From: an uncultured Candidatus Saccharibacteria bacterium
GTDB lineage: Bacteria; Patescibacteriota; Minisyncoccia; 2-02-FULL-40-12; GWA2-44-9
Direction: 5' to 3'
Assembly: GCA_964587505.1 (NCBI GenBank)
Contig: CAZPLD010000002.1
Span: 1-39,828, forward strand
Length of the DNA: 39,828 nucleotides
Shown: one piece after another, positions 1-39,828 of the stretch
Layout of the letters: each line of letters opens with the position of its first letter
Numbering within the stretch: the stretch's first letter is position 1
Made by a program: the position numbers and the translations under genes
Notes under the pieces: generated by a model
The model's input: the letters and a program-made list of their open reading frames with translations, nothing else
What the model was told of the DNA's origin: nothing
Databases searched by the model: none

Positions 1-1278
1 ATTCTTTATGTTTCCTTGGTTTTGACCCTTTTATTAAGGTATCCGGAGAAATTTCAGGAACAGTATTGGATACACCTTTACCCATTTTCTTTGATTTTCA
101 TTTCATGGCTTTTGGTTTTTTACATAGCCAATTTATATGAACCAAAGCTGCTAAGGAACAATATCCATTTTTATTCGACCCTGTTCCAGACAATTGCCAT
201 AGCCGCTGTAATTGCCGTATTGTTTTTTTACTTAATTCCTTTGTATGGAATTACGCCGAAAACCAACTTGCTTATTTTCGTTGCCATCTTCTCCGGACTG
301 GAATTTGCAAACCGTTCTGTTTCCAATAACATCCTGCAAAAAAGTTTTAAGAAATCAATACTCATTGTGGGGACAAACAGCCAATCTCTTGAACTTGACC
401 TTTTTATAAAAGAAAATCCCCAATTGGGATATGAGATCAAGTCTGTCACAGACATATCTTCTGACAAAATCAAAGATATCAGCCGGACAATCCGGGAAGA
501 AAAAATTGATACAATTGTTTTAAGTCCGGAAGCATATCAAGTTCCTGAGATAATAGATGTTTTTTACAAGTCTCTTGAACAAAAGGTTAATTTTGTGAAC
601 CTTGCTTCTTTTTACGAACGTCTAACCGGTATGGTTCCTCTGGGGGCAATCAACCAAATTTGGTTCTTGGAAAATCTCAGTGAAGGAAACAAGAGGGCAT
701 ATGAAATAGTTAAACGCAGCAGCGATCTGGTATTTGCTGTAACTCTCGGCCTGCTTAGTCTCTTATTGTATCCGTTTATTGTTTTCACAATAAAAGTCAC
801 CTCAAAGGGGCCGGTTTTTTATAAACAAAGAAGGGTGGGACAATCGGGTAAGGTCTTTGAAATAATTAAATTCCGAACAATGGATAAAGATGCCGAAAAA
901 GAGACCGGCGCAGTTTGGGCCTTACAAGATGACCCGAGAATAACATCGGTAGGCAGATTTATGCGCAAAACAAGAATAGATGAACTACCCCAGTTGTGGA
1001 ATATTCTCAAGGGACAGATGGCATTTATCGGGCCAAGAGCCGAAAGACCGGAATTTAATGAACAATTAAAAACAGTCCCGTTCTATGAAGAAAGGTATTT
1101 AATAAAACCGGGCTTGTCCGGCTGGGCCCAGATAAATTTTCGCTATGGCTCATCTGTTGCCGATGCAGCTGAAAAACTAAAATACGATTTGTATTACATC
1201 AAGAACCGTTCATTAGTCCTGGATCTCGGAATAGCCCTAAAAACAATCCGGATAATGCTTCAAAGAGACGGAAAGTAA
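1..1278 (+). CDS. Polyprenyl-phosphate glycosyl-1-phosphate transferase (bacterial sugar transferase, WbaP/EpsL-like initiating enzyme); probably 5'-truncated by the window edge
   Basis: The frame is open from nt 1. The ORF track starts at an in-frame TTG at 16, so the true start is probably upstream. N-terminal hydrophobic helices are followed by the C-terminal block PVFYKQRRVG..FEIIKFRTM..DDPRITSVGRFMRKTRIDELPQLWNILKGQMAFIGPRAERPEF..GLSGWAQI, typical of the bacterial sugar transferase family (PF02397-like). Confidence 0.85.
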   Translation: MLYVSLVLTLLLRYPEKFQEQYWIHLYPFSLIFISWLLVFYIANLYEPKLLRNNIHFYSTLFQTIAIAAVIAVLFFYLIPLYGITPKTNLLIFVAIFSGLEFANRSVSNNILQKSFKKSILIVGTNSQSLELDLFIKENPQLGYEIKSVTDISSDKIKDISRTIREEKIDTIVLSPEAYQVPEIIDVFYKSLEQKVNFVNLASFYERLTGMVPLGAINQIWFLENLSEGNKRAYEIVKRSSDLVFAVTLGLLSLLLYPFIVFTIKVTSKGPVFYKQRRVGQSGKVFEIIKFRTMDKDAEKETGAVWALQDDPRITSVGRFMRKTRIDELPQLWNILKGQMAFIGPRAERPEFNEQLKTVPFYEERYLIKPGLSGWAQINFRYGSSVADAAEKLKYDLYYIKNRSLVLDLGIALKTIRIMLQRDGK

Positions 1279-1334
1279 TTCGGATAATTTTTCTTTTAAA
1301 TAAAATTGCTACTTGGCGATTTTATTTTACTTAT

Positions 1335-1369
1335 CAACAAAAAATATTTTAAAAAAATATTTTTTGTTG
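1335..1369 (+). terminator. Perfect 15-bp inverted repeat (CAACAAAAAATATTT - 5 nt - AAATATTTTTTGTTG). Either an AT-rich intrinsic terminator after the sugar transferase or an operator in front of pdaD.
   Basis: Read directly from the sequence. The arms are 1335-1349 and 1355-1369. It lies in the 104-nt gap between the stop at 1278 and the ATG at 1383. Confidence 0.4.
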
Positions 1370-1382
1370 TAAAGTTAAAAAC

Positions 1383-1925
1383 ATGTTGCCGACAAAAATT
1401 TTCTTCACGAAAGGTTCTGGAACTCATAAAGAATATTTAACTTCTTTTGAGCTTGCGTTGCGCGCTGCTGGAGTCGCGCCATACAATTTAGTTGCGGTAT
1501 CCAGCATCTATCCGCCTAATGTTAAAAAAGTAACCCGCGAAGAAGGAATAAAATTATTGCCGCCGGGCTCAGTCGTCCATGCTGTTATCGCCCGCAATGC
1601 CACTAACGAACCGAATCGTTTAATTTCAGCCTCAATTGGCGTTGCCATACCGCAAGACCCGAATCAGTACGGCTATTTATCGGAACATCACCCATTCGGA
1701 GAAACAGATGAAAAAGCGGGAGATTATGCCGAAGATCTGGCTGCACAAATGCTGGCAACTACACTAGGCATAGAATTCGATCCGGATACGGCGTGGAACG
1801 AAAGAGAAGAATTGTTTAAGGCCTCCGACCAGATATTCAAGACCACAAATTATACCCAATCAGCCATCGGCAACAAAGACGGTTTATGGACCACCGTAGT
1901 GGCCGCGGCAATATTGATAGAATAG
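1383..1925 (+). CDS. pdaD: Pyruvoyl-dependent arginine decarboxylase
   Basis: 180 aa. [30 protein letters not shown] contains the Ser-Ser self-cleavage (pyruvoyl-forming) context of PdaD/AaxB proenzymes. Size and the C-terminal hydrophobic tail fit the family. Confidence 0.85.
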
Positions 1926-1945
1926 AGTTCTATAATAAGGCGGAT

Positions 1946-3646
1946 CTACTTAAAATTCACCGAATAAATAATAAAATCGTTATTTTCAAAAATTTTAGAT
2001 ACAAATTTTTGGCCACTAAATCGCCACTTGGGATTTTTATCTTTATCCCATAATATGTAGTCAATCCGATATTTTTCCAGTTCTTTTCCAAGGTTGCTGT
2101 TTTTTAGTTGATTTGCCCGGCTTAAAACTTTATCTACGGCATCTTCTGGTAAATATATCTCCGGAACAGTTTTTATACCCAATAGCCTTCTTAATTTATT
2201 GTCTTGGACGGTCTTACCATATCTGTCAAGATATCTTACTCTATATATAGCTCCGATGTTTTTTATAATAAACTCTCTTTCAAAAGTTTCAAAAAAATTA
2301 TTTAAAATAAAGCGGGATATTATTTCATCATCAGCCACAAGAAACAGATTGGCATTTTCGGAGTAAAAAACATTGTTGTGCGTATAAATAGGAATTAAGT
2401 CCGATAAAACCGCGTCGGCATACACCACCGAATCTTTGGAAGTTCTTTTATTCAGCCAATCAAATAATAATGCGTATTTTTGGTCTTCAGAAGAATTGAC
2501 TATTGAATATTTGTTTAAATAGGCCGTGGTGTTTTGAATAGTGGTAAACAATACTATAGCCACTAGAACCAAACCAACTATCTTTTTATGACGGGGGCTT
2601 GGTTCCAAATATGCCCTCCACAAATAAGCAAAAGAGAAAGAAAAAAAGAAAATAGAAAGCATCCTATAATGACTGGAAAACTCTAAATTCTTGCCGGTAA
2701 TAATATGATTATTAGACGAAATTACCGTTGCTAAAAGTCCTCCCATAAAAAATAGGGTGGGATTGTTAACTTTTATCAAGCCAGTTTTTAAAACAATTAC
2801 AAACAAAATAAGCAGGGCAAGAGCACCTGATACTACCCAAACCCCAGAAGGAAAACGGCTGTAAATCAAACCTATCCTGGAAATAGTTTCGCTGTATTCG
2901 GAAGTTCGGGAAATAAAATAAGAATTCAAAAAATAAGGAGCCGCCAGAACAAAACCTCCAGCGAGTATTTTCACCATTGCAAATGACAGTTCTCTGCTAT
3001 AAATAAAATATACGCCGGCAAGAATAACTAAAAATATTACGTAAAAAGTCCAATAATAAGGATAGATATAGAAAAGTAGGCCCAGGTTAACCGCATTCCA
3101 TATCAATATTTTACGCGAGGGCCCATTTTTTATTAATTTCCAAAGAAAAATAAACTGGGTTAGCCAAAAAATAAAATTTAGTTGCGGGCTTACTGGACGA
3201 AGAAAATTATTAAGATACAATCCGAAAAATAAAAGGGACGAAAAAGTTAAAGACCAAAAACGGGATCTGGTAATTAAACAAAAGGCGAGATAGGTTAGTA
3301 AAAAAGACAATGACGGCAATAATAAGTTATATAAGAATCTGCCCTGAACAGCAGTTAAGCCAAAAACTTTCAATGGTTGAGCTAATAAATACTCGCCCAA
3401 AAATTGGATTGGCAACCTGTCTTTATGCTCAAACAAATAAGCATTGCCTATTGTCGGATAACCATCCAACACATCCCGAATCCTGGCATTATAAAACAAT
3501 TCATCACTAGCTAAGGGGGGTAAAACGCCCTCAAATTCTCCGCCTAAAACAATCATGAAGCGTAGATAAGGCCAGATCATCAAAAAACCCAAAATAACAG
3601 CTATGACTACTGCTGTTTTGTTTTTTAAAATTTTTTCTTTAATCAT
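1946..3646 (-). CDS. Large polytopic membrane protein with soluble C-terminal domain; possible GT-C-fold glycosyltransferase
   Basis: 566 aa. About 370 aa of repeated hydrophobic helices are followed by a roughly 190-aa hydrophilic C-terminus. An acidic DE pair (ASDELFYNARIRD) sits in the first loop after TM1, as in GT-C enzymes. It follows a Zn-ribbon methyltransferase with a 3-nt gap. No confident family assignment. Confidence 0.5.
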   Translation of the reverse strand: MIKEKILKNKTAVVIAVILGFLMIWPYLRFMIVLGGEFEGVLPPLASDELFYNARIRDVLDGYPTIGNAYLFEHKDRLPIQFLGEYLLAQPLKVFGLTAVQGRFLYNLLLPSLSFLLTYLAFCLITRSRFWSLTFSSLLFFGLYLNNFLRPVSPQLNFIFWLTQFIFLWKLIKNGPSRKILIWNAVNLGLLFYIYPYYWTFYVIFLVILAGVYFIYSRELSFAMVKILAGGFVLAAPYFLNSYFISRTSEYSETISRIGLIYSRFPSGVWVVSGALALLILFVIVLKTGLIKVNNPTLFFMGGLLATVISSNNHIITGKNLEFSSHYRMLSIFFFSFSFAYLWRAYLEPSPRHKKIVGLVLVAIVLFTTIQNTTAYLNKYSIVNSSEDQKYALLFDWLNKRTSKDSVVYADAVLSDLIPIYTHNNVFYSENANLFLVADDEIISRFILNNFFETFEREFIIKNIGAIYRVRYLDRYGKTVQDNKLRRLLGIKTVPEIYLPEDAVDKVLSRANQLKNSNLGKELEKYRIDYILWDKDKNPKWRFSGQKFVSKIFENNDFIIYSVNFK

Positions 3647-3649
3647 AGG

Positions 3650-4531
3650 TTATACTTTCCTTGCAATAATAAGGAAATTATCATGCAAGTTAATAGGTAC
3701 CGATAATTTTCCCATTTTGTTATTTTTTAAAAACTCTGCTATCTTTTTCCAGACAAAAAGTTTCTGCCATCTATACAAAGTTTGGGAAACATATTGAAGC
3801 GTGAATTTTTTACCCATCTTATCTATTGACAACACTTCAAAACCAGACCTTCTTAACAAATCTGTTAAATTTTGGGGATTAAAATAAATTAAGTGTTCCG
3901 GCGGAACCAAGAGATGCCAATATTTACCGGTCAATTTAGCAAAAAAACTGCTTGTATCGGGCGTATTAATGGCAACAATGCCCCCATGTTTTAGAACGTT
4001 ATAAACCACCAACATGTCTGATTTTGGGTCAGAAAGATGCTCGATTACATCCCACAAGGTAACCACGTCAAACGATTCTGATTGATAATCAGTCGTACTT
4101 AACGTCCCCTGCCGTACATTTAGGTTTCGTTTCTTGGCCTGATCCACGGCATATTGTGAAATTTCCAATCCACTTGTATTCCATCCCCTGTTTTCCGCAG
4201 TTTTCATAAAATAACCCGTAGCGGCTCCGACATCCAACAAACTTCTTCCGCCAGGCAAAATCTTTTCTATTTTTTCCAAACACCGATTGAAGGTTGAAAG
4301 CATTACCGGCTTGTCTTGATCATAATCAACATACCCGAACCCATTGTTTGCGCCTTTGAAGTAGTCACCCGAATAGATGTTGGCCGTATTTTCAGGCAAA
4401 GGCCAAACAAAAATCAATTTACAGAGCTTGCAACAAAAAATGTCGTGATTATTTTTTCTTGTGAGAAACTTTATTCCTTTACTTTCACAGGACGGACAGT
4501 TTATGTTCGTTTTTTGAATCTCATTTTCCAT
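3650..4531 (-). CDS. Class I SAM-dependent methyltransferase with N-terminal Cys4 zinc ribbon
   Basis: CPSC..x17..CKLC zinc ribbon, then motif I LLDVGAATGYF and post-I and later motifs (FDVVTLWDVIEHL, LKHGGIVAINTP). It is a paralogue of the ORF at 26557-27516. It overlaps the upstream gene by 31 nt. Confidence 0.8.
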   Translation of the reverse strand: MENEIQKTNINCPSCESKGIKFLTRKNNHDIFCCKLCKLIFVWPLPENTANIYSGDYFKGANNGFGYVDYDQDKPVMLSTFNRCLEKIEKILPGGRSLLDVGAATGYFMKTAENRGWNTSGLEISQYAVDQAKKRNLNVRQGTLSTTDYQSESFDVVTLWDVIEHLSDPKSDMLVVYNVLKHGGIVAINTPDTSSFFAKLTGKYWHLLVPPEHLIYFNPQNLTDLLRRSGFEVLSIDKMGKKFTLQYVSQTLYRWQKLFVWKKIAEFLKNNKMGKLSVPINLHDNFLIIARKV

Positions 4532-5208
4532 GGCGCTAATATGCCCTCTGTTATTATATGATTAGAAATTTTTGACTCTCCTCCCGCTCGATTTTTAAAA
4601 GTAATCGGTATCTCTTTTAGCGAGGCGCCATTTTGCCACAAAACATACTTAAGCTCTATCAAAAAAGCATAGCCCGATAAATCAATACTCGAAAAATTTA
4701 TTTTTCTCAAGAAGTTAGAGTCAACCGTCATAAAACCGCTAGTACAATCATGAATCGGCATCTTAGTAACTAATCTGCAGTAAAAACTGGCAAATCTGCT
4801 TAACAACCGGCGCCACAACTCCCATCCTATCGTTTTACCGCCTGAAACATACCTTGAACCAATAACAACATCATATCGATCAGACATCCTAAAGTGTTCC
4901 TTTAAATATGTCGGGTCATGGGAAAGATCTCCATCCATCATTACCACCCTGCGAATATCATTGTTTTTTAATACTTCTCTAAAAGCATTGACGTAGGCCT
5001 TACCCAACCCTTCTTTTTTGCTTCTTAATAACAAATTGAGATTGGGAAAATCTGTTTTTAAATCTTGAACAATCTCCGCTGTACCATCCGGAGAATTGTC
5101 ATCAACTACCAACATATCGGCCTCAGGCACAATACTAAAAACTTCTTTTACTAATTTAGGAATATTCTCTTTCTCATTATATGTTGGGACAATAATTACG
5201 TCTTTCAT
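4501..5208 (-). CDS. GT2 polyprenyl-phosphate mannose/glycose synthase (Dpm1/Ppm1-like)
   Basis: 235 aa. VIIVPTYNEKENI, VVDDNSPDGT, GLGKAY and the DXD region VVMMDGDLSHDP are the classic soluble Dpm1-type GT2 pattern. Confidence 0.85.
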   Translation of the reverse strand: MKDVIIVPTYNEKENIPKLVKEVFSIVPEADMLVVDDNSPDGTAEIVQDLKTDFPNLNLLLRSKKEGLGKAYVNAFREVLKNNDIRRVVMMDGDLSHDPTYLKEHFRMSDRYDVVIGSRYVSGGKTIGWELWRRLLSRFASFYCRLVTKMPIHDCTSGFMTVDSNFLRKINFSSIDLSGYAFLIELKYVLWQNGASLKEIPITFKNRAGGESKISNHIITEGILAPWKMRFKKRT

Positions 5209-5211
5209 AAA

Positions 5212-6543
5212 TCAAGGTTTTATCTTTTTAAGCTCTTTCTTAATAAGAATGAAGCTTGCAATATGGGAAATGTTGAAAATAATACTGACCCAAATAACAG
5301 TTCCCCATAAACCAAAACTTTTTATCAGCAAAAGGCCCATAGGCACGCCGAGAGAAAGGGTAATCGTATTAATTATAATAGAAAGTTTAACCTTGTTTAA
5401 AGCTCTCCACATGGGGCCAAATCCAACCCCCATACCCATTGTGGCTCCGTAAAAGAAAAGGCCGGCAACATATTTAACGCTGGGATTAAAATTAGCTCCA
5501 TAAATAATGTGAAAAACAAACGGCGCAGTAATAATAGCGCCGACCGTTAAAACAATGGAAAAAAGAAGTGAGTATAACGAAGTTCTAATAAAATTTTTCA
5601 GCAATTTATCTTCGCCACCTCCTGCAACTTTCATTTTCGGAAATTCAACATTTAAAAGCGCTGAAATTGGACTTAAAAAGGTGAGGGCTAAATTAATATA
5701 ACCAAAAGCAAGTTTAAAAAATGTAACTTCCGAAGCTGTAACAAAAATACCTGTTAACATTATCGGCAAGATATTGTACAAATTAGCTAAGTTACTATCA
5801 GCGGTAATCCAAAAACTGAATCCAAGATATTTTTTGATAGGCGCCCCTTTTACATTGCTAAGCAGTTTTCTCACCGAAGGAAATATTGGATATCGCGCAC
5901 TTACTCTTCCCCAAAGAATAGTCGAGACAAATAAGATAATAACCGCACTTAAGAGGTGTCCGATAATAGCGCCCAAAACTCCAAACCCCACCACAACAAG
6001 CAAAAGTGAAAATATATTTCTTAAAAATTGATTAGAAAAAGCTAAAATCGTCATGGTCTTTATCTGTCTTGTGATCTGGAGGACCATCATGGAAAAAGGG
6101 AAAAAGGTGCCGCCAACAGCAGAAGCAACCAAAAGAATGGCAGCATAAATTCCTATTTTATAGTTATTATAAAAAATTCCGGCAAGCCATGGGGCAAATA
6201 AAGCGCCCAAAAGAGCAGGGACTATCATTATCAAAGTTGTCTTAGTCAAAAAAGCGAGGACTTCTTTGGTTTTTTCTTTATCATCCTTAGCATAAGCTTC
6301 ACTCAATAGGGTGGTTGAAGCGCCTTGAGCCCCTAAACTTAAAAAGACAGTCATGAAGCCGTATAAACTAAAAGCTAACGTATAAATACCGTAATTCTCC
6401 GGCTGTAAAAGACGGGTAATAAAAACCCCTATTAACGCTTGGGTAATGTTAGCGGCAAAATTTCCTGCCTGAAAAAAAACCAAACTCCTAACAAACCAGT
6501 GTCCGCGAAAATACTTTATTTTTTCTTTAATTAAATTGAGCAT
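5212..6543 (-). CDS. Wzx-like oligosaccharide flippase (MOP/polysaccharide biosynthesis protein family)
   Basis: 443 aa, hydrophobic throughout, roughly 12 helices. It sits inside the GT/methyltransferase operon with 2-3 nt gaps on both sides. Confidence 0.7.
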   Translation of the reverse strand: MLNLIKEKIKYFRGHWFVRSLVFFQAGNFAANITQALIGVFITRLLQPENYGIYTLAFSLYGFMTVFLSLGAQGASTTLLSEAYAKDDKEKTKEVLAFLTKTTLIMIVPALLGALFAPWLAGIFYNNYKIGIYAAILLVASAVGGTFFPFSMMVLQITRQIKTMTILAFSNQFLRNIFSLLLVVVGFGVLGAIIGHLLSAVIILFVSTILWGRVSARYPIFPSVRKLLSNVKGAPIKKYLGFSFWITADSNLANLYNILPIMLTGIFVTASEVTFFKLAFGYINLALTFLSPISALLNVEFPKMKVAGGGEDKLLKNFIRTSLYSLLFSIVLTVGAIITAPFVFHIIYGANFNPSVKYVAGLFFYGATMGMGVGFGPMWRALNKVKLSIIINTITLSLGVPMGLLLIKSFGLWGTVIWVSIIFNISHIASFILIKKELKKIKP

Positions 6544-6545
6544 TA

Positions 6546-7193
6546 TTAAAGTTTTTTAAAAATAGCGCACCAGCCAATAGTATGTTTTCTATTGGCCTTA
6601 CTTTTGTCAATGCTGTCCAGCCAAGCCATAAATATACCATAAACAAAAAATAACTTACTGGACAATCTGCCCCATAATAAATGATCGTGCAGATGAAATC
6701 TGTCAATTAAATATCTAATTTTAACTTGCGCTATCATGGAAAAAAATCCGCCTACCGGTGTACATAAAACAACAGAAAATCCATTCCTTCCAAGCAATTC
6801 AACTAAACCAAAATTGGTAAACCGCCAATAGTCGTGGGGTTCTGAATGAAGTTCGCCCCATTGCGGCACGGTGATTAAAAAAATGCCGCCGGATTTTAAA
6901 ATTCTGCTTACTTCTCCAGCAGCCTTCTCAAAATCAGAAAGGTGTTCAAAAACTTGAGTTGCAACAACCGAGTCAAAATGTTGGTCAGGAAATGGTATGT
7001 TATCGGCGCTGCCAACGACATCAATATTGGGACCGTGTTTTATATCCATTTTTAAATATTCGCCACAATCGAACAAGTGACCATACCGATTATAATCCCC
7101 TGCGCCTAAGTCAAGAACTTTCCCTTTAATATGGTGGCTAACCTTTTTGATTTGCTTTTCTAATAAATACCTGCCCGGCTGAAAAATATACAT
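6546..7193 (-). CDS. Class I SAM-dependent methyltransferase (Methyltransf_11-like)
   Basis: Motif I VLDLGAGD, then FDSVVATQVFEHL and LKSGGIFLITVP. Confidence 0.8.
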   Translation of the reverse strand: MYIFQPGRYLLEKQIKKVSHHIKGKVLDLGAGDYNRYGHLFDCGEYLKMDIKHGPNIDVVGSADNIPFPDQHFDSVVATQVFEHLSDFEKAAGEVSRILKSGGIFLITVPQWGELHSEPHDYWRFTNFGLVELLGRNGFSVVLCTPVGGFFSMIAQVKIRYLIDRFHLHDHLLWGRLSSKLFFVYGIFMAWLDSIDKSKANRKHTIGWCAIFKKL

Positions 7194-7203
7194 GATTTAT
7201 TGA

Positions 7204-8409
7204 TTAATAGTAACTAAGATACTTTTCAGCTTGCTGTTGTAAACTGAAAAAAGCCCTTACTTGCTCATATCCCTTTTGGCCGAATTCCCGGGCTTTTTCT
7301 GAATTTTTTAATAAATCAATAATTCTGCCGGCCATTAATTTTATGTTGTATGGATTCACAATATAACCCGATTTGCCATCTACGACAACCTCCGAAGAAC
7401 CGCCAAAGCACGTGCTGACAACGGGCTTTTTGAAAGCCATCGCTTCTAAATTTACTGTCGGAAACGGATCTATGCAAATTGAGGGTACCAACACAAGATC
7501 ACAAACTGAATAGACAATATTCATTTCATCCCGCCCAAGCCGTCCTAAAAACTTTATCGGCAAATTCATATTATCAATTCCCCTGCCGTCCGAACCGGCT
7601 ACCAACAACACCGCATCTGGAATTTCTTTTAGTATTAAGCCCAAAGATTCTATGGCTTGATTAATGCCTTTTCCTTCGCTTATCCGTCCGCCGAATAAAA
7701 TGATCTTTTTATTTTTCAGATTGTTGGTTTTTTTAAAAACCAACGCCGCTTCAAAACCAATTTCGTATTCATTCACGTCAATACCGTTATGAATCACCTC
7801 TATATTACCGATGCCATTGAGGGTCAGGGTTTTTTTCAAAGCGTTGGATACGGCAAATATCTTATCTGTGTATTTTCCCAAATAATGTTTAATGATTATG
7901 TTCCGGAAGGGATTATAGCGTTTTTTGTTTTCTTTGATTTGGCTAAAAACAGATTGTTTTGCGTAATTCATATAATTTTTACAAGTCGCTTCTCTGGGAA
8001 TTTTTGTTTTCCCATAATTAATAGGCATCGTATCATGGGCAGTCAAAAAAACTTTCGCTCCGCTCTTTTTGGCAATTTTTAAACAATAATAAGACAGGTG
8101 ATAATGGATATTGTGCGCATGAACAACATCCGGCTTGATATCAGCAATAATTTTAGCAACCTTCTTTACGGTTTGCGGATTATACAAAGAAAGGTAGGCC
8201 CGCCATCTTCTGTGGTATTGGGAATATATTCTATAAATCCTCAAATCGCTTTCAACACAATTCCCCTCTTTATTTTTGTCTTGGGTAGTCGAGACAATAT
8301 AAACATCATGGCCTAATTCCTTGACTGTTTTGGCCAAGTTATAAGCCACCAGCCCGGCACCGCCTAAATTGTCAGGCGGAAAGTCATCGGATAAAAATAG
8401 AATCTTCAT
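7204..8409 (-). CDS. GT4 (group 1) glycosyltransferase
   Basis: MKILFLSDDFPPDNLGGAG N-terminus. The C-terminal nucleotide-sugar binding block is FPTVNLEAMAFKKPVVST..GGSSEVVVDGKSGYIV (EX7E-like). Confidence 0.85.
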   Translation of the reverse strand: MKILFLSDDFPPDNLGGAGLVAYNLAKTVKELGHDVYIVSTTQDKNKEGNCVESDLRIYRIYSQYHRRWRAYLSLYNPQTVKKVAKIIADIKPDVVHAHNIHYHLSYYCLKIAKKSGAKVFLTAHDTMPINYGKTKIPREATCKNYMNYAKQSVFSQIKENKKRYNPFRNIIIKHYLGKYTDKIFAVSNALKKTLTLNGIGNIEVIHNGIDVNEYEIGFEAALVFKKTNNLKNKKIILFGGRISEGKGINQAIESLGLILKEIPDAVLLVAGSDGRGIDNMNLPIKFLGRLGRDEMNIVYSVCDLVLVPSICIDPFPTVNLEAMAFKKPVVSTCFGGSSEVVVDGKSGYIVNPYNIKLMAGRIIDLLKNSEKAREFGQKGYEQVRAFFSLQQQAEKYLSYY

Positions 8410-9475
8410 AAAGTTTAATTATATTAGTCCAATCAAATTCTTTGGCTCTTTTTATCCCGTTTGCACCTAAAGTTTCAGCTAAATCTTTATCTGATAATAT
8501 TTTTCTCATCGCATTTGCGACCTCAATCGGATCATGTTTAATCAAAAAACCGTTAACGTTATTAAAAATAGCCGCTTCCGCTCCGGTATTATATGCCCCG
8601 ACTACCGGAATTCCACAGGCGCCTGCTTCTAAATATACCATGCCAAACCCCTCGACAGTATCCGGTTCGGTTATAGAAGTCATGACAAACAACTCGGCGG
8701 AATTATAATATTTGAGCAGATCATCATCGCTTATTTTCTCCAAAAAAATAACTCTGTCTTTTAATCCAAGGCCGGATACAAGATTCTTAAGCTCGTCAAA
8801 ATAGGATGCCATGCTCTGATAACCGATAATTACATATTTTAAATCAGGAAACTCTTCAGAAATTATTTTGAAAGCCGGAATAGAAACATGGTAACCTTTG
8901 CGAGGTTTAAGCGCTCCGACCGTTAACACAAAGGGGAATGGCAATATTTTTTTATCAGGTGAAATTGGGTGAAAAAAATTAGTATCAACGCCAACGGGCA
9001 CAATAGCTTCTCCTTTTAGTTTCAGGCCGCTTTTTTCTATCTGCCGTTTGGTAAACTCGCTGACAACAAGCACTTTTTTAGCCCTCCGATACGCCCAGCG
9101 CATAAAAAAATTCCTGACCGGCGTTCCGTGTCCGAGTAAAGAATATGTGGCTAATGCGTGAATAACGATTTTCTTTTTCTGCCATAAATTGGCCATATTA
9201 AGAATAATGGCGTTAGGGTTTACATCGTAGCAAAGAACTACATCATAAGACTTAATAAAATTTCGAATTCGCAATAACGTAAAAGGCAAAAGCAAAAAGT
9301 TTTTCACGGACAACCTTAAAGGGACTGTCAATTTGGGCAAGTTTGAGGCATCTTTTTTTTCAACAATAAAACCCACCTCGTGGCCATGCGCCTTAAAACC
9401 TTCGGCTACTTTCAGGGATAGCCGGCCCCACCCGACATTGGGATTTAAATTGTCAACCACAATGCAAATTCTCAT
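8384..9475 (-). CDS. GT4 (group 1) glycosyltransferase
   Basis: EGFGMVYLEAGACGIPVVGAYNTGAEAAIFNNVNGFLI C-terminal GT4 signature. It overlaps the downstream GT4 by 26 nt and the upstream gene by 4 nt. Confidence 0.85.
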   Translation of the reverse strand: MRICIVVDNLNPNVGWGRLSLKVAEGFKAHGHEVGFIVEKKDASNLPKLTVPLRLSVKNFLLLPFTLLRIRNFIKSYDVVLCYDVNPNAIILNMANLWQKKKIVIHALATYSLLGHGTPVRNFFMRWAYRRAKKVLVVSEFTKRQIEKSGLKLKGEAIVPVGVDTNFFHPISPDKKILPFPFVLTVGALKPRKGYHVSIPAFKIISEEFPDLKYVIIGYQSMASYFDELKNLVSGLGLKDRVIFLEKISDDDLLKYYNSAELFVMTSITEPDTVEGFGMVYLEAGACGIPVVGAYNTGAEAAIFNNVNGFLIKHDPIEVANAMRKILSDKDLAETLGANGIKRAKEFDWTNIIKLYEDSIFIR

Positions 9476-10728
9476 ATAATTTTCGGCTTTGGTATGGGAA
9501 TAATAAATTTCCCGCCTTGTTTTTTAAATTCGGAGAGATTGGCCATAATTTCGTCCGCGAAATTCCAAGCCAATATTAATGCGTAATCGGGTTTCTTCTT
9601 TAAAAGATGGTCGTCCGAATATACCGGAATATGCATGCCGGGAGAATACCGGCCAATCTTTATTTGTGTTTTCTCGGTTAAAAAGTCCAGATAATTAACG
9701 TCGAGCTTGCAGTAATTCAAAAGAGTATTTCCTTTGGCCGGCGCCGTAACGCCAACAACAGTTTTTCCTTGTTTTTTCAAATCCATAATCAAGTTAAGCA
9801 GAGCCGTTCTTTGATTCTTTACTTTAGATGCAAAATTTTTCAATTTTTTTTCAGAATAAAGATCCTTTTCCTCATCAGTTAAACAAAGATTGACAGACTT
9901 TTTTACCGGATGTTTACCTTTTAAACCTATGTAATAGCGCATACTTCCGCCATGGATAGGCGATTTCTTAATATCAAATAACTCCAGACCAAACCTCTTC
10001 AAATAATGTTTTATCGGCTTAACGGATAGGTAGCAAACGTGTTCGTGATATATCGTATCGTATTCAAGATTATTAATCAGATCTAAAGCATATGGCGATT
10101 CAGCCACAATAACACCGTTCTTCGACAACAATCTGGCCATCCCTCTCACGGTGCTATCAAGTTCAAATATGTGTCCAAAACAATTAGTGGCAGTAATGAC
10201 CTTTGCCGAACCGTACTTTTGATGAATTTTGTCAGCTATTTCTTCGTTAAAAAAATCGATAATCGTATCAATACCGCTATCTATCGCTTTTTGGCCTGCC
10301 GTTTCGGACGGATCAACCCCGAGGACTTTGTATCCTAGATTTTTAAAACCTTGGAGTAGTACGCCTACATTGCTTCCTATATCTATCACCAATGAACCCT
10401 GGGGTGCTGAAAATTTTTTATCTATATCTTCCGCCATAGAATAATAATGTTCTCTTCCTGTCTTAGTAGTCGAAGATTCATAAGGATAGTCTCTTTGAAA
10501 CAAAATCTCAGGGTGGATTATGTAATCTATTTGCAGTAACCCGCACCTCCTACAACTAACCAGCCGCAAAGGATAATTAACTTCCTGGTCCAACAACTGA
10601 CTGGGTTTCAAAAATGCATCCGACGGGGGATGGTGTCCGAGGTCAAGCACGAGAAAAAGGTCGCTTCCGCGACACATATGACATTGGGTCACATATTTCC
10701 CGCTTTGTAATAGTCCCAATAAACTCAT
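9472..10728 (-). CDS. NDP-hexose C-methyltransferase family protein (TylCIII-like; Zn-ribbon + class I MTase + C-methyltransferase C-terminal domain)
   Basis: 418 aa. The N-terminal CHMC..x..DLGHHPPSDAF..NYPLRLVSCRRCGLLQI is the characteristic zinc-binding leader of this family. Motif I is VIDIGSNVG. Length and C-terminal domain fit TylCIII/EvaC-type enzymes. Confidence 0.8.
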   Translation of the reverse strand: MSLLGLLQSGKYVTQCHMCRGSDLFLVLDLGHHPPSDAFLKPSQLLDQEVNYPLRLVSCRRCGLLQIDYIIHPEILFQRDYPYESSTTKTGREHYYSMAEDIDKKFSAPQGSLVIDIGSNVGVLLQGFKNLGYKVLGVDPSETAGQKAIDSGIDTIIDFFNEEIADKIHQKYGSAKVITATNCFGHIFELDSTVRGMARLLSKNGVIVAESPYALDLINNLEYDTIYHEHVCYLSVKPIKHYLKRFGLELFDIKKSPIHGGSMRYYIGLKGKHPVKKSVNLCLTDEEKDLYSEKKLKNFASKVKNQRTALLNLIMDLKKQGKTVVGVTAPAKGNTLLNYCKLDVNYLDFLTEKTQIKIGRYSPGMHIPVYSDDHLLKKKPDYALILAWNFADEIMANLSEFKKQGGKFIIPIPKPKII

Positions 10729-10742
10729 GGTGGGTTAATAAG

Positions 10743-10790
10743 ATATTACAAAAAAAGCACTTGAAAAGCAAACATAAATTATGGTATAGT
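10743..10790. promoter_or_regulatory. Back-to-back divergent sigma70-like promoters. Minus strand: TTGCTT-17-TAATAT for the 8-gene operon. Plus strand: TTGAAA-18-TGgTATAGT for the SDR gene.
   Basis: Read from the sequence. Minus-strand -10 is at 10743-10748 and -35 at 10766-10771. Plus-strand -35 is at 10761-10766 and the extended -10 at 10782-10790. The two -35 boxes abut. Both leave only very short leaders. Confidence 0.45.
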
Positions 10791-10799
10791 TTTTTCATC

Positions 10800-11525
10800 T
10801 TGAAGAGATTTATCAATAAAAAAATAGTAGTGATCACTGGCGCATCGAGAGGCCTTGGCAAAGCCCTGGCTGAATCATTTTCTAATCCCGAGAATATTTT
10901 GGTCCTGTGTTCTAGAGACATAGAAGAATTAAAGACAGTTTGTGGCAGCTTAAAAAAGAAAGGAGCCAACTGTTATCCAGCCCGAGCAGATGTTGCAAAG
11001 AAAAAAGATATCGTTAAATTTATCCGAACAACCCTTAAAAAATTCTCAAAAATTGATATTTTGATCAATAATGCGGGAACTACTCATAAAGCAAAGCTAT
11101 TAGAAAAAATAGCTGACAAAGAGTTTGATCTGTGCCTCAAGACAAATCTTAATTCTGTTTTTTACACATTAAAAGAAGTGATTCCGTCAATGAAAAAAAG
11201 AGGGTCAGGAACTATAGTCACCATTTCCTCAACTGCAGGTAAACGAGGCAACCCTGATTTTGCCGCTTATTCAACAAGCAAGTTCGCCGTAACCGGATTA
11301 ATGCAATCTGCTGCTCGTTATTTAGGCAACTATAAAATTAGGTGCATTACCATTTTACCGGCCGGAATGAATACGGCTATGAGAAGATACATACTCGGGA
11401 AAGAAGATGCAAACAAACAGCAACCTCCAGAATCGGTAGCAGAAATAATCAAAAACATAATTGAAGATCCGATTAAATTCCCAAACGGCTCGGAAATAGA
11501 GATACGCGACAGTAAGATTATTTGA
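10800..11525 (+). CDS. Classical short-chain dehydrogenase/reductase (SDR)
   Basis: KKIVVITGASRGLGKA (TGxxxGxG), NNAG, and the catalytic S..YSTSK. I place the start at the in-frame TTG at 10800. The longer ORF-track start at 10614 would run antisense through the C-methyltransferase and across the promoter region. Start uncertain. Confidence 0.75.
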   Translation: MKRFINKKIVVITGASRGLGKALAESFSNPENILVLCSRDIEELKTVCGSLKKKGANCYPARADVAKKKDIVKFIRTTLKKFSKIDILINNAGTTHKAKLLEKIADKEFDLCLKTNLNSVFYTLKEVIPSMKKRGSGTIVTISSTAGKRGNPDFAAYSTSKFAVTGLMQSAARYLGNYKIRCITILPAGMNTAMRRYILGKEDANKQQPPESVAEIIKNIIEDPIKFPNGSEIEIRDSKII

Positions 11526-11910
11526 CTAACTGAACCTTAAAAGTATCCTCTTCAAAACTTTTCATGTCTCGAGAATAGTCGGTTAAAACAATGATGGATG
11601 ACTTTTTTGTGGCAATATAAGCATGGATAAATCCCGGGGGGATCGAAACAAAATCTCCGGGTCCCGTAATCTTGGTCGTTTTTTTACCGCCTTGAAAATG
11701 CTTAGTTACTAATTTTATCTCCCCATCAAGAACATATGTGTATTGGGTCTGTTTTTTGTGATAATGATTTGCCCTAACGACACCCTTTTCAAAAGTAATA
11801 AACCCAACATGCTTAATGGGCACTTTTTCCAAAATATCAACTATCGCCCCTCTTTTATCAGTATGGATCGGCTTGATTTTCCTAAAAGTAACCTTGGCTA
11901 AATTTTTCAT
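11518..11910 (-). CDS. Cupin-fold sugar-nucleotide enzyme (FdtA/WxcM-like 3,4-ketoisomerase or RmlC-like epimerase)
   Basis: HTDKRGAIVDILE resembles the D-x-RG-x-L motif of FdtA/WxcM-type proteins. The cupin His cluster is ANHYHKK..YVLDGE..PPGFIHA. Start set at the internal ATG (MKNLAK, 11910). The ORF-track extension to 11994 is hydrophobic and overlaps the neighbouring gene. Confidence 0.6.
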   Translation of the reverse strand: MKNLAKVTFRKIKPIHTDKRGAIVDILEKVPIKHVGFITFEKGVVRANHYHKKQTQYTYVLDGEIKLVTKHFQGGKKTTKITGPGDFVSIPPGFIHAYIATKKSSIIVLTDYSRDMKSFEEDTFKVQLVK

Positions 11911-11962
11911 ATCACAAAATATCATACAAAAAATATGTTTGAAAAGCAAGTAAAAGTATCGT

Positions 11963-13321
11963 ATGATGGCTCCTGTGTGGTGGGAAAAACTCAAAAACGA
12001 AATACTGGATACCGATCTGTATACCCGCTCGGGAACGGAAGTCGGGGTTTCGAACGGAACTCTTAAATTAGAGGAAAGAGATGGAGATTATTTTACGGTT
12101 AAGGTTTCCGATGAAGACATACCCGAAGTATCCTATAGGGCATCCTCCGATTTGGTCACAAATTATCCCAAACTAAATCAGTTTGTTTTTGGAAAACTAC
12201 CCAAAAACTGGCTAATTGGTAACTATAAAAAGATATTCGTCGGCCATATCATAAACAAAGATATCCGGAGAAATGCTTCTTCGGGAGGAATTATTAGCGG
12301 AACTCAGCTTTATCTTTTAAAAAAAGGTGTAATTGAAGGGGCAATTACACTTCGAATGCGCTACGACAAGCCCTACCTAACAGAGCCGATCATAGCCAAG
12401 GATGAAGAGGACATAAGAGAAGGCGCCCAGAGCAAATATACCACAGCCCCGTTAAACCAGATTCTTGCTGAACTTCCGGGAAGTTATCAATCTCTTTCTT
12501 ATACCGGCTTGCCTGAACAAATAGCCTCAATAAGAAAGCTTCAAATACTCGGCCATCCCAGCGTAAAGCCAATACAATATATTTTGGGATTTTTTTATGG
12601 TGAGACCCTTGGATTCAGCGCGATAAAAAGTTTGTTGCGAGCTCATGGAGAAAAAAGTGTAGGCCAGATAAAATCACTCTCCTTCAGAGCTGGAGAATGG
12701 CCGGGACATCTTAGGGCGGAATTAAAAAATGGCAAGGTCATAAACGTTAAAAAATTCTACGCTAACTATCTAAGCCCGTCGCACATTACAAAATACTCTC
12801 TCTATCAAGTTGACTATACAGCTGAACTGGCAGATATTTCTTCTGGAGACGCCTGGGCACCTGTCTACGAAGAGCGGGGCAAGGGTTGGTCAGTAGTAAT
12901 TGCAAGAACACAGAAGGGGCTTGAACTCCTGGAAGAAATGATGGAAAACAAGATAATAAACCTTAAGGAAATATCCGAAAAAGAACTCATCAACATGCAT
13001 TCCCTTGGTCTTGATATCAAAAAAAGGGGCGCATTTATAAGAATCGAAAGGAGGCAAAAGAAAGGCCTGCCTGTTCCTGAATTTGGCTATAAACCGGTTA
13101 ATATTACAAAGTCAAGAAAACTTTTCGAATCATTCGTCGGATTTACCATATGGCTTTTTCATTTAAAAGTTATGGTCTGGATTTTGGAGAAAATGCCGGT
13201 CTCGATTATCGGACAATTATTTGTCTATACTCGAAGCATTTGGAAGAAATCAACAAAAACAGTTAAAAAAGAGGGGTTAGAAGGTTTAAAATTCGAAATT
13301 AAATCATTACCGGACTTATAA
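11963..13321 (+). CDS. FrhB/FdhB-like flavoprotein (coenzyme F420 hydrogenase/dehydrogenase beta-subunit family, the type found in polysaccharide loci)
   Basis: 452 aa. RRNASSGGIISG and the overall layout resemble the FrhB_FdhB N and C domains. The N-terminal segment looks like a 4Fe-4S ferredoxin motif that has lost all its cysteines (see findings). Confidence 0.55.
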   Translation: MMAPVWWEKLKNEILDTDLYTRSGTEVGVSNGTLKLEERDGDYFTVKVSDEDIPEVSYRASSDLVTNYPKLNQFVFGKLPKNWLIGNYKKIFVGHIINKDIRRNASSGGIISGTQLYLLKKGVIEGAITLRMRYDKPYLTEPIIAKDEEDIREGAQSKYTTAPLNQILAELPGSYQSLSYTGLPEQIASIRKLQILGHPSVKPIQYILGFFYGETLGFSAIKSLLRAHGEKSVGQIKSLSFRAGEWPGHLRAELKNGKVINVKKFYANYLSPSHITKYSLYQVDYTAELADISSGDAWAPVYEERGKGWSVVIARTQKGLELLEEMMENKIINLKEISEKELINMHSLGLDIKKRGAFIRIERRQKKGLPVPEFGYKPVNITKSRKLFESFVGFTIWLFHLKVMVWILEKMPVSIIGQLFVYTRSIWKKSTKTVKKEGLEGLKFEIKSLPDL

Positions 13322-13326
13322 ATTTT

Positions 13327-14037
13327 ATGGAAAACACATTTACAATAGACGAGGTAAGAAGTTTTTGGGACAAAACGGCTCTTGTTTATGAGCCTCTTAA
13401 TAAAAAGGTGGGGTATGTCCACACACAGAGATTTGAAAAAGCAATGGAATTCGGAAAAATCAAGCCAGGGCAAAAAATATTAAACATCTGGTCAAGAACC
13501 GGATTGTTAATCTCTTATTTGAGGGGGGTTGAAAACTTAGAAATTCACAATAGAGAAGTATCTTTAGAAATGATTAAAATTGCCCAAGGAAGATATCCAA
13601 AAGAAGAATTCGAGTTAACCGATCTTGAAAACTTATCCGAATTCGATAACAACTGCTTTGACAGGATTATTTCTCTTGAGACATTAGAACATACGCCAAA
13701 ACCGACAGTATTTTTAAAAGAACTGCATAGAATTCTCAAACCGGATGGAATTTTGATCATGAGCTTGCCGCCTAAGGGAGAAGAAGTTCCTGAATTCATT
13801 TACAAACTGTTCTTCAAAGACCACGGCGAAGGACCTCATAACTTCCTTTGGCCAAAGGACGTGAAGAAATTAATTCGAGAGTCAGGCCTTACTTTATTGT
13901 CCCATAAACCATACATCATATTCCCTTTTGGAAACGATGCCGTCATGAAACGGGGTGAAAAGATACTTACTGGTTTATTTGGCAAAACCCCCCTCGCCAA
14001 CTTTGGCGTCAGACATTTCTATGTTTGTAAAAAATAA
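13327..14037 (+). CDS. Class I methyltransferase-fold protein (Methyltransf_11-like) with atypical motif I
   Basis: FDRIISLETLEHTPKP and LKPDGILIMSLPP are typical, but motif I reads ILNIWSRTG instead of hhDhGxGxG. Confidence 0.65.
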   Translation: MENTFTIDEVRSFWDKTALVYEPLNKKVGYVHTQRFEKAMEFGKIKPGQKILNIWSRTGLLISYLRGVENLEIHNREVSLEMIKIAQGRYPKEEFELTDLENLSEFDNNCFDRIISLETLEHTPKPTVFLKELHRILKPDGILIMSLPPKGEEVPEFIYKLFFKDHGEGPHNFLWPKDVKKLIRESGLTLLSHKPYIIFPFGNDAVMKRGEKILTGLFGKTPLANFGVRHFYVCKK

Positions 14038-14051
14038 TGTAACCTTACCAT

Positions 14052-16019
14052 ATGTGCGGAATATTTGGTTTTGTAAAAACTAAAGAATCGGCTGGAATTT
14101 CGGATAAGAATCTTTTAATAAATCTCATTAAATTATCTGAATCAAGAGGTAAAGAATCATCCGGAATTGCATATAGAAACAGTGATAAAATAGGCGTTTT
14201 AAAGATGCCCGAAAGAGGATCGCGGCTAATCGAAAGTCCTGTATATAAAAAAATCATTGCGAAGAATCTTAGGCCGCCTTTTGCTGTTATGGGTCACGCC
14301 CGATTAGTAACAAACGGGCTGCTCGAGGATAATCTAAACAATCAGCCGGTTATTAAAGATGGGGTTGTTGGAATACACAATGGCATTATCGTAAACGACT
14401 CTCAAATTTGGAAAAAATTTAGCAGTTTATCTAAAAACAGCAGCGTTGATACTGAAGCATTACTTGCGCTTATCAGACATTTCGAAAAAGACGGTAAGTC
14501 TTTACCTAATGCAATCATTGCTTCTTTCAAAGAAATCGAGGGTACGGCATCTGTTGCCTTGCTCTTTAATAACTTCCCTTATTTATTGCTTGCAACAAAT
14601 AACGGCTCGCTTTATTTTGCAGAAAAAAATAATTTATTAATTTTTGCTTCTGAAGAATTTATTCTAAATTCTTTACTTAATAAAGTCGGCCTTAGCAAGT
14701 TAAAAATCCAAAGAATAGAACCAAACGAGGCTTATTTAATTAAAATCAATGACTTTGATAAAACAAAATTCTCATTAAGCTACCTGGACAACGGCAGATT
14801 CTATCCCATTAAATCTCAAGCAGAATTGAGCATTGACGATTTATCTGACTACAAAAAAACAAATGGCGACTTGCCCCCAAGTCTTGTAACTGACATTAAA
14901 ATACCTGAAAGTTTTCCAATGTTAGATGATCATTCCGTTAGTTTTCTTCGGAGATGTTCAAAATGCATCCTCCCGGAAACTATGCCGTTTATTAATTTTG
15001 ACATTAACGGGGTTTGTAATTATTGTCGAAACTACCAAAAAATTAAATTCCGGCCGGAGAGCGACCTTAAGCAGTTAATTTTAAGCAAAAAAGATATAAA
15101 TTCAAAGTTTGATTGCGTTGTCCCATTAAGCGGCGGCAGAGACTCGAGTTTCGCGCTTCACTACACAAAAAAAGTGCTGGAACTGAATCCCATTGCCTAT
15201 TCTTACGACTGGGGAATGCTTACTGATCTTGGCAGAAGAAATCAGGCCAGAATGTGCGGGAAACTCGGGGTAGAACACATATTAGTTTCGGCTGATATCA
15301 GAAAAAAAAGAAACAACATAAGAAAAAACGTGCTGGCTTGGTTAAAAAAACCCGACCTTGGAATAGTCCCTCTTTTTATGGCAGGAGATAAACAGTATTT
15401 TTATTTTGCGAATCAATTGAGTAAAAACATCGGCGGTGCGCCTATTTTATACGCAGAAAATCCTTACGAGAAAACTGACTTTAAATCAGGTTTTTGCGGA
15501 GTGCCTCCCGTGTTTAATATTGAGCATACATATAATCTCGGTCTTGCCAATAAAATTAAATTGGGTAGCCATTACCTCAAAGAGTTCGTAAAAAATCCCG
15601 CTCTAATTAATTCGTCGGCGATTGACACGCTTGGTGCATATATTTCATCTTATTTCATTTCTCATGATTATCTATCTCTGTATTTATATAAAAAATGGAA
15701 TGAAGAGGAAATTACTTCAACACTTACAAATCAATATGGTTGGGAATTAGCCACTGATACCAAAACCAGCTGGCGAATCGGAGACGGCACAGCTGCTTTG
15801 TATAATTTTATATATTATTCGATTGCGGGTTTCACGGAGGCAGATACTTTCCGTAGCAACCAGATAAGAGGAGGAGAAATCAGCCGCGATTTAGCTCTTA
15901 AGCTTGTCCGAGAAGAAAATATTCCAAGATATGAGTCAATAAAATGGTATTGTGATATTATCGGCATCGATTTTAAGGATACCCTCAATAAGATTCTGAG
16001 CATTCCTAAACTATACTAA
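14052..16019 (+). CDS. Fusion protein: class-II (Ntn) glutamine amidotransferase domain + WbpG/PseA/WbuX-like N-acetyl-sugar amidotransferase (PP-loop ATP pyrophosphatase)
   Basis: The N-terminus MCGIFGF carries the catalytic Cys2 of Ntn amidotransferases, followed by a GATase-II-like region of about 220 aa. Then come the zinc ribbon CSKCILPETMPFINFDINGVCNYC and the PP-loop VPLSGGRDSS, as in WbpG-type enzymes. Confidence 0.75.
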   Translation: MCGIFGFVKTKESAGISDKNLLINLIKLSESRGKESSGIAYRNSDKIGVLKMPERGSRLIESPVYKKIIAKNLRPPFAVMGHARLVTNGLLEDNLNNQPVIKDGVVGIHNGIIVNDSQIWKKFSSLSKNSSVDTEALLALIRHFEKDGKSLPNAIIASFKEIEGTASVALLFNNFPYLLLATNNGSLYFAEKNNLLIFASEEFILNSLLNKVGLSKLKIQRIEPNEAYLIKINDFDKTKFSLSYLDNGRFYPIKSQAELSIDDLSDYKKTNGDLPPSLVTDIKIPESFPMLDDHSVSFLRRCSKCILPETMPFINFDINGVCNYCRNYQKIKFRPESDLKQLILSKKDINSKFDCVVPLSGGRDSSFALHYTKKVLELNPIAYSYDWGMLTDLGRRNQARMCGKLGVEHILVSADIRKKRNNIRKNVLAWLKKPDLGIVPLFMAGDKQYFYFANQLSKNIGGAPILYAENPYEKTDFKSGFCGVPPVFNIEHTYNLGLANKIKLGSHYLKEFVKNPALINSSAIDTLGAYISSYFISHDYLSLYLYKKWNEEEITSTLTNQYGWELATDTKTSWRIGDGTAALYNFIYYSIAGFTEADTFRSNQIRGGEISRDLALKLVREENIPRYESIKWYCDIIGIDFKDTLNKILSIPKLY

Positions 16020-17590
16020 GGAATACTCCGAACAGATACTTGGGATTTTATTTTATCAGTAAGATCTTCGTCATATCCCAGAACAGCGCTTATATTATAA
16101 GCGTCAAAAGCTTTTTTTAGATTTTTATCAGAAATTAGCTGTTCTATGGTTTTAGGGTCAAAATAAACCACATCGTGATCTATTTGATAATTTAAAGAGC
16201 GGACGGATACCGGATGAATACCAACCGCATATACTCCTCCAAGGTCATTCCAACCGCTTATTTTATTTTTTATGTTCAACACAATTTCTTCGTTAGAAGA
16301 CCTATAAACATCGTGTAGTTTCCATTTGTTGGCATAAGAAAGGTGGCTCACAAAAAGAATAAGGACAGTCGAACCGATAATCGTTTTCCTAAATGTTCCG
16401 GCGCTAATAATTTCAATCAAACGATAGAGCCCCAAACCGGTTAAGGTTGAAAAAATAAATACGGTTTCCATAAAATGATCCCAATTCCCCGTTTTGTTAT
16501 ATACCAGATAACCAATCCACAAAATCCACCACAATACAAAAAGTCCCAATATTTTTTTATTGAAACGATATAAACTGAACAAGCCCAACAACATTAATCC
16601 AAGAACAACCGGCCCCCCCATATTTGTCAAATTAATTGTCTCTTTAATATAAAATCTAAAAGAGTCAAAGTAGGCACCCAATCTTTCGGAGAAACTGACA
16701 TCATAGCCCCATTGAGCGGCAAATAAAACTTGCGTCCTGCCTAAACCCCGATCATACATTTCTTTTATAAAATTGTCCTTGTCAAAATAAAAAGTGTAAG
16801 GATCGCGAAAAAATTCACCTACTAGATCAAAGGATTGCTGTTCTATATTTGTGTAGTAGGCATTTGGCACGCCAATCCAAGAAACAGGCGTAAGAGTAAA
16901 CCCGAATAAAACAACAAATGGTATAAGAAAGATTAGGCTTCTTTTATAAGATTTATTTATAAAAAGATCGCACAAGAAAAACGGTACAAATGAAATTGCG
17001 AAAGCATTTCTGGAAAGAGCAGCTAAAGCAAAAAATATACTAGCCGCCAAAACCCTAATTTTTTCAGCTTGAAAAGGACCATTTTTAGATCCAAGATAAG
17101 ACCACAGGGCAAGGCCAAAAAATAAAATCCCCCATTCATAAAATCCGCCGTGTATAGCTCCTGTGGCCATAACTGGCATAAACGCGCCCGCAGTAGACGA
17201 CATAAAACCAACAATGGTCCCAAACAATCGCGCAGAAAGCAAAAAAATTAAAACATTAAAAAGAGCAAAAAGAATCGTTGACACGAGAAGGGGCAGAGCC
17301 GGTTTAAACCCAAAATATTTAAATATCTGGCCGTAAATTATTGGGGTCAGAGGATTGAAAATTCCTTTTTCTACTCCAAACCGATTAACATTTTCTGAAG
17401 AAAGAAGCGTGCCGATTGAGTTTTCGATCTTATATGTTCCGGCAGCTGAAAAATTTCTTGCTTCCATCAGATTTTGATAATCCGCTCCGGCAGAATAACC
17501 TTTTTTGTAGACCGGATAGTAGTATGCGGCAACTGAAACGAAAAAAATTATCAAAACCAACAGGACTTTGGTGTGTGATTTATTATACAT
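16016..17590 (-). CDS. GT-C-fold membrane glycosyltransferase (ArnT/PMT_2-like)
   Basis: 524 aa and polytopic. The first extracytoplasmic loop carries GADYQNLMEARNFSAAGTY, resembling the acidic loop-1 motif of ArnT/PMT-type enzymes. It is divergently paired with a GtrB-like GT2. Confidence 0.6.
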   Translation of the reverse strand: MYNKSHTKVLLVLIIFFVSVAAYYYPVYKKGYSAGADYQNLMEARNFSAAGTYKIENSIGTLLSSENVNRFGVEKGIFNPLTPIIYGQIFKYFGFKPALPLLVSTILFALFNVLIFLLSARLFGTIVGFMSSTAGAFMPVMATGAIHGGFYEWGILFFGLALWSYLGSKNGPFQAEKIRVLAASIFFALAALSRNAFAISFVPFFLCDLFINKSYKRSLIFLIPFVVLFGFTLTPVSWIGVPNAYYTNIEQQSFDLVGEFFRDPYTFYFDKDNFIKEMYDRGLGRTQVLFAAQWGYDVSFSERLGAYFDSFRFYIKETINLTNMGGPVVLGLMLLGLFSLYRFNKKILGLFVLWWILWIGYLVYNKTGNWDHFMETVFIFSTLTGLGLYRLIEIISAGTFRKTIIGSTVLILFVSHLSYANKWKLHDVYRSSNEEIVLNIKNKISGWNDLGGVYAVGIHPVSVRSLNYQIDHDVVYFDPKTIEQLISDKNLKKAFDAYNISAVLGYDEDLTDKIKSQVSVRSIP

Positions 17591-17653
17591 CTAAAGATTA
17601 ATCGTACTATAACTTACTTGAAAAGTAAACCAGAATATGACATAATATCTACA

Positions 17654-18523
17654 ATGAACAAATCAGTTGAGCTCTCAATAGTTGTGCCCGTGTATAATGA
17701 AGGTGAAACCGTTGCCTCTGTTTTGACTGATTTGAAAAAAGAATTAGATGGCAAAATAACTCATGAAATTATAGTGGTAAACGACGGCTCTACCGATAAC
17801 AGTTGCGCAATTCTTGAGACAATCCCCTACATAAAATTGGTTAATCACACAGTCAATAGTGGCTACGGCTCGGCTCTGAAAACAGGGATAAAAAACAGCC
17901 GATATAACTGGGTCTTAACTTTTGACAGCGACGGCTCCCACCCGTCTCACCAGATAATGGACCTGGTTAAGTTTTGCGATAGCCACGATTTGATTATCGG
18001 AGCAAGAACCGGCGAGCAATCTTATGATACTTTTTTCAGAAAAATAGGGCGAAAAATAGTCACAAAATTTGCCCAATACATAAGCGGAGTAGAAATTGAA
18101 GATATTAATTCAGGCTTTCGTATTTTTAAAAAAGAGCTGCCGCAAAAATTCTGGCCATTATTGCCGGACGGCTTCTCATTCAGTTCTACCAGCACCGTCG
18201 CTTCTCATGTGTCCCATTATCCGGTAAAATATGTTTCCATAAACGCAAACAAGAGAGCCGGCGGAAAATCCACGGTCCGACCAGCTAAAGACTTCGTGGG
18301 ATTCTTATCTTTAATAACAAAAATAGCAATTTATTTTAAACCGCTTAAGGTATTTATACCAATAAGCATATTCCTTTTCGTTTCTGCAATATTAGTTCTT
18401 TTAATTGGGTGGTTCGCTTTCGGAGGAGTTTTAGATATAACTTTTGCGATACTGATAATGGCGGCGATACAATCTCTGACCTTTGGTCTGATTGCCGAAA
18501 TGATAGTTAAAAGATTTTATTAA
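17654..18523 (+). CDS. GT2 polyprenyl-phosphate glycosyltransferase (GtrB/CsbB/ArnC-like) with two C-terminal TM helices
   Basis: LSIVVPVYNEG, VVNDGSTDNS, GYGSALKTG, the DXD region TFDSDGSHP, and C-terminal hydrophobic helices (PISIFLFVSAILVLLIGW; ILIMAAIQSLTFGLIAEMI). ATG at 17654 preferred over the ORF-track TTG at 17618. Confidence 0.8.
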   Translation: MNKSVELSIVVPVYNEGETVASVLTDLKKELDGKITHEIIVVNDGSTDNSCAILETIPYIKLVNHTVNSGYGSALKTGIKNSRYNWVLTFDSDGSHPSHQIMDLVKFCDSHDLIIGARTGEQSYDTFFRKIGRKIVTKFAQYISGVEIEDINSGFRIFKKELPQKFWPLLPDGFSFSSTSTVASHVSHYPVKYVSINANKRAGGKSTVRPAKDFVGFLSLITKIAIYFKPLKVFIPISIFLFVSAILVLLIGWFAFGGVLDITFAILIMAAIQSLTFGLIAEMIVKRFY

Positions 18524-19239
18524 TAAAACGCCTCGGTGCGTATCTTGGGTTCATTCACTCCGCTATCTAATATGGCCCTTCTCATGTCGGATACAAATTT
18601 TATGGGTCCGCATATAAAATAATCTTTATCCTCCAAACTCTTTAATTTGCTCTTTATGTTTTTTATGTCTATTCTATTGAATTCTTTTACGTGCTTGTCT
18701 TTTATTTTTTGCCTTGTTAAGTAATAAAACAATTTTATATTTTTATTATTTTCAAACAACTCATTTAACTCATCGAAAAAAGCCGTATCTTCTTTGGTTT
18801 TATTGCTATAAAAAAGATAGATTTTTTTGTCTTTTAACAAGTCGGCTTTCACATGAGTTCTAATAATGCTTAAAAACGGCGTAATACCGATGCCGGCCGC
18901 CAAAAAAACAAGCTCCCCGCCTTTTTTATCCGGATAGAAATAACCCATCGGTCCTTCCATGGTAATAACTGACCCGGTTTTCAGCTCATGCAGTGCCGTG
19001 GAAAACCTGCCAATTTTTTTTACCGTTATAGCCAAAAATTTATCACCGGGAATGCTGGAAATCGTATAGGCCTTGCCCTCGGGACCCGATTGGCCGTTTA
19101 GATAAATAATCACATATTGCCCTGGGATAAAAGAGAGTTTTCTATTTTTGACAAGATTAAATTTAAGAGTAACAACATTTTCGGTTTCTTTATTTTTAGA
19201 AGTCAGCACGCATTTAAATTTATGATTATTTGGCAGCAT
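18520..19239 (-). CDS. Ferredoxin-NAD(P)+ reductase-like FAD/NAD(P)-binding oxidoreductase (no Fe-S domain)
   Basis: FAD-binding GKAYTISS (RxYS-type), GPMGYF, the NAD-binding LVFLAAGIGITPFLS, and C-terminal FICGP. It is the last gene of the Fe-S/rSAM operon and overlaps iscU by 14 nt. Confidence 0.75.
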   Translation of the reverse strand: MLPNNHKFKCVLTSKNKETENVVTLKFNLVKNRKLSFIPGQYVIIYLNGQSGPEGKAYTISSIPGDKFLAITVKKIGRFSTALHELKTGSVITMEGPMGYFYPDKKGGELVFLAAGIGITPFLSIIRTHVKADLLKDKKIYLFYSNKTKEDTAFFDELNELFENNKNIKLFYYLTRQKIKDKHVKEFNRIDIKNIKSKLKSLEDKDYFICGPIKFVSDMRRAILDSGVNEPKIRTEAFY

Positions 19240-19693
19240 GTTTTTGTTTATTTAAGTAATCATTAATTGCCTCGCTCAAGGCTAAATGCCCAAGCACGGA
19301 ACAATGAAATTTCCTGTCAGGCAGGCCGCCTAGCCGTTCAATTATTTGTTCTGGATTTATTTTTAAAGCTTTTTCCAAATCCATTCCCCCTTCTTCTGTG
19401 ACCATTACAGAAAGCATGGATGTTGAGGCTATGGCCGACGCGCATCCAAAGGTTCGCCACTTGCACTCCTTAATTTTATTTGTTTTCTTGTCTACTTTGA
19501 TCCACATGTGCATCATATCCCCGCAAGCCGGACTGCCGGTAGCGCCAAACCCGTCAGCTTCATACTTGCTTTCATCTAATAATAAGTTTCTTGGATTAAA
19601 AAAATGGTCCCTGACTGTTTCACTGTACACCCAAGCATCACCGCCACAAGTATTCTCCAAAAAAACATCTCCATCTTTTGTTTTTGTGCTCAT
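19226..19693 (-). CDS. iscU: U-type Fe-S cluster scaffold (IscU / NifU N-terminal domain)
   Basis: YSETVRDHFFNPRN, GSPACGDMM, FGCASAIASTSM and LPDRKFHCSVL. All three conserved cysteines and the LPPVK-like region are present. Confidence 0.9.
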   Translation of the reverse strand: MSTKTKDGDVFLENTCGGDAWVYSETVRDHFFNPRNLLLDESKYEADGFGATGSPACGDMMHMWIKVDKKTNKIKECKWRTFGCASAIASTSMLSVMVTEEGGMDLEKALKINPEQIIERLGGLPDRKFHCSVLGHLALSEAINDYLNKQKHAAK

Positions 19694-19694
19694 A

Positions 19695-20864
19695 TTATTT
19701 TACAGAAGAAATTTTTCTTAATCTTTTAACTACTGCGGGGAGGATTTTTAAAACATAGTCAAGTTTTTCTTTGTTCGTATCTCTGCCCAAAGTTATTCTG
19801 ATACTCCCCTGAGCTAACTCCGTCGGAGTGCCAATGGCATATAATACATACGAGGGAGTCAGATCAGTAGAAGAACACGCCGAGCCAGTCGAGCAAAATA
19901 TACCATACCTATCAAGCATTAAAAGAAGCGATTCGCCCTCAACCCCCCTTACTGAAATGTTTATATTATTGGGTAATCTTTTCTGGGCATGGCCGTTTAG
20001 ATTTACGCCCTCAATTAACTCTAAAACATTCTTAATAAAATAATCCCTCAGTTGTATTTGCCTTCTATTTTCTCTATGCTTAATTTTTTCAGCCAACTTT
20101 AATGCCTCAAACAAGCCGACAATTAACGGAACATTTTCTGTTCCCGCTCTCAAGCCCATTTCCTGACTACCTCCCAAAATCTGCGGTTCTAAATTTATAT
20201 CCCTTTTTACAAATAAACACCCGACACCTTTGGGCCCATAAATTTTAGAGCCGTTAAAAGTCATCAAATCAACGCCTATTTTATTAACATCCAATGTCAA
20301 CGCTCCGGCAGCTTGGCAAGCATCCGTGTGAAACAATGGGAACCGCTTTTCTCCTCTAAATTTTTTGATAATCTTTGAAATTTCAGCAATCTGCTGGATG
20401 GTTCCTATTTCGTTATTCGCATACTGTATAGAAACGAGGGTCGTATCTTTCTTTAAACATTTTTTTAATTCGGCTAATTTCACCAATCCTGAATCATCAA
20501 CATTCACATAGGTAACCCTGAAGCCCTCTCTCTTTAGTTTTTTTGCGGCTTCTAAAATAGCTTTGTGTTCTATTTTAGACACAATAATGTGTTTGCCAAA
20601 TTTAACATTCGCATGAGCTGCGCCAACAATGGCCAGGTTGTCGGATTCAGTCCCGGAACCCGTAAACATTACTTCTTCCTTTTTTGACCCAATCACATTC
20701 GCAATGCCGGTTCTTGCCGTATCAATTGCCTGTTTTGTTATTCTTCCGGCTCGGTGAAGCGAGGAAGGATTACCAAAGAAACGGGAAAAAAATGGGAGCA
20801 TTTTGCCCAGAACTTTTCTGTCTACATAGGTAGTCGAGGCATAATCGAGATAAATGTTCTTCAT
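19695..20864 (-). CDS. iscS: Cysteine desulfurase (NifS/IscS type, PLP-dependent)
   Basis: 389 aa. FTGSGTESDN, HTDACQAAG, the PLP-lysine region NGSKIYGPKGVG, and the active-site loop STGSACSS. Confidence 0.9.
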   Translation of the reverse strand: MKNIYLDYASTTYVDRKVLGKMLPFFSRFFGNPSSLHRAGRITKQAIDTARTGIANVIGSKKEEVMFTGSGTESDNLAIVGAAHANVKFGKHIIVSKIEHKAILEAAKKLKREGFRVTYVNVDDSGLVKLAELKKCLKKDTTLVSIQYANNEIGTIQQIAEISKIIKKFRGEKRFPLFHTDACQAAGALTLDVNKIGVDLMTFNGSKIYGPKGVGCLFVKRDINLEPQILGGSQEMGLRAGTENVPLIVGLFEALKLAEKIKHRENRRQIQLRDYFIKNVLELIEGVNLNGHAQKRLPNNINISVRGVEGESLLLMLDRYGIFCSTGSACSSTDLTPSYVLYAIGTPTELAQGSIRITLGRDTNKEKLDYVLKILPAVVKRLRKISSVK

Positions 20865-21080
20865 TTATTTATTCTCTTCGATCGTAATGGCCTTAACGGG
20901 ACAGCTCGTTTCGGCCATTTTTAAATCATCGGATAACTTCTTATTGGCCTTTTTATCAATCAAACTTTCCTCTTTATGAATAACTTCAATGCCGTCTTCT
21001 TTCAAAACAAAAACCTCGGGACATATACTGGCACAGAGGCCGCATTTTATACATTTATCTTTATCTATTGAAATTTTCAT
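20865..21080 (-). CDS. Small [4Fe-4S] ferredoxin
   Basis: 71 aa. CIKCGLCASICPE plus the distal CPVKAI matches the single-cluster CxxCxxC...CP pattern. Its stop abuts the iscS start with no gap. Confidence 0.8.
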   Translation of the reverse strand: MKISIDKDKCIKCGLCASICPEVFVLKEDGIEVIHKEESLIDKKANKKLSDDLKMAETSCPVKAITIEENK

Positions 21081-21085
21081 TTTAA

Positions 21086-22507
21086 TTAAATTTTTAACAG
21101 TTGAAACGCGGCTTTTGTTTTCCGAAAAAATTCGCCTATGGATTTAAGCTGTGAAATTTTTTTAAAAGCGTAGCTTGGCCTAAAATAGAAAGAACGGTAA
21201 GCGCTCCCTAACAAGGATAATAACTCAACTCGCGATAAGTTTTTTTCCCATACCGGGGGAATAAATCCAGGTTTAGGATCTCTGGCAAAATCACGCCAAA
21301 CATCATTGGTCAATACTCTTTCTTCTTGAGCCATTTTATACAGATCTGTCGCCGGAAAGGGAGTTGTAATTGTTATGTGAACATAATCTGGATTAATTTT
21401 TTTCATAAATTTTACGGTCTGGATAATGTCCTCCTTAGTTTCCGTAGGAGAACCCAACATAAAATAACCGGCTGTTTGAATGCCGACTTCTTTTGTTGTC
21501 TTGAAAGCTTCTTCGACCTGCTTAAGAGTAATTCCCTTCCTTAAAACATTTAATATTCTTTGCGTTCCGGCCTCGACTCCGTAATGAATTCTCTGACAAT
21601 TTGCCCGTTTAAGCGCCTCTAAAACCTCCCTGTCTACCGTATTTACTCTTGTCCTAATATCCCAAACAATTGAAAGACCACGCTTTTCTACCTCATTACA
21701 AATATCTAAAACCCGCTGGCGATCAACTCCGAAAGTGTCGTCATAAATAAAAATTTCTTGTATCCCCATTTTAGCGCATTCCTCCATTTCATCAACAACA
21801 TTTTTAGCTGAGCGGGCACGAAAAATCTTACCTAATTGCGGCCGATCACAAAACAAACACTTGAAAGGACAGCCGCGACTGGTAAACATGGTGGTTACAG
21901 GCCTGCGCGGAGAAAGAACAGAAAAATATTTCTCATAGGGCGTAAGATAACGGACAGGAAAAGGCAGATTATCAAGATTTTCTATAAAATCAGCTTGGCC
22001 GGTATTAATAATGGTTCCCCCGTCTTTAAAAACCAGACCCCTTACGTTTTTTAGTTCTTTTGGATTATCCATATTCGCCAATAGTTGTTTAATTGCCCCT
22101 TCAGCTTCGCCTAAAACCAAAAAGTCGATCTCCTCATTGCTTATTGTCTCGTTGGGGAAAATCATGACATGGGGTCCGCCCAAAATAATTTTTGTTTTTG
22201 GATTTACCTCTTTCACCACTTTCGCTGTTTTCATTACGTCAATCAACGTAAAAGTCATGGCTGTAATGCCGACAATGTCCGGTTTTCTTCTACTAACTTC
22301 TTCTTTAAGCTGGCGATAGCCTATCTCCTCAACCTGGCAATCAAGAATTTCAATATTATACGGCGTTGTCTTCTTCACGTAAGCTGCAACATACATCAAC
22401 CCCAAAGGAGGGAGGAAATCCAATCCTTCTTCCAACTCTTTGGGCTGAACACTGGCAATGGTGTTTTCAATCGGCGGATTAATTAAAAGAATTTTTTTCA
22501 TTTTCAA
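21086..22507 (-). CDS. Cobalamin-binding-domain (class B) radical SAM enzyme
   Basis: 473 aa. The N-terminal Rossmann-like KKILLINPP..DIVGITAMT..IILGGPHV resembles a B12-binding domain. The radical SAM cluster motif is SRGCPFKCLFC. Confidence 0.85.
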   Translation of the reverse strand: MKMKKILLINPPIENTIASVQPKELEEGLDFLPPLGLMYVAAYVKKTTPYNIEILDCQVEEIGYRQLKEEVSRRKPDIVGITAMTFTLIDVMKTAKVVKEVNPKTKIILGGPHVMIFPNETISNEEIDFLVLGEAEGAIKQLLANMDNPKELKNVRGLVFKDGGTIINTGQADFIENLDNLPFPVRYLTPYEKYFSVLSPRRPVTTMFTSRGCPFKCLFCDRPQLGKIFRARSAKNVVDEMEECAKMGIQEIFIYDDTFGVDRQRVLDICNEVEKRGLSIVWDIRTRVNTVDREVLEALKRANCQRIHYGVEAGTQRILNVLRKGITLKQVEEAFKTTKEVGIQTAGYFMLGSPTETKEDIIQTVKFMKKINPDYVHITITTPFPATDLYKMAQEERVLTNDVWRDFARDPKPGFIPPVWEKNLSRVELLSLLGSAYRSFYFRPSYAFKKISQLKSIGEFFRKTKAAFQLLKI

Positions 22508-23169
22508 TTTTCAAATTTTTTTACAAAATGCTTGTCTAAAAATTTGTTTAAAAATCTTTTCTTGATAAAAAGCGGGGTGAGATAATAAATTTTAACCAGA
22601 AGTCTTCTAAACATTATGTCGGATTCATGGATACTTCTAAAAAGAGGGTTGGGCTGAAACTTGTTATAACCCACCAAGTCATCAACTTTATATTTGCGGG
22701 GCATTTCTACTGGTTCTCTTTGTTTGTGGCCAAGAAGGACATAGGCAATGGGATCAAAATGGGAAGGGATGAAGAAAATTTTTCTCAACTGTTTTTTGGT
22801 CGGCAAATGGCAAAGCCAGCAGCTTCCCAGACCATAATAAGTAGCGGCCAATACCAGATTTTCAATTCCAGCAGCCGCGCTTTGGATAAAATCACAGTAT
22901 TCTGTATCCTCTGTCCGATTATTATAAAGCACTAAAATGCCAATTGGCGCGTTTTTTATAATAATGGAACCTCCGTGATCAACCAGTTTTTGTTTGATTT
23001 CCTCGCTGTCCACCACAATAAACTGCCAACCCTGGAGATTGCAGGCTGAAGGAGCCTTAACGGCTGTTTCAATTATCTTGGCAATCAAATCTTTAGCCAC
23101 CGGTTCGGGAGTGAAATTTCTGATGCTCCGCCTTGAATTAATAACATTTAAAAAATCTGTTTGGTTCAT
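22504..23169 (-). CDS. Nitroreductase-family flavoprotein with basic C-terminal extension
   Basis: INSRRSIRNF, APSACNLQGWQF, and the usual roughly 170-aa fold, followed by an extra Lys/Phe-rich tail of about 50 aa. There is a 4-nt ATGA-type overlap with the downstream rSAM gene. Confidence 0.75.
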   Translation of the reverse strand: MNQTDFLNVINSRRSIRNFTPEPVAKDLIAKIIETAVKAPSACNLQGWQFIVVDSEEIKQKLVDHGGSIIIKNAPIGILVLYNNRTEDTEYCDFIQSAAAGIENLVLAATYYGLGSCWLCHLPTKKQLRKIFFIPSHFDPIAYVLLGHKQREPVEMPRKYKVDDLVGYNKFQPNPLFRSIHESDIMFRRLLVKIYYLTPLFIKKRFLNKFLDKHFVKKFEN

Positions 23170-23219
23170 TTTTTAGTTTCTCTTCACATATATAATGACG
23201 TATTATATAAAAAATTGAT

Positions 23220-23248
23220 TTGAGAAGCAAGTGAAAATATGGTATAAT
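23220..23248 (+). promoter_or_regulatory. Sigma70-like promoter TTGAGA-17-TGgTATAAT for the UPF0104 membrane protein gene
   Basis: -35 at 23220-23225, TG at 23240-23241, -10 TATAAT at 23243-23248. The ATG is at 23271. Confidence 0.5.
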
Positions 23249-23270
23249 AGTCAAAAGATTATACAACCAA

Positions 23271-24188
23271 ATGAAACTTATTCAAAAAATTCCCATCCGA
23301 AAAATTTTAATTCTTGCGTCAGTAAGCGTTTTAATAATATTCATCATCTTCAAAACCTTAGTAAGCATGGAGGATTTTTATCGTGTCATTCGGGGTATCA
23401 GTTGGTTTTATTTTTTTCTATCTTTTGCCACCATAATTCCCGTTGTTATTATCAATGTGGCCAAGTGGTATTTAGTTCTTCGGGCCGCTGATTATAATGT
23501 TTCTTTTCAAAAAATATTTAAAATTGTCATAACCAGCACCTCTTTGGGAATATTGCCTGGCCGGCTCGGCGACTTTGCCAGAAGCTATCCTCTTCGCCAT
23601 ATTATCCCCCTGCCCCAAGCTATTGGCACTATAGTTTTAGAAAAAATCCTAGACATATCGGTTTTGCTCGCTTTTTCCGGAATAGGTCTTTTTGTTTTAG
23701 GATACCAGACATTTGCCGTTTTTGAGTTATTGCTAGTAGCGGGAGCTTTCCCCATTTTAAAAATAACAGGTTCTGCCAGCAAAAAAATACTGCCAAAGAA
23801 CCATTTAACCGATAAGCTTTATGATGCTTTCTCGGTTTTAAACAAAGTTAAGGCCAGAAAAAAAAATTTTTCGATGGCCATAATAAGTTCGTGCGCCAAC
23901 GGAATGTTGTCAATGTTCCAAATATATTGGCTTTTTAAAGCCGTGGGGGCAGTGGTTCCCTTGTTTGCCATATTTGCATTTCACCCTCTCGGAGTATTTG
24001 CTGGACTCATCCCTATAACTCTTGCGGGGGCAGGCACTCGTGACTCAATGATTATTTATTTATTCGGCGACTTTGCTGCTCCGGGACAATCTTTGGCGGT
24101 TGGTATTCTTTACGCCATGCAAAGTTATTGGATACTATCTTTGTTGGGATTACCCCTTCTTTACTACTTTTTCAAACAGAACGATTAA
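23271..24188 (+). CDS. Flippase-like membrane protein (UPF0104 / LPG_synthase_TM-type domain)
   Basis: 305 aa with about 8 TM helices. PGRLGDFARSY resembles the conserved R-x-G-E/D-x2-R loop of the MprF-type flippase domain family. Confidence 0.6.
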   Translation: MKLIQKIPIRKILILASVSVLIIFIIFKTLVSMEDFYRVIRGISWFYFFLSFATIIPVVIINVAKWYLVLRAADYNVSFQKIFKIVITSTSLGILPGRLGDFARSYPLRHIIPLPQAIGTIVLEKILDISVLLAFSGIGLFVLGYQTFAVFELLLVAGAFPILKITGSASKKILPKNHLTDKLYDAFSVLNKVKARKKNFSMAIISSCANGMLSMFQIYWLFKAVGAVVPLFAIFAFHPLGVFAGLIPITLAGAGTRDSMIIYLFGDFAAPGQSLAVGILYAMQSYWILSLLGLPLLYYFFKQND

Positions 24189-24196
24189 ATACAGGG

Positions 24197-26560
24197 CTAA
24201 AGAATTTTATACTTAAATAAAATTTTGTGGTTTCCGGCAGGAACTTGAATCGCCTGAAACACATAATTAGCTCGATAAATCTTAACTTCTTTACCGTCAA
24301 TAAAAGCTCGCCAACCAGGCAGAAAAGAATTGGAGAAAACCAGCCAGGAATTATTTTTATTCTCCACTTCTAATAAAATCTCGTCCGGCTTGTACGACTC
24401 AAGGCGGACAACCCCCCTGCCGCCCGATAAATTTTCTTGGCAATCCCCGCACTCTATTAAAGTTTCTGCCTTGAAATTTTTTATTTCCAAAAGTTTCCGC
24501 ATCACGGCATCATCTGATAGATTTTCATTTAAATATAAGGTAGATTTAGCAAGGTAAATTTTGGGCAGAACATCAGGATTTTCATATACATAAAGAGGTA
24601 TCTGGGTATCGATAACGCTTGAGTCCAATCTCTTGATAAACGGCTTGCCCAACGGCAGGGATGAGAGAATATATTTAACATTCATCATTGAAAACAGTTT
24701 TATTTTGGATTCAAATAACTTTCTTTTTTCATCCAAGGTCAACTTTTGAGTCGCAAACTGACTGTTAAAATCGGAAAAGAATTCCTGTCTCTTGGTTAAA
24801 AAAGCCTCGTGGCCATTTAAAGTTTCTATATTGTAATACATGAACTCATCCGTACGGAAAGTGGCTATTTCAAATTTTAAAAGTTTTTCCGGATTTTTGT
24901 ATTCCAACCCCATTTTTTTATATGACTCAATTCCGATATTAAATGATAACGCCCGATATTGATCGTCTTTGTGGTTTATTAAAAATTGGATTACCGGCGT
25001 CGGATTCAATACAGAAGCAGGGACAAAGGAATAATACCGATGCCAGATGAAAAAAGATGAAAAATAAACAAGAACAACGGCTAAAACTGAAAATGCCGCA
25101 GTTGAAACTTTATTTTTTAACAGCAAGAAAATAATCAGCCCGGTTGATACAAGCGTAATTACGGCCAGCCAAATCTCAACATTTGAAAAAGAAAATTGAT
25201 AAAACCACGAATTTAAAAGCTCTTTTACTTTGCCTATGTAATAAGCCGGCTCGCGCTGAAGGGTGTGGGCGTAGCCAAAACGCATAAAAACTTTAAATCC
25301 GACCCTAATTAAGGTCTCAAATGCAAAATAATATATTATATTTATCGCAACAACTGCCAAACCAAAAACAATCAGAAACTTTTTATAAAAACCGGCAATT
25401 CTGGAAAAAAACTTTAATCCCCGACTTTCTCTTAAGGCGTCCAAACCAAAACCAGCCAAAATAGCCATCGCAAATGTGGTTAAAAAAAGAAATTTACCGG
25501 GTCCGCGAAAAGAATTAAAAACCGGAACTTTGGTCAATATGTAAAAGACCGGGGAATATATTATGGCCGTACCCAAAGTTAGAACCGTCATCCATTGGAA
25601 AAATCTGACAAAATAACTTTCTCTATTGACTTTCCAAGCCAAAACAATAAGAAGCAGAGGCAAAATACCAAGATAAAAATGAGTAAATTCAGTGTTTATA
25701 AAAGGCAATATGATAAACGGAGAAACAAAGTGAACCAAGTCAAAAACATTGTAATAGTCCTTATTAAATGAATCCTGGTAGGACAGCCCGCCGTTTCTCC
25801 AGCTTAAACTGTAAATTGCATAGTCGGCTTTTATAACCGGCAGAACGATAACCACGCTCAATAAAATAATGGCCGCACAGATAATGGTATTTTTATATTT
25901 TAGAAGTTGAAATCTGTTCTTTTGGAAGTCCAAAAACGCAGCAAATACTACCAGGGCCGTTGCCAGATAAAGCGTGGTTTGAGTCAGACCAAAGACCCAA
26001 TTCGGAGCAAGGACCAGTGCGGCCAGAATGGCATACCAGAATTTGTGCCCGCCTTCGCTGATCTTAATTGTCAAAAAAAATAAAAACGGAACCCAGGCAA
26101 GAAAAAGGCCAATAGTTTCAAGGCCGCCCCACTGAATGTTCCATTGATTAAAAATCCAAACAAACGAAGCAAAGACAGCAGATAAGGCGCTGATTTTTAA
26201 CTTCCTGGACAACAGATAGAACCCGTACCATTGGCCCGCAAAACTCAACGCGATAACCCAATAGTAAGCGCTTATCGGCTTGAGAAATTTATAGAAAAAA
26301 AGTGTGATTGGATGGAGCATATCCATTTGGGAAAGATAGGGGGCAACACCGCTGAAATAGAGCGGGTTGATACGCCAGCTCCCGCTTCTTAAGGCCTCGC
26401 CAAACCAAAAATGCAGTGGCAGATCTTCGGCTGTACTATGAGCAACACCAAAAGCCAACTTACCGCCAAAAAGGACGGGGTAGAAAAAAACAGTTACGGC
26501 TACAAAAGGAAGCCACCACAAAACATAAGGAATCCTGAATATTTTACCAAACCTATTCAT
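24197..26560 (-). CDS. Very large polytopic membrane protein with C-terminal beta-rich domain; GT-C-like, YfhO-like in size and architecture
   Basis: 787 aa. TM helices cover about 520 aa, followed by a roughly 260-aa soluble C-terminus. An acidic ED pair lies in loop 1 (HSTAEDLPLHFWFGE). It overlaps the upstream Zn-ribbon methyltransferase by 4 nt. Confidence 0.5.
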   Translation of the reverse strand: MNRFGKIFRIPYVLWWLPFVAVTVFFYPVLFGGKLAFGVAHSTAEDLPLHFWFGEALRSGSWRINPLYFSGVAPYLSQMDMLHPITLFFYKFLKPISAYYWVIALSFAGQWYGFYLLSRKLKISALSAVFASFVWIFNQWNIQWGGLETIGLFLAWVPFLFFLTIKISEGGHKFWYAILAALVLAPNWVFGLTQTTLYLATALVVFAAFLDFQKNRFQLLKYKNTIICAAIILLSVVIVLPVIKADYAIYSLSWRNGGLSYQDSFNKDYYNVFDLVHFVSPFIILPFINTEFTHFYLGILPLLLIVLAWKVNRESYFVRFFQWMTVLTLGTAIIYSPVFYILTKVPVFNSFRGPGKFLFLTTFAMAILAGFGLDALRESRGLKFFSRIAGFYKKFLIVFGLAVVAINIIYYFAFETLIRVGFKVFMRFGYAHTLQREPAYYIGKVKELLNSWFYQFSFSNVEIWLAVITLVSTGLIIFLLLKNKVSTAAFSVLAVVLVYFSSFFIWHRYYSFVPASVLNPTPVIQFLINHKDDQYRALSFNIGIESYKKMGLEYKNPEKLLKFEIATFRTDEFMYYNIETLNGHEAFLTKRQEFFSDFNSQFATQKLTLDEKRKLFESKIKLFSMMNVKYILSSLPLGKPFIKRLDSSVIDTQIPLYVYENPDVLPKIYLAKSTLYLNENLSDDAVMRKLLEIKNFKAETLIECGDCQENLSGGRGVVRLESYKPDEILLEVENKNNSWLVFSNSFLPGWRAFIDGKEVKIYRANYVFQAIQVPAGNHKILFKYKIL

Positions 26561-27516
26561 TCTTTACGCCTGGCAATAATTAAAAATTGGCCATCAATGC
26601 CCGGCATTATCACATGCGACAACCCTAGGGTTTTAATTAAAGCCAAAAATAACTTTTTTAGATTAAAGGCGGAAGTTCTTAAGGGTTTATTTTCCGTTAA
26701 GCGACCGAAATAATCAAAAAACCTGCCAAAAAAATCCTCAACTGTAAAATAAAATACGTTAGGGAATGTTTTAGGTATGACATTCAATATCTCAAAACCA
26801 TTTTTTTCCAAAAGGTTGCTTAGCGTTTTGGCGCTAAAATAATATAAATGCTCCGGTGGCCGGATTGTCCATCGTCCTATCATCGAATCCATATCGACCG
26901 TCGAAGCGGCCAATATACCCCCTGGTTTTAAAAGACGCATAGCTTCACTGACCTCATCTTGAGGGTTTTGAAAATGCTCTATCGTTCCAAGCATCATTGC
27001 GACATCAAAAAAGTTATTTTCATAATTCATATTTTTCAAATAGCCCTGTCTCGCGTTGACGATATTCAGGGTCTCGCGGGCGTATTTAACCGCTTCTCCA
27101 TTTAAGTCATTGCCCCAAATATCAAAGCCGGCCCGCCTAGCCACATCTAACGAGAAGCCGTAAGCACACCCGATATCTAAAAGTTTTCCCCTATTACAAA
27201 ACTTTCTTATCGCGTTTATTACGACTTGGCCGTTTTTAGTAATGGCATCTTTGTCGGCCATGTAATCAGCATAGCCCAATGTTTTATCACCTCTTAAAAA
27301 ATAATCCGGCGACTCATAAAATTTGTTAAAGTCGTCTTTGTCGGGTTGAGGATTAACATAGATTAGATCATCATTCAGACATCGCACTAAATTAAAACCG
27401 TTATTAATGGCGAAAACCTTCGTCCTATCCTGATTGCAAATTATACAATTGACTTGCTTCATTTGGGGTTTTATATAACCGTCATTCATTCTACACATTA
27501 TGTTGCTACCAGGCAA
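26557..27516 (-). CDS. Class I SAM-dependent methyltransferase with N-terminal zinc-ribbon-like segment
   Basis: Motif I LLDIGCAYGF, then FDVAMMLGTIEHF and LKPGGILAASTV. The C-terminal FLIIARRKE matches the FLIIARKV tail of the paralogue at 3650-4531. The start may lie at a downstream ATG (for example MKQVNCIICNQD), because the ORF-track start is a TTG. Confidence 0.8.
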   Translation of the reverse strand: MPGSNIMCRMNDGYIKPQMKQVNCIICNQDRTKVFAINNGFNLVRCLNDDLIYVNPQPDKDDFNKFYESPDYFLRGDKTLGYADYMADKDAITKNGQVVINAIRKFCNRGKLLDIGCAYGFSLDVARRAGFDIWGNDLNGEAVKYARETLNIVNARQGYLKNMNYENNFFDVAMMLGTIEHFQNPQDEVSEAMRLLKPGGILAASTVDMDSMIGRWTIRPPEHLYYFSAKTLSNLLEKNGFEILNVIPKTFPNVFYFTVEDFFGRFFDYFGRLTENKPLRTSAFNLKKLFLALIKTLGLSHVIMPGIDGQFLIIARRKE

Positions 27517-27551
27517 CTTTTGTAAAATAAAATCGCTCTTTTGGAGCGAAG

Positions 27552-29216
27552 TTAATCCCTGGGACGAGGCGCGGGGTATGTGACGGTTTTTTTCATTTCA
27601 GGCATTGCCCTTAACACTTCAATCTTGAAACCCTTAATAAAACTCTTTAGGCCCGTTAGAGCATTGCCAAATTTAATGGGATAAATATAGTATTTTAGAG
27701 TAATCACTTTAATGATGTAATAAATAGCCAAATACAGTCTGTTCGGTTCAAACCTTTTTGTTAAAACATTGAGTATAAATTCAACCAAAAAGTTGCAAGC
27801 CCAATTATATAACCGGCCCAACAATCTGATCGGGCCACAAAATATTGACAGGTGATTTTGACTCAAAAAATCGTCAAGCTTTTGCATTTTTCGCGAAAAC
27901 CATGTTGCCATATTCCCGATAAAAAGCGCCAACCCGCCAAGATATAAAATATTTTTCTGCTGGTCTTTTTCTTCTTCAGTAAAACAGCTAAGCGGCGAAC
28001 GCTCCATCAACGACTCGCTCATTTTATCAGGGTCCATCTTAAAATATCCTTTATCTTCGCAATATTTCCCGATTTCCGTTCCAGGATAGGGCATGAGAAT
28101 GGAAAAGCTTGAAAATTTAACTCCGGAAGCGATGTCCAGACGCACTGCGTCTTTATCGTCTTCTATGGTAGCGTCAGGAACGCCCAAGATCATGTTGTTA
28201 AAGATACCAATGCCATAGTGCTCCGCCATTCTAAATTTGTCGATAACGTCTTGATTGGTAAATTTTTTCTTAATGACCCTTTTGCGAACTTCTATATTGG
28301 CGTGGTCTACGGCAACATTCAACGATACACAGCCGGCTTCTTTAAGAAGTTTGAGCATGTCCTCGGTTATTGAATCCACTCTGACAAGCGCGTTAAACGG
28401 TATTCCTACCTTCCTAGGATAAATTTTAACAAACTCCTGGAGCCATCTGTCCACATGGAGAACAAAAAGGTCGTCTTCAAATTTAATAAATTCAACCGGC
28501 CATTTTGATTTTACTTGGAGAATTTCTTCACATACCCGTTCCGGCGAATGCCTTCGCTCATATTTGCCGGACTGCCTGCCTGTTTTTGTATCAAGCACTT
28601 GAATAACACCCATGGCTTTTTCTTCTCTGTACATTTTCTTTAGCACCGGCTCAAAGCAATAAGTGCACGGAAACGGACAACCTCGGGAAGTAATAAATGT
28701 TTTTAACGGGAAACCGCCAATAGGAGTATTCGCAAAAAGCAGGTCTCGGTCGGGAAAGGGCAATGTATCCAAGTCACCAATTAAGTCCCGCTTCTTATTG
28801 ACCCCGCCGGTCTTGGTACCGATATTTAAGATATCTTGTATGTCTTTCCCGGCTTCAAGCCGGTTCAAGAGTTCCGCAAAAGCCCCTTCGCCTTCCCCCA
28901 CGGCGATTGCGTCAATGGGTTGATAGTCAATGCATTGAGAATAATATGTGGGATGCGAACCGCCCATTATTGTAAAAACGTGCGGAAATCTTTCCCTGAT
29001 CTGCCTATTTAAGTTGAAATATCCTTGATGCTCTCCGGTAACAGCGCTGTAAGCAATGACTCCCGGCTTATAATCAGCAATCTTCTGAAACACATCGCCC
29101 CCTTCAATAACCGCAAGGTCCATTTCATGGCCCTCGTTTTTGCCGGCAGCAGACAAGTAACAAATTCCCATCGGATCAATAAAGTCGCTTCTTTGGATAA
29201 GCCACAAAACCCTCAT
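27552..29216 (-). CDS. Cobalamin-binding-domain (class B) radical SAM enzyme
   Basis: 554 aa. N-terminal MRVLWLI..FIDPMGICYLSAA..VIAYSAVTG..TIMGGSHP. Cluster motif SRGCPFPCTYC. The C-terminal region is hydrophobic or amphipathic. Confidence 0.85.
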   Translation of the reverse strand: MRVLWLIQRSDFIDPMGICYLSAAGKNEGHEMDLAVIEGGDVFQKIADYKPGVIAYSAVTGEHQGYFNLNRQIRERFPHVFTIMGGSHPTYYSQCIDYQPIDAIAVGEGEGAFAELLNRLEAGKDIQDILNIGTKTGGVNKKRDLIGDLDTLPFPDRDLLFANTPIGGFPLKTFITSRGCPFPCTYCFEPVLKKMYREEKAMGVIQVLDTKTGRQSGKYERRHSPERVCEEILQVKSKWPVEFIKFEDDLFVLHVDRWLQEFVKIYPRKVGIPFNALVRVDSITEDMLKLLKEAGCVSLNVAVDHANIEVRKRVIKKKFTNQDVIDKFRMAEHYGIGIFNNMILGVPDATIEDDKDAVRLDIASGVKFSSFSILMPYPGTEIGKYCEDKGYFKMDPDKMSESLMERSPLSCFTEEEKDQQKNILYLGGLALFIGNMATWFSRKMQKLDDFLSQNHLSIFCGPIRLLGRLYNWACNFLVEFILNVLTKRFEPNRLYLAIYYIIKVITLKYYIYPIKFGNALTGLKSFIKGFKIEVLRAMPEMKKTVTYPAPRPRD

Positions 29217-29290
29217 GTTTATCCTTTTGTTTTCAAAAAACTATGTTAATTATAGTAAAATAAAAAAACCAAAATGTAAAGCTACGACTA

Positions 29291-29325
29291 AAATAAAAAC
29301 AAAAAACAGCGATTATTCGCTGTTT
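29291..29325 (-). terminator. Intrinsic terminator after the GT2 gene at 29330-30094
   Basis: The minus strand reads AAACAGCGA-ATAA-TCGCTGTTT followed by TTTGTTTTTATTTT. The 9-bp stem spans 29304-29325 and begins 5 nt past the stop. Confidence 0.7.
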
Positions 29326-29329
29326 GAAG

Positions 29330-30094
29330 CTATGCTTTTTTTACTAAGAGACCAGGCCGAAACCAAACCTGCCAGAACAATCTTAGAAGCGTCTTTCCGA
29401 TTCCGATAACATTATCGAGCTTGAAAGCGGCTCCGCTTGTTTTACCTTGCTTAAGAATTATAGGAACTTCTTTATAAGTTAAGTCGGGATGAGATTTCTT
29501 AGCTGATACAAATGCCTCGACATTATATGCAAAACTATCATTTTTCAAATTTAATGATTGCAATAACTTCCTAGGATAAATTGAAGCACCGTTGTAATAA
29601 GTCAAATGGAGACCATAAAGCAAATTGCACAATGCAGTAAATATTCGCGAAAGGACTCTTCTAAACAACGTTCTCGATTCCATGTTGGCCGTATACGACA
29701 AAACAACTTCCGCTTCACCCACATGAGACAAGACCGACATAACATTTTCCGTACTGAACTCGCTATCACAAAAAATACAAGTTATATATTCCTTGGTTGC
29801 CATTTCAACGCCTTGCCGGTATTTGAAACCGACATTGATGTAATCTCGATTATGAACGGTTTTGATTTTTGGATTTTTCAACTCTAACGCCCTGGCAGTA
29901 ACGGGCGTCTCATCATTAATCCCGTTCTCATCGGCGTTTGTGATAATAAAAATCTCGTAATCTGCAAGTCCCAATTTTTCTAAAGCACTGGTTACCACCG
30001 AAATAAACGGTTCCAAAATTTTGGCCTTTTTATAAGCCGGGACAATAACGGTAATTGAAGGCATTATCTTTGTTTCCATAGATTCATTAGACAC
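29330..30094 (-). CDS. GT2-family glycosyltransferase (paralogue A)
   Basis: ITVIVPAYKK.., ..IFIITNADENG, GFKYRQG, and the DXD-equivalent FCDSEF. It shares YYNG and D(S/N)FAY blocks with the ORF at 32081-32818. The start is ambiguous (GTG 30094, ATG 30079 or ATG 30064). An AAGGAG lies just upstream. Confidence 0.75.
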   Translation of the reverse strand: MSNESMETKIMPSITVIVPAYKKAKILEPFISVVTSALEKLGLADYEIFIITNADENGINDETPVTARALELKNPKIKTVHNRDYINVGFKYRQGVEMATKEYITCIFCDSEFSTENVMSVLSHVGEAEVVLSYTANMESRTLFRRVLSRIFTALCNLLYGLHLTYYNGASIYPRKLLQSLNLKNDSFAYNVEAFVSAKKSHPDLTYKEVPIILKQGKTSGAAFKLDNVIGIGKTLLRLFWQVWFRPGLLVKKA

Positions 30095-30134
30095 CTACTC
30101 CTTATAATTATCAATGGACTTAAGTTTTGTTGAG

Positions 30135-30163
30135 AAAATAACAAAAAAAAACTTTTTTGTCAA
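30135..30163 (-). promoter_or_regulatory. Sigma70-like promoter TTGACA-17-TATTTT for GT2 paralogue A, directly after the upstream terminator. The spacer contains a T9 homopolymer.
   Basis: Minus strand: -35 at 30158-30163 and -10 at 30135-30140. The 17-nt spacer includes the A9/T9 run at 30143-30151. Confidence 0.45.
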
Positions 30164-30184
30164 AAAACGCCTTGTGGAGGCGTT
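30160..30184 (-). terminator. Intrinsic terminator after the rSAM-kinase pair
   Basis: The minus strand reads AACGCCT-CCACA-AGGCGTT followed by TTTTGAC. The stem spans 30166-30184 and overlaps the TAA stop of the kinase gene. Confidence 0.6.
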
Positions 30185-30722
30185 ATGGGGACAAATAGTG
30201 TTTTATGTCACTTAGGCATTGCTCAAATGATTGCGATGTGTCAACTGACAGGCATTCCGACTCCGGTTTTTTAATCTTATTTTTAAACATTCGGTAATCT
30301 TCTAATCTCACCGGTGCCGCACCTTCTAGTCTTGAGCTTATCCTTTTTTGAATTTCTTCATCACTATCTTGTGAAATATGGCACCATATAATTTTCAAAT
30401 CCGCACCGGTTTCTATGACAACCTCTCTTAATAAACTTTCACGACTGCCAAGATGGGGCATCTCAACCACCAAAGACAGTCCCAAATTTAGAAAAAACCT
30501 TATAATTTCGAAAAGATAATCGTAGGCTTTTACGGTTTGGCTATTACACAACTCCAAAGAATTTTCATCAACCCAATCTTTGGGACCGGATAGCTGGCCA
30601 TAGATAGCGACCCTTACTTCATCGATGGATACGGATGGTATTTTCTCAACCTCGGCAATCTTCTTAGTAAGTGTGCTTTTACCGGACAACTGAACCCCAA
30701 GAAACAAAATTAATCTTGGCAT
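30183..30722 (-). CDS. P-loop NTPase / small-molecule or nucleotide kinase-like protein (AAA_33-like)
   Basis: Walker A GVQLSGKST lies near the N-terminus, and hydrophobic strand + acidic LSLVVEMP is a Walker B-like segment. Start set at ATG 30722, preceded by GAGG at 6 nt. The ORF-track TTG at 30734 would overlap the rSAM stop. Confidence 0.65.
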   Translation of the reverse strand: MPRLILFLGVQLSGKSTLTKKIAEVEKIPSVSIDEVRVAIYGQLSGPKDWVDENSLELCNSQTVKAYDYLFEIIRFFLNLGLSLVVEMPHLGSRESLLREVVIETGADLKIIWCHISQDSDEEIQKRISSRLEGAAPVRLEDYRMFKNKIKKPESECLSVDTSQSFEQCLSDIKHYLSP

Positions 30723-30730
30723 GGCAGGCC

Positions 30731-31948
30731 TCAAATGAAATTCACGTTCTTGGGAATAGGTAAACGAGTTAATTGGATTAACCGGCTTTCCAATTCTTGC
30801 GGTTCGGAATTTTTCAAATCCTCAAGAACTTCGTTAACATTGTGCATCCGGCAGTTTTTCCGGCAAACAGATATGTCAAAATTTTTCATAAATTCTATGT
30901 GTTGTCTGCGTTTCGCTCCCCACCAGATTTGCTCAAAGGTCTGCTCCTTGATATTGCCAAGATCAAAATCTGAATTGCTATTGTGGGCGGCGCAACTGAT
31001 AATCACGCCGTCAGATTGCAAATAGGCCCACGACATCGGCGTAGCCAGACACTTTTCATATTTACGCTCTACTGCCTGATAATCAAGAAACGCCTTCCAG
31101 CGAAATACGACCTTGAAACTGTCGTCCTCGAGTGTTCTTAATTCGACTTCAATATCGTCAAGTTTTTTTTCAAATCCACTATAAGACATCTGACCATATC
31201 TTTTCTCTGTTCCTAAGCTGTATGGATTCTGACCGTAGGGTTTAATGACAACATGGTCAAGACCAATCTCTTTGGCCTTGCGGGCAAGAAGAGGCGCCTC
31301 GCACCAATTGGCTGGCACCGAATTACCTTTCACATCCAAAGTATCACTAACAAGTAAGACCGTCTGACAGCCAATTTCGCATTTATAGTTACGCTGGGCC
31401 CTTAATTCAACTGCCTTAGCAAGATTGCGCCAAACCTTATCCCAATGTTCCGGAAGAGTTTGATGAACCAGCGAATAAGTTTCTTTCGTGCCGGCATTGA
31501 TGCTGGCTTTTATCCAAGAGAGGTGTTCAAGGGACTGGTCAGAAAATTTTTCGGTTAGTCCTGTAGCGTTAGTGGTCAAAGCGGACTCAATTCCATTCTC
31601 AAACGTAAATCGTATAATTTTCTGAAGTTCCGGATGAAGGGTCGGCTCGCCTTCCCCAGCAAACATCAAACTTTTGACGCCAAGTCCGTTTAAGTCCCTT
31701 TCCCTAAGTTGTCTCAATTCCGTTACAAATTTGATCAAAAGCTCGGACGACAAGCTGCGATTCGGGTAACCCATAACTTCTTTGGCGCAGAAAGTACAGC
31801 GATGATTGCAAAGACCTATCGGCGAAACCTCAATATAAATAGGCGGGGTCGAGAATGAATCTTCCCGCCATCGTCTTATCCAATCGGGGTGATAAACAAT
31901 CTTTTGACTGTCGAATTGGGAGTCAAATTTCTCTTTGTTTTTAAGCAT
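30731..31948 (-). CDS. Radical SAM enzyme with C-terminal SPASM/twitch-like auxiliary Cys domain
   Basis: 405 aa. Cluster motif CNHRCTFC, the GGE-like MFAGEGEPTLHP, and a C-terminal C-x20-C..GNI..F.QIW..CRKNC pattern resembling partial SPASM (twitch) domains. Confidence 0.8.
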   Translation of the reverse strand: MLKNKEKFDSQFDSQKIVYHPDWIRRWREDSFSTPPIYIEVSPIGLCNHRCTFCAKEVMGYPNRSLSSELLIKFVTELRQLRERDLNGLGVKSLMFAGEGEPTLHPELQKIIRFTFENGIESALTTNATGLTEKFSDQSLEHLSWIKASINAGTKETYSLVHQTLPEHWDKVWRNLAKAVELRAQRNYKCEIGCQTVLLVSDTLDVKGNSVPANWCEAPLLARKAKEIGLDHVVIKPYGQNPYSLGTEKRYGQMSYSGFEKKLDDIEVELRTLEDDSFKVVFRWKAFLDYQAVERKYEKCLATPMSWAYLQSDGVIISCAAHNSNSDFDLGNIKEQTFEQIWWGAKRRQHIEFMKNFDISVCRKNCRMHNVNEVLEDLKNSEPQELESRLIQLTRLPIPKNVNFI

Positions 31949-31980
31949 TCCTCACCTAACTTTTAAAAAACTTTGAAGAC

Positions 31981-32046
31981 ACAATACCAGCTTATTTACT
32001 ATTTAGCAAATGTATTGTTGTCACGTAACAACTTTTGTGTTATAAA
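31981..32046. promoter_or_regulatory. Divergent promoter region. Minus strand: TTGCTA-17-TATTGT for the rSAM-kinase pair. Plus strand: TTGTCA-17-TATAAA for GT2 paralogue B.
   Basis: Minus strand: -10 at 31981-31986 and -35 at 32004-32009. Plus strand: -35 at 32018-32023 and -10 at 32041-32046. The RBS AAGAGG (32067-32072) lies 8 nt before ATG 32081. Confidence 0.4.
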
Positions 32047-32080
32047 TTTAGAAAAGTTGTTTGACAAAGAGGCGGTATAA

Positions 32081-32818
32081 ATGGGCCACACGGTCAGCAT
32101 CGTCATGCCGGCCCACAGAGAGCTGGGCAATCTGGAAGGAGCAGTAAATTATGTATCTGACGAAATCGAGCTTCTTTCCAAAGCAGGAAAAATCAATGAT
32201 TGGGAAATTATAATCGTTGACTCATTAGAGAAAGACGGCTCCACAGACGGAACGCCGCAACTTGCCGACCTGCTTGCAGAAGTAAACGGTCGCATTAAGG
32301 TTATTCACAACAATGGTTACGTAAATCTGGGACACAAATACAAACAAGGCCTGTCAACGGCCAAATTTGATTATTTCATGATGGTGCCAGGTAAAAACAC
32401 TCTCCACGGAGCTTCGCTTAAAAACCTTTTAGACAACATACCCGAAAGCGGGATAGTTATCGGTTATCAAGCAGACATGAGCCGGCGGCCGTTTAAGCGT
32501 CGACTAATTTCAAAATCATTCACGATTTTTATGAATTTTGTCTTCAGATTGAATTTGAAATATTATAACGGCACAACTGTCATTCCGACTCATATTCTTC
32601 GCGAAATAGAACCCAACACCGATAACTTTGCCTACATGGCTGAAATATTAGTCATTCTCCTTAAAAGATACCGGCTTCCCCATATTGAAGTTCCTTTTTA
32701 TACCAAGGGGCGAAGAAATTATGGAAACACTAAAGCTACCGAATGGGAAAATGTGGTCAGTATAGCCAAGACAATAATGAGATTGCTTAAAGAAGTAGAA
32801 TTAAGAAAAAATTTATAA
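32081..32818 (+). CDS. GT2-family glycosyltransferase-like protein (paralogue B) lacking the DXD acidic pair
   Basis: VSIVMPAHRE, IIIVDSLEKDGSTDGTP, GHKYKQG, YYNGTTVIP and DNFAY align with paralogue A. The DXD position reads VPGKN (see findings). Confidence 0.7.
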   Translation: MGHTVSIVMPAHRELGNLEGAVNYVSDEIELLSKAGKINDWEIIIVDSLEKDGSTDGTPQLADLLAEVNGRIKVIHNNGYVNLGHKYKQGLSTAKFDYFMMVPGKNTLHGASLKNLLDNIPESGIVIGYQADMSRRPFKRRLISKSFTIFMNFVFRLNLKYYNGTTVIPTHILREIEPNTDNFAYMAEILVILLKRYRLPHIEVPFYTKGRRNYGNTKATEWENVVSIAKTIMRLLKEVELRKNL

Positions 32819-32822
32819 ATTT

Positions 32823-32850
32823 AACGGCCTGATAATGCCGTTTTTATTTT
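32823..32850 (+). terminator. Candidate intrinsic terminator after GT2 paralogue B
   Basis: AACGGC-ctgataat-GCCGTT followed by TTTATTTT. The stem is only 6 bp. Confidence 0.45.
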
Positions 32851-32870
32851 AAATTCCAAAAAATATGCCT

Positions 32871-32898
32871 ACATAAAACTCCGCGTGAAAGCGGAGTT
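32871..32898 (-). terminator. Intrinsic terminator after the ThDP enzyme gene
   Basis: The minus strand reads AACTCCGC-TTTCAC-GCGGAGTT followed by TTATGT. The 8-bp GC-rich stem spans 32877-32898. Confidence 0.65.
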
Positions 32899-32923
32899 GA
32901 TTCTGATTGATAACTTCATTGTT

Positions 32924-34714
32924 TTAGACAGGGTCAATGATCATATTCTCTAAAAATTCTTCTTCCGGCAAAAGCGGGTACATTCTTTCAATCGGTGAAC
33001 TGATATAGCCCTTTGATTTATCTAATAATGACATCGGGATCAGTAACTGATCCGAGGGCATCATTATCTCACACAAAACGGGGCCAGTCATGTTTAATGT
33101 TGTTTGTATGGCTTCGGAAAGGTCTTTTTGAATGTCTACGCCTAATGAAGGGATGCCGTAGGCATCAGCCACCTTTTTAAAATTAGGCGTGCTATAACCG
33201 CTTTCCGGGCTTGAACCAACAAGATGGCCGTCAAAAAATGTTTCTTGAGTATGTCTAATAGTCAAATATGACCTACTGTTTAGAATAAAGATTTTGATCG
33301 GTATCTGATAGTGGGCCACTGTTTGCAGCTCTTGGATATTCATCTGAAAACCGCCATCGCCGTAAATACCGATAATCCTTGAAAGATCTTTTCTGCCAAA
33401 CCAGGCGCCGATAGTAGCCGGCAATCCAAATCCCATGGAAGCAAACCCGGAATTGGTAAACAATCTTTGCTCTTTTCTAACTTTGAAGGCCTGCATGGTA
33501 CAGGTAAAACTCGTCCCCATATCAGTAAGGACCACATCGTTGTCATTGAGTTGAGAACAGATAGTTTTAATGAAAACATAGGAATTGACGCCCTGCTCCA
33601 AAAATTCGTATTCTTTCAGGACAACTGGATATTTGGCCCTCCATTCTTGACACCTTTTTCTCCATCCGTCTATATCCGAAGAAAAAGAATTGTTAAGATA
33701 AGTTAGTAGATATTCTATAAACATTCCTGCATCTGCCCTAACTGGCAAATCTATTTTAATAAGCCCTTTATTTAATTCGTGGTCGTCAATATCAACTACA
33801 ATTTTTTTTGCCGCACGGGCATACATCTTTGGATTAATGCCAACTTGCCGCGTATCCATTCTTGAACCAATACTCAATATTAAATCTGAATTTGCTATGG
33901 CAAAATTTGCTCCCCGCTGGCCTTTTGTTCCGGCAGAACCGACATACAGCGGATGATCATGATTTATAAGATCTATTCCATTCCAAGTGGTGACTACCGG
34001 AAATTGAAGTTTTTCAACCAATTCCAGAAATTTATCTTGAGCTCCGGCAATCCTGATGCCGTGGCCAGCAATCAAGATCGGCCGTTGAGCCATTTTAAGC
34101 ATAGCAACAACATTGGGTATAAGTTTTTGGGAATCTTCATCCAAGCAGGTCTCTTGATAAGAATCCTGACAAAAAGATATGAGTTCGGCCGGTTCAATTT
34201 GAGCGCGCTGAATATCGGCCGGGATATCTATCCAAACCGGTCCGGGTCGGCCATTTTTTGCTCTAAAAACTGCCTCTTCGAGATGATGCCTGATTAGTTC
34301 TGGTTTCTTTACCATCACTGCAAATTTTGTGACTGATCTGACCAGTTCCACAATATTAATTTGCTGAACGCCTAGCTGCCTAATGGTTTTGCCATCTGTA
34401 GTAAGTTCTAGGGGAACTTGCCCGGATATGAAAATACATGGTACAGAATCACACCATGCTCCGCACACGCCGGTTATAGCATTAGTTCCGCCAGGACCAG
34501 AACTTACCAGAGCCACTCCGACTTTCCCGCTTGATCGAGCATATCCTTCAGCAGCCATAGCCGCCGCTTGTTCATGCTGGGTACATATATATTTCAAGCG
34601 GGAACTTTTGCCCAACGAATCAGCAAGATGGGAATTGGCACCACCAACAAGCATAAATACGGTGTCAGCGGCATAGTCAGCAATAAACTGAAATAGATAA
34701 TCGGATAGTTTCAT
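32924..34714 (-). CDS. Thiamine diphosphate-dependent enzyme, acetolactate synthase large-subunit-like (three-domain Pyr/middle/PP architecture)
   Basis: 596 aa. The N-terminal Pyr domain contains VFMLVGGANSHL..HEQAAAMAAEGYAR..SGPGGTN. The ThDP-binding motif is IYGDGGFQMNIQELQT..ILNS (GDG-x24-27-N type). Confidence 0.85.
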   Translation of the reverse strand: MKLSDYLFQFIADYAADTVFMLVGGANSHLADSLGKSSRLKYICTQHEQAAAMAAEGYARSSGKVGVALVSSGPGGTNAITGVCGAWCDSVPCIFISGQVPLELTTDGKTIRQLGVQQINIVELVRSVTKFAVMVKKPELIRHHLEEAVFRAKNGRPGPVWIDIPADIQRAQIEPAELISFCQDSYQETCLDEDSQKLIPNVVAMLKMAQRPILIAGHGIRIAGAQDKFLELVEKLQFPVVTTWNGIDLINHDHPLYVGSAGTKGQRGANFAIANSDLILSIGSRMDTRQVGINPKMYARAAKKIVVDIDDHELNKGLIKIDLPVRADAGMFIEYLLTYLNNSFSSDIDGWRKRCQEWRAKYPVVLKEYEFLEQGVNSYVFIKTICSQLNDNDVVLTDMGTSFTCTMQAFKVRKEQRLFTNSGFASMGFGLPATIGAWFGRKDLSRIIGIYGDGGFQMNIQELQTVAHYQIPIKIFILNSRSYLTIRHTQETFFDGHLVGSSPESGYSTPNFKKVADAYGIPSLGVDIQKDLSEAIQTTLNMTGPVLCEIMMPSDQLLIPMSLLDKSKGYISSPIERMYPLLPEEEFLENMIIDPV

Positions 34715-34752
34715 GGCCGACCTTTCATTGTTAAGGACCTTGGAATATCTGA

Positions 34753-34781
34753 AAATTACTCTAAAATTGACAATCCGTCAA
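34753..34781 (-). promoter_or_regulatory. Possible internal promoter TTGACG-17-TAATTT upstream of the ThDP gene
   Basis: Minus strand: -35 at 34776-34781 and -10 at 34753-34758. A GAAAGG RBS lies 6 nt before ATG 34714. Confidence 0.35.
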
Positions 34782-34787
34782 TAATAA

Positions 34788-35471
34788 TTATTGCTGTAAT
34801 TTATCTATTTTTGCGAAAAGCTCTTTAAAGTTTTTAGCAACAAAGTCCGGATTGGATTTTTTTAAGTTTTTAGTCGAATGAAATCCCCAAGTTACAGCTA
34901 TTGTTTTCAAACCAACCTTTTTAGCCATCATGATATCCCCCACAGTGTCAGATATCATCACGGCATCTTTGGGTTTGGCATGAAACTTATTCAATATTTT
35001 AGTAATCATATATTCTTTTGTTTCCGCCGTTGAAGCCAATATCAAAGAAAAAGATGATTTTAACTTATTTGCCTCCAGTAAATTTTTAATGTTATCTCGA
35101 CGGCCAGACGAAGATATGGTCAAAATATATTTTTTGTCCAATTTTTTTATAAACCCTCGTACTCCTGAAAAGAGTACAACCCCGTTCTTCTTATCATAAT
35201 AATACTTGTCATAGTTATTTTTCCTAAACTCCATAAGGGCTGAATATTTTCTTTCATCCCCAATAGCATTTTTAAATGATTGATGAATGTTTCCAATAAA
35301 AAAATCCCGATACTGATTCTGGGTTAAATCAAGTCCGATATGGGCCATGCCATCTCTAAGTAATGGGTAAAATGCCCCGAATGAATCGGCCAACACACCG
35401 TCAAAGTCAAAAATAATTGGCTTTATTTTGGACGACTGATTATGAATAACGATAGATTCTTTATTTGGCAT
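34788..35471 (-). CDS. HAD-superfamily hydrolase/phosphatase (PGP/beta-PGM-like subfamily IA)
   Basis: Motif I IIFDFDGVLADS, motif II TISSSG, motif III/IV K..x..MISDTVGDI. The annotated ATG gives a 49-nt overlap with the upstream gene, so the start is uncertain. Confidence 0.8.
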   Translation of the reverse strand: MPNKESIVIHNQSSKIKPIIFDFDGVLADSFGAFYPLLRDGMAHIGLDLTQNQYRDFFIGNIHQSFKNAIGDERKYSALMEFRKNNYDKYYYDKKNGVVLFSGVRGFIKKLDKKYILTISSSGRRDNIKNLLEANKLKSSFSLILASTAETKEYMITKILNKFHAKPKDAVMISDTVGDIMMAKKVGLKTIAVTWGFHSTKNLKKSNPDFVAKNFKELFAKIDKLQQ

Positions 35472-36154
35472 TTTGAATCCGGAAGTTTGTCGATAATATC
35501 CCCTGTTTTGTACGATTCTATGTTTCCGGAATAGATGACACCGCTTAAAATTAAAGCCACTGAATTTCCCGTTAAAAGTTTTTTCAAGTCATTAAAACCG
35601 GAAACGGATTTGACAGAAGCCTTGTTGTTGTATAAACCAAGAGTTTTGCCGACTGTTTTATTTGAACCCGAAAAACGGGGATAACCTTTGCCGTTTGCAA
35701 CCATTTTATCAATCCCCTCATAACCGTTGAGGGCCCGACCGTATTTATCCTCCAAACGAACCAGGTCGTGTTTCATTGGCGGCGTTTCATATTCAAGAAC
35801 GTAAATACCACCCGAGCTTAAGGCCTGTGTAGAGTGGAAAACCCCGGCATCAACTATGATCGTGTCTAATGGCCCGAGTTCGACTGATTTATTAAGAGAC
35901 GAAAAAATCGCCTTTCCCTCCAAAACAAGCAGGGCTGTTTTTTTGTTAGGGTGGCAATGCATTGAGGTAGCGTGATGCTGTTTAATAAACAAATGCCAGA
36001 CCTCAATGGCAGGGGTATTCAACACAAGATATTCATAACCCCACGGCTTATTAACCACTAATTTAGAAAAATCCGCCTTAATTGGAGTTGTTTGATATTG
36101 CCTTAGAGCCAGATATTTTTTGTCTAAATCAGAAGAAATAAATCTTTTAATCAT
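35423..36154 (-). CDS. Cupin-domain protein resembling type II phosphomannose isomerase cupins, with an extra C-terminal domain of about 100 aa
   Basis: NKPWGYEYLV..WHLFIKQHHATSMHCHPNKKTALLVLEGKA..GVFHS matches the KPWG..SxQxHxxRxExWxVxxG pattern of PMI-type cupins. Confidence 0.6.
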   Translation of the reverse strand: MIKRFISSDLDKKYLALRQYQTTPIKADFSKLVVNKPWGYEYLVLNTPAIEVWHLFIKQHHATSMHCHPNKKTALLVLEGKAIFSSLNKSVELGPLDTIIVDAGVFHSTQALSSGGIYVLEYETPPMKHDLVRLEDKYGRALNGYEGIDKMVANGKGYPRFSGSNKTVGKTLGLYNNKASVKSVSGFNDLKKLLTGNSVALILSGVIYSGNIESYKTGDIIDKLPDSKCQIKNLSLFIISRPK

Positions 36155-36690
36155 AGTTTGAATTTGGATAGAATTGCTTTCATTAATTCACCCACATCTC
36201 TGGGATGCCTTGCGGTGATAATGTTGCCGTCAGTTACAGCCGGCTCGTTAACATAAACAGCTCCGGCGTTTTTTAGATCATCTATGATGCCGGGGTAACA
36301 AGTTGCTTTTTTACCTTTCAAAATCCCCGAAGAAATAAGAACCCATGGGCCGTGGCAAAATGCTGAAACAACTTTTTTATGCTTATTCATTTGTCTTACG
36401 AATTCAAGAATTTCCGGCACTTGCCTTATTCGGTCAGGTGCCTCAAAACCACCCGGAATTAAAACTAGGTCGTAATCGACAGTTTTCAGGTTTTTAGCAT
36501 CAACCAAAGTCGCATAGTATTTTACGATCAATTCAAGTGGGAAGTTTAACCGTCCATTAACAAGCTTGGCGCCATTAGTTGCTATATCAACCTTAAAGCC
36601 GGCTTCTGCCAGCCGAATAACCGGATATATTACCTCTTCGTCTTCAAAACCTTCAGCTGTGATAACTACCGCTTTTTTAAGTTTTCCCAT
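36151..36690 (-). CDS. DJ-1/PfpI family protein (class I glutamine amidotransferase-like fold)
   Basis: 179 aa. DLVLIPGGF, and the nucleophile elbow VVSAFCHGPWVL with the conserved Cys-His. ITARHP lies near the C-terminus. Confidence 0.85.
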   Translation of the reverse strand: MGKLKKAVVITAEGFEDEEVIYPVIRLAEAGFKVDIATNGAKLVNGRLNFPLELIVKYYATLVDAKNLKTVDYDLVLIPGGFEAPDRIRQVPEILEFVRQMNKHKKVVSAFCHGPWVLISSGILKGKKATCYPGIIDDLKNAGAVYVNEPAVTDGNIITARHPRDVGELMKAILSKFKL

Positions 36691-36823
36691 GTTTCTAAAT
36701 TTTATAGGTTTTACCAGTAAAAAGAATATCAGGTTTTTATTTTTTTGTGAAGTACAATAGCTTGAAAAAGATAAAACAATACTGTAGCCTTAGCAAATTG
36801 AACCTTAAAAATAAAGGCGTTTC

Positions 36824-38233
36824 ATGAAGATATTGCTAACAAACAGTCCTTTTCAGTATTACATGACCACGTCATTTTTTCACCCCGACTGGGGAGCTCT
36901 CAATTTACCTCAATTAGCTGCTATGGTCCCGCGTCATGAAGTAAGGATATTAGATAATTGGCATCACTGGTTCAAACAAGAAAGGGTTCTAAGGACAATA
37001 AGAGAATTTGAACCACAAGTGTTGGCCGTAAGCAATTCCACAGCAGCCGACACAGACAGAGTTTTAGAAATGGCACGCCAAGTAAAACATAGTTATCCTA
37101 ACATTATCATGATTATCGGCGGCCAAGCGGCAACCGTCCGATACAAGGACTGCCTTAATTCCGGTTTTAGTGTTGTGGTAAGAGGCGAAGGTGAATATAC
37201 TTTTCAGGAAGTAATTGACCGAATCAATCAGGGTTCTAACGATTTCTCTGATATCCAAGGGGTGGGTTATTTAAAAGAAGGAGAGTTCGTAAACAGCCCC
37301 GGTCGAAAGTTCGTTAAAAATCTGGACCAGCTACCTTTCCCAAAGTGGGAATTAATGCCCAGATTTAAATCAAATTTTTTCCGGGGAATATTCGCATCGG
37401 TCACCGAATCGTCGCGAGGTTGTCCTTACACATGCGACTTCTGTGCCGTCCAATCTTTCTGGCAAAGAAGTTACCGAAAGAAATCAAACGAAAGAATTAT
37501 TGCTGAATTAGAAATACTTAAATGGCAACTTGGTTACGACCAGGTTTATTTCATAGATGATTCGTTTGCTCTTAACGTCAAAGAATATACTGAACTATTC
37601 GAAACAATGATAAGAAAAGGGGTCATAGTCAAAGGTTTCTCTCAAATTCGCCCTGACACTGTAGCCGATAATCCGGACATGATAAAACTAGCAGCACGAG
37701 CCGGTTTTTGGGGATTCTTGGTTGGGTTTGATTCTTACGATGAAAAAGCCTTGTCGGAAGTACATAAAACCGGTGGAACGGAAATAAATATAAAGGCAGC
37801 TGAAGTATTAAGAAGAAATGGAATCGGTATTTTCGGGGTTCATATGTATGGAATGCCCGGAACCAACCCTCATAATTTTAACAAAACATTTAACTTGGGG
37901 ATGGAAAATTCTGACACCTTTCGAATGTCTCGTTTTTCCCTTATACCCGGAACGCCGCTTTACAACGAGCTTACCGAAAAAAATATGGTAGAAGCGAGAA
38001 CCGGAAAATATGTCCCTCATAGCCATAAGATCAAATCGGAGAAACGTAAATCAAAAATAGAAAACGCAATGTACATCGCCTATGAATTACGAAGTTTGCT
38101 TGGATTAAAAGCTATAAAAAAATATGTCAAATCTGAAGGTATGGCCAGGATTCTTCAAACTCGGGCTTACTTGGTTGCCATGAGGTATGTTTTTTACCTG
38201 ATCTGCAGAAAAGTTGGGATTGAAATCTTATAA
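36824..38233 (+). CDS. Cobalamin-binding-domain (class B) radical SAM enzyme
   Basis: 469 aa. MKILLTNSP..VLAVSNSTAADT..MIIGGQAAT, with the cluster motif SRGCPYTCDFC. Confidence 0.85.
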   Translation: MKILLTNSPFQYYMTTSFFHPDWGALNLPQLAAMVPRHEVRILDNWHHWFKQERVLRTIREFEPQVLAVSNSTAADTDRVLEMARQVKHSYPNIIMIIGGQAATVRYKDCLNSGFSVVVRGEGEYTFQEVIDRINQGSNDFSDIQGVGYLKEGEFVNSPGRKFVKNLDQLPFPKWELMPRFKSNFFRGIFASVTESSRGCPYTCDFCAVQSFWQRSYRKKSNERIIAELEILKWQLGYDQVYFIDDSFALNVKEYTELFETMIRKGVIVKGFSQIRPDTVADNPDMIKLAARAGFWGFLVGFDSYDEKALSEVHKTGGTEINIKAAEVLRRNGIGIFGVHMYGMPGTNPHNFNKTFNLGMENSDTFRMSRFSLIPGTPLYNELTEKNMVEARTGKYVPHSHKIKSEKRKSKIENAMYIAYELRSLLGLKAIKKYVKSEGMARILQTRAYLVAMRYVFYLICRKVGIEIL

Positions 38234-38255
38234 ATTTAACGGAACGAAAAACACG

Positions 38256-38278
38256 AAGGAGCAAATTGCTCCTTTTTT
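38256..38278 (+). terminator. Intrinsic terminator after the rSAM gene at 36824-38233
   Basis: AAGGAGC-AAATT-GCTCCTT followed by TTTTGT. Confidence 0.7.
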
Positions 38279-38307
38279 GTCCGACTATTTTGACAACAAA
38301 GCGTTTA

Positions 38308-38334
38308 ATCAAAAGACCGTCTATTTAAAGACGG
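38308..38334 (-). terminator. Candidate intrinsic terminator after the Rieske oxygenase pair
   Basis: The minus strand reads CCGTCT-TTAAAT-AGACGG followed by TCTTTTG. The 6-bp stem has the stop codon in its loop. Confidence 0.4.
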
Positions 38335-38870
38335 CCTAAACCAGGTTTAACTCCCCAGTCGCCGAATCCTCTCTTCAACAACATGTCTCTCCTTTCAAGC
38401 ATAATCCTGTCTTCATCCCAAATTCGTTCTCTCAAGTGTTGTATAACCGCTTTCGCTAATGGTTCCAAAAAAAATAGGGGCCATGGCACATCAAATTCAT
38501 AAACAACCCAGCATTTTGTTTTTCCATCATCACTATCAGGCCAAATAAACCATCTAGAGCGAGCCGGGAAACCATACATTGTGCCTTCGCTTACTATACC
38601 GGACCACGGAATCAGTTTAACCCTTTGAACAGATGAAACCTTTATCAATCCCCCCAAGAAACTAAGCGGGGCAATAACTTCGCGTTCATTGGTTGAAATA
38701 ACCTTATGGCCAACTCTGTTAATTCTAGAGATGTCTTTCTTTTTGGATTTGGAATACTTTCCATGCGCATAAACTTCATGGCCATAATCAACATAGTTTT
38801 CAATGACTTCTTGAGGAGACGCCGCAACTTCATGTTTCATTAAGGCCGTGATCGTATATTTTCTCATCAT
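38325..38870 (-). CDS. Stand-alone catalytic (mononuclear non-heme iron) domain of a Rieske-type oxygenase
   Basis: 181 aa. ENYVDYGHEVYAH fits E-x3-D-x2-H-x4-H, the iron-binding signature of Rieske oxygenase alpha subunits. A later IWDEDRIMLERR resembles the Asp-ligand region of phthalate/VanA/KshA-type enzymes. The start ATG overlaps the Rieske ORF stop (ATGA). Confidence 0.6.
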   Translation of the reverse strand: MMRKYTITALMKHEVAASPQEVIENYVDYGHEVYAHGKYSKSKKKDISRINRVGHKVISTNEREVIAPLSFLGGLIKVSSVQRVKLIPWSGIVSEGTMYGFPARSRWFIWPDSDDGKTKCWVVYEFDVPWPLFFLEPLAKAVIQHLRERIWDEDRIMLERRDMLLKRGFGDWGVKPGLGRL

Positions 38871-39193
38871 TCTTTCTCTCTTACGAAAAGATGTCCATTT
38901 TCAATTTTTGTTTCATAAACACGTAACGATGGGCAAGATCTTCTTAACGAATCGCCCGAGTTGATGTCAAAACGGTAACCGTGCCAAGGACACTCTATCA
39001 TGCCATCTTCCAGCACACCTTCGGAAATAGGTCCCATCTTATGAGGACAAATGTTTGAAACGGCCTTGAATGCACCGGCATGTTTAAAAACCCAAATCTC
39101 GTCAGTTTCAATGTTCAAAACTTTCCCGTCAAATTCCGGACAAATAAAGCCCAAATCACGCCACATCCCTTCATTGCCAGCCATGACAGACAA
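38867..39193 (-). CDS. Rieske [2Fe-2S] domain protein
   Basis: 108 aa. CPHKMGP (CxH) and CPWHGYRF (CxxH) occur with typical spacing. Confidence 0.85.
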   Translation of the reverse strand: MSVMAGNEGMWRDLGFICPEFDGKVLNIETDEIWVFKHAGAFKAVSNICPHKMGPISEGVLEDGMIECPWHGYRFDINSGDSLRRSCPSLRVYETKIENGHLFVREKE

Positions 39194-39268
39194 TCCTTAT
39201 TTTAAAAAAACGTATTATTAAAATACACAATTACAGCCCTTGAATCAATGGGTTTGACCAAAGAGGAA

Positions 39269-39634
39269 TTATTTTAGAAAATACAACAAGAGAAACGCTC
39301 CGGCATAATTGCAAACTATATCAAAAGCGCTGTCGGCCCAGCTGAATTCTACTTTTTCAAGACGAAGTTTTATTTTTATATATTTAGACCAGCTTGGGAT
39401 GTGAGCCGCGGCATATTCAAGCGATTCCCAAATTAAAGTCACGACGGCTAATCCGATTAAAACCGCGGTTCGAGAATCGGTGAGACCTGCGAAAAACATG
39501 GCCACAAAAAACCCGCCCAAAACGTGCTCTACCTGAAAAAACCAGTAATGCCTAAACCCAAAACCATAATACATGCCGACTGTTAGATCCAACAAGAAGA
39601 TGACCGGAAGAATGATTAGGGAAGCAATTAACAT
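39269..39634 (-). CDS. Small integral membrane protein, unknown function
   Basis: 121 aa with four predicted hydrophobic helices. No recognisable motif. Confidence 0.5.
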   Translation of the reverse strand: MLIASLIILPVIFLLDLTVGMYYGFGFRHYWFFQVEHVLGGFFVAMFFAGLTDSRTAVLIGLAVVTLIWESLEYAAAHIPSWSKYIKIKLRLEKVEFSWADSAFDIVCNYAGAFLLLYFLK

Positions 39635-39663
39635 TAATTTAGTATATCAGAATATGTTTTAAT

Positions 39664-39692
39664 TTGCTAAATCAAAAAAAACAATGTATGGT
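39664..39692 (+). promoter_or_regulatory. Possible promoter TTGCTA-17-TATGGT for the partial rSAM gene
   Basis: -35 at 39664-39669 and -10 at 39687-39692. A GGGAGG RBS (39729-39734) lies 6 nt before ATG 39741. Confidence 0.3.
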
Positions 39693-39740
39693 AGGACAAT
39701 AATTGCACCTTAAAAAGAGGTTTCAAATGGGAGGTCCCGA

Positions 39741-39828
39741 ATGAAAATTCTGTTTGTCCCCAGAACCGTTGAGTATATTGACCCGATGAATATAGAGCTT
39801 ATGTCGGCTCTCGCCAGACGAGAGAGGC
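39741..39828 (+). CDS. 5' end of a further cobalamin-type radical SAM gene (3'-truncated by the window edge)
   Basis: MKILFVPRTVEYIDPMNIELMSALARRER aligns with the N-terminus MRVLWLIQRSDFIDPMGICYLSAAGKNE of the rSAM at 27552-29216. A strong GGGAGG RBS is present. It is absent from the ORF track because no stop codon falls inside the window. Confidence 0.55.
   Translation, partial: MKILFVPRTVEYIDPMNIELMSALARRER

Follow-up and report, generated by a model that had tools for sequence, protein, structure and literature searches.

Six genes of a Patescibacteria contig that appear to join a glycan-pathway pair to an Fe-S assembly module

Gene layout and transcription signals

The window considered here is the whole 39,828-nucleotide stretch of DNA that was analysed. 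Six ORFs of its minus strand occupy positions 18520-23169 with gaps of -14 to +5 nt, and the compact cluster described in the initial annotation is thus present. The first gene encodes a nitroreductase-fold FMN flavoprotein (NTR; 22504-23169, 221 aa) and the second a B12-dependent class B radical SAM protein (rSAM1; 21086-22507, 473 aa from TTG). They are followed by the genes of a single-cluster [4Fe-4S] ferredoxin (Fdx; 20865-21080, 71 aa), a NifS/IscS-type (type I) cysteine desulfurase similar to MisS (NifS; 19695-20864, 389 aa), a single-domain IscU/NifU_N scaffold similar to MisU (NifU; 19226-19693, 155 aa) and an FNR-like FAD/NAD(P)H reductase without an Fe-S domain (18520-19239, 239 aa). 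NTR overlaps rSAM1 by 4 nt, or lies 2 nt from it if the latter starts with ATG. The next gaps are 5 nt (rSAM1 to Fdx), 0 nt (Fdx to NifS) and 1 nt (NifS to NifU), and the 3' end of the scaffold gene overlaps the reductase start by 14 nt. The true start of rSAM1 is probably the ATG at 22501, which gives about 470 aa and is favoured over TTG because the homologues are 470 aa long.

An AT-rich intergenic region (23170-23270), the probable promoter region, separates NTR from the divergent plus-strand LPG_synthase_TM gene (23271-24188). The two top sigma-70-like matches within 17500-24300 both fall around this region. The plus-strand match (23220-23248, 11/12) lies inside it, and in the one on the minus strand (23285-23258, 10/12) the -35 element falls just within the start of that LPG_synthase_TM ORF. 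The total number of such matches in 17500-24300 is no higher than in shuffled sequences (25 vs 18.7 +/- 4.7). A palindrome, TATATAAT-N5-ATTATATA, occupies 23189-23209 of the divergent region, and no Rfam elements were found in 23170-23270. Terminator-like sites were not found between the six genes; together with the promoter-like matches, this makes a single transcript for all six plausible.

Encoded proteins

The six family assignments made earlier are all correct, and all cofactor motifs are intact. NTR matches the Pfam nitroreductase family (PF00881, 101.9 bits). Its homologues form about 115 clusters, nearly all of 213-221 aa, and the final 30 residues are almost invariant. The basic tail of roughly 50 aa noticed earlier is real (52 aa, 12 K/R vs 4 D/E), but it is predicted to fold as helix-Pro-helix and would therefore not be disordered. 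In the AF2 model (pLDDT 92.6), the C-terminal helices span residues 182-197 and 200-218, while the nearest solved folds are minimal nitroreductases of about 170 aa without a C-terminal extension. The C-terminus is accordingly predicted to be a conserved two-helix extension.

rSAM1 combines a B12-binding domain (PF02310, 79.8 bits) with a Radical_SAM domain (PF04055, 94.6 bits) and an intact C213xxxC217xxC220 motif. Its N-terminal B12-binding domain and CxxxCxxC core are those of class B rSAMs such as HpnJ, BchE, TokK and OxsB. Unlike these enzymes, it falls under every equivalog cutoff: the two highest NCBIfam scores, 244 bits for HpnJ and 220 bits for BchE, stay far below the respective cutoffs. 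Among solved structures, the best matches are weak (AprD4, 9ccb, TokK, OxsB). The 470-aa family is unusually conserved, with 61-90 % identity over more than 120 clusters. Its members come from Patescibacteria, DPANN and a few further phyla, in association with GT2 and LPG_synthase_TM genes.

Fdx matches Fer4_15 (57.1 bits) and Fer4_13 (54.8 bits), has the cluster cysteines C10/C13/C16/C60 and an additional C20, and has the P. furiosus and T. maritima monocluster ferredoxins as its nearest stand-alone solved relatives. NifS matches Aminotran_5 (258 bits) and retains K207 and the loop STGSAC330SS. It scores 472 bits against the NCBIfam NifS model, under the equivalog cutoff of 531, and passes the IscS-subfamily model PRK02948 (310.7 vs a cutoff of 304). 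NifU matches NifU_N (130.9 bits) and retains C57-G-D59, C84 and H130-C131. The FNR-like protein carries FAD_binding_6 (46.9 bits) and NAD_binding_1 (56.1 bits) domains with intact KAYT, GIGITP, CGP and C-terminal FY motifs. It matched no characterised equivalog of NCBIfam (Fpr, 30.7 bits vs a cutoff of 390) and belongs to a small subfamily of about 65 clusters at 40 % identity or more. Its nearest solved relatives, flavohaemoglobin and cytochrome b5 reductase domains, score only about 63 bits.

Conservation of the Fe-S module

With lineages dereplicated at 80 % FNR identity, NifS-NifU-FNR was found in about 21 of them, many loci being short contigs, the lineages related and the events not independent. 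In 21 of 22 evaluable lineages, FNR is immediately preceded by NifU, as an overlapping or a fused reading frame, and the overlap measures 11-38 nt in nearly all loci. Natural NifU::FNR fusions are represented by P0177 and P0241 (379 aa; NCBI MEK9170029.1; at least six contigs from three sources) and occur also in lineages L118 and L119. This overlap and fusion suggest that the scaffold is a client of the reductase no less than the rSAM is. In about 18 of the 21 lineages that could be evaluated, fusion loci included, a homologous single-cluster ferredoxin adjoins the module. It is placed either co-directionally before NifS (Group A) or convergently after FNR (Group B); no adjacent ferredoxin was found in L101, L115 and L156. 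About 18 lineages other than those with rSAM1 possess the module. Judged from this gene conservation, Fdx-NifS-NifU-FNR appears to be an autonomous conserved module with NifS-NifU-FNR as its core.

The module sits inside glycan loci in the window, L088, L112, L001, L022/L154 and L157. Outside them, it is surrounded by genes of a Mur ligase, deoxyhypusine synthase and RNase J (L008/L110), of AMMECR1, RNase J, EF-P and MnmA (L151-153), of Pol IV and peptidase U32 (L156) or of RF1, PrmC and ribosomal protein S2 (L115). The recruitment of the Fe-S system into a glycan locus, suggested in the initial annotation, evidently took place in the sublineage of the window.

Association with radical SAM genes

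About half of the lineages that could be evaluated carry an rSAM gene no more than about 600 nt from the module (the window, L088, L112, L001, L022-type loci, L107, L101, L102, L115 and L157). These rSAMs belong to at least six families and are found upstream of NifS, downstream of FNR or convergent after Fdx. None was found within 3-10 kb of the module in L008/L110, L104, L111, L113 and L156. The proposed tie between the module and rSAMs is supported by this repeated adjacency, which involves many rSAM families.

The adjacency could be a coincidence, if a housekeeping NifS-NifU-FNR(-Fdx) operon without any special relation to rSAMs had been placed in an extensive glycan locus with many rSAMs. 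Such loci are large and frequent in these genomes, and some hold 4-6 rSAMs in 20 kb, so that an insertion anywhere there falls near an rSAM. It had been proposed that finding the block beside unrelated genes would indicate chance adjacency, and it does stand amid unrelated housekeeping genes in the L008, L151 and L156 types of loci. Such a criterion is, however, too blunt, since recurrent adjacency to rSAMs of different families in different positions argues against pure chance. Adjacency also occurs outside glycan loci, with a Tes/TrsS-like rSAM in L115 and in L124, where RlmN is directly upstream of an FNR homologue of 38-41 % identity and NifS/NifU are absent. L092 and L093, which form one sublineage, dropped NifS/NifU and kept Fdx-FNR within an rSAM cluster. 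Around NifS genes without the FNR module, the rSAM detector used for this control found one rSAM in 1.28 Mb, although it was trained on the module loci and is biased. Chance placement is thus considered unlikely.

The glycan-pathway pair and the six-gene order in relatives

The initial annotation regarded all six genes as one dedicated operon that makes this B12-rSAM self-sufficient, with NTR as a part of the support chain. The tight spacing agrees with this, as does L088, where the exact order is kept at 74-87 % identity despite rearranged surrounding glycan genes. L112 retains five of the six genes (rSAM1-Fdx-NifS-NifU-FNR), with NTR separated from rSAM1. However, the exact order recurs in L088 only, among the closest relatives, and in L001 four genes stand between rSAM1 and Fdx and NTR is further upstream, apart from rSAM1.

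Orthologues of rSAM1 (61-64 % identity; L003, L005 and L159) and of NTR (51-55 % identity; L159 and L160) also occur without Fe-S genes nearby. In L003 and L159, rSAM1 adjoins GT2 and LPG_synthase_TM genes; the gene order of L159 is that of L001 minus the four-gene Fe-S block. The regular partner of NTR is a methyltransferase gene, not Fe-S genes, and this pair is found in the glycan loci of L159 and L160. On these gene neighbourhoods, rSAM1 would be a glycan/lipid-tailoring enzyme, and NTR and rSAM1 a Patescibacteria glycan-pathway unit separable from the Fe-S module. A single dedicated operon, already weakened by these synteny data and by the module-bearing lineages that lack rSAM1, is held to be quite improbable. 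The logic of electron and Fe-S supply, with conserved Fdx, NifS, NifU and FNR, stands; the six genes would nevertheless be two joined units, a glycan-pathway pair and an Fe-S module, and not one unit evolved around this B12-rSAM.

Comparison with known Fe-S systems

The NifS-NifU pair is best read as MIS-type. MIS comprises NifS/IscU-like pairs of non-diazotrophs, MisS and MisU (Garcia et al. 2022, as cited in PMC13066941 and PMC12192291). These reviews, one of them dated 2026, present MIS as a two-component system with unknown electron donors (PMC13066941, PMC12192291). What the window shares with it is a type-I cysteine desulfurase gene next to that of a single-domain IscU-type scaffold; chaperones, an A-type carrier, IscR and nif genes were not found in the 39.8-kb window. 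Unlike MIS, it adds a scaffold-overlapping FNR-like reductase, fused in relatives, and a single-cluster [4Fe-4S] ferredoxin.

In the ISC system, electrons are supplied by Fdx and an NADPH-dependent reductase (PMC13066941). The genes of the window would fit the same order, from NAD(P)H through a flavoprotein and ferredoxin to the desulfurase and scaffold, where persulfide sulfur is reduced (PMC13066941). The ferredoxin of the window is, however, a [4Fe-4S] monocluster type and not the [2Fe-2S] adrenodoxin type of ISC; its reductase has no Fpr/FdxR equivalog match and is encoded in the cluster, coupled to the scaffold gene; and HscBA, IscA and IscR are absent from the window.

The three-domain NifU of the NIF type has a central permanent [2Fe-2S] ferredoxin-like domain. 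The window resembles it in linking the scaffold to a redox-active module, here an FNR-like protein overlapped or fused with NifU_N. It differs in the single-domain NifU, the flavoprotein partner and the lack of nitrogenase context.

For the apicoplast, a single Fd/FNR pair is regarded as the electron source of two rSAMs, LipA and MiaB, and also of the SUF pathway (PMC8844926). In this pair and in FldA/Fpr of E. coli, rSAM clusters are believed to receive electrons from an NAD(P)H-driven FNR by way of a small carrier, which is comparable to the proposal for the window. Both systems are encoded apart from their clients, whereas the window Fdx/FNR genes are linked to Fe-S assembly genes and often to rSAM genes, and the carrier is of the [4Fe-4S] type.

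Proposed electron supply

The somewhat favoured explanation is a lineage-specific fusion of the glycan-tailoring pair with a MIS-type Fe-S system, which would have its own NAD(P)H-FNR-ferredoxin supply for both cluster assembly and rSAM reduction. NTR and the B12-rSAM would carry out tailoring steps in an envelope-glycan pathway of Patescibacteria. NifS, a PLP enzyme, would convert cysteine sulfur into persulfide, and NifU would be the site of cluster assembly. The FNR-like flavoprotein, as the putative electron-input enzyme of the module, would oxidise NAD(P)H and pass single electrons to NifS/NifU directly or via Fdx, the presumed electron carrier. These electrons would reduce persulfide sulfur to sulfide and serve reductive cluster coupling. 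The Fdx/FNR pair might also reduce the [4Fe-4S]2+ clusters of the neighbouring rSAMs and, possibly, cob(II)alamin. This electron path is proposed from gene linkage and by analogy with ISC.

Alternatively, the FNR-like protein might be a flavin or ferric reductase that gives Fe2+ to NifU or reduces a scaffold-bound intermediate, with Fdx only a client or carrier; ferric-reductase-type Pfam matches (NAD_binding_6, 44.7 bits; FAD_binding_8, 22.3 bits), weak NCBIfam hits to flavin reductases of the Fre/LuxG type (about 51 bits), NOX-like FR-type domains among the solved relatives, the fusions that put the reductase on the scaffold itself and the three lineages without an adjacent ferredoxin agree with this, but the usual presence of Fdx beside the module, and the Fdx-FNR pair without NifU in L092 and L093, which is hard to explain if FNR acts on NifU alone, make it very unlikely.

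Against the favoured fusion of a tailoring pair with a self-supplied Fe-S system counts that electrons would have to move thermodynamically uphill from NAD(P)H to a low-potential [4Fe-4S] ferredoxin. The lack of a ferredoxin-reductase equivalog match for the FNR-like protein, whose nearest solved relatives are flavohaemoglobin, cytochrome b5 reductase and NOX-type domains, counts against the same explanation, as do the lineages with no rSAM within 3-10 kb of the module and the three with no ferredoxin beside it.

The Rieske centres suggested earlier as electron acceptors were not confirmed in the window, where the sole trace is a sub-threshold KshA_C match at 38325-38870. With four rSAMs, an FrhB-like protein and the ferredoxin, the window has genes for at least six Fe-S proteins. 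A supply module placed within this locus would tie the supply to the chief demand.

A composite gene block

The six minus-strand genes at 18520-23169 combine glycan tailoring genes with a portable module that probably supplies Fe-S clusters and electrons. In gene order, the ORF calls are a nitroreductase-family flavoprotein (NTR, 22504-23169), the class B radical SAM enzyme rSAM1 (21086-22507), a ferredoxin (Fdx, 20865-21080), NifS (19695-20864), NifU (19226-19693) and an FNR-like protein (18520-19239). They are separated by -4 (or +2), +5, 0, +1 and -14 nt. The tight spacing of six consecutive genes described in the initial annotation is thus reproduced, with gaps of -14 to +5 nt, and all the families it named agree with Pfam and NCBIfam. 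Cofactor and catalytic motifs are complete in all block proteins checked (rSAM, Fdx, NifS, NifU and FNR). The further proposal, that the six genes are a self-sufficient support operon for the rSAM, holds for the Fe-S and electron supply, which forms a portable module; synteny speaks against a dedicated six-gene machine.

The genes have the layout of an operon, being co-directional with minimal gaps and no intergenic terminator-like site found inside the block. The best two sigma-70-like matches of the surrounding 6.8 kb lie at the 101-nt region upstream of the block, one on each strand. Promoter-like sites (25 vs 18.7 ± 4.7 in shuffles) and terminator-like sites (7 vs 7.0) do not exceed chance, and neither scan is statistically informative. 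Co-transcription is plausible, given the small gaps, the lack of intergenic terminator-like sites and the sigma-70-like matches upstream, whose counts are not above those in shuffles. An Rfam scan of 17000-24500 gave no riboswitch and no other RNA element.

A palindrome is present in the divergent promoter region at 23189-23209, with perfect arms of 8 nt and a 5-nt spacer (TATATAAT-gacgt-ATTATATA). It could be an operator or a chance occurrence in AT-rich DNA. At the other end of the block, the stop codons of the FNR gene and of the convergent GT2 gene (17618-18523, plus strand) overlap by 4 nt at 18520-18523, which leaves no space for a terminator on either strand.

Recurrence of the gene order and separation of its two halves

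Related loci were collected by scans anchored on NifS in species genomes and on the FNR-like protein in metagenomes. Dereplication at 80 % FNR identity left about 23 lineages with an FNR at least 41 % identical to that of the window, 22 of them evaluable for NifU.

The six-gene order recurs only in the closest relatives, and its two halves part further out. The exact order NTR-rSAM1-Fdx-NifS-NifU-FNR is found only in locus L088, a 49-kb contig whose proteins are 74-87 % identical and in which the flanking glycan genes are rearranged. In L112, a methyltransferase (MT) and a membrane protein are inserted (NTR-MT-membrane protein-rSAM1-Fdx-NifS-NifU-FNR). In L001 and L090 the order is NTR-MT-deacetylase-rSAM-rSAM1-SPASM-MT-rSAM-GIY-YIG-Fdx-NifS-NifU-FNR, and L159 has the gene order of L001 without the four-gene block. 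The GIY-YIG endonuclease gene of L001 (14591-14851) stands between the last B12-rSAM and the ferredoxin, where the module joins the glycan cluster, and may have been left there by mobility or rearrangement.

By gene context, NTR and rSAM1 belong to the glycan pathway, since their orthologues occur in loci without the Fe-S module. Orthologues of rSAM1 (61-64 % identity) stand beside GT2 and LPG_synthase_TM genes in L003 and alone by an ATP synthase operon in L005, and no Fe-S genes were found within 10 kb of either. Orthologues of NTR (51-55 % identity), followed by a methyltransferase, are present in the module-free glycan loci L159 and L160; the steady partner of NTR is this methyltransferase and not the Fe-S module.

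The other half is found among housekeeping genes. It stands with Mur ligase, deoxyhypusine synthase, RNase J-like, LOG and MgtC genes in L008/L110; with spermidine synthase, AMMECR1, RNase J, EF-P and MnmA in L151-153; with Pol IV, an amidase and peptidase U32 in L156; and with RF1, PrmC and ribosomal protein S2 in L115. The initial annotation had itself named placement beside unrelated genes in relatives as the finding that would speak against a single operon, and these four settings show it. Annotation of the six-gene 'operon' as one pathway is to be avoided.

Within the module, the coupling of NifU to FNR is conserved. NifU is directly upstream of FNR in 21 of the 22 evaluable lineages, and the two ORFs overlap by 11-38 nt almost everywhere. 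One Patescibacteria sublineage carries a 379-aa NifU_N::FNR fusion (proteins P0177 and P0241), and fused ORFs are also present in L118 and L119. The fusion of the P0241 type corresponds to NCBI MEK9170029.1; at least six contigs, drawn from NCBI, Logan and ENA, carry it. In the fusion loci (L157/L158, 10001-11140), a B12-rSAM and NifS precede the fusion and a convergent ferredoxin follows it. A single-cluster ferredoxin adjoins the module in about 18 lineages: co-directional ahead of NifS in Group A (lineages like that of the window), immediately past FNR and convergent with it in Group B, whose lineages are more distant. FNR homologues below 38 % identity have no NifU neighbour.

The Fe-S pair compared with known systems

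NifS is a type-I cysteine desulfurase (Aminotran_5, 258 bits; IscS subfamily PRK02948, 310.7 vs cutoff 304) that retains the PLP lysine K207 and the catalytic loop STGSAC330SS. NifU, starting 1 nt from NifS, is a single-domain protein of 155 aa (NifU_N, 130.9 bits) with the ligands C57/D59, C84 and H130-C131. Both are under the cutoff of the NCBIfam equivalogs (NifS 472 vs 531; NifU_clost 126 vs 188). Among all window ORFs of 120 aa and longer, Pfam detected neither chaperones nor an A-type carrier, a regulator or nif genes, a result that applies to these 39.8 kb.

In desulfurase type, scaffold and accompanying genes, the pair agrees with the minimal Fe-S system (MIS, MisS/MisU) as far as sequence can tell: a type-I desulfurase adjoins a single-domain IscU-type scaffold, and the window has neither chaperones nor carriers. 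Unlike an ISC system, the window has no IscR, IscA, HscB, HscA or [2Fe-2S] ferredoxin, the Fdx of the block being of the [4Fe-4S] Fer4_13/15 type. The NIF system differs in having a three-domain NifU of about 290 aa in a nitrogenase context; the scaffold of the block consists of NifU_N only, scores 121.5 against a cutoff of 273 for NifU_proper, and has no nif genes with it in the window.

Proposed electron supply to the pair

The FNR-like protein has the two-domain fold of its superfamily (FAD_binding_6, 46.9 bits; NAD_binding_1, 56.1 bits). Its motifs are K56AYT for RxY(S/T), G116IGITP for GxGxxP and C210GP, with a C-terminal FY; the Lys of the first motif in the window stands in place of Arg, which is present in Group B relatives. 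The subfamily is small: a set of 5.8 billion proteins contains about 65 clusters with an identity of 40 % or more. The ferredoxin, of 71 aa, has the ligand pattern CxxCxxC...CP (C10, C13, C16, C60-P) and resembles the monocluster [4Fe-4S] ferredoxins of the P. furiosus and T. maritima type (Fer4_15, 57.1; Fer4_13, 54.8; solved matches 2z8q, 1siz and 1rof).

In the ISC system, a ferredoxin reduced by an NADPH-dependent reductase gives the electrons for persulfide reduction on IscS/IscU, and the electron donors of MIS were described as unknown in a 2026 review (PMC13066941). The apicoplast Fd/FNR pair has been proposed as the source of electrons for LipA, MiaB and the SUF pathway (PMC8844926). 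The best-supported reading of the present analysis is a MIS-type Fe-S biogenesis pair that would have acquired an electron input of its own. We infer all the electron-transfer steps of the module as follows. NAD(P)H would give a hydride to the FNR-like flavoprotein, which would hand single electrons on to NifS/NifU, directly or via the [4Fe-4S] ferredoxin; the same Fdx/FNR pair would reduce rSAM clusters, as proposed for the apicoplast pair. The NifU/FNR overlap and the fusion argue for FNR action at the scaffold. Retention of Fdx-FNR with rSAM genes even where NifSU is missing argues that the pair also reduces rSAM clusters.

A more specific form of this reading, to which we would give somewhat less than an even chance, is that the NifS-NifU-FNR core is a self-reducing variant of MIS, in which an FNR docked on the scaffold or fused to it feeds in electrons from NAD(P)H, the pair also activating neighbouring rSAMs. 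Such a variant would be defined by overlapping NifU and FNR genes, NifU::FNR fusions that occur in nature, and a [4Fe-4S] ferredoxin that goes with them. If true, it identifies the electron donor of MIS, at least for Patescibacteria. The gene-linked, sometimes fused reductase and its ferredoxin make a concrete, testable four-protein set for MIS electron supply.

The alternative that the FNR-like protein is a flavin or ferric reductase acting on the iron side is a live one, since no ferredoxin-reductase equivalog is matched (Fpr PRK10926, 30.7 vs 390; PetH, 21 vs 600) and among solved structures the protein is closest to flavohaemoglobin, cytochrome b5 reductase and NOX-type domains, with scores of no more than about 63 bits. 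The top equivalog match is the flavohaemoprotein reductase domain, at 120 vs a cutoff of 432.

The families that make up the MIS-type pair and its electron input are ordinary; what is without an earlier description that we could find is the NifU-FNR coupling and the recurring placement on the side of rSAM genes. No account of an FNR-linked or FNR-fused MIS scaffold was found in the literature, and a search on Fe-S assembly, rSAM or ferredoxin in Patescibacteria/CPR gave no relevant paper.

Radical SAM genes beside the module

In roughly half of the evaluable lineages, an rSAM gene is no more than about 600 nt away from the module, with varying families and positions. It is rSAM1 in the window, L088 and L112. 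L001 and L157 have a paralogous B12-rSAM of 472-476 aa, which in L092 stands some 970 nt away from the Fdx-FNR pair. In L022/L154 and L107, a SPASM rSAM of 341 aa follows the ferredoxin convergently, rSAMs of 357 and 411 aa stand beside the module in L101 and L102, respectively, and a Tes/TrsS-like rSAM begins 6 nt after FNR in the non-glycan locus L115. As a control, a single rSAM was found in 1.28 Mb around NifS genes without the FNR module, a comparison made with a local profile that was built from these loci and is biased to their rSAM types, so that the enrichment beside the module is to be read qualitatively only.

The B12-rSAM adjoining NifS in L157 was considered as an rSAM1 orthologue and rejected, scoring 200 bits vs 700-970 for orthologues. 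The rSAM of L115 (8393-14437 for the stretch with the module and its neighbours) matches TrsS at 366 bits and Tes at 339 bits, both under cutoff, and carries Zn_ribbon_HMPTM. It is followed by DUF4395, an ICMT/PEMT-like methyltransferase, a second DUF4395 and Lgt; this may be an operon for the modification of membrane lipids that the module supplies. In L151-L153 (2942-9613), AMMECR1 is directly upstream of NifS, with a 338-aa rSAM and a LigB-family gene 4.5 kb upstream, together possibly a set of the AmmeMemoRadiSam type close to the Fe-S module.

In L092 and L093, NifS-NifU is lost and Fdx-FNR is kept adjacent within an rSAM-rich cluster; the FNR similarity tree places this reduced form inside the NifSU-linked lineages. 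In L124 (8859-10672) and in L120, an FNR homologue with 38-41 % identity to that of the window and no NifS/NifU is paired with the housekeeping rSAM RlmN (354.7 bits vs cutoff 290), which lies 3 nt upstream. The module is a candidate physiological activator of rSAM enzymes in Patescibacteria, the glycan loci of which encode several uncharacterised B12-dependent and SPASM rSAMs. To know their likely physiological reductant and cluster donor is the practical prerequisite for their activation in vitro. In very small genomes, cofactor supply may sit beside its main consumers.

The glycan locus, rSAM1 and the nitroreductase

A glycan-biosynthesis locus takes up the whole window. Besides many SAM methyltransferases, it has genes for a Bac_transf priming transferase, GT2 and GT4 transferases, a Wzx-like flippase, YfhO and an AsnB-like protein. 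All its genes have their nearest relatives in Patescibacteria MAGs, and SecA, MurB and ribosomal genes flank related loci. The Fe-S proteins encoded in the window number at least six. Apart from those of the block, there are a second (27552-29216) and a third B12-rSAM (36824-38233), a SPASM rSAM (30731-31948) and an FrhB/FdhB-like Fe-S flavoprotein (11963-13321). The last is kept in the same glycan loci (L088, 4550-5902; L095, 2485-3837) and is likely another client of the Fe-S/ferredoxin module. Its gene is divergent from NTR in L088 and near FNR in L095. Rieske centres, which the initial annotation had listed among the possible clients, were not confirmed in the window, where the only match was a sub-threshold one to KshA_C (the Rieske-oxygenase C-terminal domain). 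It falls in one of two small minus-strand ORFs (38325-38870 and 39269-39634), the other having no match.

By its domains and motif, rSAM1 is assigned to the class B (B12-dependent) rSAMs. The cluster motif CxxxCxxC is C213-PFK-C217-LF-C220 (PF04055, 94.6 bits), and binding of cobalamin is predicted from the N-terminal domain at residues 32-142 (PF02310, 79.8 bits vs cutoff 32.1). All named NCBIfam equivalogs are far under cutoff (HpnJ, 244 vs 578; BchE, 220 vs 481). The family comprises more than 120 clusters of 470 aa with 61-90 % identity, unusually conserved for a tailoring enzyme, and ranges over Patescibacteria, Nanoarchaeota/DPANN, Coatesbacteria and one deltaproteobacterium. Because the homologues are uniformly 470 aa long, the start is probably the ATG at 22501 and not the TTG at 22507. 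Exact-sequence look-ups of the window rSAM and NifS gave no match; the called start codon of the rSAM probably differs. The usual neighbours of the family are a GT2 and a flippase-like LPG_synthase_TM gene, and such genes flank the block in the window (17618-18523 and 23271-24188).

The fold of NTR is confirmed (PF00881, 101.9 bits), and the AlphaFold2 model from a 35-sequence alignment (pLDDT 92.6, pTM 0.88) matches 3e10, 4dn2 and 3koq (TMt 0.80-0.84). The basic tail of about 50 aa noted in the initial annotation is indeed present as a C-terminal extension of 52 residues (170-221; 22504-22659) with a net charge of +8. The family shares it: nearly all of about 115 clusters have lengths of 213-221 aa, after which there is a sharp fall to 168-aa proteins without it. 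Among close orthologues the extension is the most conserved part of NTR, the last 30 residues being nearly invariant though the proteins are only 72-77 % identical overall. It is modelled as helix-Pro-helix (182-197 and 200-218), is partly amphipathic, and would fit membrane or partner binding. The nearest solved folds are minimal nitroreductases of anaerobes of about 170 aa, aligned over the core only, and no solved nitroreductase in the fold search covers the extension.

A role of NTR as BluB (5,6-dimethylbenzimidazole synthase) or as a cobalamin-processing enzyme was set aside: TIGR02476 gives 74.5 vs a cutoff of 150 and the fold search only generic minimal nitroreductases, so that such a role stays speculation.

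Elsewhere in the window, a sugar C-methyltransferase ORF (9472-10728, minus strand) and an SDR ORF (10614-11525, plus strand) overlap head-to-head by 115 nt. As Pfam matches the SDR only from residue 70 on, the gene probably starts further downstream than called.

Follow-up and report, generated by a model that had tools for sequence, protein, structure and literature searches.

Five radical SAM (rSAM) genes lie close together in a cell-surface glycan locus of an uncultivated Patescibacteria-type bacterium, which raises the question whether they form one radical tailoring system, as a sequence-only reading of this DNA had proposed. The window, by which we mean the whole 39.8-kb contig that was analysed, encodes three complete rSAMs with a B12-binding domain (A, B and D), one rSAM of the SPASM/twitch type (C) and a fragment of a fifth (E). 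The contig carries a mosaic island for a probable envelope glycan. With Pfam we found the rSAM genes interleaved, as had been noticed before, with GT2 genes (at 4501, 17618, 29330 and 32081), two GT4 genes, GT-C genes, flippase candidates (5212, Wzx-like; 23271, LPG_synthase_TM) and five class I methyltransferase genes (at 3650, 6546, 9472, 13327 and 26557). The four complete rSAMs share only 21-26% pairwise identity and thus represent distinct families; a recent duplication as their origin is ruled out. Clustering of such genes is recurrent: among 80 metagenome loci with an A orthologue, 33 contain at least two rSAM genes and 13 at least four. The five genes of the window are not one system. 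They fall into a minimum of two conserved cassettes that can be separated: L090, a close relative, has kept the cassette of B and C and lacks the A block, whereas this block is retained in L011.

All four CxxxCxxC motifs of the earlier reading were recovered in the translations. rSAM A (21086-22507, minus strand; true start likely the ATG at 22501) contains SRGCPFKCLFC and matches Radical_SAM with 94.6 bits and B12-binding with 79.8 bits. The same two domains were found in B (27552-29216, minus strand; SRGCPFPCTYC; 59.8 and 51.1 bits), which has a C-terminal extension, and in D (36824-38233, plus strand; SRGCPYTCDFC; 73.8 and 64.4 bits). rSAM C (30731-31948, minus strand) combines a Radical_SAM domain (43.2 bits) and the motif CNHRCTFC with a twitch/SPASM domain (32.6 bits) and four conserved C-terminal cysteines. 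All these matches are above the Pfam gathering cut-offs. Four B12-type domains had been claimed; Pfam detects three, and the fourth, that of E (39741-39828, plus strand), is deduced from the orthologue in L090, since the contig ends after the first 29 codons of this gene. The orthologue is a 529-aa gene with B12-binding and Radical_SAM domains, to which the N-terminus of E is identical at 26 of 27 positions; a 553-aa gene in L091 shows 70% identity. E had also been said to align with B; the two resemble each other weakly, agreeing at 8 of 19 aligned positions, among them a common IDPM motif.

None of the complete rSAMs reached the cut-off of a curated NCBIfam (equivalog) model, and therefore none was assigned to a housekeeping family, in line with the earlier expectation. 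For A, the scores were 244 bits for HpnJ (cut-off 578) and 220 for BchE (cut-off 481); D reached 174 bits with BchE, and the best scores of B and C were 88 and 57 bits, all below the cut-offs. The top-ranked matches of B (down to about 46% identity) have 514-587 aa, and the few that are named come from Patescibacteria; Omnitrophica and Elusimicrobia have shorter relatives (about 480 aa). The D family is rare, with only three full-length matches (>400 aa) of at least 39% identity among 1.84 billion cluster representatives. Downstream of D lies a split Rieske-type oxygenase (38325-39193, minus strand; Rieske domain 38867-39193, 52.4 bits; KshA_C-like catalytic domain 38325-38870, a weak match with E 7e-4), whose place in the system is uncertain.

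The arrangement around A is not peculiar to the window: A has relatives in at least 454 metagenome stretches. The family is tightly conserved (470 aa, 60-90% identity among the top matches), and its few named hosts are mostly candidate phyla of the Patescibacteria type, together with Nanoarchaeota, Coatesbacteria and one deltaproteobacterium. Its cassette (cassette 1) consists of a GtrB/ArnC-like GT2, followed by A, a class I methyltransferase and flippase-like and GT-C-like membrane proteins, often with a deacetylase, nitroreductase or amidotransferase gene between the GT2 and A. One kind of intervening gene, present at this place in 11 loci, is of the ArnD type, judged by the Pfam matches of a single representative (Polysacc_deac_1 and DUF3473). 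In the window, the GT2 is a Glycos_transf_2 protein of the polyprenyl-phosphate-sugar-synthase type (17618-18523, plus strand). Its best PDB matches are GtrB sll0501 (4.7e-16), ArnC and DPMS, and its best NCBIfam matches AglJ, PpgS, PgfS and ArnC are all below cut-off. It is hydrophobic at its C-terminus (about residues 236-297), a region that the rSAMs lack. The strong linkage of A to this type of GT2 was missing from the sequence-only reading: 56 of the 70 metagenome loci have the GT2 at position -1 or -2 upstream, in the same orientation as A. In the window the two genes do not adjoin; they are encoded on opposite strands, with about 2.5 kb between them.

Other members of cassette 1 are also present in the window. 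The 236-aa methyltransferase (13327-14037, plus strand; Methyltransf_11, Methyltransf_23) has orthologues within the A cassette of relatives, where genes of 48-65% identity adjoin the nitroreductase or the GT2 (L001, L010 and L011). The nitroreductase-family flavoprotein (22504-23169, minus strand) overlaps the start of A, and 12 of 80 loci have such a gene no more than six genes away from A; its best NCBIfam match is BluB (74.5 bits, cut-off 150). Near A, LPG_synthase_TM proteins occur in 30, PMT_2-like membrane proteins in 31 and priming phosphoglycosyl transferases in 26 of the 80 loci. The window's flippase-like protein (23271-24188, plus strand) matches LPG_synthase_TM with 104.5 bits and TIGR00374 with 83.9 bits (cut-off 43.2); to our knowledge, a role of this family as polyprenyl-sugar flippase is not established. 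The 524-aa polytopic membrane protein with multiple hydrophobic segments (16016-17590, minus strand) found no match in a PDB sequence search. PMT_2 is matched by 13 of the 27 members of its family (best 3e-6; window copy E 0.015), and judged by these weak matches it is probably a GT-C-type transferase of the cassette.

On the minus strand, the genes for the nitroreductase, A, a ferredoxin, NifS, NifU and a ferredoxin-NADP-reductase (FNR)-like protein follow each other tightly packed. The ferredoxin (20865-21080; 71 aa, single-cluster; Fer4_15 2.9e-15, Fer4_13) is directly downstream of A and had not been mentioned in the earlier reading. NifU (19226-19693; NifU_N) and NifS (19695-20864; Aminotran_5) are an Fe-S assembly pair, and the FNR-like flavoprotein (18520-19239) matches FAD_binding_6 and NAD_binding_1. 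L011 has the complete order, L010 has it as far as a truncated FNR-like gene, and L001 has only the part from ferredoxin to FNR-like gene; the small gene is an unannotated ORF of 72-73 aa that separates A from NifS in L010 and L011, and a 65-aa Fer4 gene immediately upstream of NifS in L001. In these three loci the FNR-like gene adjoins NifS/NifU and A, and in L013 it occurs with a small ORF and without NifS/NifU. As NifS/NifU adjoin A in close relatives only (3 of 80 loci), they are probably housekeeping genes whose location is incidental. Electrons for the [4Fe-4S] cluster of A would likely come from the adjoining ferredoxin and FNR-like genes.

HpnJ and BchE, the best family matches of A, are non-methylases. 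AprD4 is the nearest solved structure to A, both by sequence and by fold, and the best PDB sequence match of B. This enzyme is a sugar diol-dehydratase with a similar N-terminal fold, yet it does not bind cobalamin (PMC12931638). Given these neighbours, the step from a cobalamin-type domain to methylation is unwarranted. No cobalamin riboswitch is present in the window, and cobalamin binding is putative. Among the candidate reactions of A, we roughly rate C-methylation narrowly ahead of a rearrangement of the HpnJ/Cds type, each being less likely than not; some other reaction is unlikely, and an AprD4-type dehydration more unlikely still.

Cassette 2 comprises rSAM C together with B-like B12-rSAMs, small soluble GT2s and a thiamine enzyme of the YerE-like or the E1-like kind; HldE-like genes for sugar activation are frequent companions. 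A C-like rSAM/SPASM, a thiamine enzyme and a small GT2 were found together in all 10 loci examined (window counted), with a B12-rSAM in 8, HldE-like genes in 6 and a GT-C in 6, counts that carry a selection bias as the loci were retrieved via B or C homologues. B-like genes lie within the cassette in L007, L008, L090, L095 and L096. The model of C (pLDDT 91.5) is structurally closest to DesII, followed by BlsE and viperin; the substrates of all three are nucleotides or nucleotide-linked sugars. One C relative (P0458) is fused to a cytidylyltransferase. An AAA_33 P-loop kinase gene (30183-30734, minus strand) overlaps the end of C and adjoins C in L091 and in L090, there fused to the counterpart of the 254-aa GT2 (29330-30094, minus strand; 31.4 bits; no hydrophobic segment). 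The latter is a paralogue (32% identity) of the 245-aa GT2 divergent from C (32081-32818, plus strand; 44.7 bits), which has a conserved position (81% identity in L090, 67% in L091) and gave no match in a PDB sequence search. L090 also carries, after B, an equivalently placed methyltransferase (78% identical to the 319-aa Methyltransf_23 protein at 26557-27516, minus strand, downstream of B) and a YfhO-like gene (74% identical to the 787-aa GT-C with many hydrophobic segments at 24197-26560, minus strand; YfhO 37.1 bits, cut-off 28.5). HAD phosphatase (34788-35471), cupin-like (35423-36154) and DJ-1/PfpI (36151-36690) genes, identified by Pfam on the minus strand, recur in the same order beside a C-like rSAM in L007 (38%, 51% and 80% identity).

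The thiamine-diphosphate enzyme of the window (32924-34714, minus strand; 596 aa, three TPP-enzyme domains) best matches JanthE (8RPH; E 1e-125, 424 bits), the best acetolactate synthase reaching 295 bits; it scores under every acetolactate synthase cut-off. JanthE has been described as YerE-like (PMC12188165). A C-branched sugar is therefore a plausible product on sequence grounds, which upholds part of the earlier proposal of a C-modified envelope glycan, whereas methylation is not established. Where other loci carry transketolase-like genes instead, these could supply sedoheptulose phosphate and add no branch. The rSAMs may also act on membrane lipids, a reading that we neither favour nor reject. 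Radical chemistry on lipid-linked sugars has genetic precedent in HpnJ and calditol synthase (PMC13459092), and the surroundings of the rSAMs in metagenomes were found to be glycan genes. On balance we lean towards a role of the cassettes in making an envelope glycan, the sugars of which would be tailored by radical chemistry while linked to a lipid or a nucleotide. Such chemistry on surface sugars is probably unusual and uncharacterised; as the earlier reading had supposed, our literature search yielded no paper describing these rSAM glycan cassettes and no characterised counterpart.

From the observed domains, family conservation and gene linkage we infer the following routes. In cassette 2, a sugar would be activated to a nucleotide sugar via HldE-like and GmhA-like enzymes in relatives and via the AAA_33 kinase and HAD phosphatase in the window. 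rSAM C would convert it to a keto-sugar by radical deamination or dehydration, for which DesII serves as template, and the YerE-like enzyme, elsewhere replaced by an E1/transketolase-like one, would use a 2-oxo acid to attach a carbon branch. B and E, perhaps also D, may make further carbon-level changes before the small GT2s and the YfhO-like GT-C hand the sugar on. In cassette 1, the membrane-anchored GT2 would make a polyprenyl-phosphate-linked monosaccharide, which soluble A and the methyltransferase would modify at the cytoplasmic face, joined elsewhere by an ArnD-like deacetylase, a nitroreductase-family flavoprotein or an AsnB-like amidotransferase. The candidate LPG_synthase_TM protein would carry the product across the membrane, where a GT-C-type enzyme (the PMT_2-like 524-aa protein or the YfhO-like one) would transfer it to a surface polymer. 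The proposed cassette 1 follows the same logic as the Arn pathway and three-component glycosylation systems, to which it would add a radical step.

Pfam annotation assigned nearly all ORFs of the window (GC content about 0.38) to glycan biosynthesis. The genes found include a priming phosphoglycosyl transferase (16-1278), GT2 genes at 4501, 17618, 29330 and 32081, two GT4 genes, a Wzx-like flippase gene at 5212, an LPG_synthase_TM protein gene at 23271, a YfhO-like GT-C gene at 24197 and genes for two large membrane proteins without annotation at 1946 and 16016. Five class I methyltransferases are encoded at 3650, 6546, 9472, 13327 and 26557, and an SDR, a cupin, an FrhB-like protein and an AsnB-like amidotransferase represent further sugar-pathway genes. 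The radical SAM (rSAM) genes lie among these GT2, GT4, GT-C, flippase candidate and methyltransferase genes, as the sequence-only reading had described. In the translations, the four CxxxCxxC motifs were located at the positions claimed, within rSAMs A (21086-22507, minus strand), B (27552-29216, minus strand), C (30731-31948, minus strand) and D (36824-38233, plus strand). A, B and D matched both the B12-binding domain (PF02310) and Radical_SAM above the Pfam cut-offs, and the assignment of C as a SPASM/twitch-type rSAM was borne out by matches to Radical_SAM and SPASM (32.6 bits for SPASM, cut-off 21.5). The count of four B12-type rSAMs holds by Pfam for A, B and D; the fourth, E (39741-39828, plus strand), has an ORF of only 29 codons, and its type is inferred from the orthologue in the closely related metagenome locus L090. 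Since 26 of 27 residues at the start of E are identical to a 529-aa L090 gene with B12-binding and Radical_SAM domains, we consider E to be a real gene.

Pairwise identity among the four complete rSAMs was only 21-26%, which indicates four families and no recent duplication. The hydrophobicity of the window proteins revealed no membrane segments in the rSAMs. Their named relatives, with organism names taken only from protein match lists, were mostly Patescibacteria, Parcubacteria and Yanofskybacteria. Scanning for Rfam families and tRNAs yielded nothing in the window, and hence no cobalamin riboswitch.

None of the window rSAMs reached a curated NCBIfam cut-off. As no equivalog cut-off was reached, the rSAMs were placed outside the housekeeping families, in agreement with what had been supposed. 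The best families for A were HpnJ and BchE, and a ladderane-lipid B12-rSAM and HpnR were also among its best matches. The HpnJ cut-off (TIGR03471, 577.6 bits) was missed by A (243.7), D (125.8) and B (88), and the BchE cut-off (TIGR02026, 481 bits) was likewise missed by A (219.7), D (173.7) and B (80.7). HpnJ was also the best family for B (88 bits, cut-off 578), D was closest to BchE (174 bits, cut-off 481) and HpnR (136 bits, cut-off 650), and C to the tungsten-cofactor oxidoreductase maturase (57 bits, cut-off 380) and viperin (54 bits, cut-off 180). When searching the PDB by sequence, AprD4 was the best match for both A and B and TokK for D, with QCMT/MgmA, CysS and OxsB also among the matches of the B12-type rSAMs. 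The D family is rare: only three full-length matches of more than 400 aa with at least 39% identity were found among 1.84 billion cluster representatives, a search that returns sequences without genomic context.

The A family is markedly conserved. Its members are 470 aa long, with 60-90% identity across the top matches, and at least 454 metagenome stretches encode a relative of A. The few named members among these matches belong mostly to Patescibacteria-type candidate phyla, but a nanoarchaeote, Coatesbacteria and a deltaproteobacterium were also found. The three cluster cysteines are invariant within the family; C242, C268 and C302 (471-aa numbering) are also invariant in 21 A-family sequences.

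To describe the neighbourhood of A, we examined the best 80 of the at least 454 A-bearing metagenome stretches, in which ORFs were labelled by similarity to annotated window proteins. A GT2 of the 17618 type was present upstream of A, one or two genes away and on the same strand, in 56 of the 70 loci whose sequence extends upstream. The LPG_synthase_TM protein was found within six genes of A in 30 of the 80 loci, a 524-aa membrane protein (encoded at 16016 in the window) in 31 and the priming transferase in 26, while a class I methyltransferase usually followed downstream. The gene between the GT2 and A is variable, encoding a protein of about 253 aa (11 loci), a nitroreductase-family protein or an AsnB-like amidotransferase. 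The one representative of the 253-aa protein that was scanned matched Polysacc_deac_1 and DUF3473 (ArnD type) in Pfam. An independent precomputed annotation of one related locus, L004, has the same gene order.

In the PDB and NCBIfam, the 17618 GT2 was closest to GtrB, ArnC, DPMS, AglJ and PpgS, with all scores below equivalog cut-offs. All of these families make polyprenyl-phosphate monosaccharides, and the GT2 has a hydrophobic region at its C-terminus. In the 524-aa membrane family, 13 of 27 members had a PMT_2 match, mostly weak, and a search of the family profile against the PDB returned nothing meaningful; the Pfam matches suggest a putative GT-C-type protein. The 24197 protein matched YfhO above the Pfam cut-off. 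The conserved partner of the 23271 type is an LPG_synthase_TM/TIGR00374 'flippase-like domain' protein, which differs from the GtrA, ArnE/F and Wzx families; Wzx-type genes were present in some A loci. From the identities of the GT2 and the 524-aa family, we read this set of genes (cassette 1) as following the logic of Arn and three-component systems, with a soluble rSAM and a methyltransferase in addition.

In the window, A is part of a block with the order nitroreductase, A, a 71-aa ferredoxin, NifS, NifU and an FNR-like flavoprotein, located between the flippase-like gene and the GT2. The single-cluster ferredoxin (20865-21080, minus strand; Fer4_15, 2.9e-15) lies between A and NifS and was missing from the sequence-only reading. 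The block is absent from L090 and complete in locus L011. The L010 copy stops at the end of its contig in a truncated FNR-like gene, and in L001 A, the ferredoxin and the run from NifS to the FNR-like gene are present but interspersed with other genes. We therefore regard the A block as a movable module. NifS and NifU were rejected as members of the system and probably have a housekeeping role, since their adjacency to A was confined to close relatives (3 of 80 loci). Plausible electron donors are the ferredoxin and the FNR-like protein (18520-19239), which could form a chain from NAD(P)H to the rSAM. The nitroreductase-family protein overlapping the start of A (22504-23169, minus strand) had BluB as its best NCBIfam match (74.5 bits, cut-off 150). 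BluB synthesizes dimethylbenzimidazole, the lower ligand of cobalamin, and the 22504-23169 protein may be a flavin reductase or linked to B12.

A second cassette surrounds C. We sampled ten loci, namely the window, four found via relatives of B and five via relatives of C; they come from Patescibacteria and Omnitrophica. In these loci, chosen via B or C relatives, a C-like rSAM/SPASM protein, a thiamine enzyme and a small soluble GT2 (230-260 aa) occurred together in 10 of 10. A B12-rSAM was present in eight, some of which had been picked through B relatives, and an HldE-like kinase/nucleotidyltransferase and a GT-C gene in six each. The HldE-like gene was often accompanied by GmhA-like SIS genes and epimerases. 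One relative of C (P0458, 548 aa) carries a cytidylyltransferase-like domain (PF01467) fused N-terminally to the C-like rSAM/SPASM protein, which would fit a nucleotide-activated substrate. In L090 (11209-12495) an AAA_33 kinase and the small GT2 form a single fusion of 428 aa, whereas in the window the kinase (30183-30734) and the small GT2 (29330-30094) are separate and adjacent. This fusion suggests that kinase and GT2 share a substrate. The other small GT2, at 32081, had no sequence match in the PDB.

Four C-terminal cysteines of C (C300, C319, C362 and C366) are conserved in 24 relatives, suggesting a single auxiliary cluster of the twitch type. Structures were predicted for A and C. The model of C (pLDDT 91.5) matched DesII best, followed by the RiPP SPASM maturases SuiB and SkfB and by anSME, and then by BlsE and viperin. 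The likeness to DesII is in fold only, as the DesII family (TIGR04426) gave 24.7 bits against a cut-off of 450.

The thiamine enzymes of the sampled loci were either YerE-like or E1/transketolase-like. YerE-type enzymes attach a two-carbon branch to a keto-sugar, and E1-like enzymes attach two-carbon branches to some natural-product sugars. The window enzyme at 32924 matched the carboligase JanthE (8RPH), which is called YerE-like and for which no physiological substrate is stated (PMC12188165), over its full length with 1e-125, well above any acetolactate synthase; with 422 bits it missed the cut-off (538) of the acetolactate synthase large subunit family TIGR00118. We infer a coherent scheme for cassette 2. 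A sugar would be activated and converted by C to a keto-sugar through radical deamination or dehydration, the thiamine enzyme would attach a carbon branch, B-type rSAMs would elaborate the sugar further, and the small GT2s and the YfhO-like GT-C would hand it on.

Several further observations concern the structure of the locus. The left half contains a TylC3-type sugar C-methyltransferase (Methyltransf_14, 9472-10728), an SDR, a small cupin and an FrhB-like protein (together 9472-13321), which offer a second and conventional way of making C-branched or unusual sugars. The SDR ORF (10614-11525, plus strand) overlaps the start of the opposite-strand 9472-10728 gene by about 115 bp; its Pfam match begins only at residue 70, and translation probably starts further downstream. 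A pyruvoyl-dependent arginine decarboxylase gene (1383-1925, plus strand) lies between the priming transferase and the remaining glycan locus. Beside D we found a split Rieske-type oxygenase (38325-39193, minus strand), with the Rieske domain and a weak KshA_C-like domain on separate ORFs; an oxygen-dependent enzyme of this type next to oxygen-sensitive rSAMs is odd. In locus L007, the first 34 codons of an ORF (4636-4740) are about 86% identical to the N-terminus of D and continue into the N-domain of a thiamine enzyme, with the residues AAM|AAEGY shared at the junction; in this locus the thiamine enzyme itself is in two parts. This chimaeric ORF resembles a pseudogene or the scar of a recombination event and points to module shuffling in these loci. 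Beyond the E orthologue, L090 (1-6113 and 6271-7194) carries GmhA-like and HldE-like genes, two epimerase/dehydratase genes, a YdjC gene and a PanB-like gene (ketopantoate hydroxymethyltransferase family), so the window locus probably continues past 39828.

Which reaction A performs was approached through its predicted structure (pLDDT 83). The best fold match was AprD4 (TM 0.75/0.78), followed by TsrM, MgmA, TokK and OxsB. Neither the Pfam and NCBIfam scores nor the fold search separated a methylase from a rearranging enzyme or a dehydratase, and a 2026 review reports no features that distinguish non-methylating B12-rSAMs from methylases (PMC12931638). Methylation is our tentative first choice for A and rearrangement a possible second; some other reaction seems rather doubtful, and dehydration unlikely. 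HpnJ and calditol synthase provide genetic precedents for the radical ring contraction of a lipid-linked hexose (PMC13459092). That the A family subjects a polyprenyl-phosphate-linked hexosamine to a skeletal rearrangement of this very type, for example by contracting its ring to a carbocycle, is a more specific proposal that we consider quite unlikely. If it were true, many uncultivated bacteria would bear carbasugar-like or carbon-rearranged envelope units, made via an rSAM-equipped three-component glycosylation. Together with the cassette of DesII-like, YerE-like and B12-rSAM enzymes, this would amount to a formerly unknown radical branch of envelope glycan biosynthesis.

Like GenK and GenD1 in the case of aminoglycoside sugars, all B12-type rSAMs of the locus might be cobalamin-dependent C-methyltransferases, here of soluble nucleotide sugars, giving a multiply C-methylated glycan without any lipid-linked step. 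The solid PF02310 scores of A, B and D, the lack of membrane segments in the rSAMs and the TylC3-type sugar C-methyltransferase in the same locus are consistent with this, as is the presence of C-methyltransferases in every functionally characterised B12-rSAM group (PMC12931638). However, the best families of A, HpnJ and BchE, do not methylate, AprD4 is the structure closest to A, and most A loci already have a class I methyltransferase. Moreover, A is linked to a polyprenyl-phosphate-sugar-type GT2 and, in 11 loci (one representative scanned), to an ArnD-type gene, and not to nucleotide-sugar enzymes. We therefore regard methylation of soluble sugars by all of them as rather improbable. Still less probable to us are membrane-lipid substrates, either glycolipid head groups or host-derived lipid chains, which would resemble those of HpnJ, HpnR, calditol synthase, GrsA/B and the ladderane enzymes. 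The HpnJ, ladderane-lipid B12-rSAM and HpnR matches of A point in this direction but are far under the family cut-offs. LPG_synthase_TM is the flippase domain family of the lipid-modifying MprF, and radical head-group chemistry on lipid-linked hexoses has genetic precedent (PMC13459092), yet the conserved partners are priming phosphoglycosyl transferase, Wzx, GT4 and GT-C genes. The window and its annotated relatives showed no genes for the synthesis of hopanoids, isoprenoid ethers or fatty acids, and no tetraether-synthase entry was found among the PDB matches of A, B and D. This possibility overlaps with our preferred reading, the tailoring of a polyprenyl-phosphate sugar, as this and a glycolipid head group are both lipid-linked sugars.

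For C, an antiviral function was considered, in which C and the AAA_33 kinase would be a prokaryotic viperin-like pair making a chain-terminating nucleotide and their position in a glycan locus would be accidental. The kinase gene overlaps the end of C, and C matched the PADLOC pVip models with 58 and 54 bits, including the model for viperins associated with kinases, and prokaryotic viperin in NCBIfam (NF038283) with 53.8 bits over residues 46-165. These matches are restricted to the generic rSAM core (residues 46-197 for the best pVip match), and the NCBIfam score is far below the cut-off of 180. In addition, C carries a further conserved, cysteine-rich domain at its C-terminus and has DesII as its best fold match, the L090 kinase forms a fusion with a GT2, and in nine of nine other contexts C-like genes are accompanied by thiamine enzymes, small GT2s and genes for sugar activation. 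A viperin pair is therefore highly implausible. A defence role of the rSAMs was rejected, given the weak pVip match of C and the restriction of the A and D matches to a candidate PADLOC model. We likewise give almost no credence to RiPP maturases, or BchE/HemN/MiaB-type housekeeping enzymes, lying in a glycan island by chance. RiPP maturation is a common role of B12-rSAM and SPASM enzymes, some RiPP methylase models of NCBIfam, ApyD among them, matched partially, and SuiB and SkfB were among the structural matches of C. Against this, no equivalog cut-off was reached, the annotated genes of the window and its annotated relatives included no precursor peptide, protease or exporter, and the glycan neighbourhood is kept across loci with a GC content of 0.26-0.62.

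The rSAM cassettes, which would tailor glycan precursors, recur beyond this window. rSAM sugar chemistry is known from antibiotic pathways, with GenK, AprD4, DesII and BtrN as examples. In our literature search, whose coverage was incomplete, we found no account of such chemistry in bacterial envelope glycan assembly and no link of rSAMs to three-component or undecaprenyl-phosphate-sugar glycosylation or to glycan loci of Patescibacteria. In most of the metagenome loci examined here, a GT2 of the polyprenyl-phosphate-sugar type is linked to the 470-aa family of B12-domain rSAMs, and a second cassette unites a DesII-like rSAM, branch-forming thiamine enzymes and further B12-rSAMs. For enzymology, these are compact, well-defined and testable gene sets for large unexplored B12-rSAM groups. 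For the Patescibacteria, which depend on host contact, they indicate chemically unusual surface sugars. They also raise the question of the cofactor source in bacteria that are thought to lack cobalamin synthesis.

Among known enzymes, the radical SAM 1,2-diol dehydratase AprD4 of apramycin biosynthesis, which acts on a sugar ring, is the closest solved structure to A (1e-27 by sequence). A is only 21% identical to it, the alignment of A to the NCBIfam AprD4 model is confined to the rSAM half (residues 175-396), and an AprD3-like reductase partner is not conserved near A. The related N-terminal fold of AprD4 does not hold cobalamin (PMC12931638); A, B and D, by contrast, match PF02310 significantly. 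C resembles DesII (TDP-4-amino-4,6-dideoxyglucose ammonia-lyase), BlsE and BtrN in combining an rSAM core with a C-terminal cysteine-rich domain, and its neighbours are sugar-activation genes, as for the sugar-modifying twitch/SPASM rSAMs. DesII is the best fold match (TM 0.62, E 5e-15) but is only about 15% identical to C, and the thiamine enzyme and small GT2s that accompany C are unlike the desosamine pathway. Compared with YerE and JanthE, thiamine-dependent carboligases that form the branches of branched-chain sugars such as yersiniose, the 32924 enzyme is accompanied by rSAMs and, in relatives, by heptose-type activation genes, and in other loci an E1/transketolase-like enzyme replaces the YerE-like one.

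Cassette 1 can be compared to two kinds of systems. In the HpnI/HpnK/HpnJ system of the hopanoid cyclitol ether and in that of calditol synthase (Cds) the rSAM acts on a lipid-attached hexose or hexosamine after a GT2 and a deacetylase (PMC13459092), and the GT2, deacetylase and HpnJ-like rSAM of cassette 1 mirror HpnI, HpnK and HpnJ in function. Sequence kinship is present only for A and is weak, with HpnJ as its best family match (244 bits over nearly the full length, cut-off 578). The 17618 GT2 is GtrB/ArnC-like, with no HpnI among its listed NCBIfam matches, the deacetylase is of the NodB type and not the YdjC type, and the presumed carrier is polyprenyl phosphate. No hopanoid-pathway families were found by Pfam among window ORFs of at least 100 aa or in the precomputed Pfam annotation of related loci. 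The Arn pathway (ArnC, ArnD, ArnE/F and ArnT) and the three-component systems (a GtrB/CsbB-type GT2, a flippase and a GT-C such as YfhO) are resembled by cassette 1, which groups a GT2 similar to polyprenyl-phosphate-sugar synthases with a flippase candidate, a putative GT-C-type membrane transferase and, in 11 loci (one representative scanned), an ArnD-type deacetylase that would act on a lipid-linked sugar. No rSAM was found described for these systems in the literature searched. Cassette 1 differs from them in its flippase candidate, which is LPG_synthase_TM instead of GtrA, ArnE/F or Wzx, and in the insertion of a B12-domain rSAM and a class I methyltransferase. The cassettes would combine two known kinds of systems, rSAM sugar tailoring and Arn-type or three-component glycan decoration.
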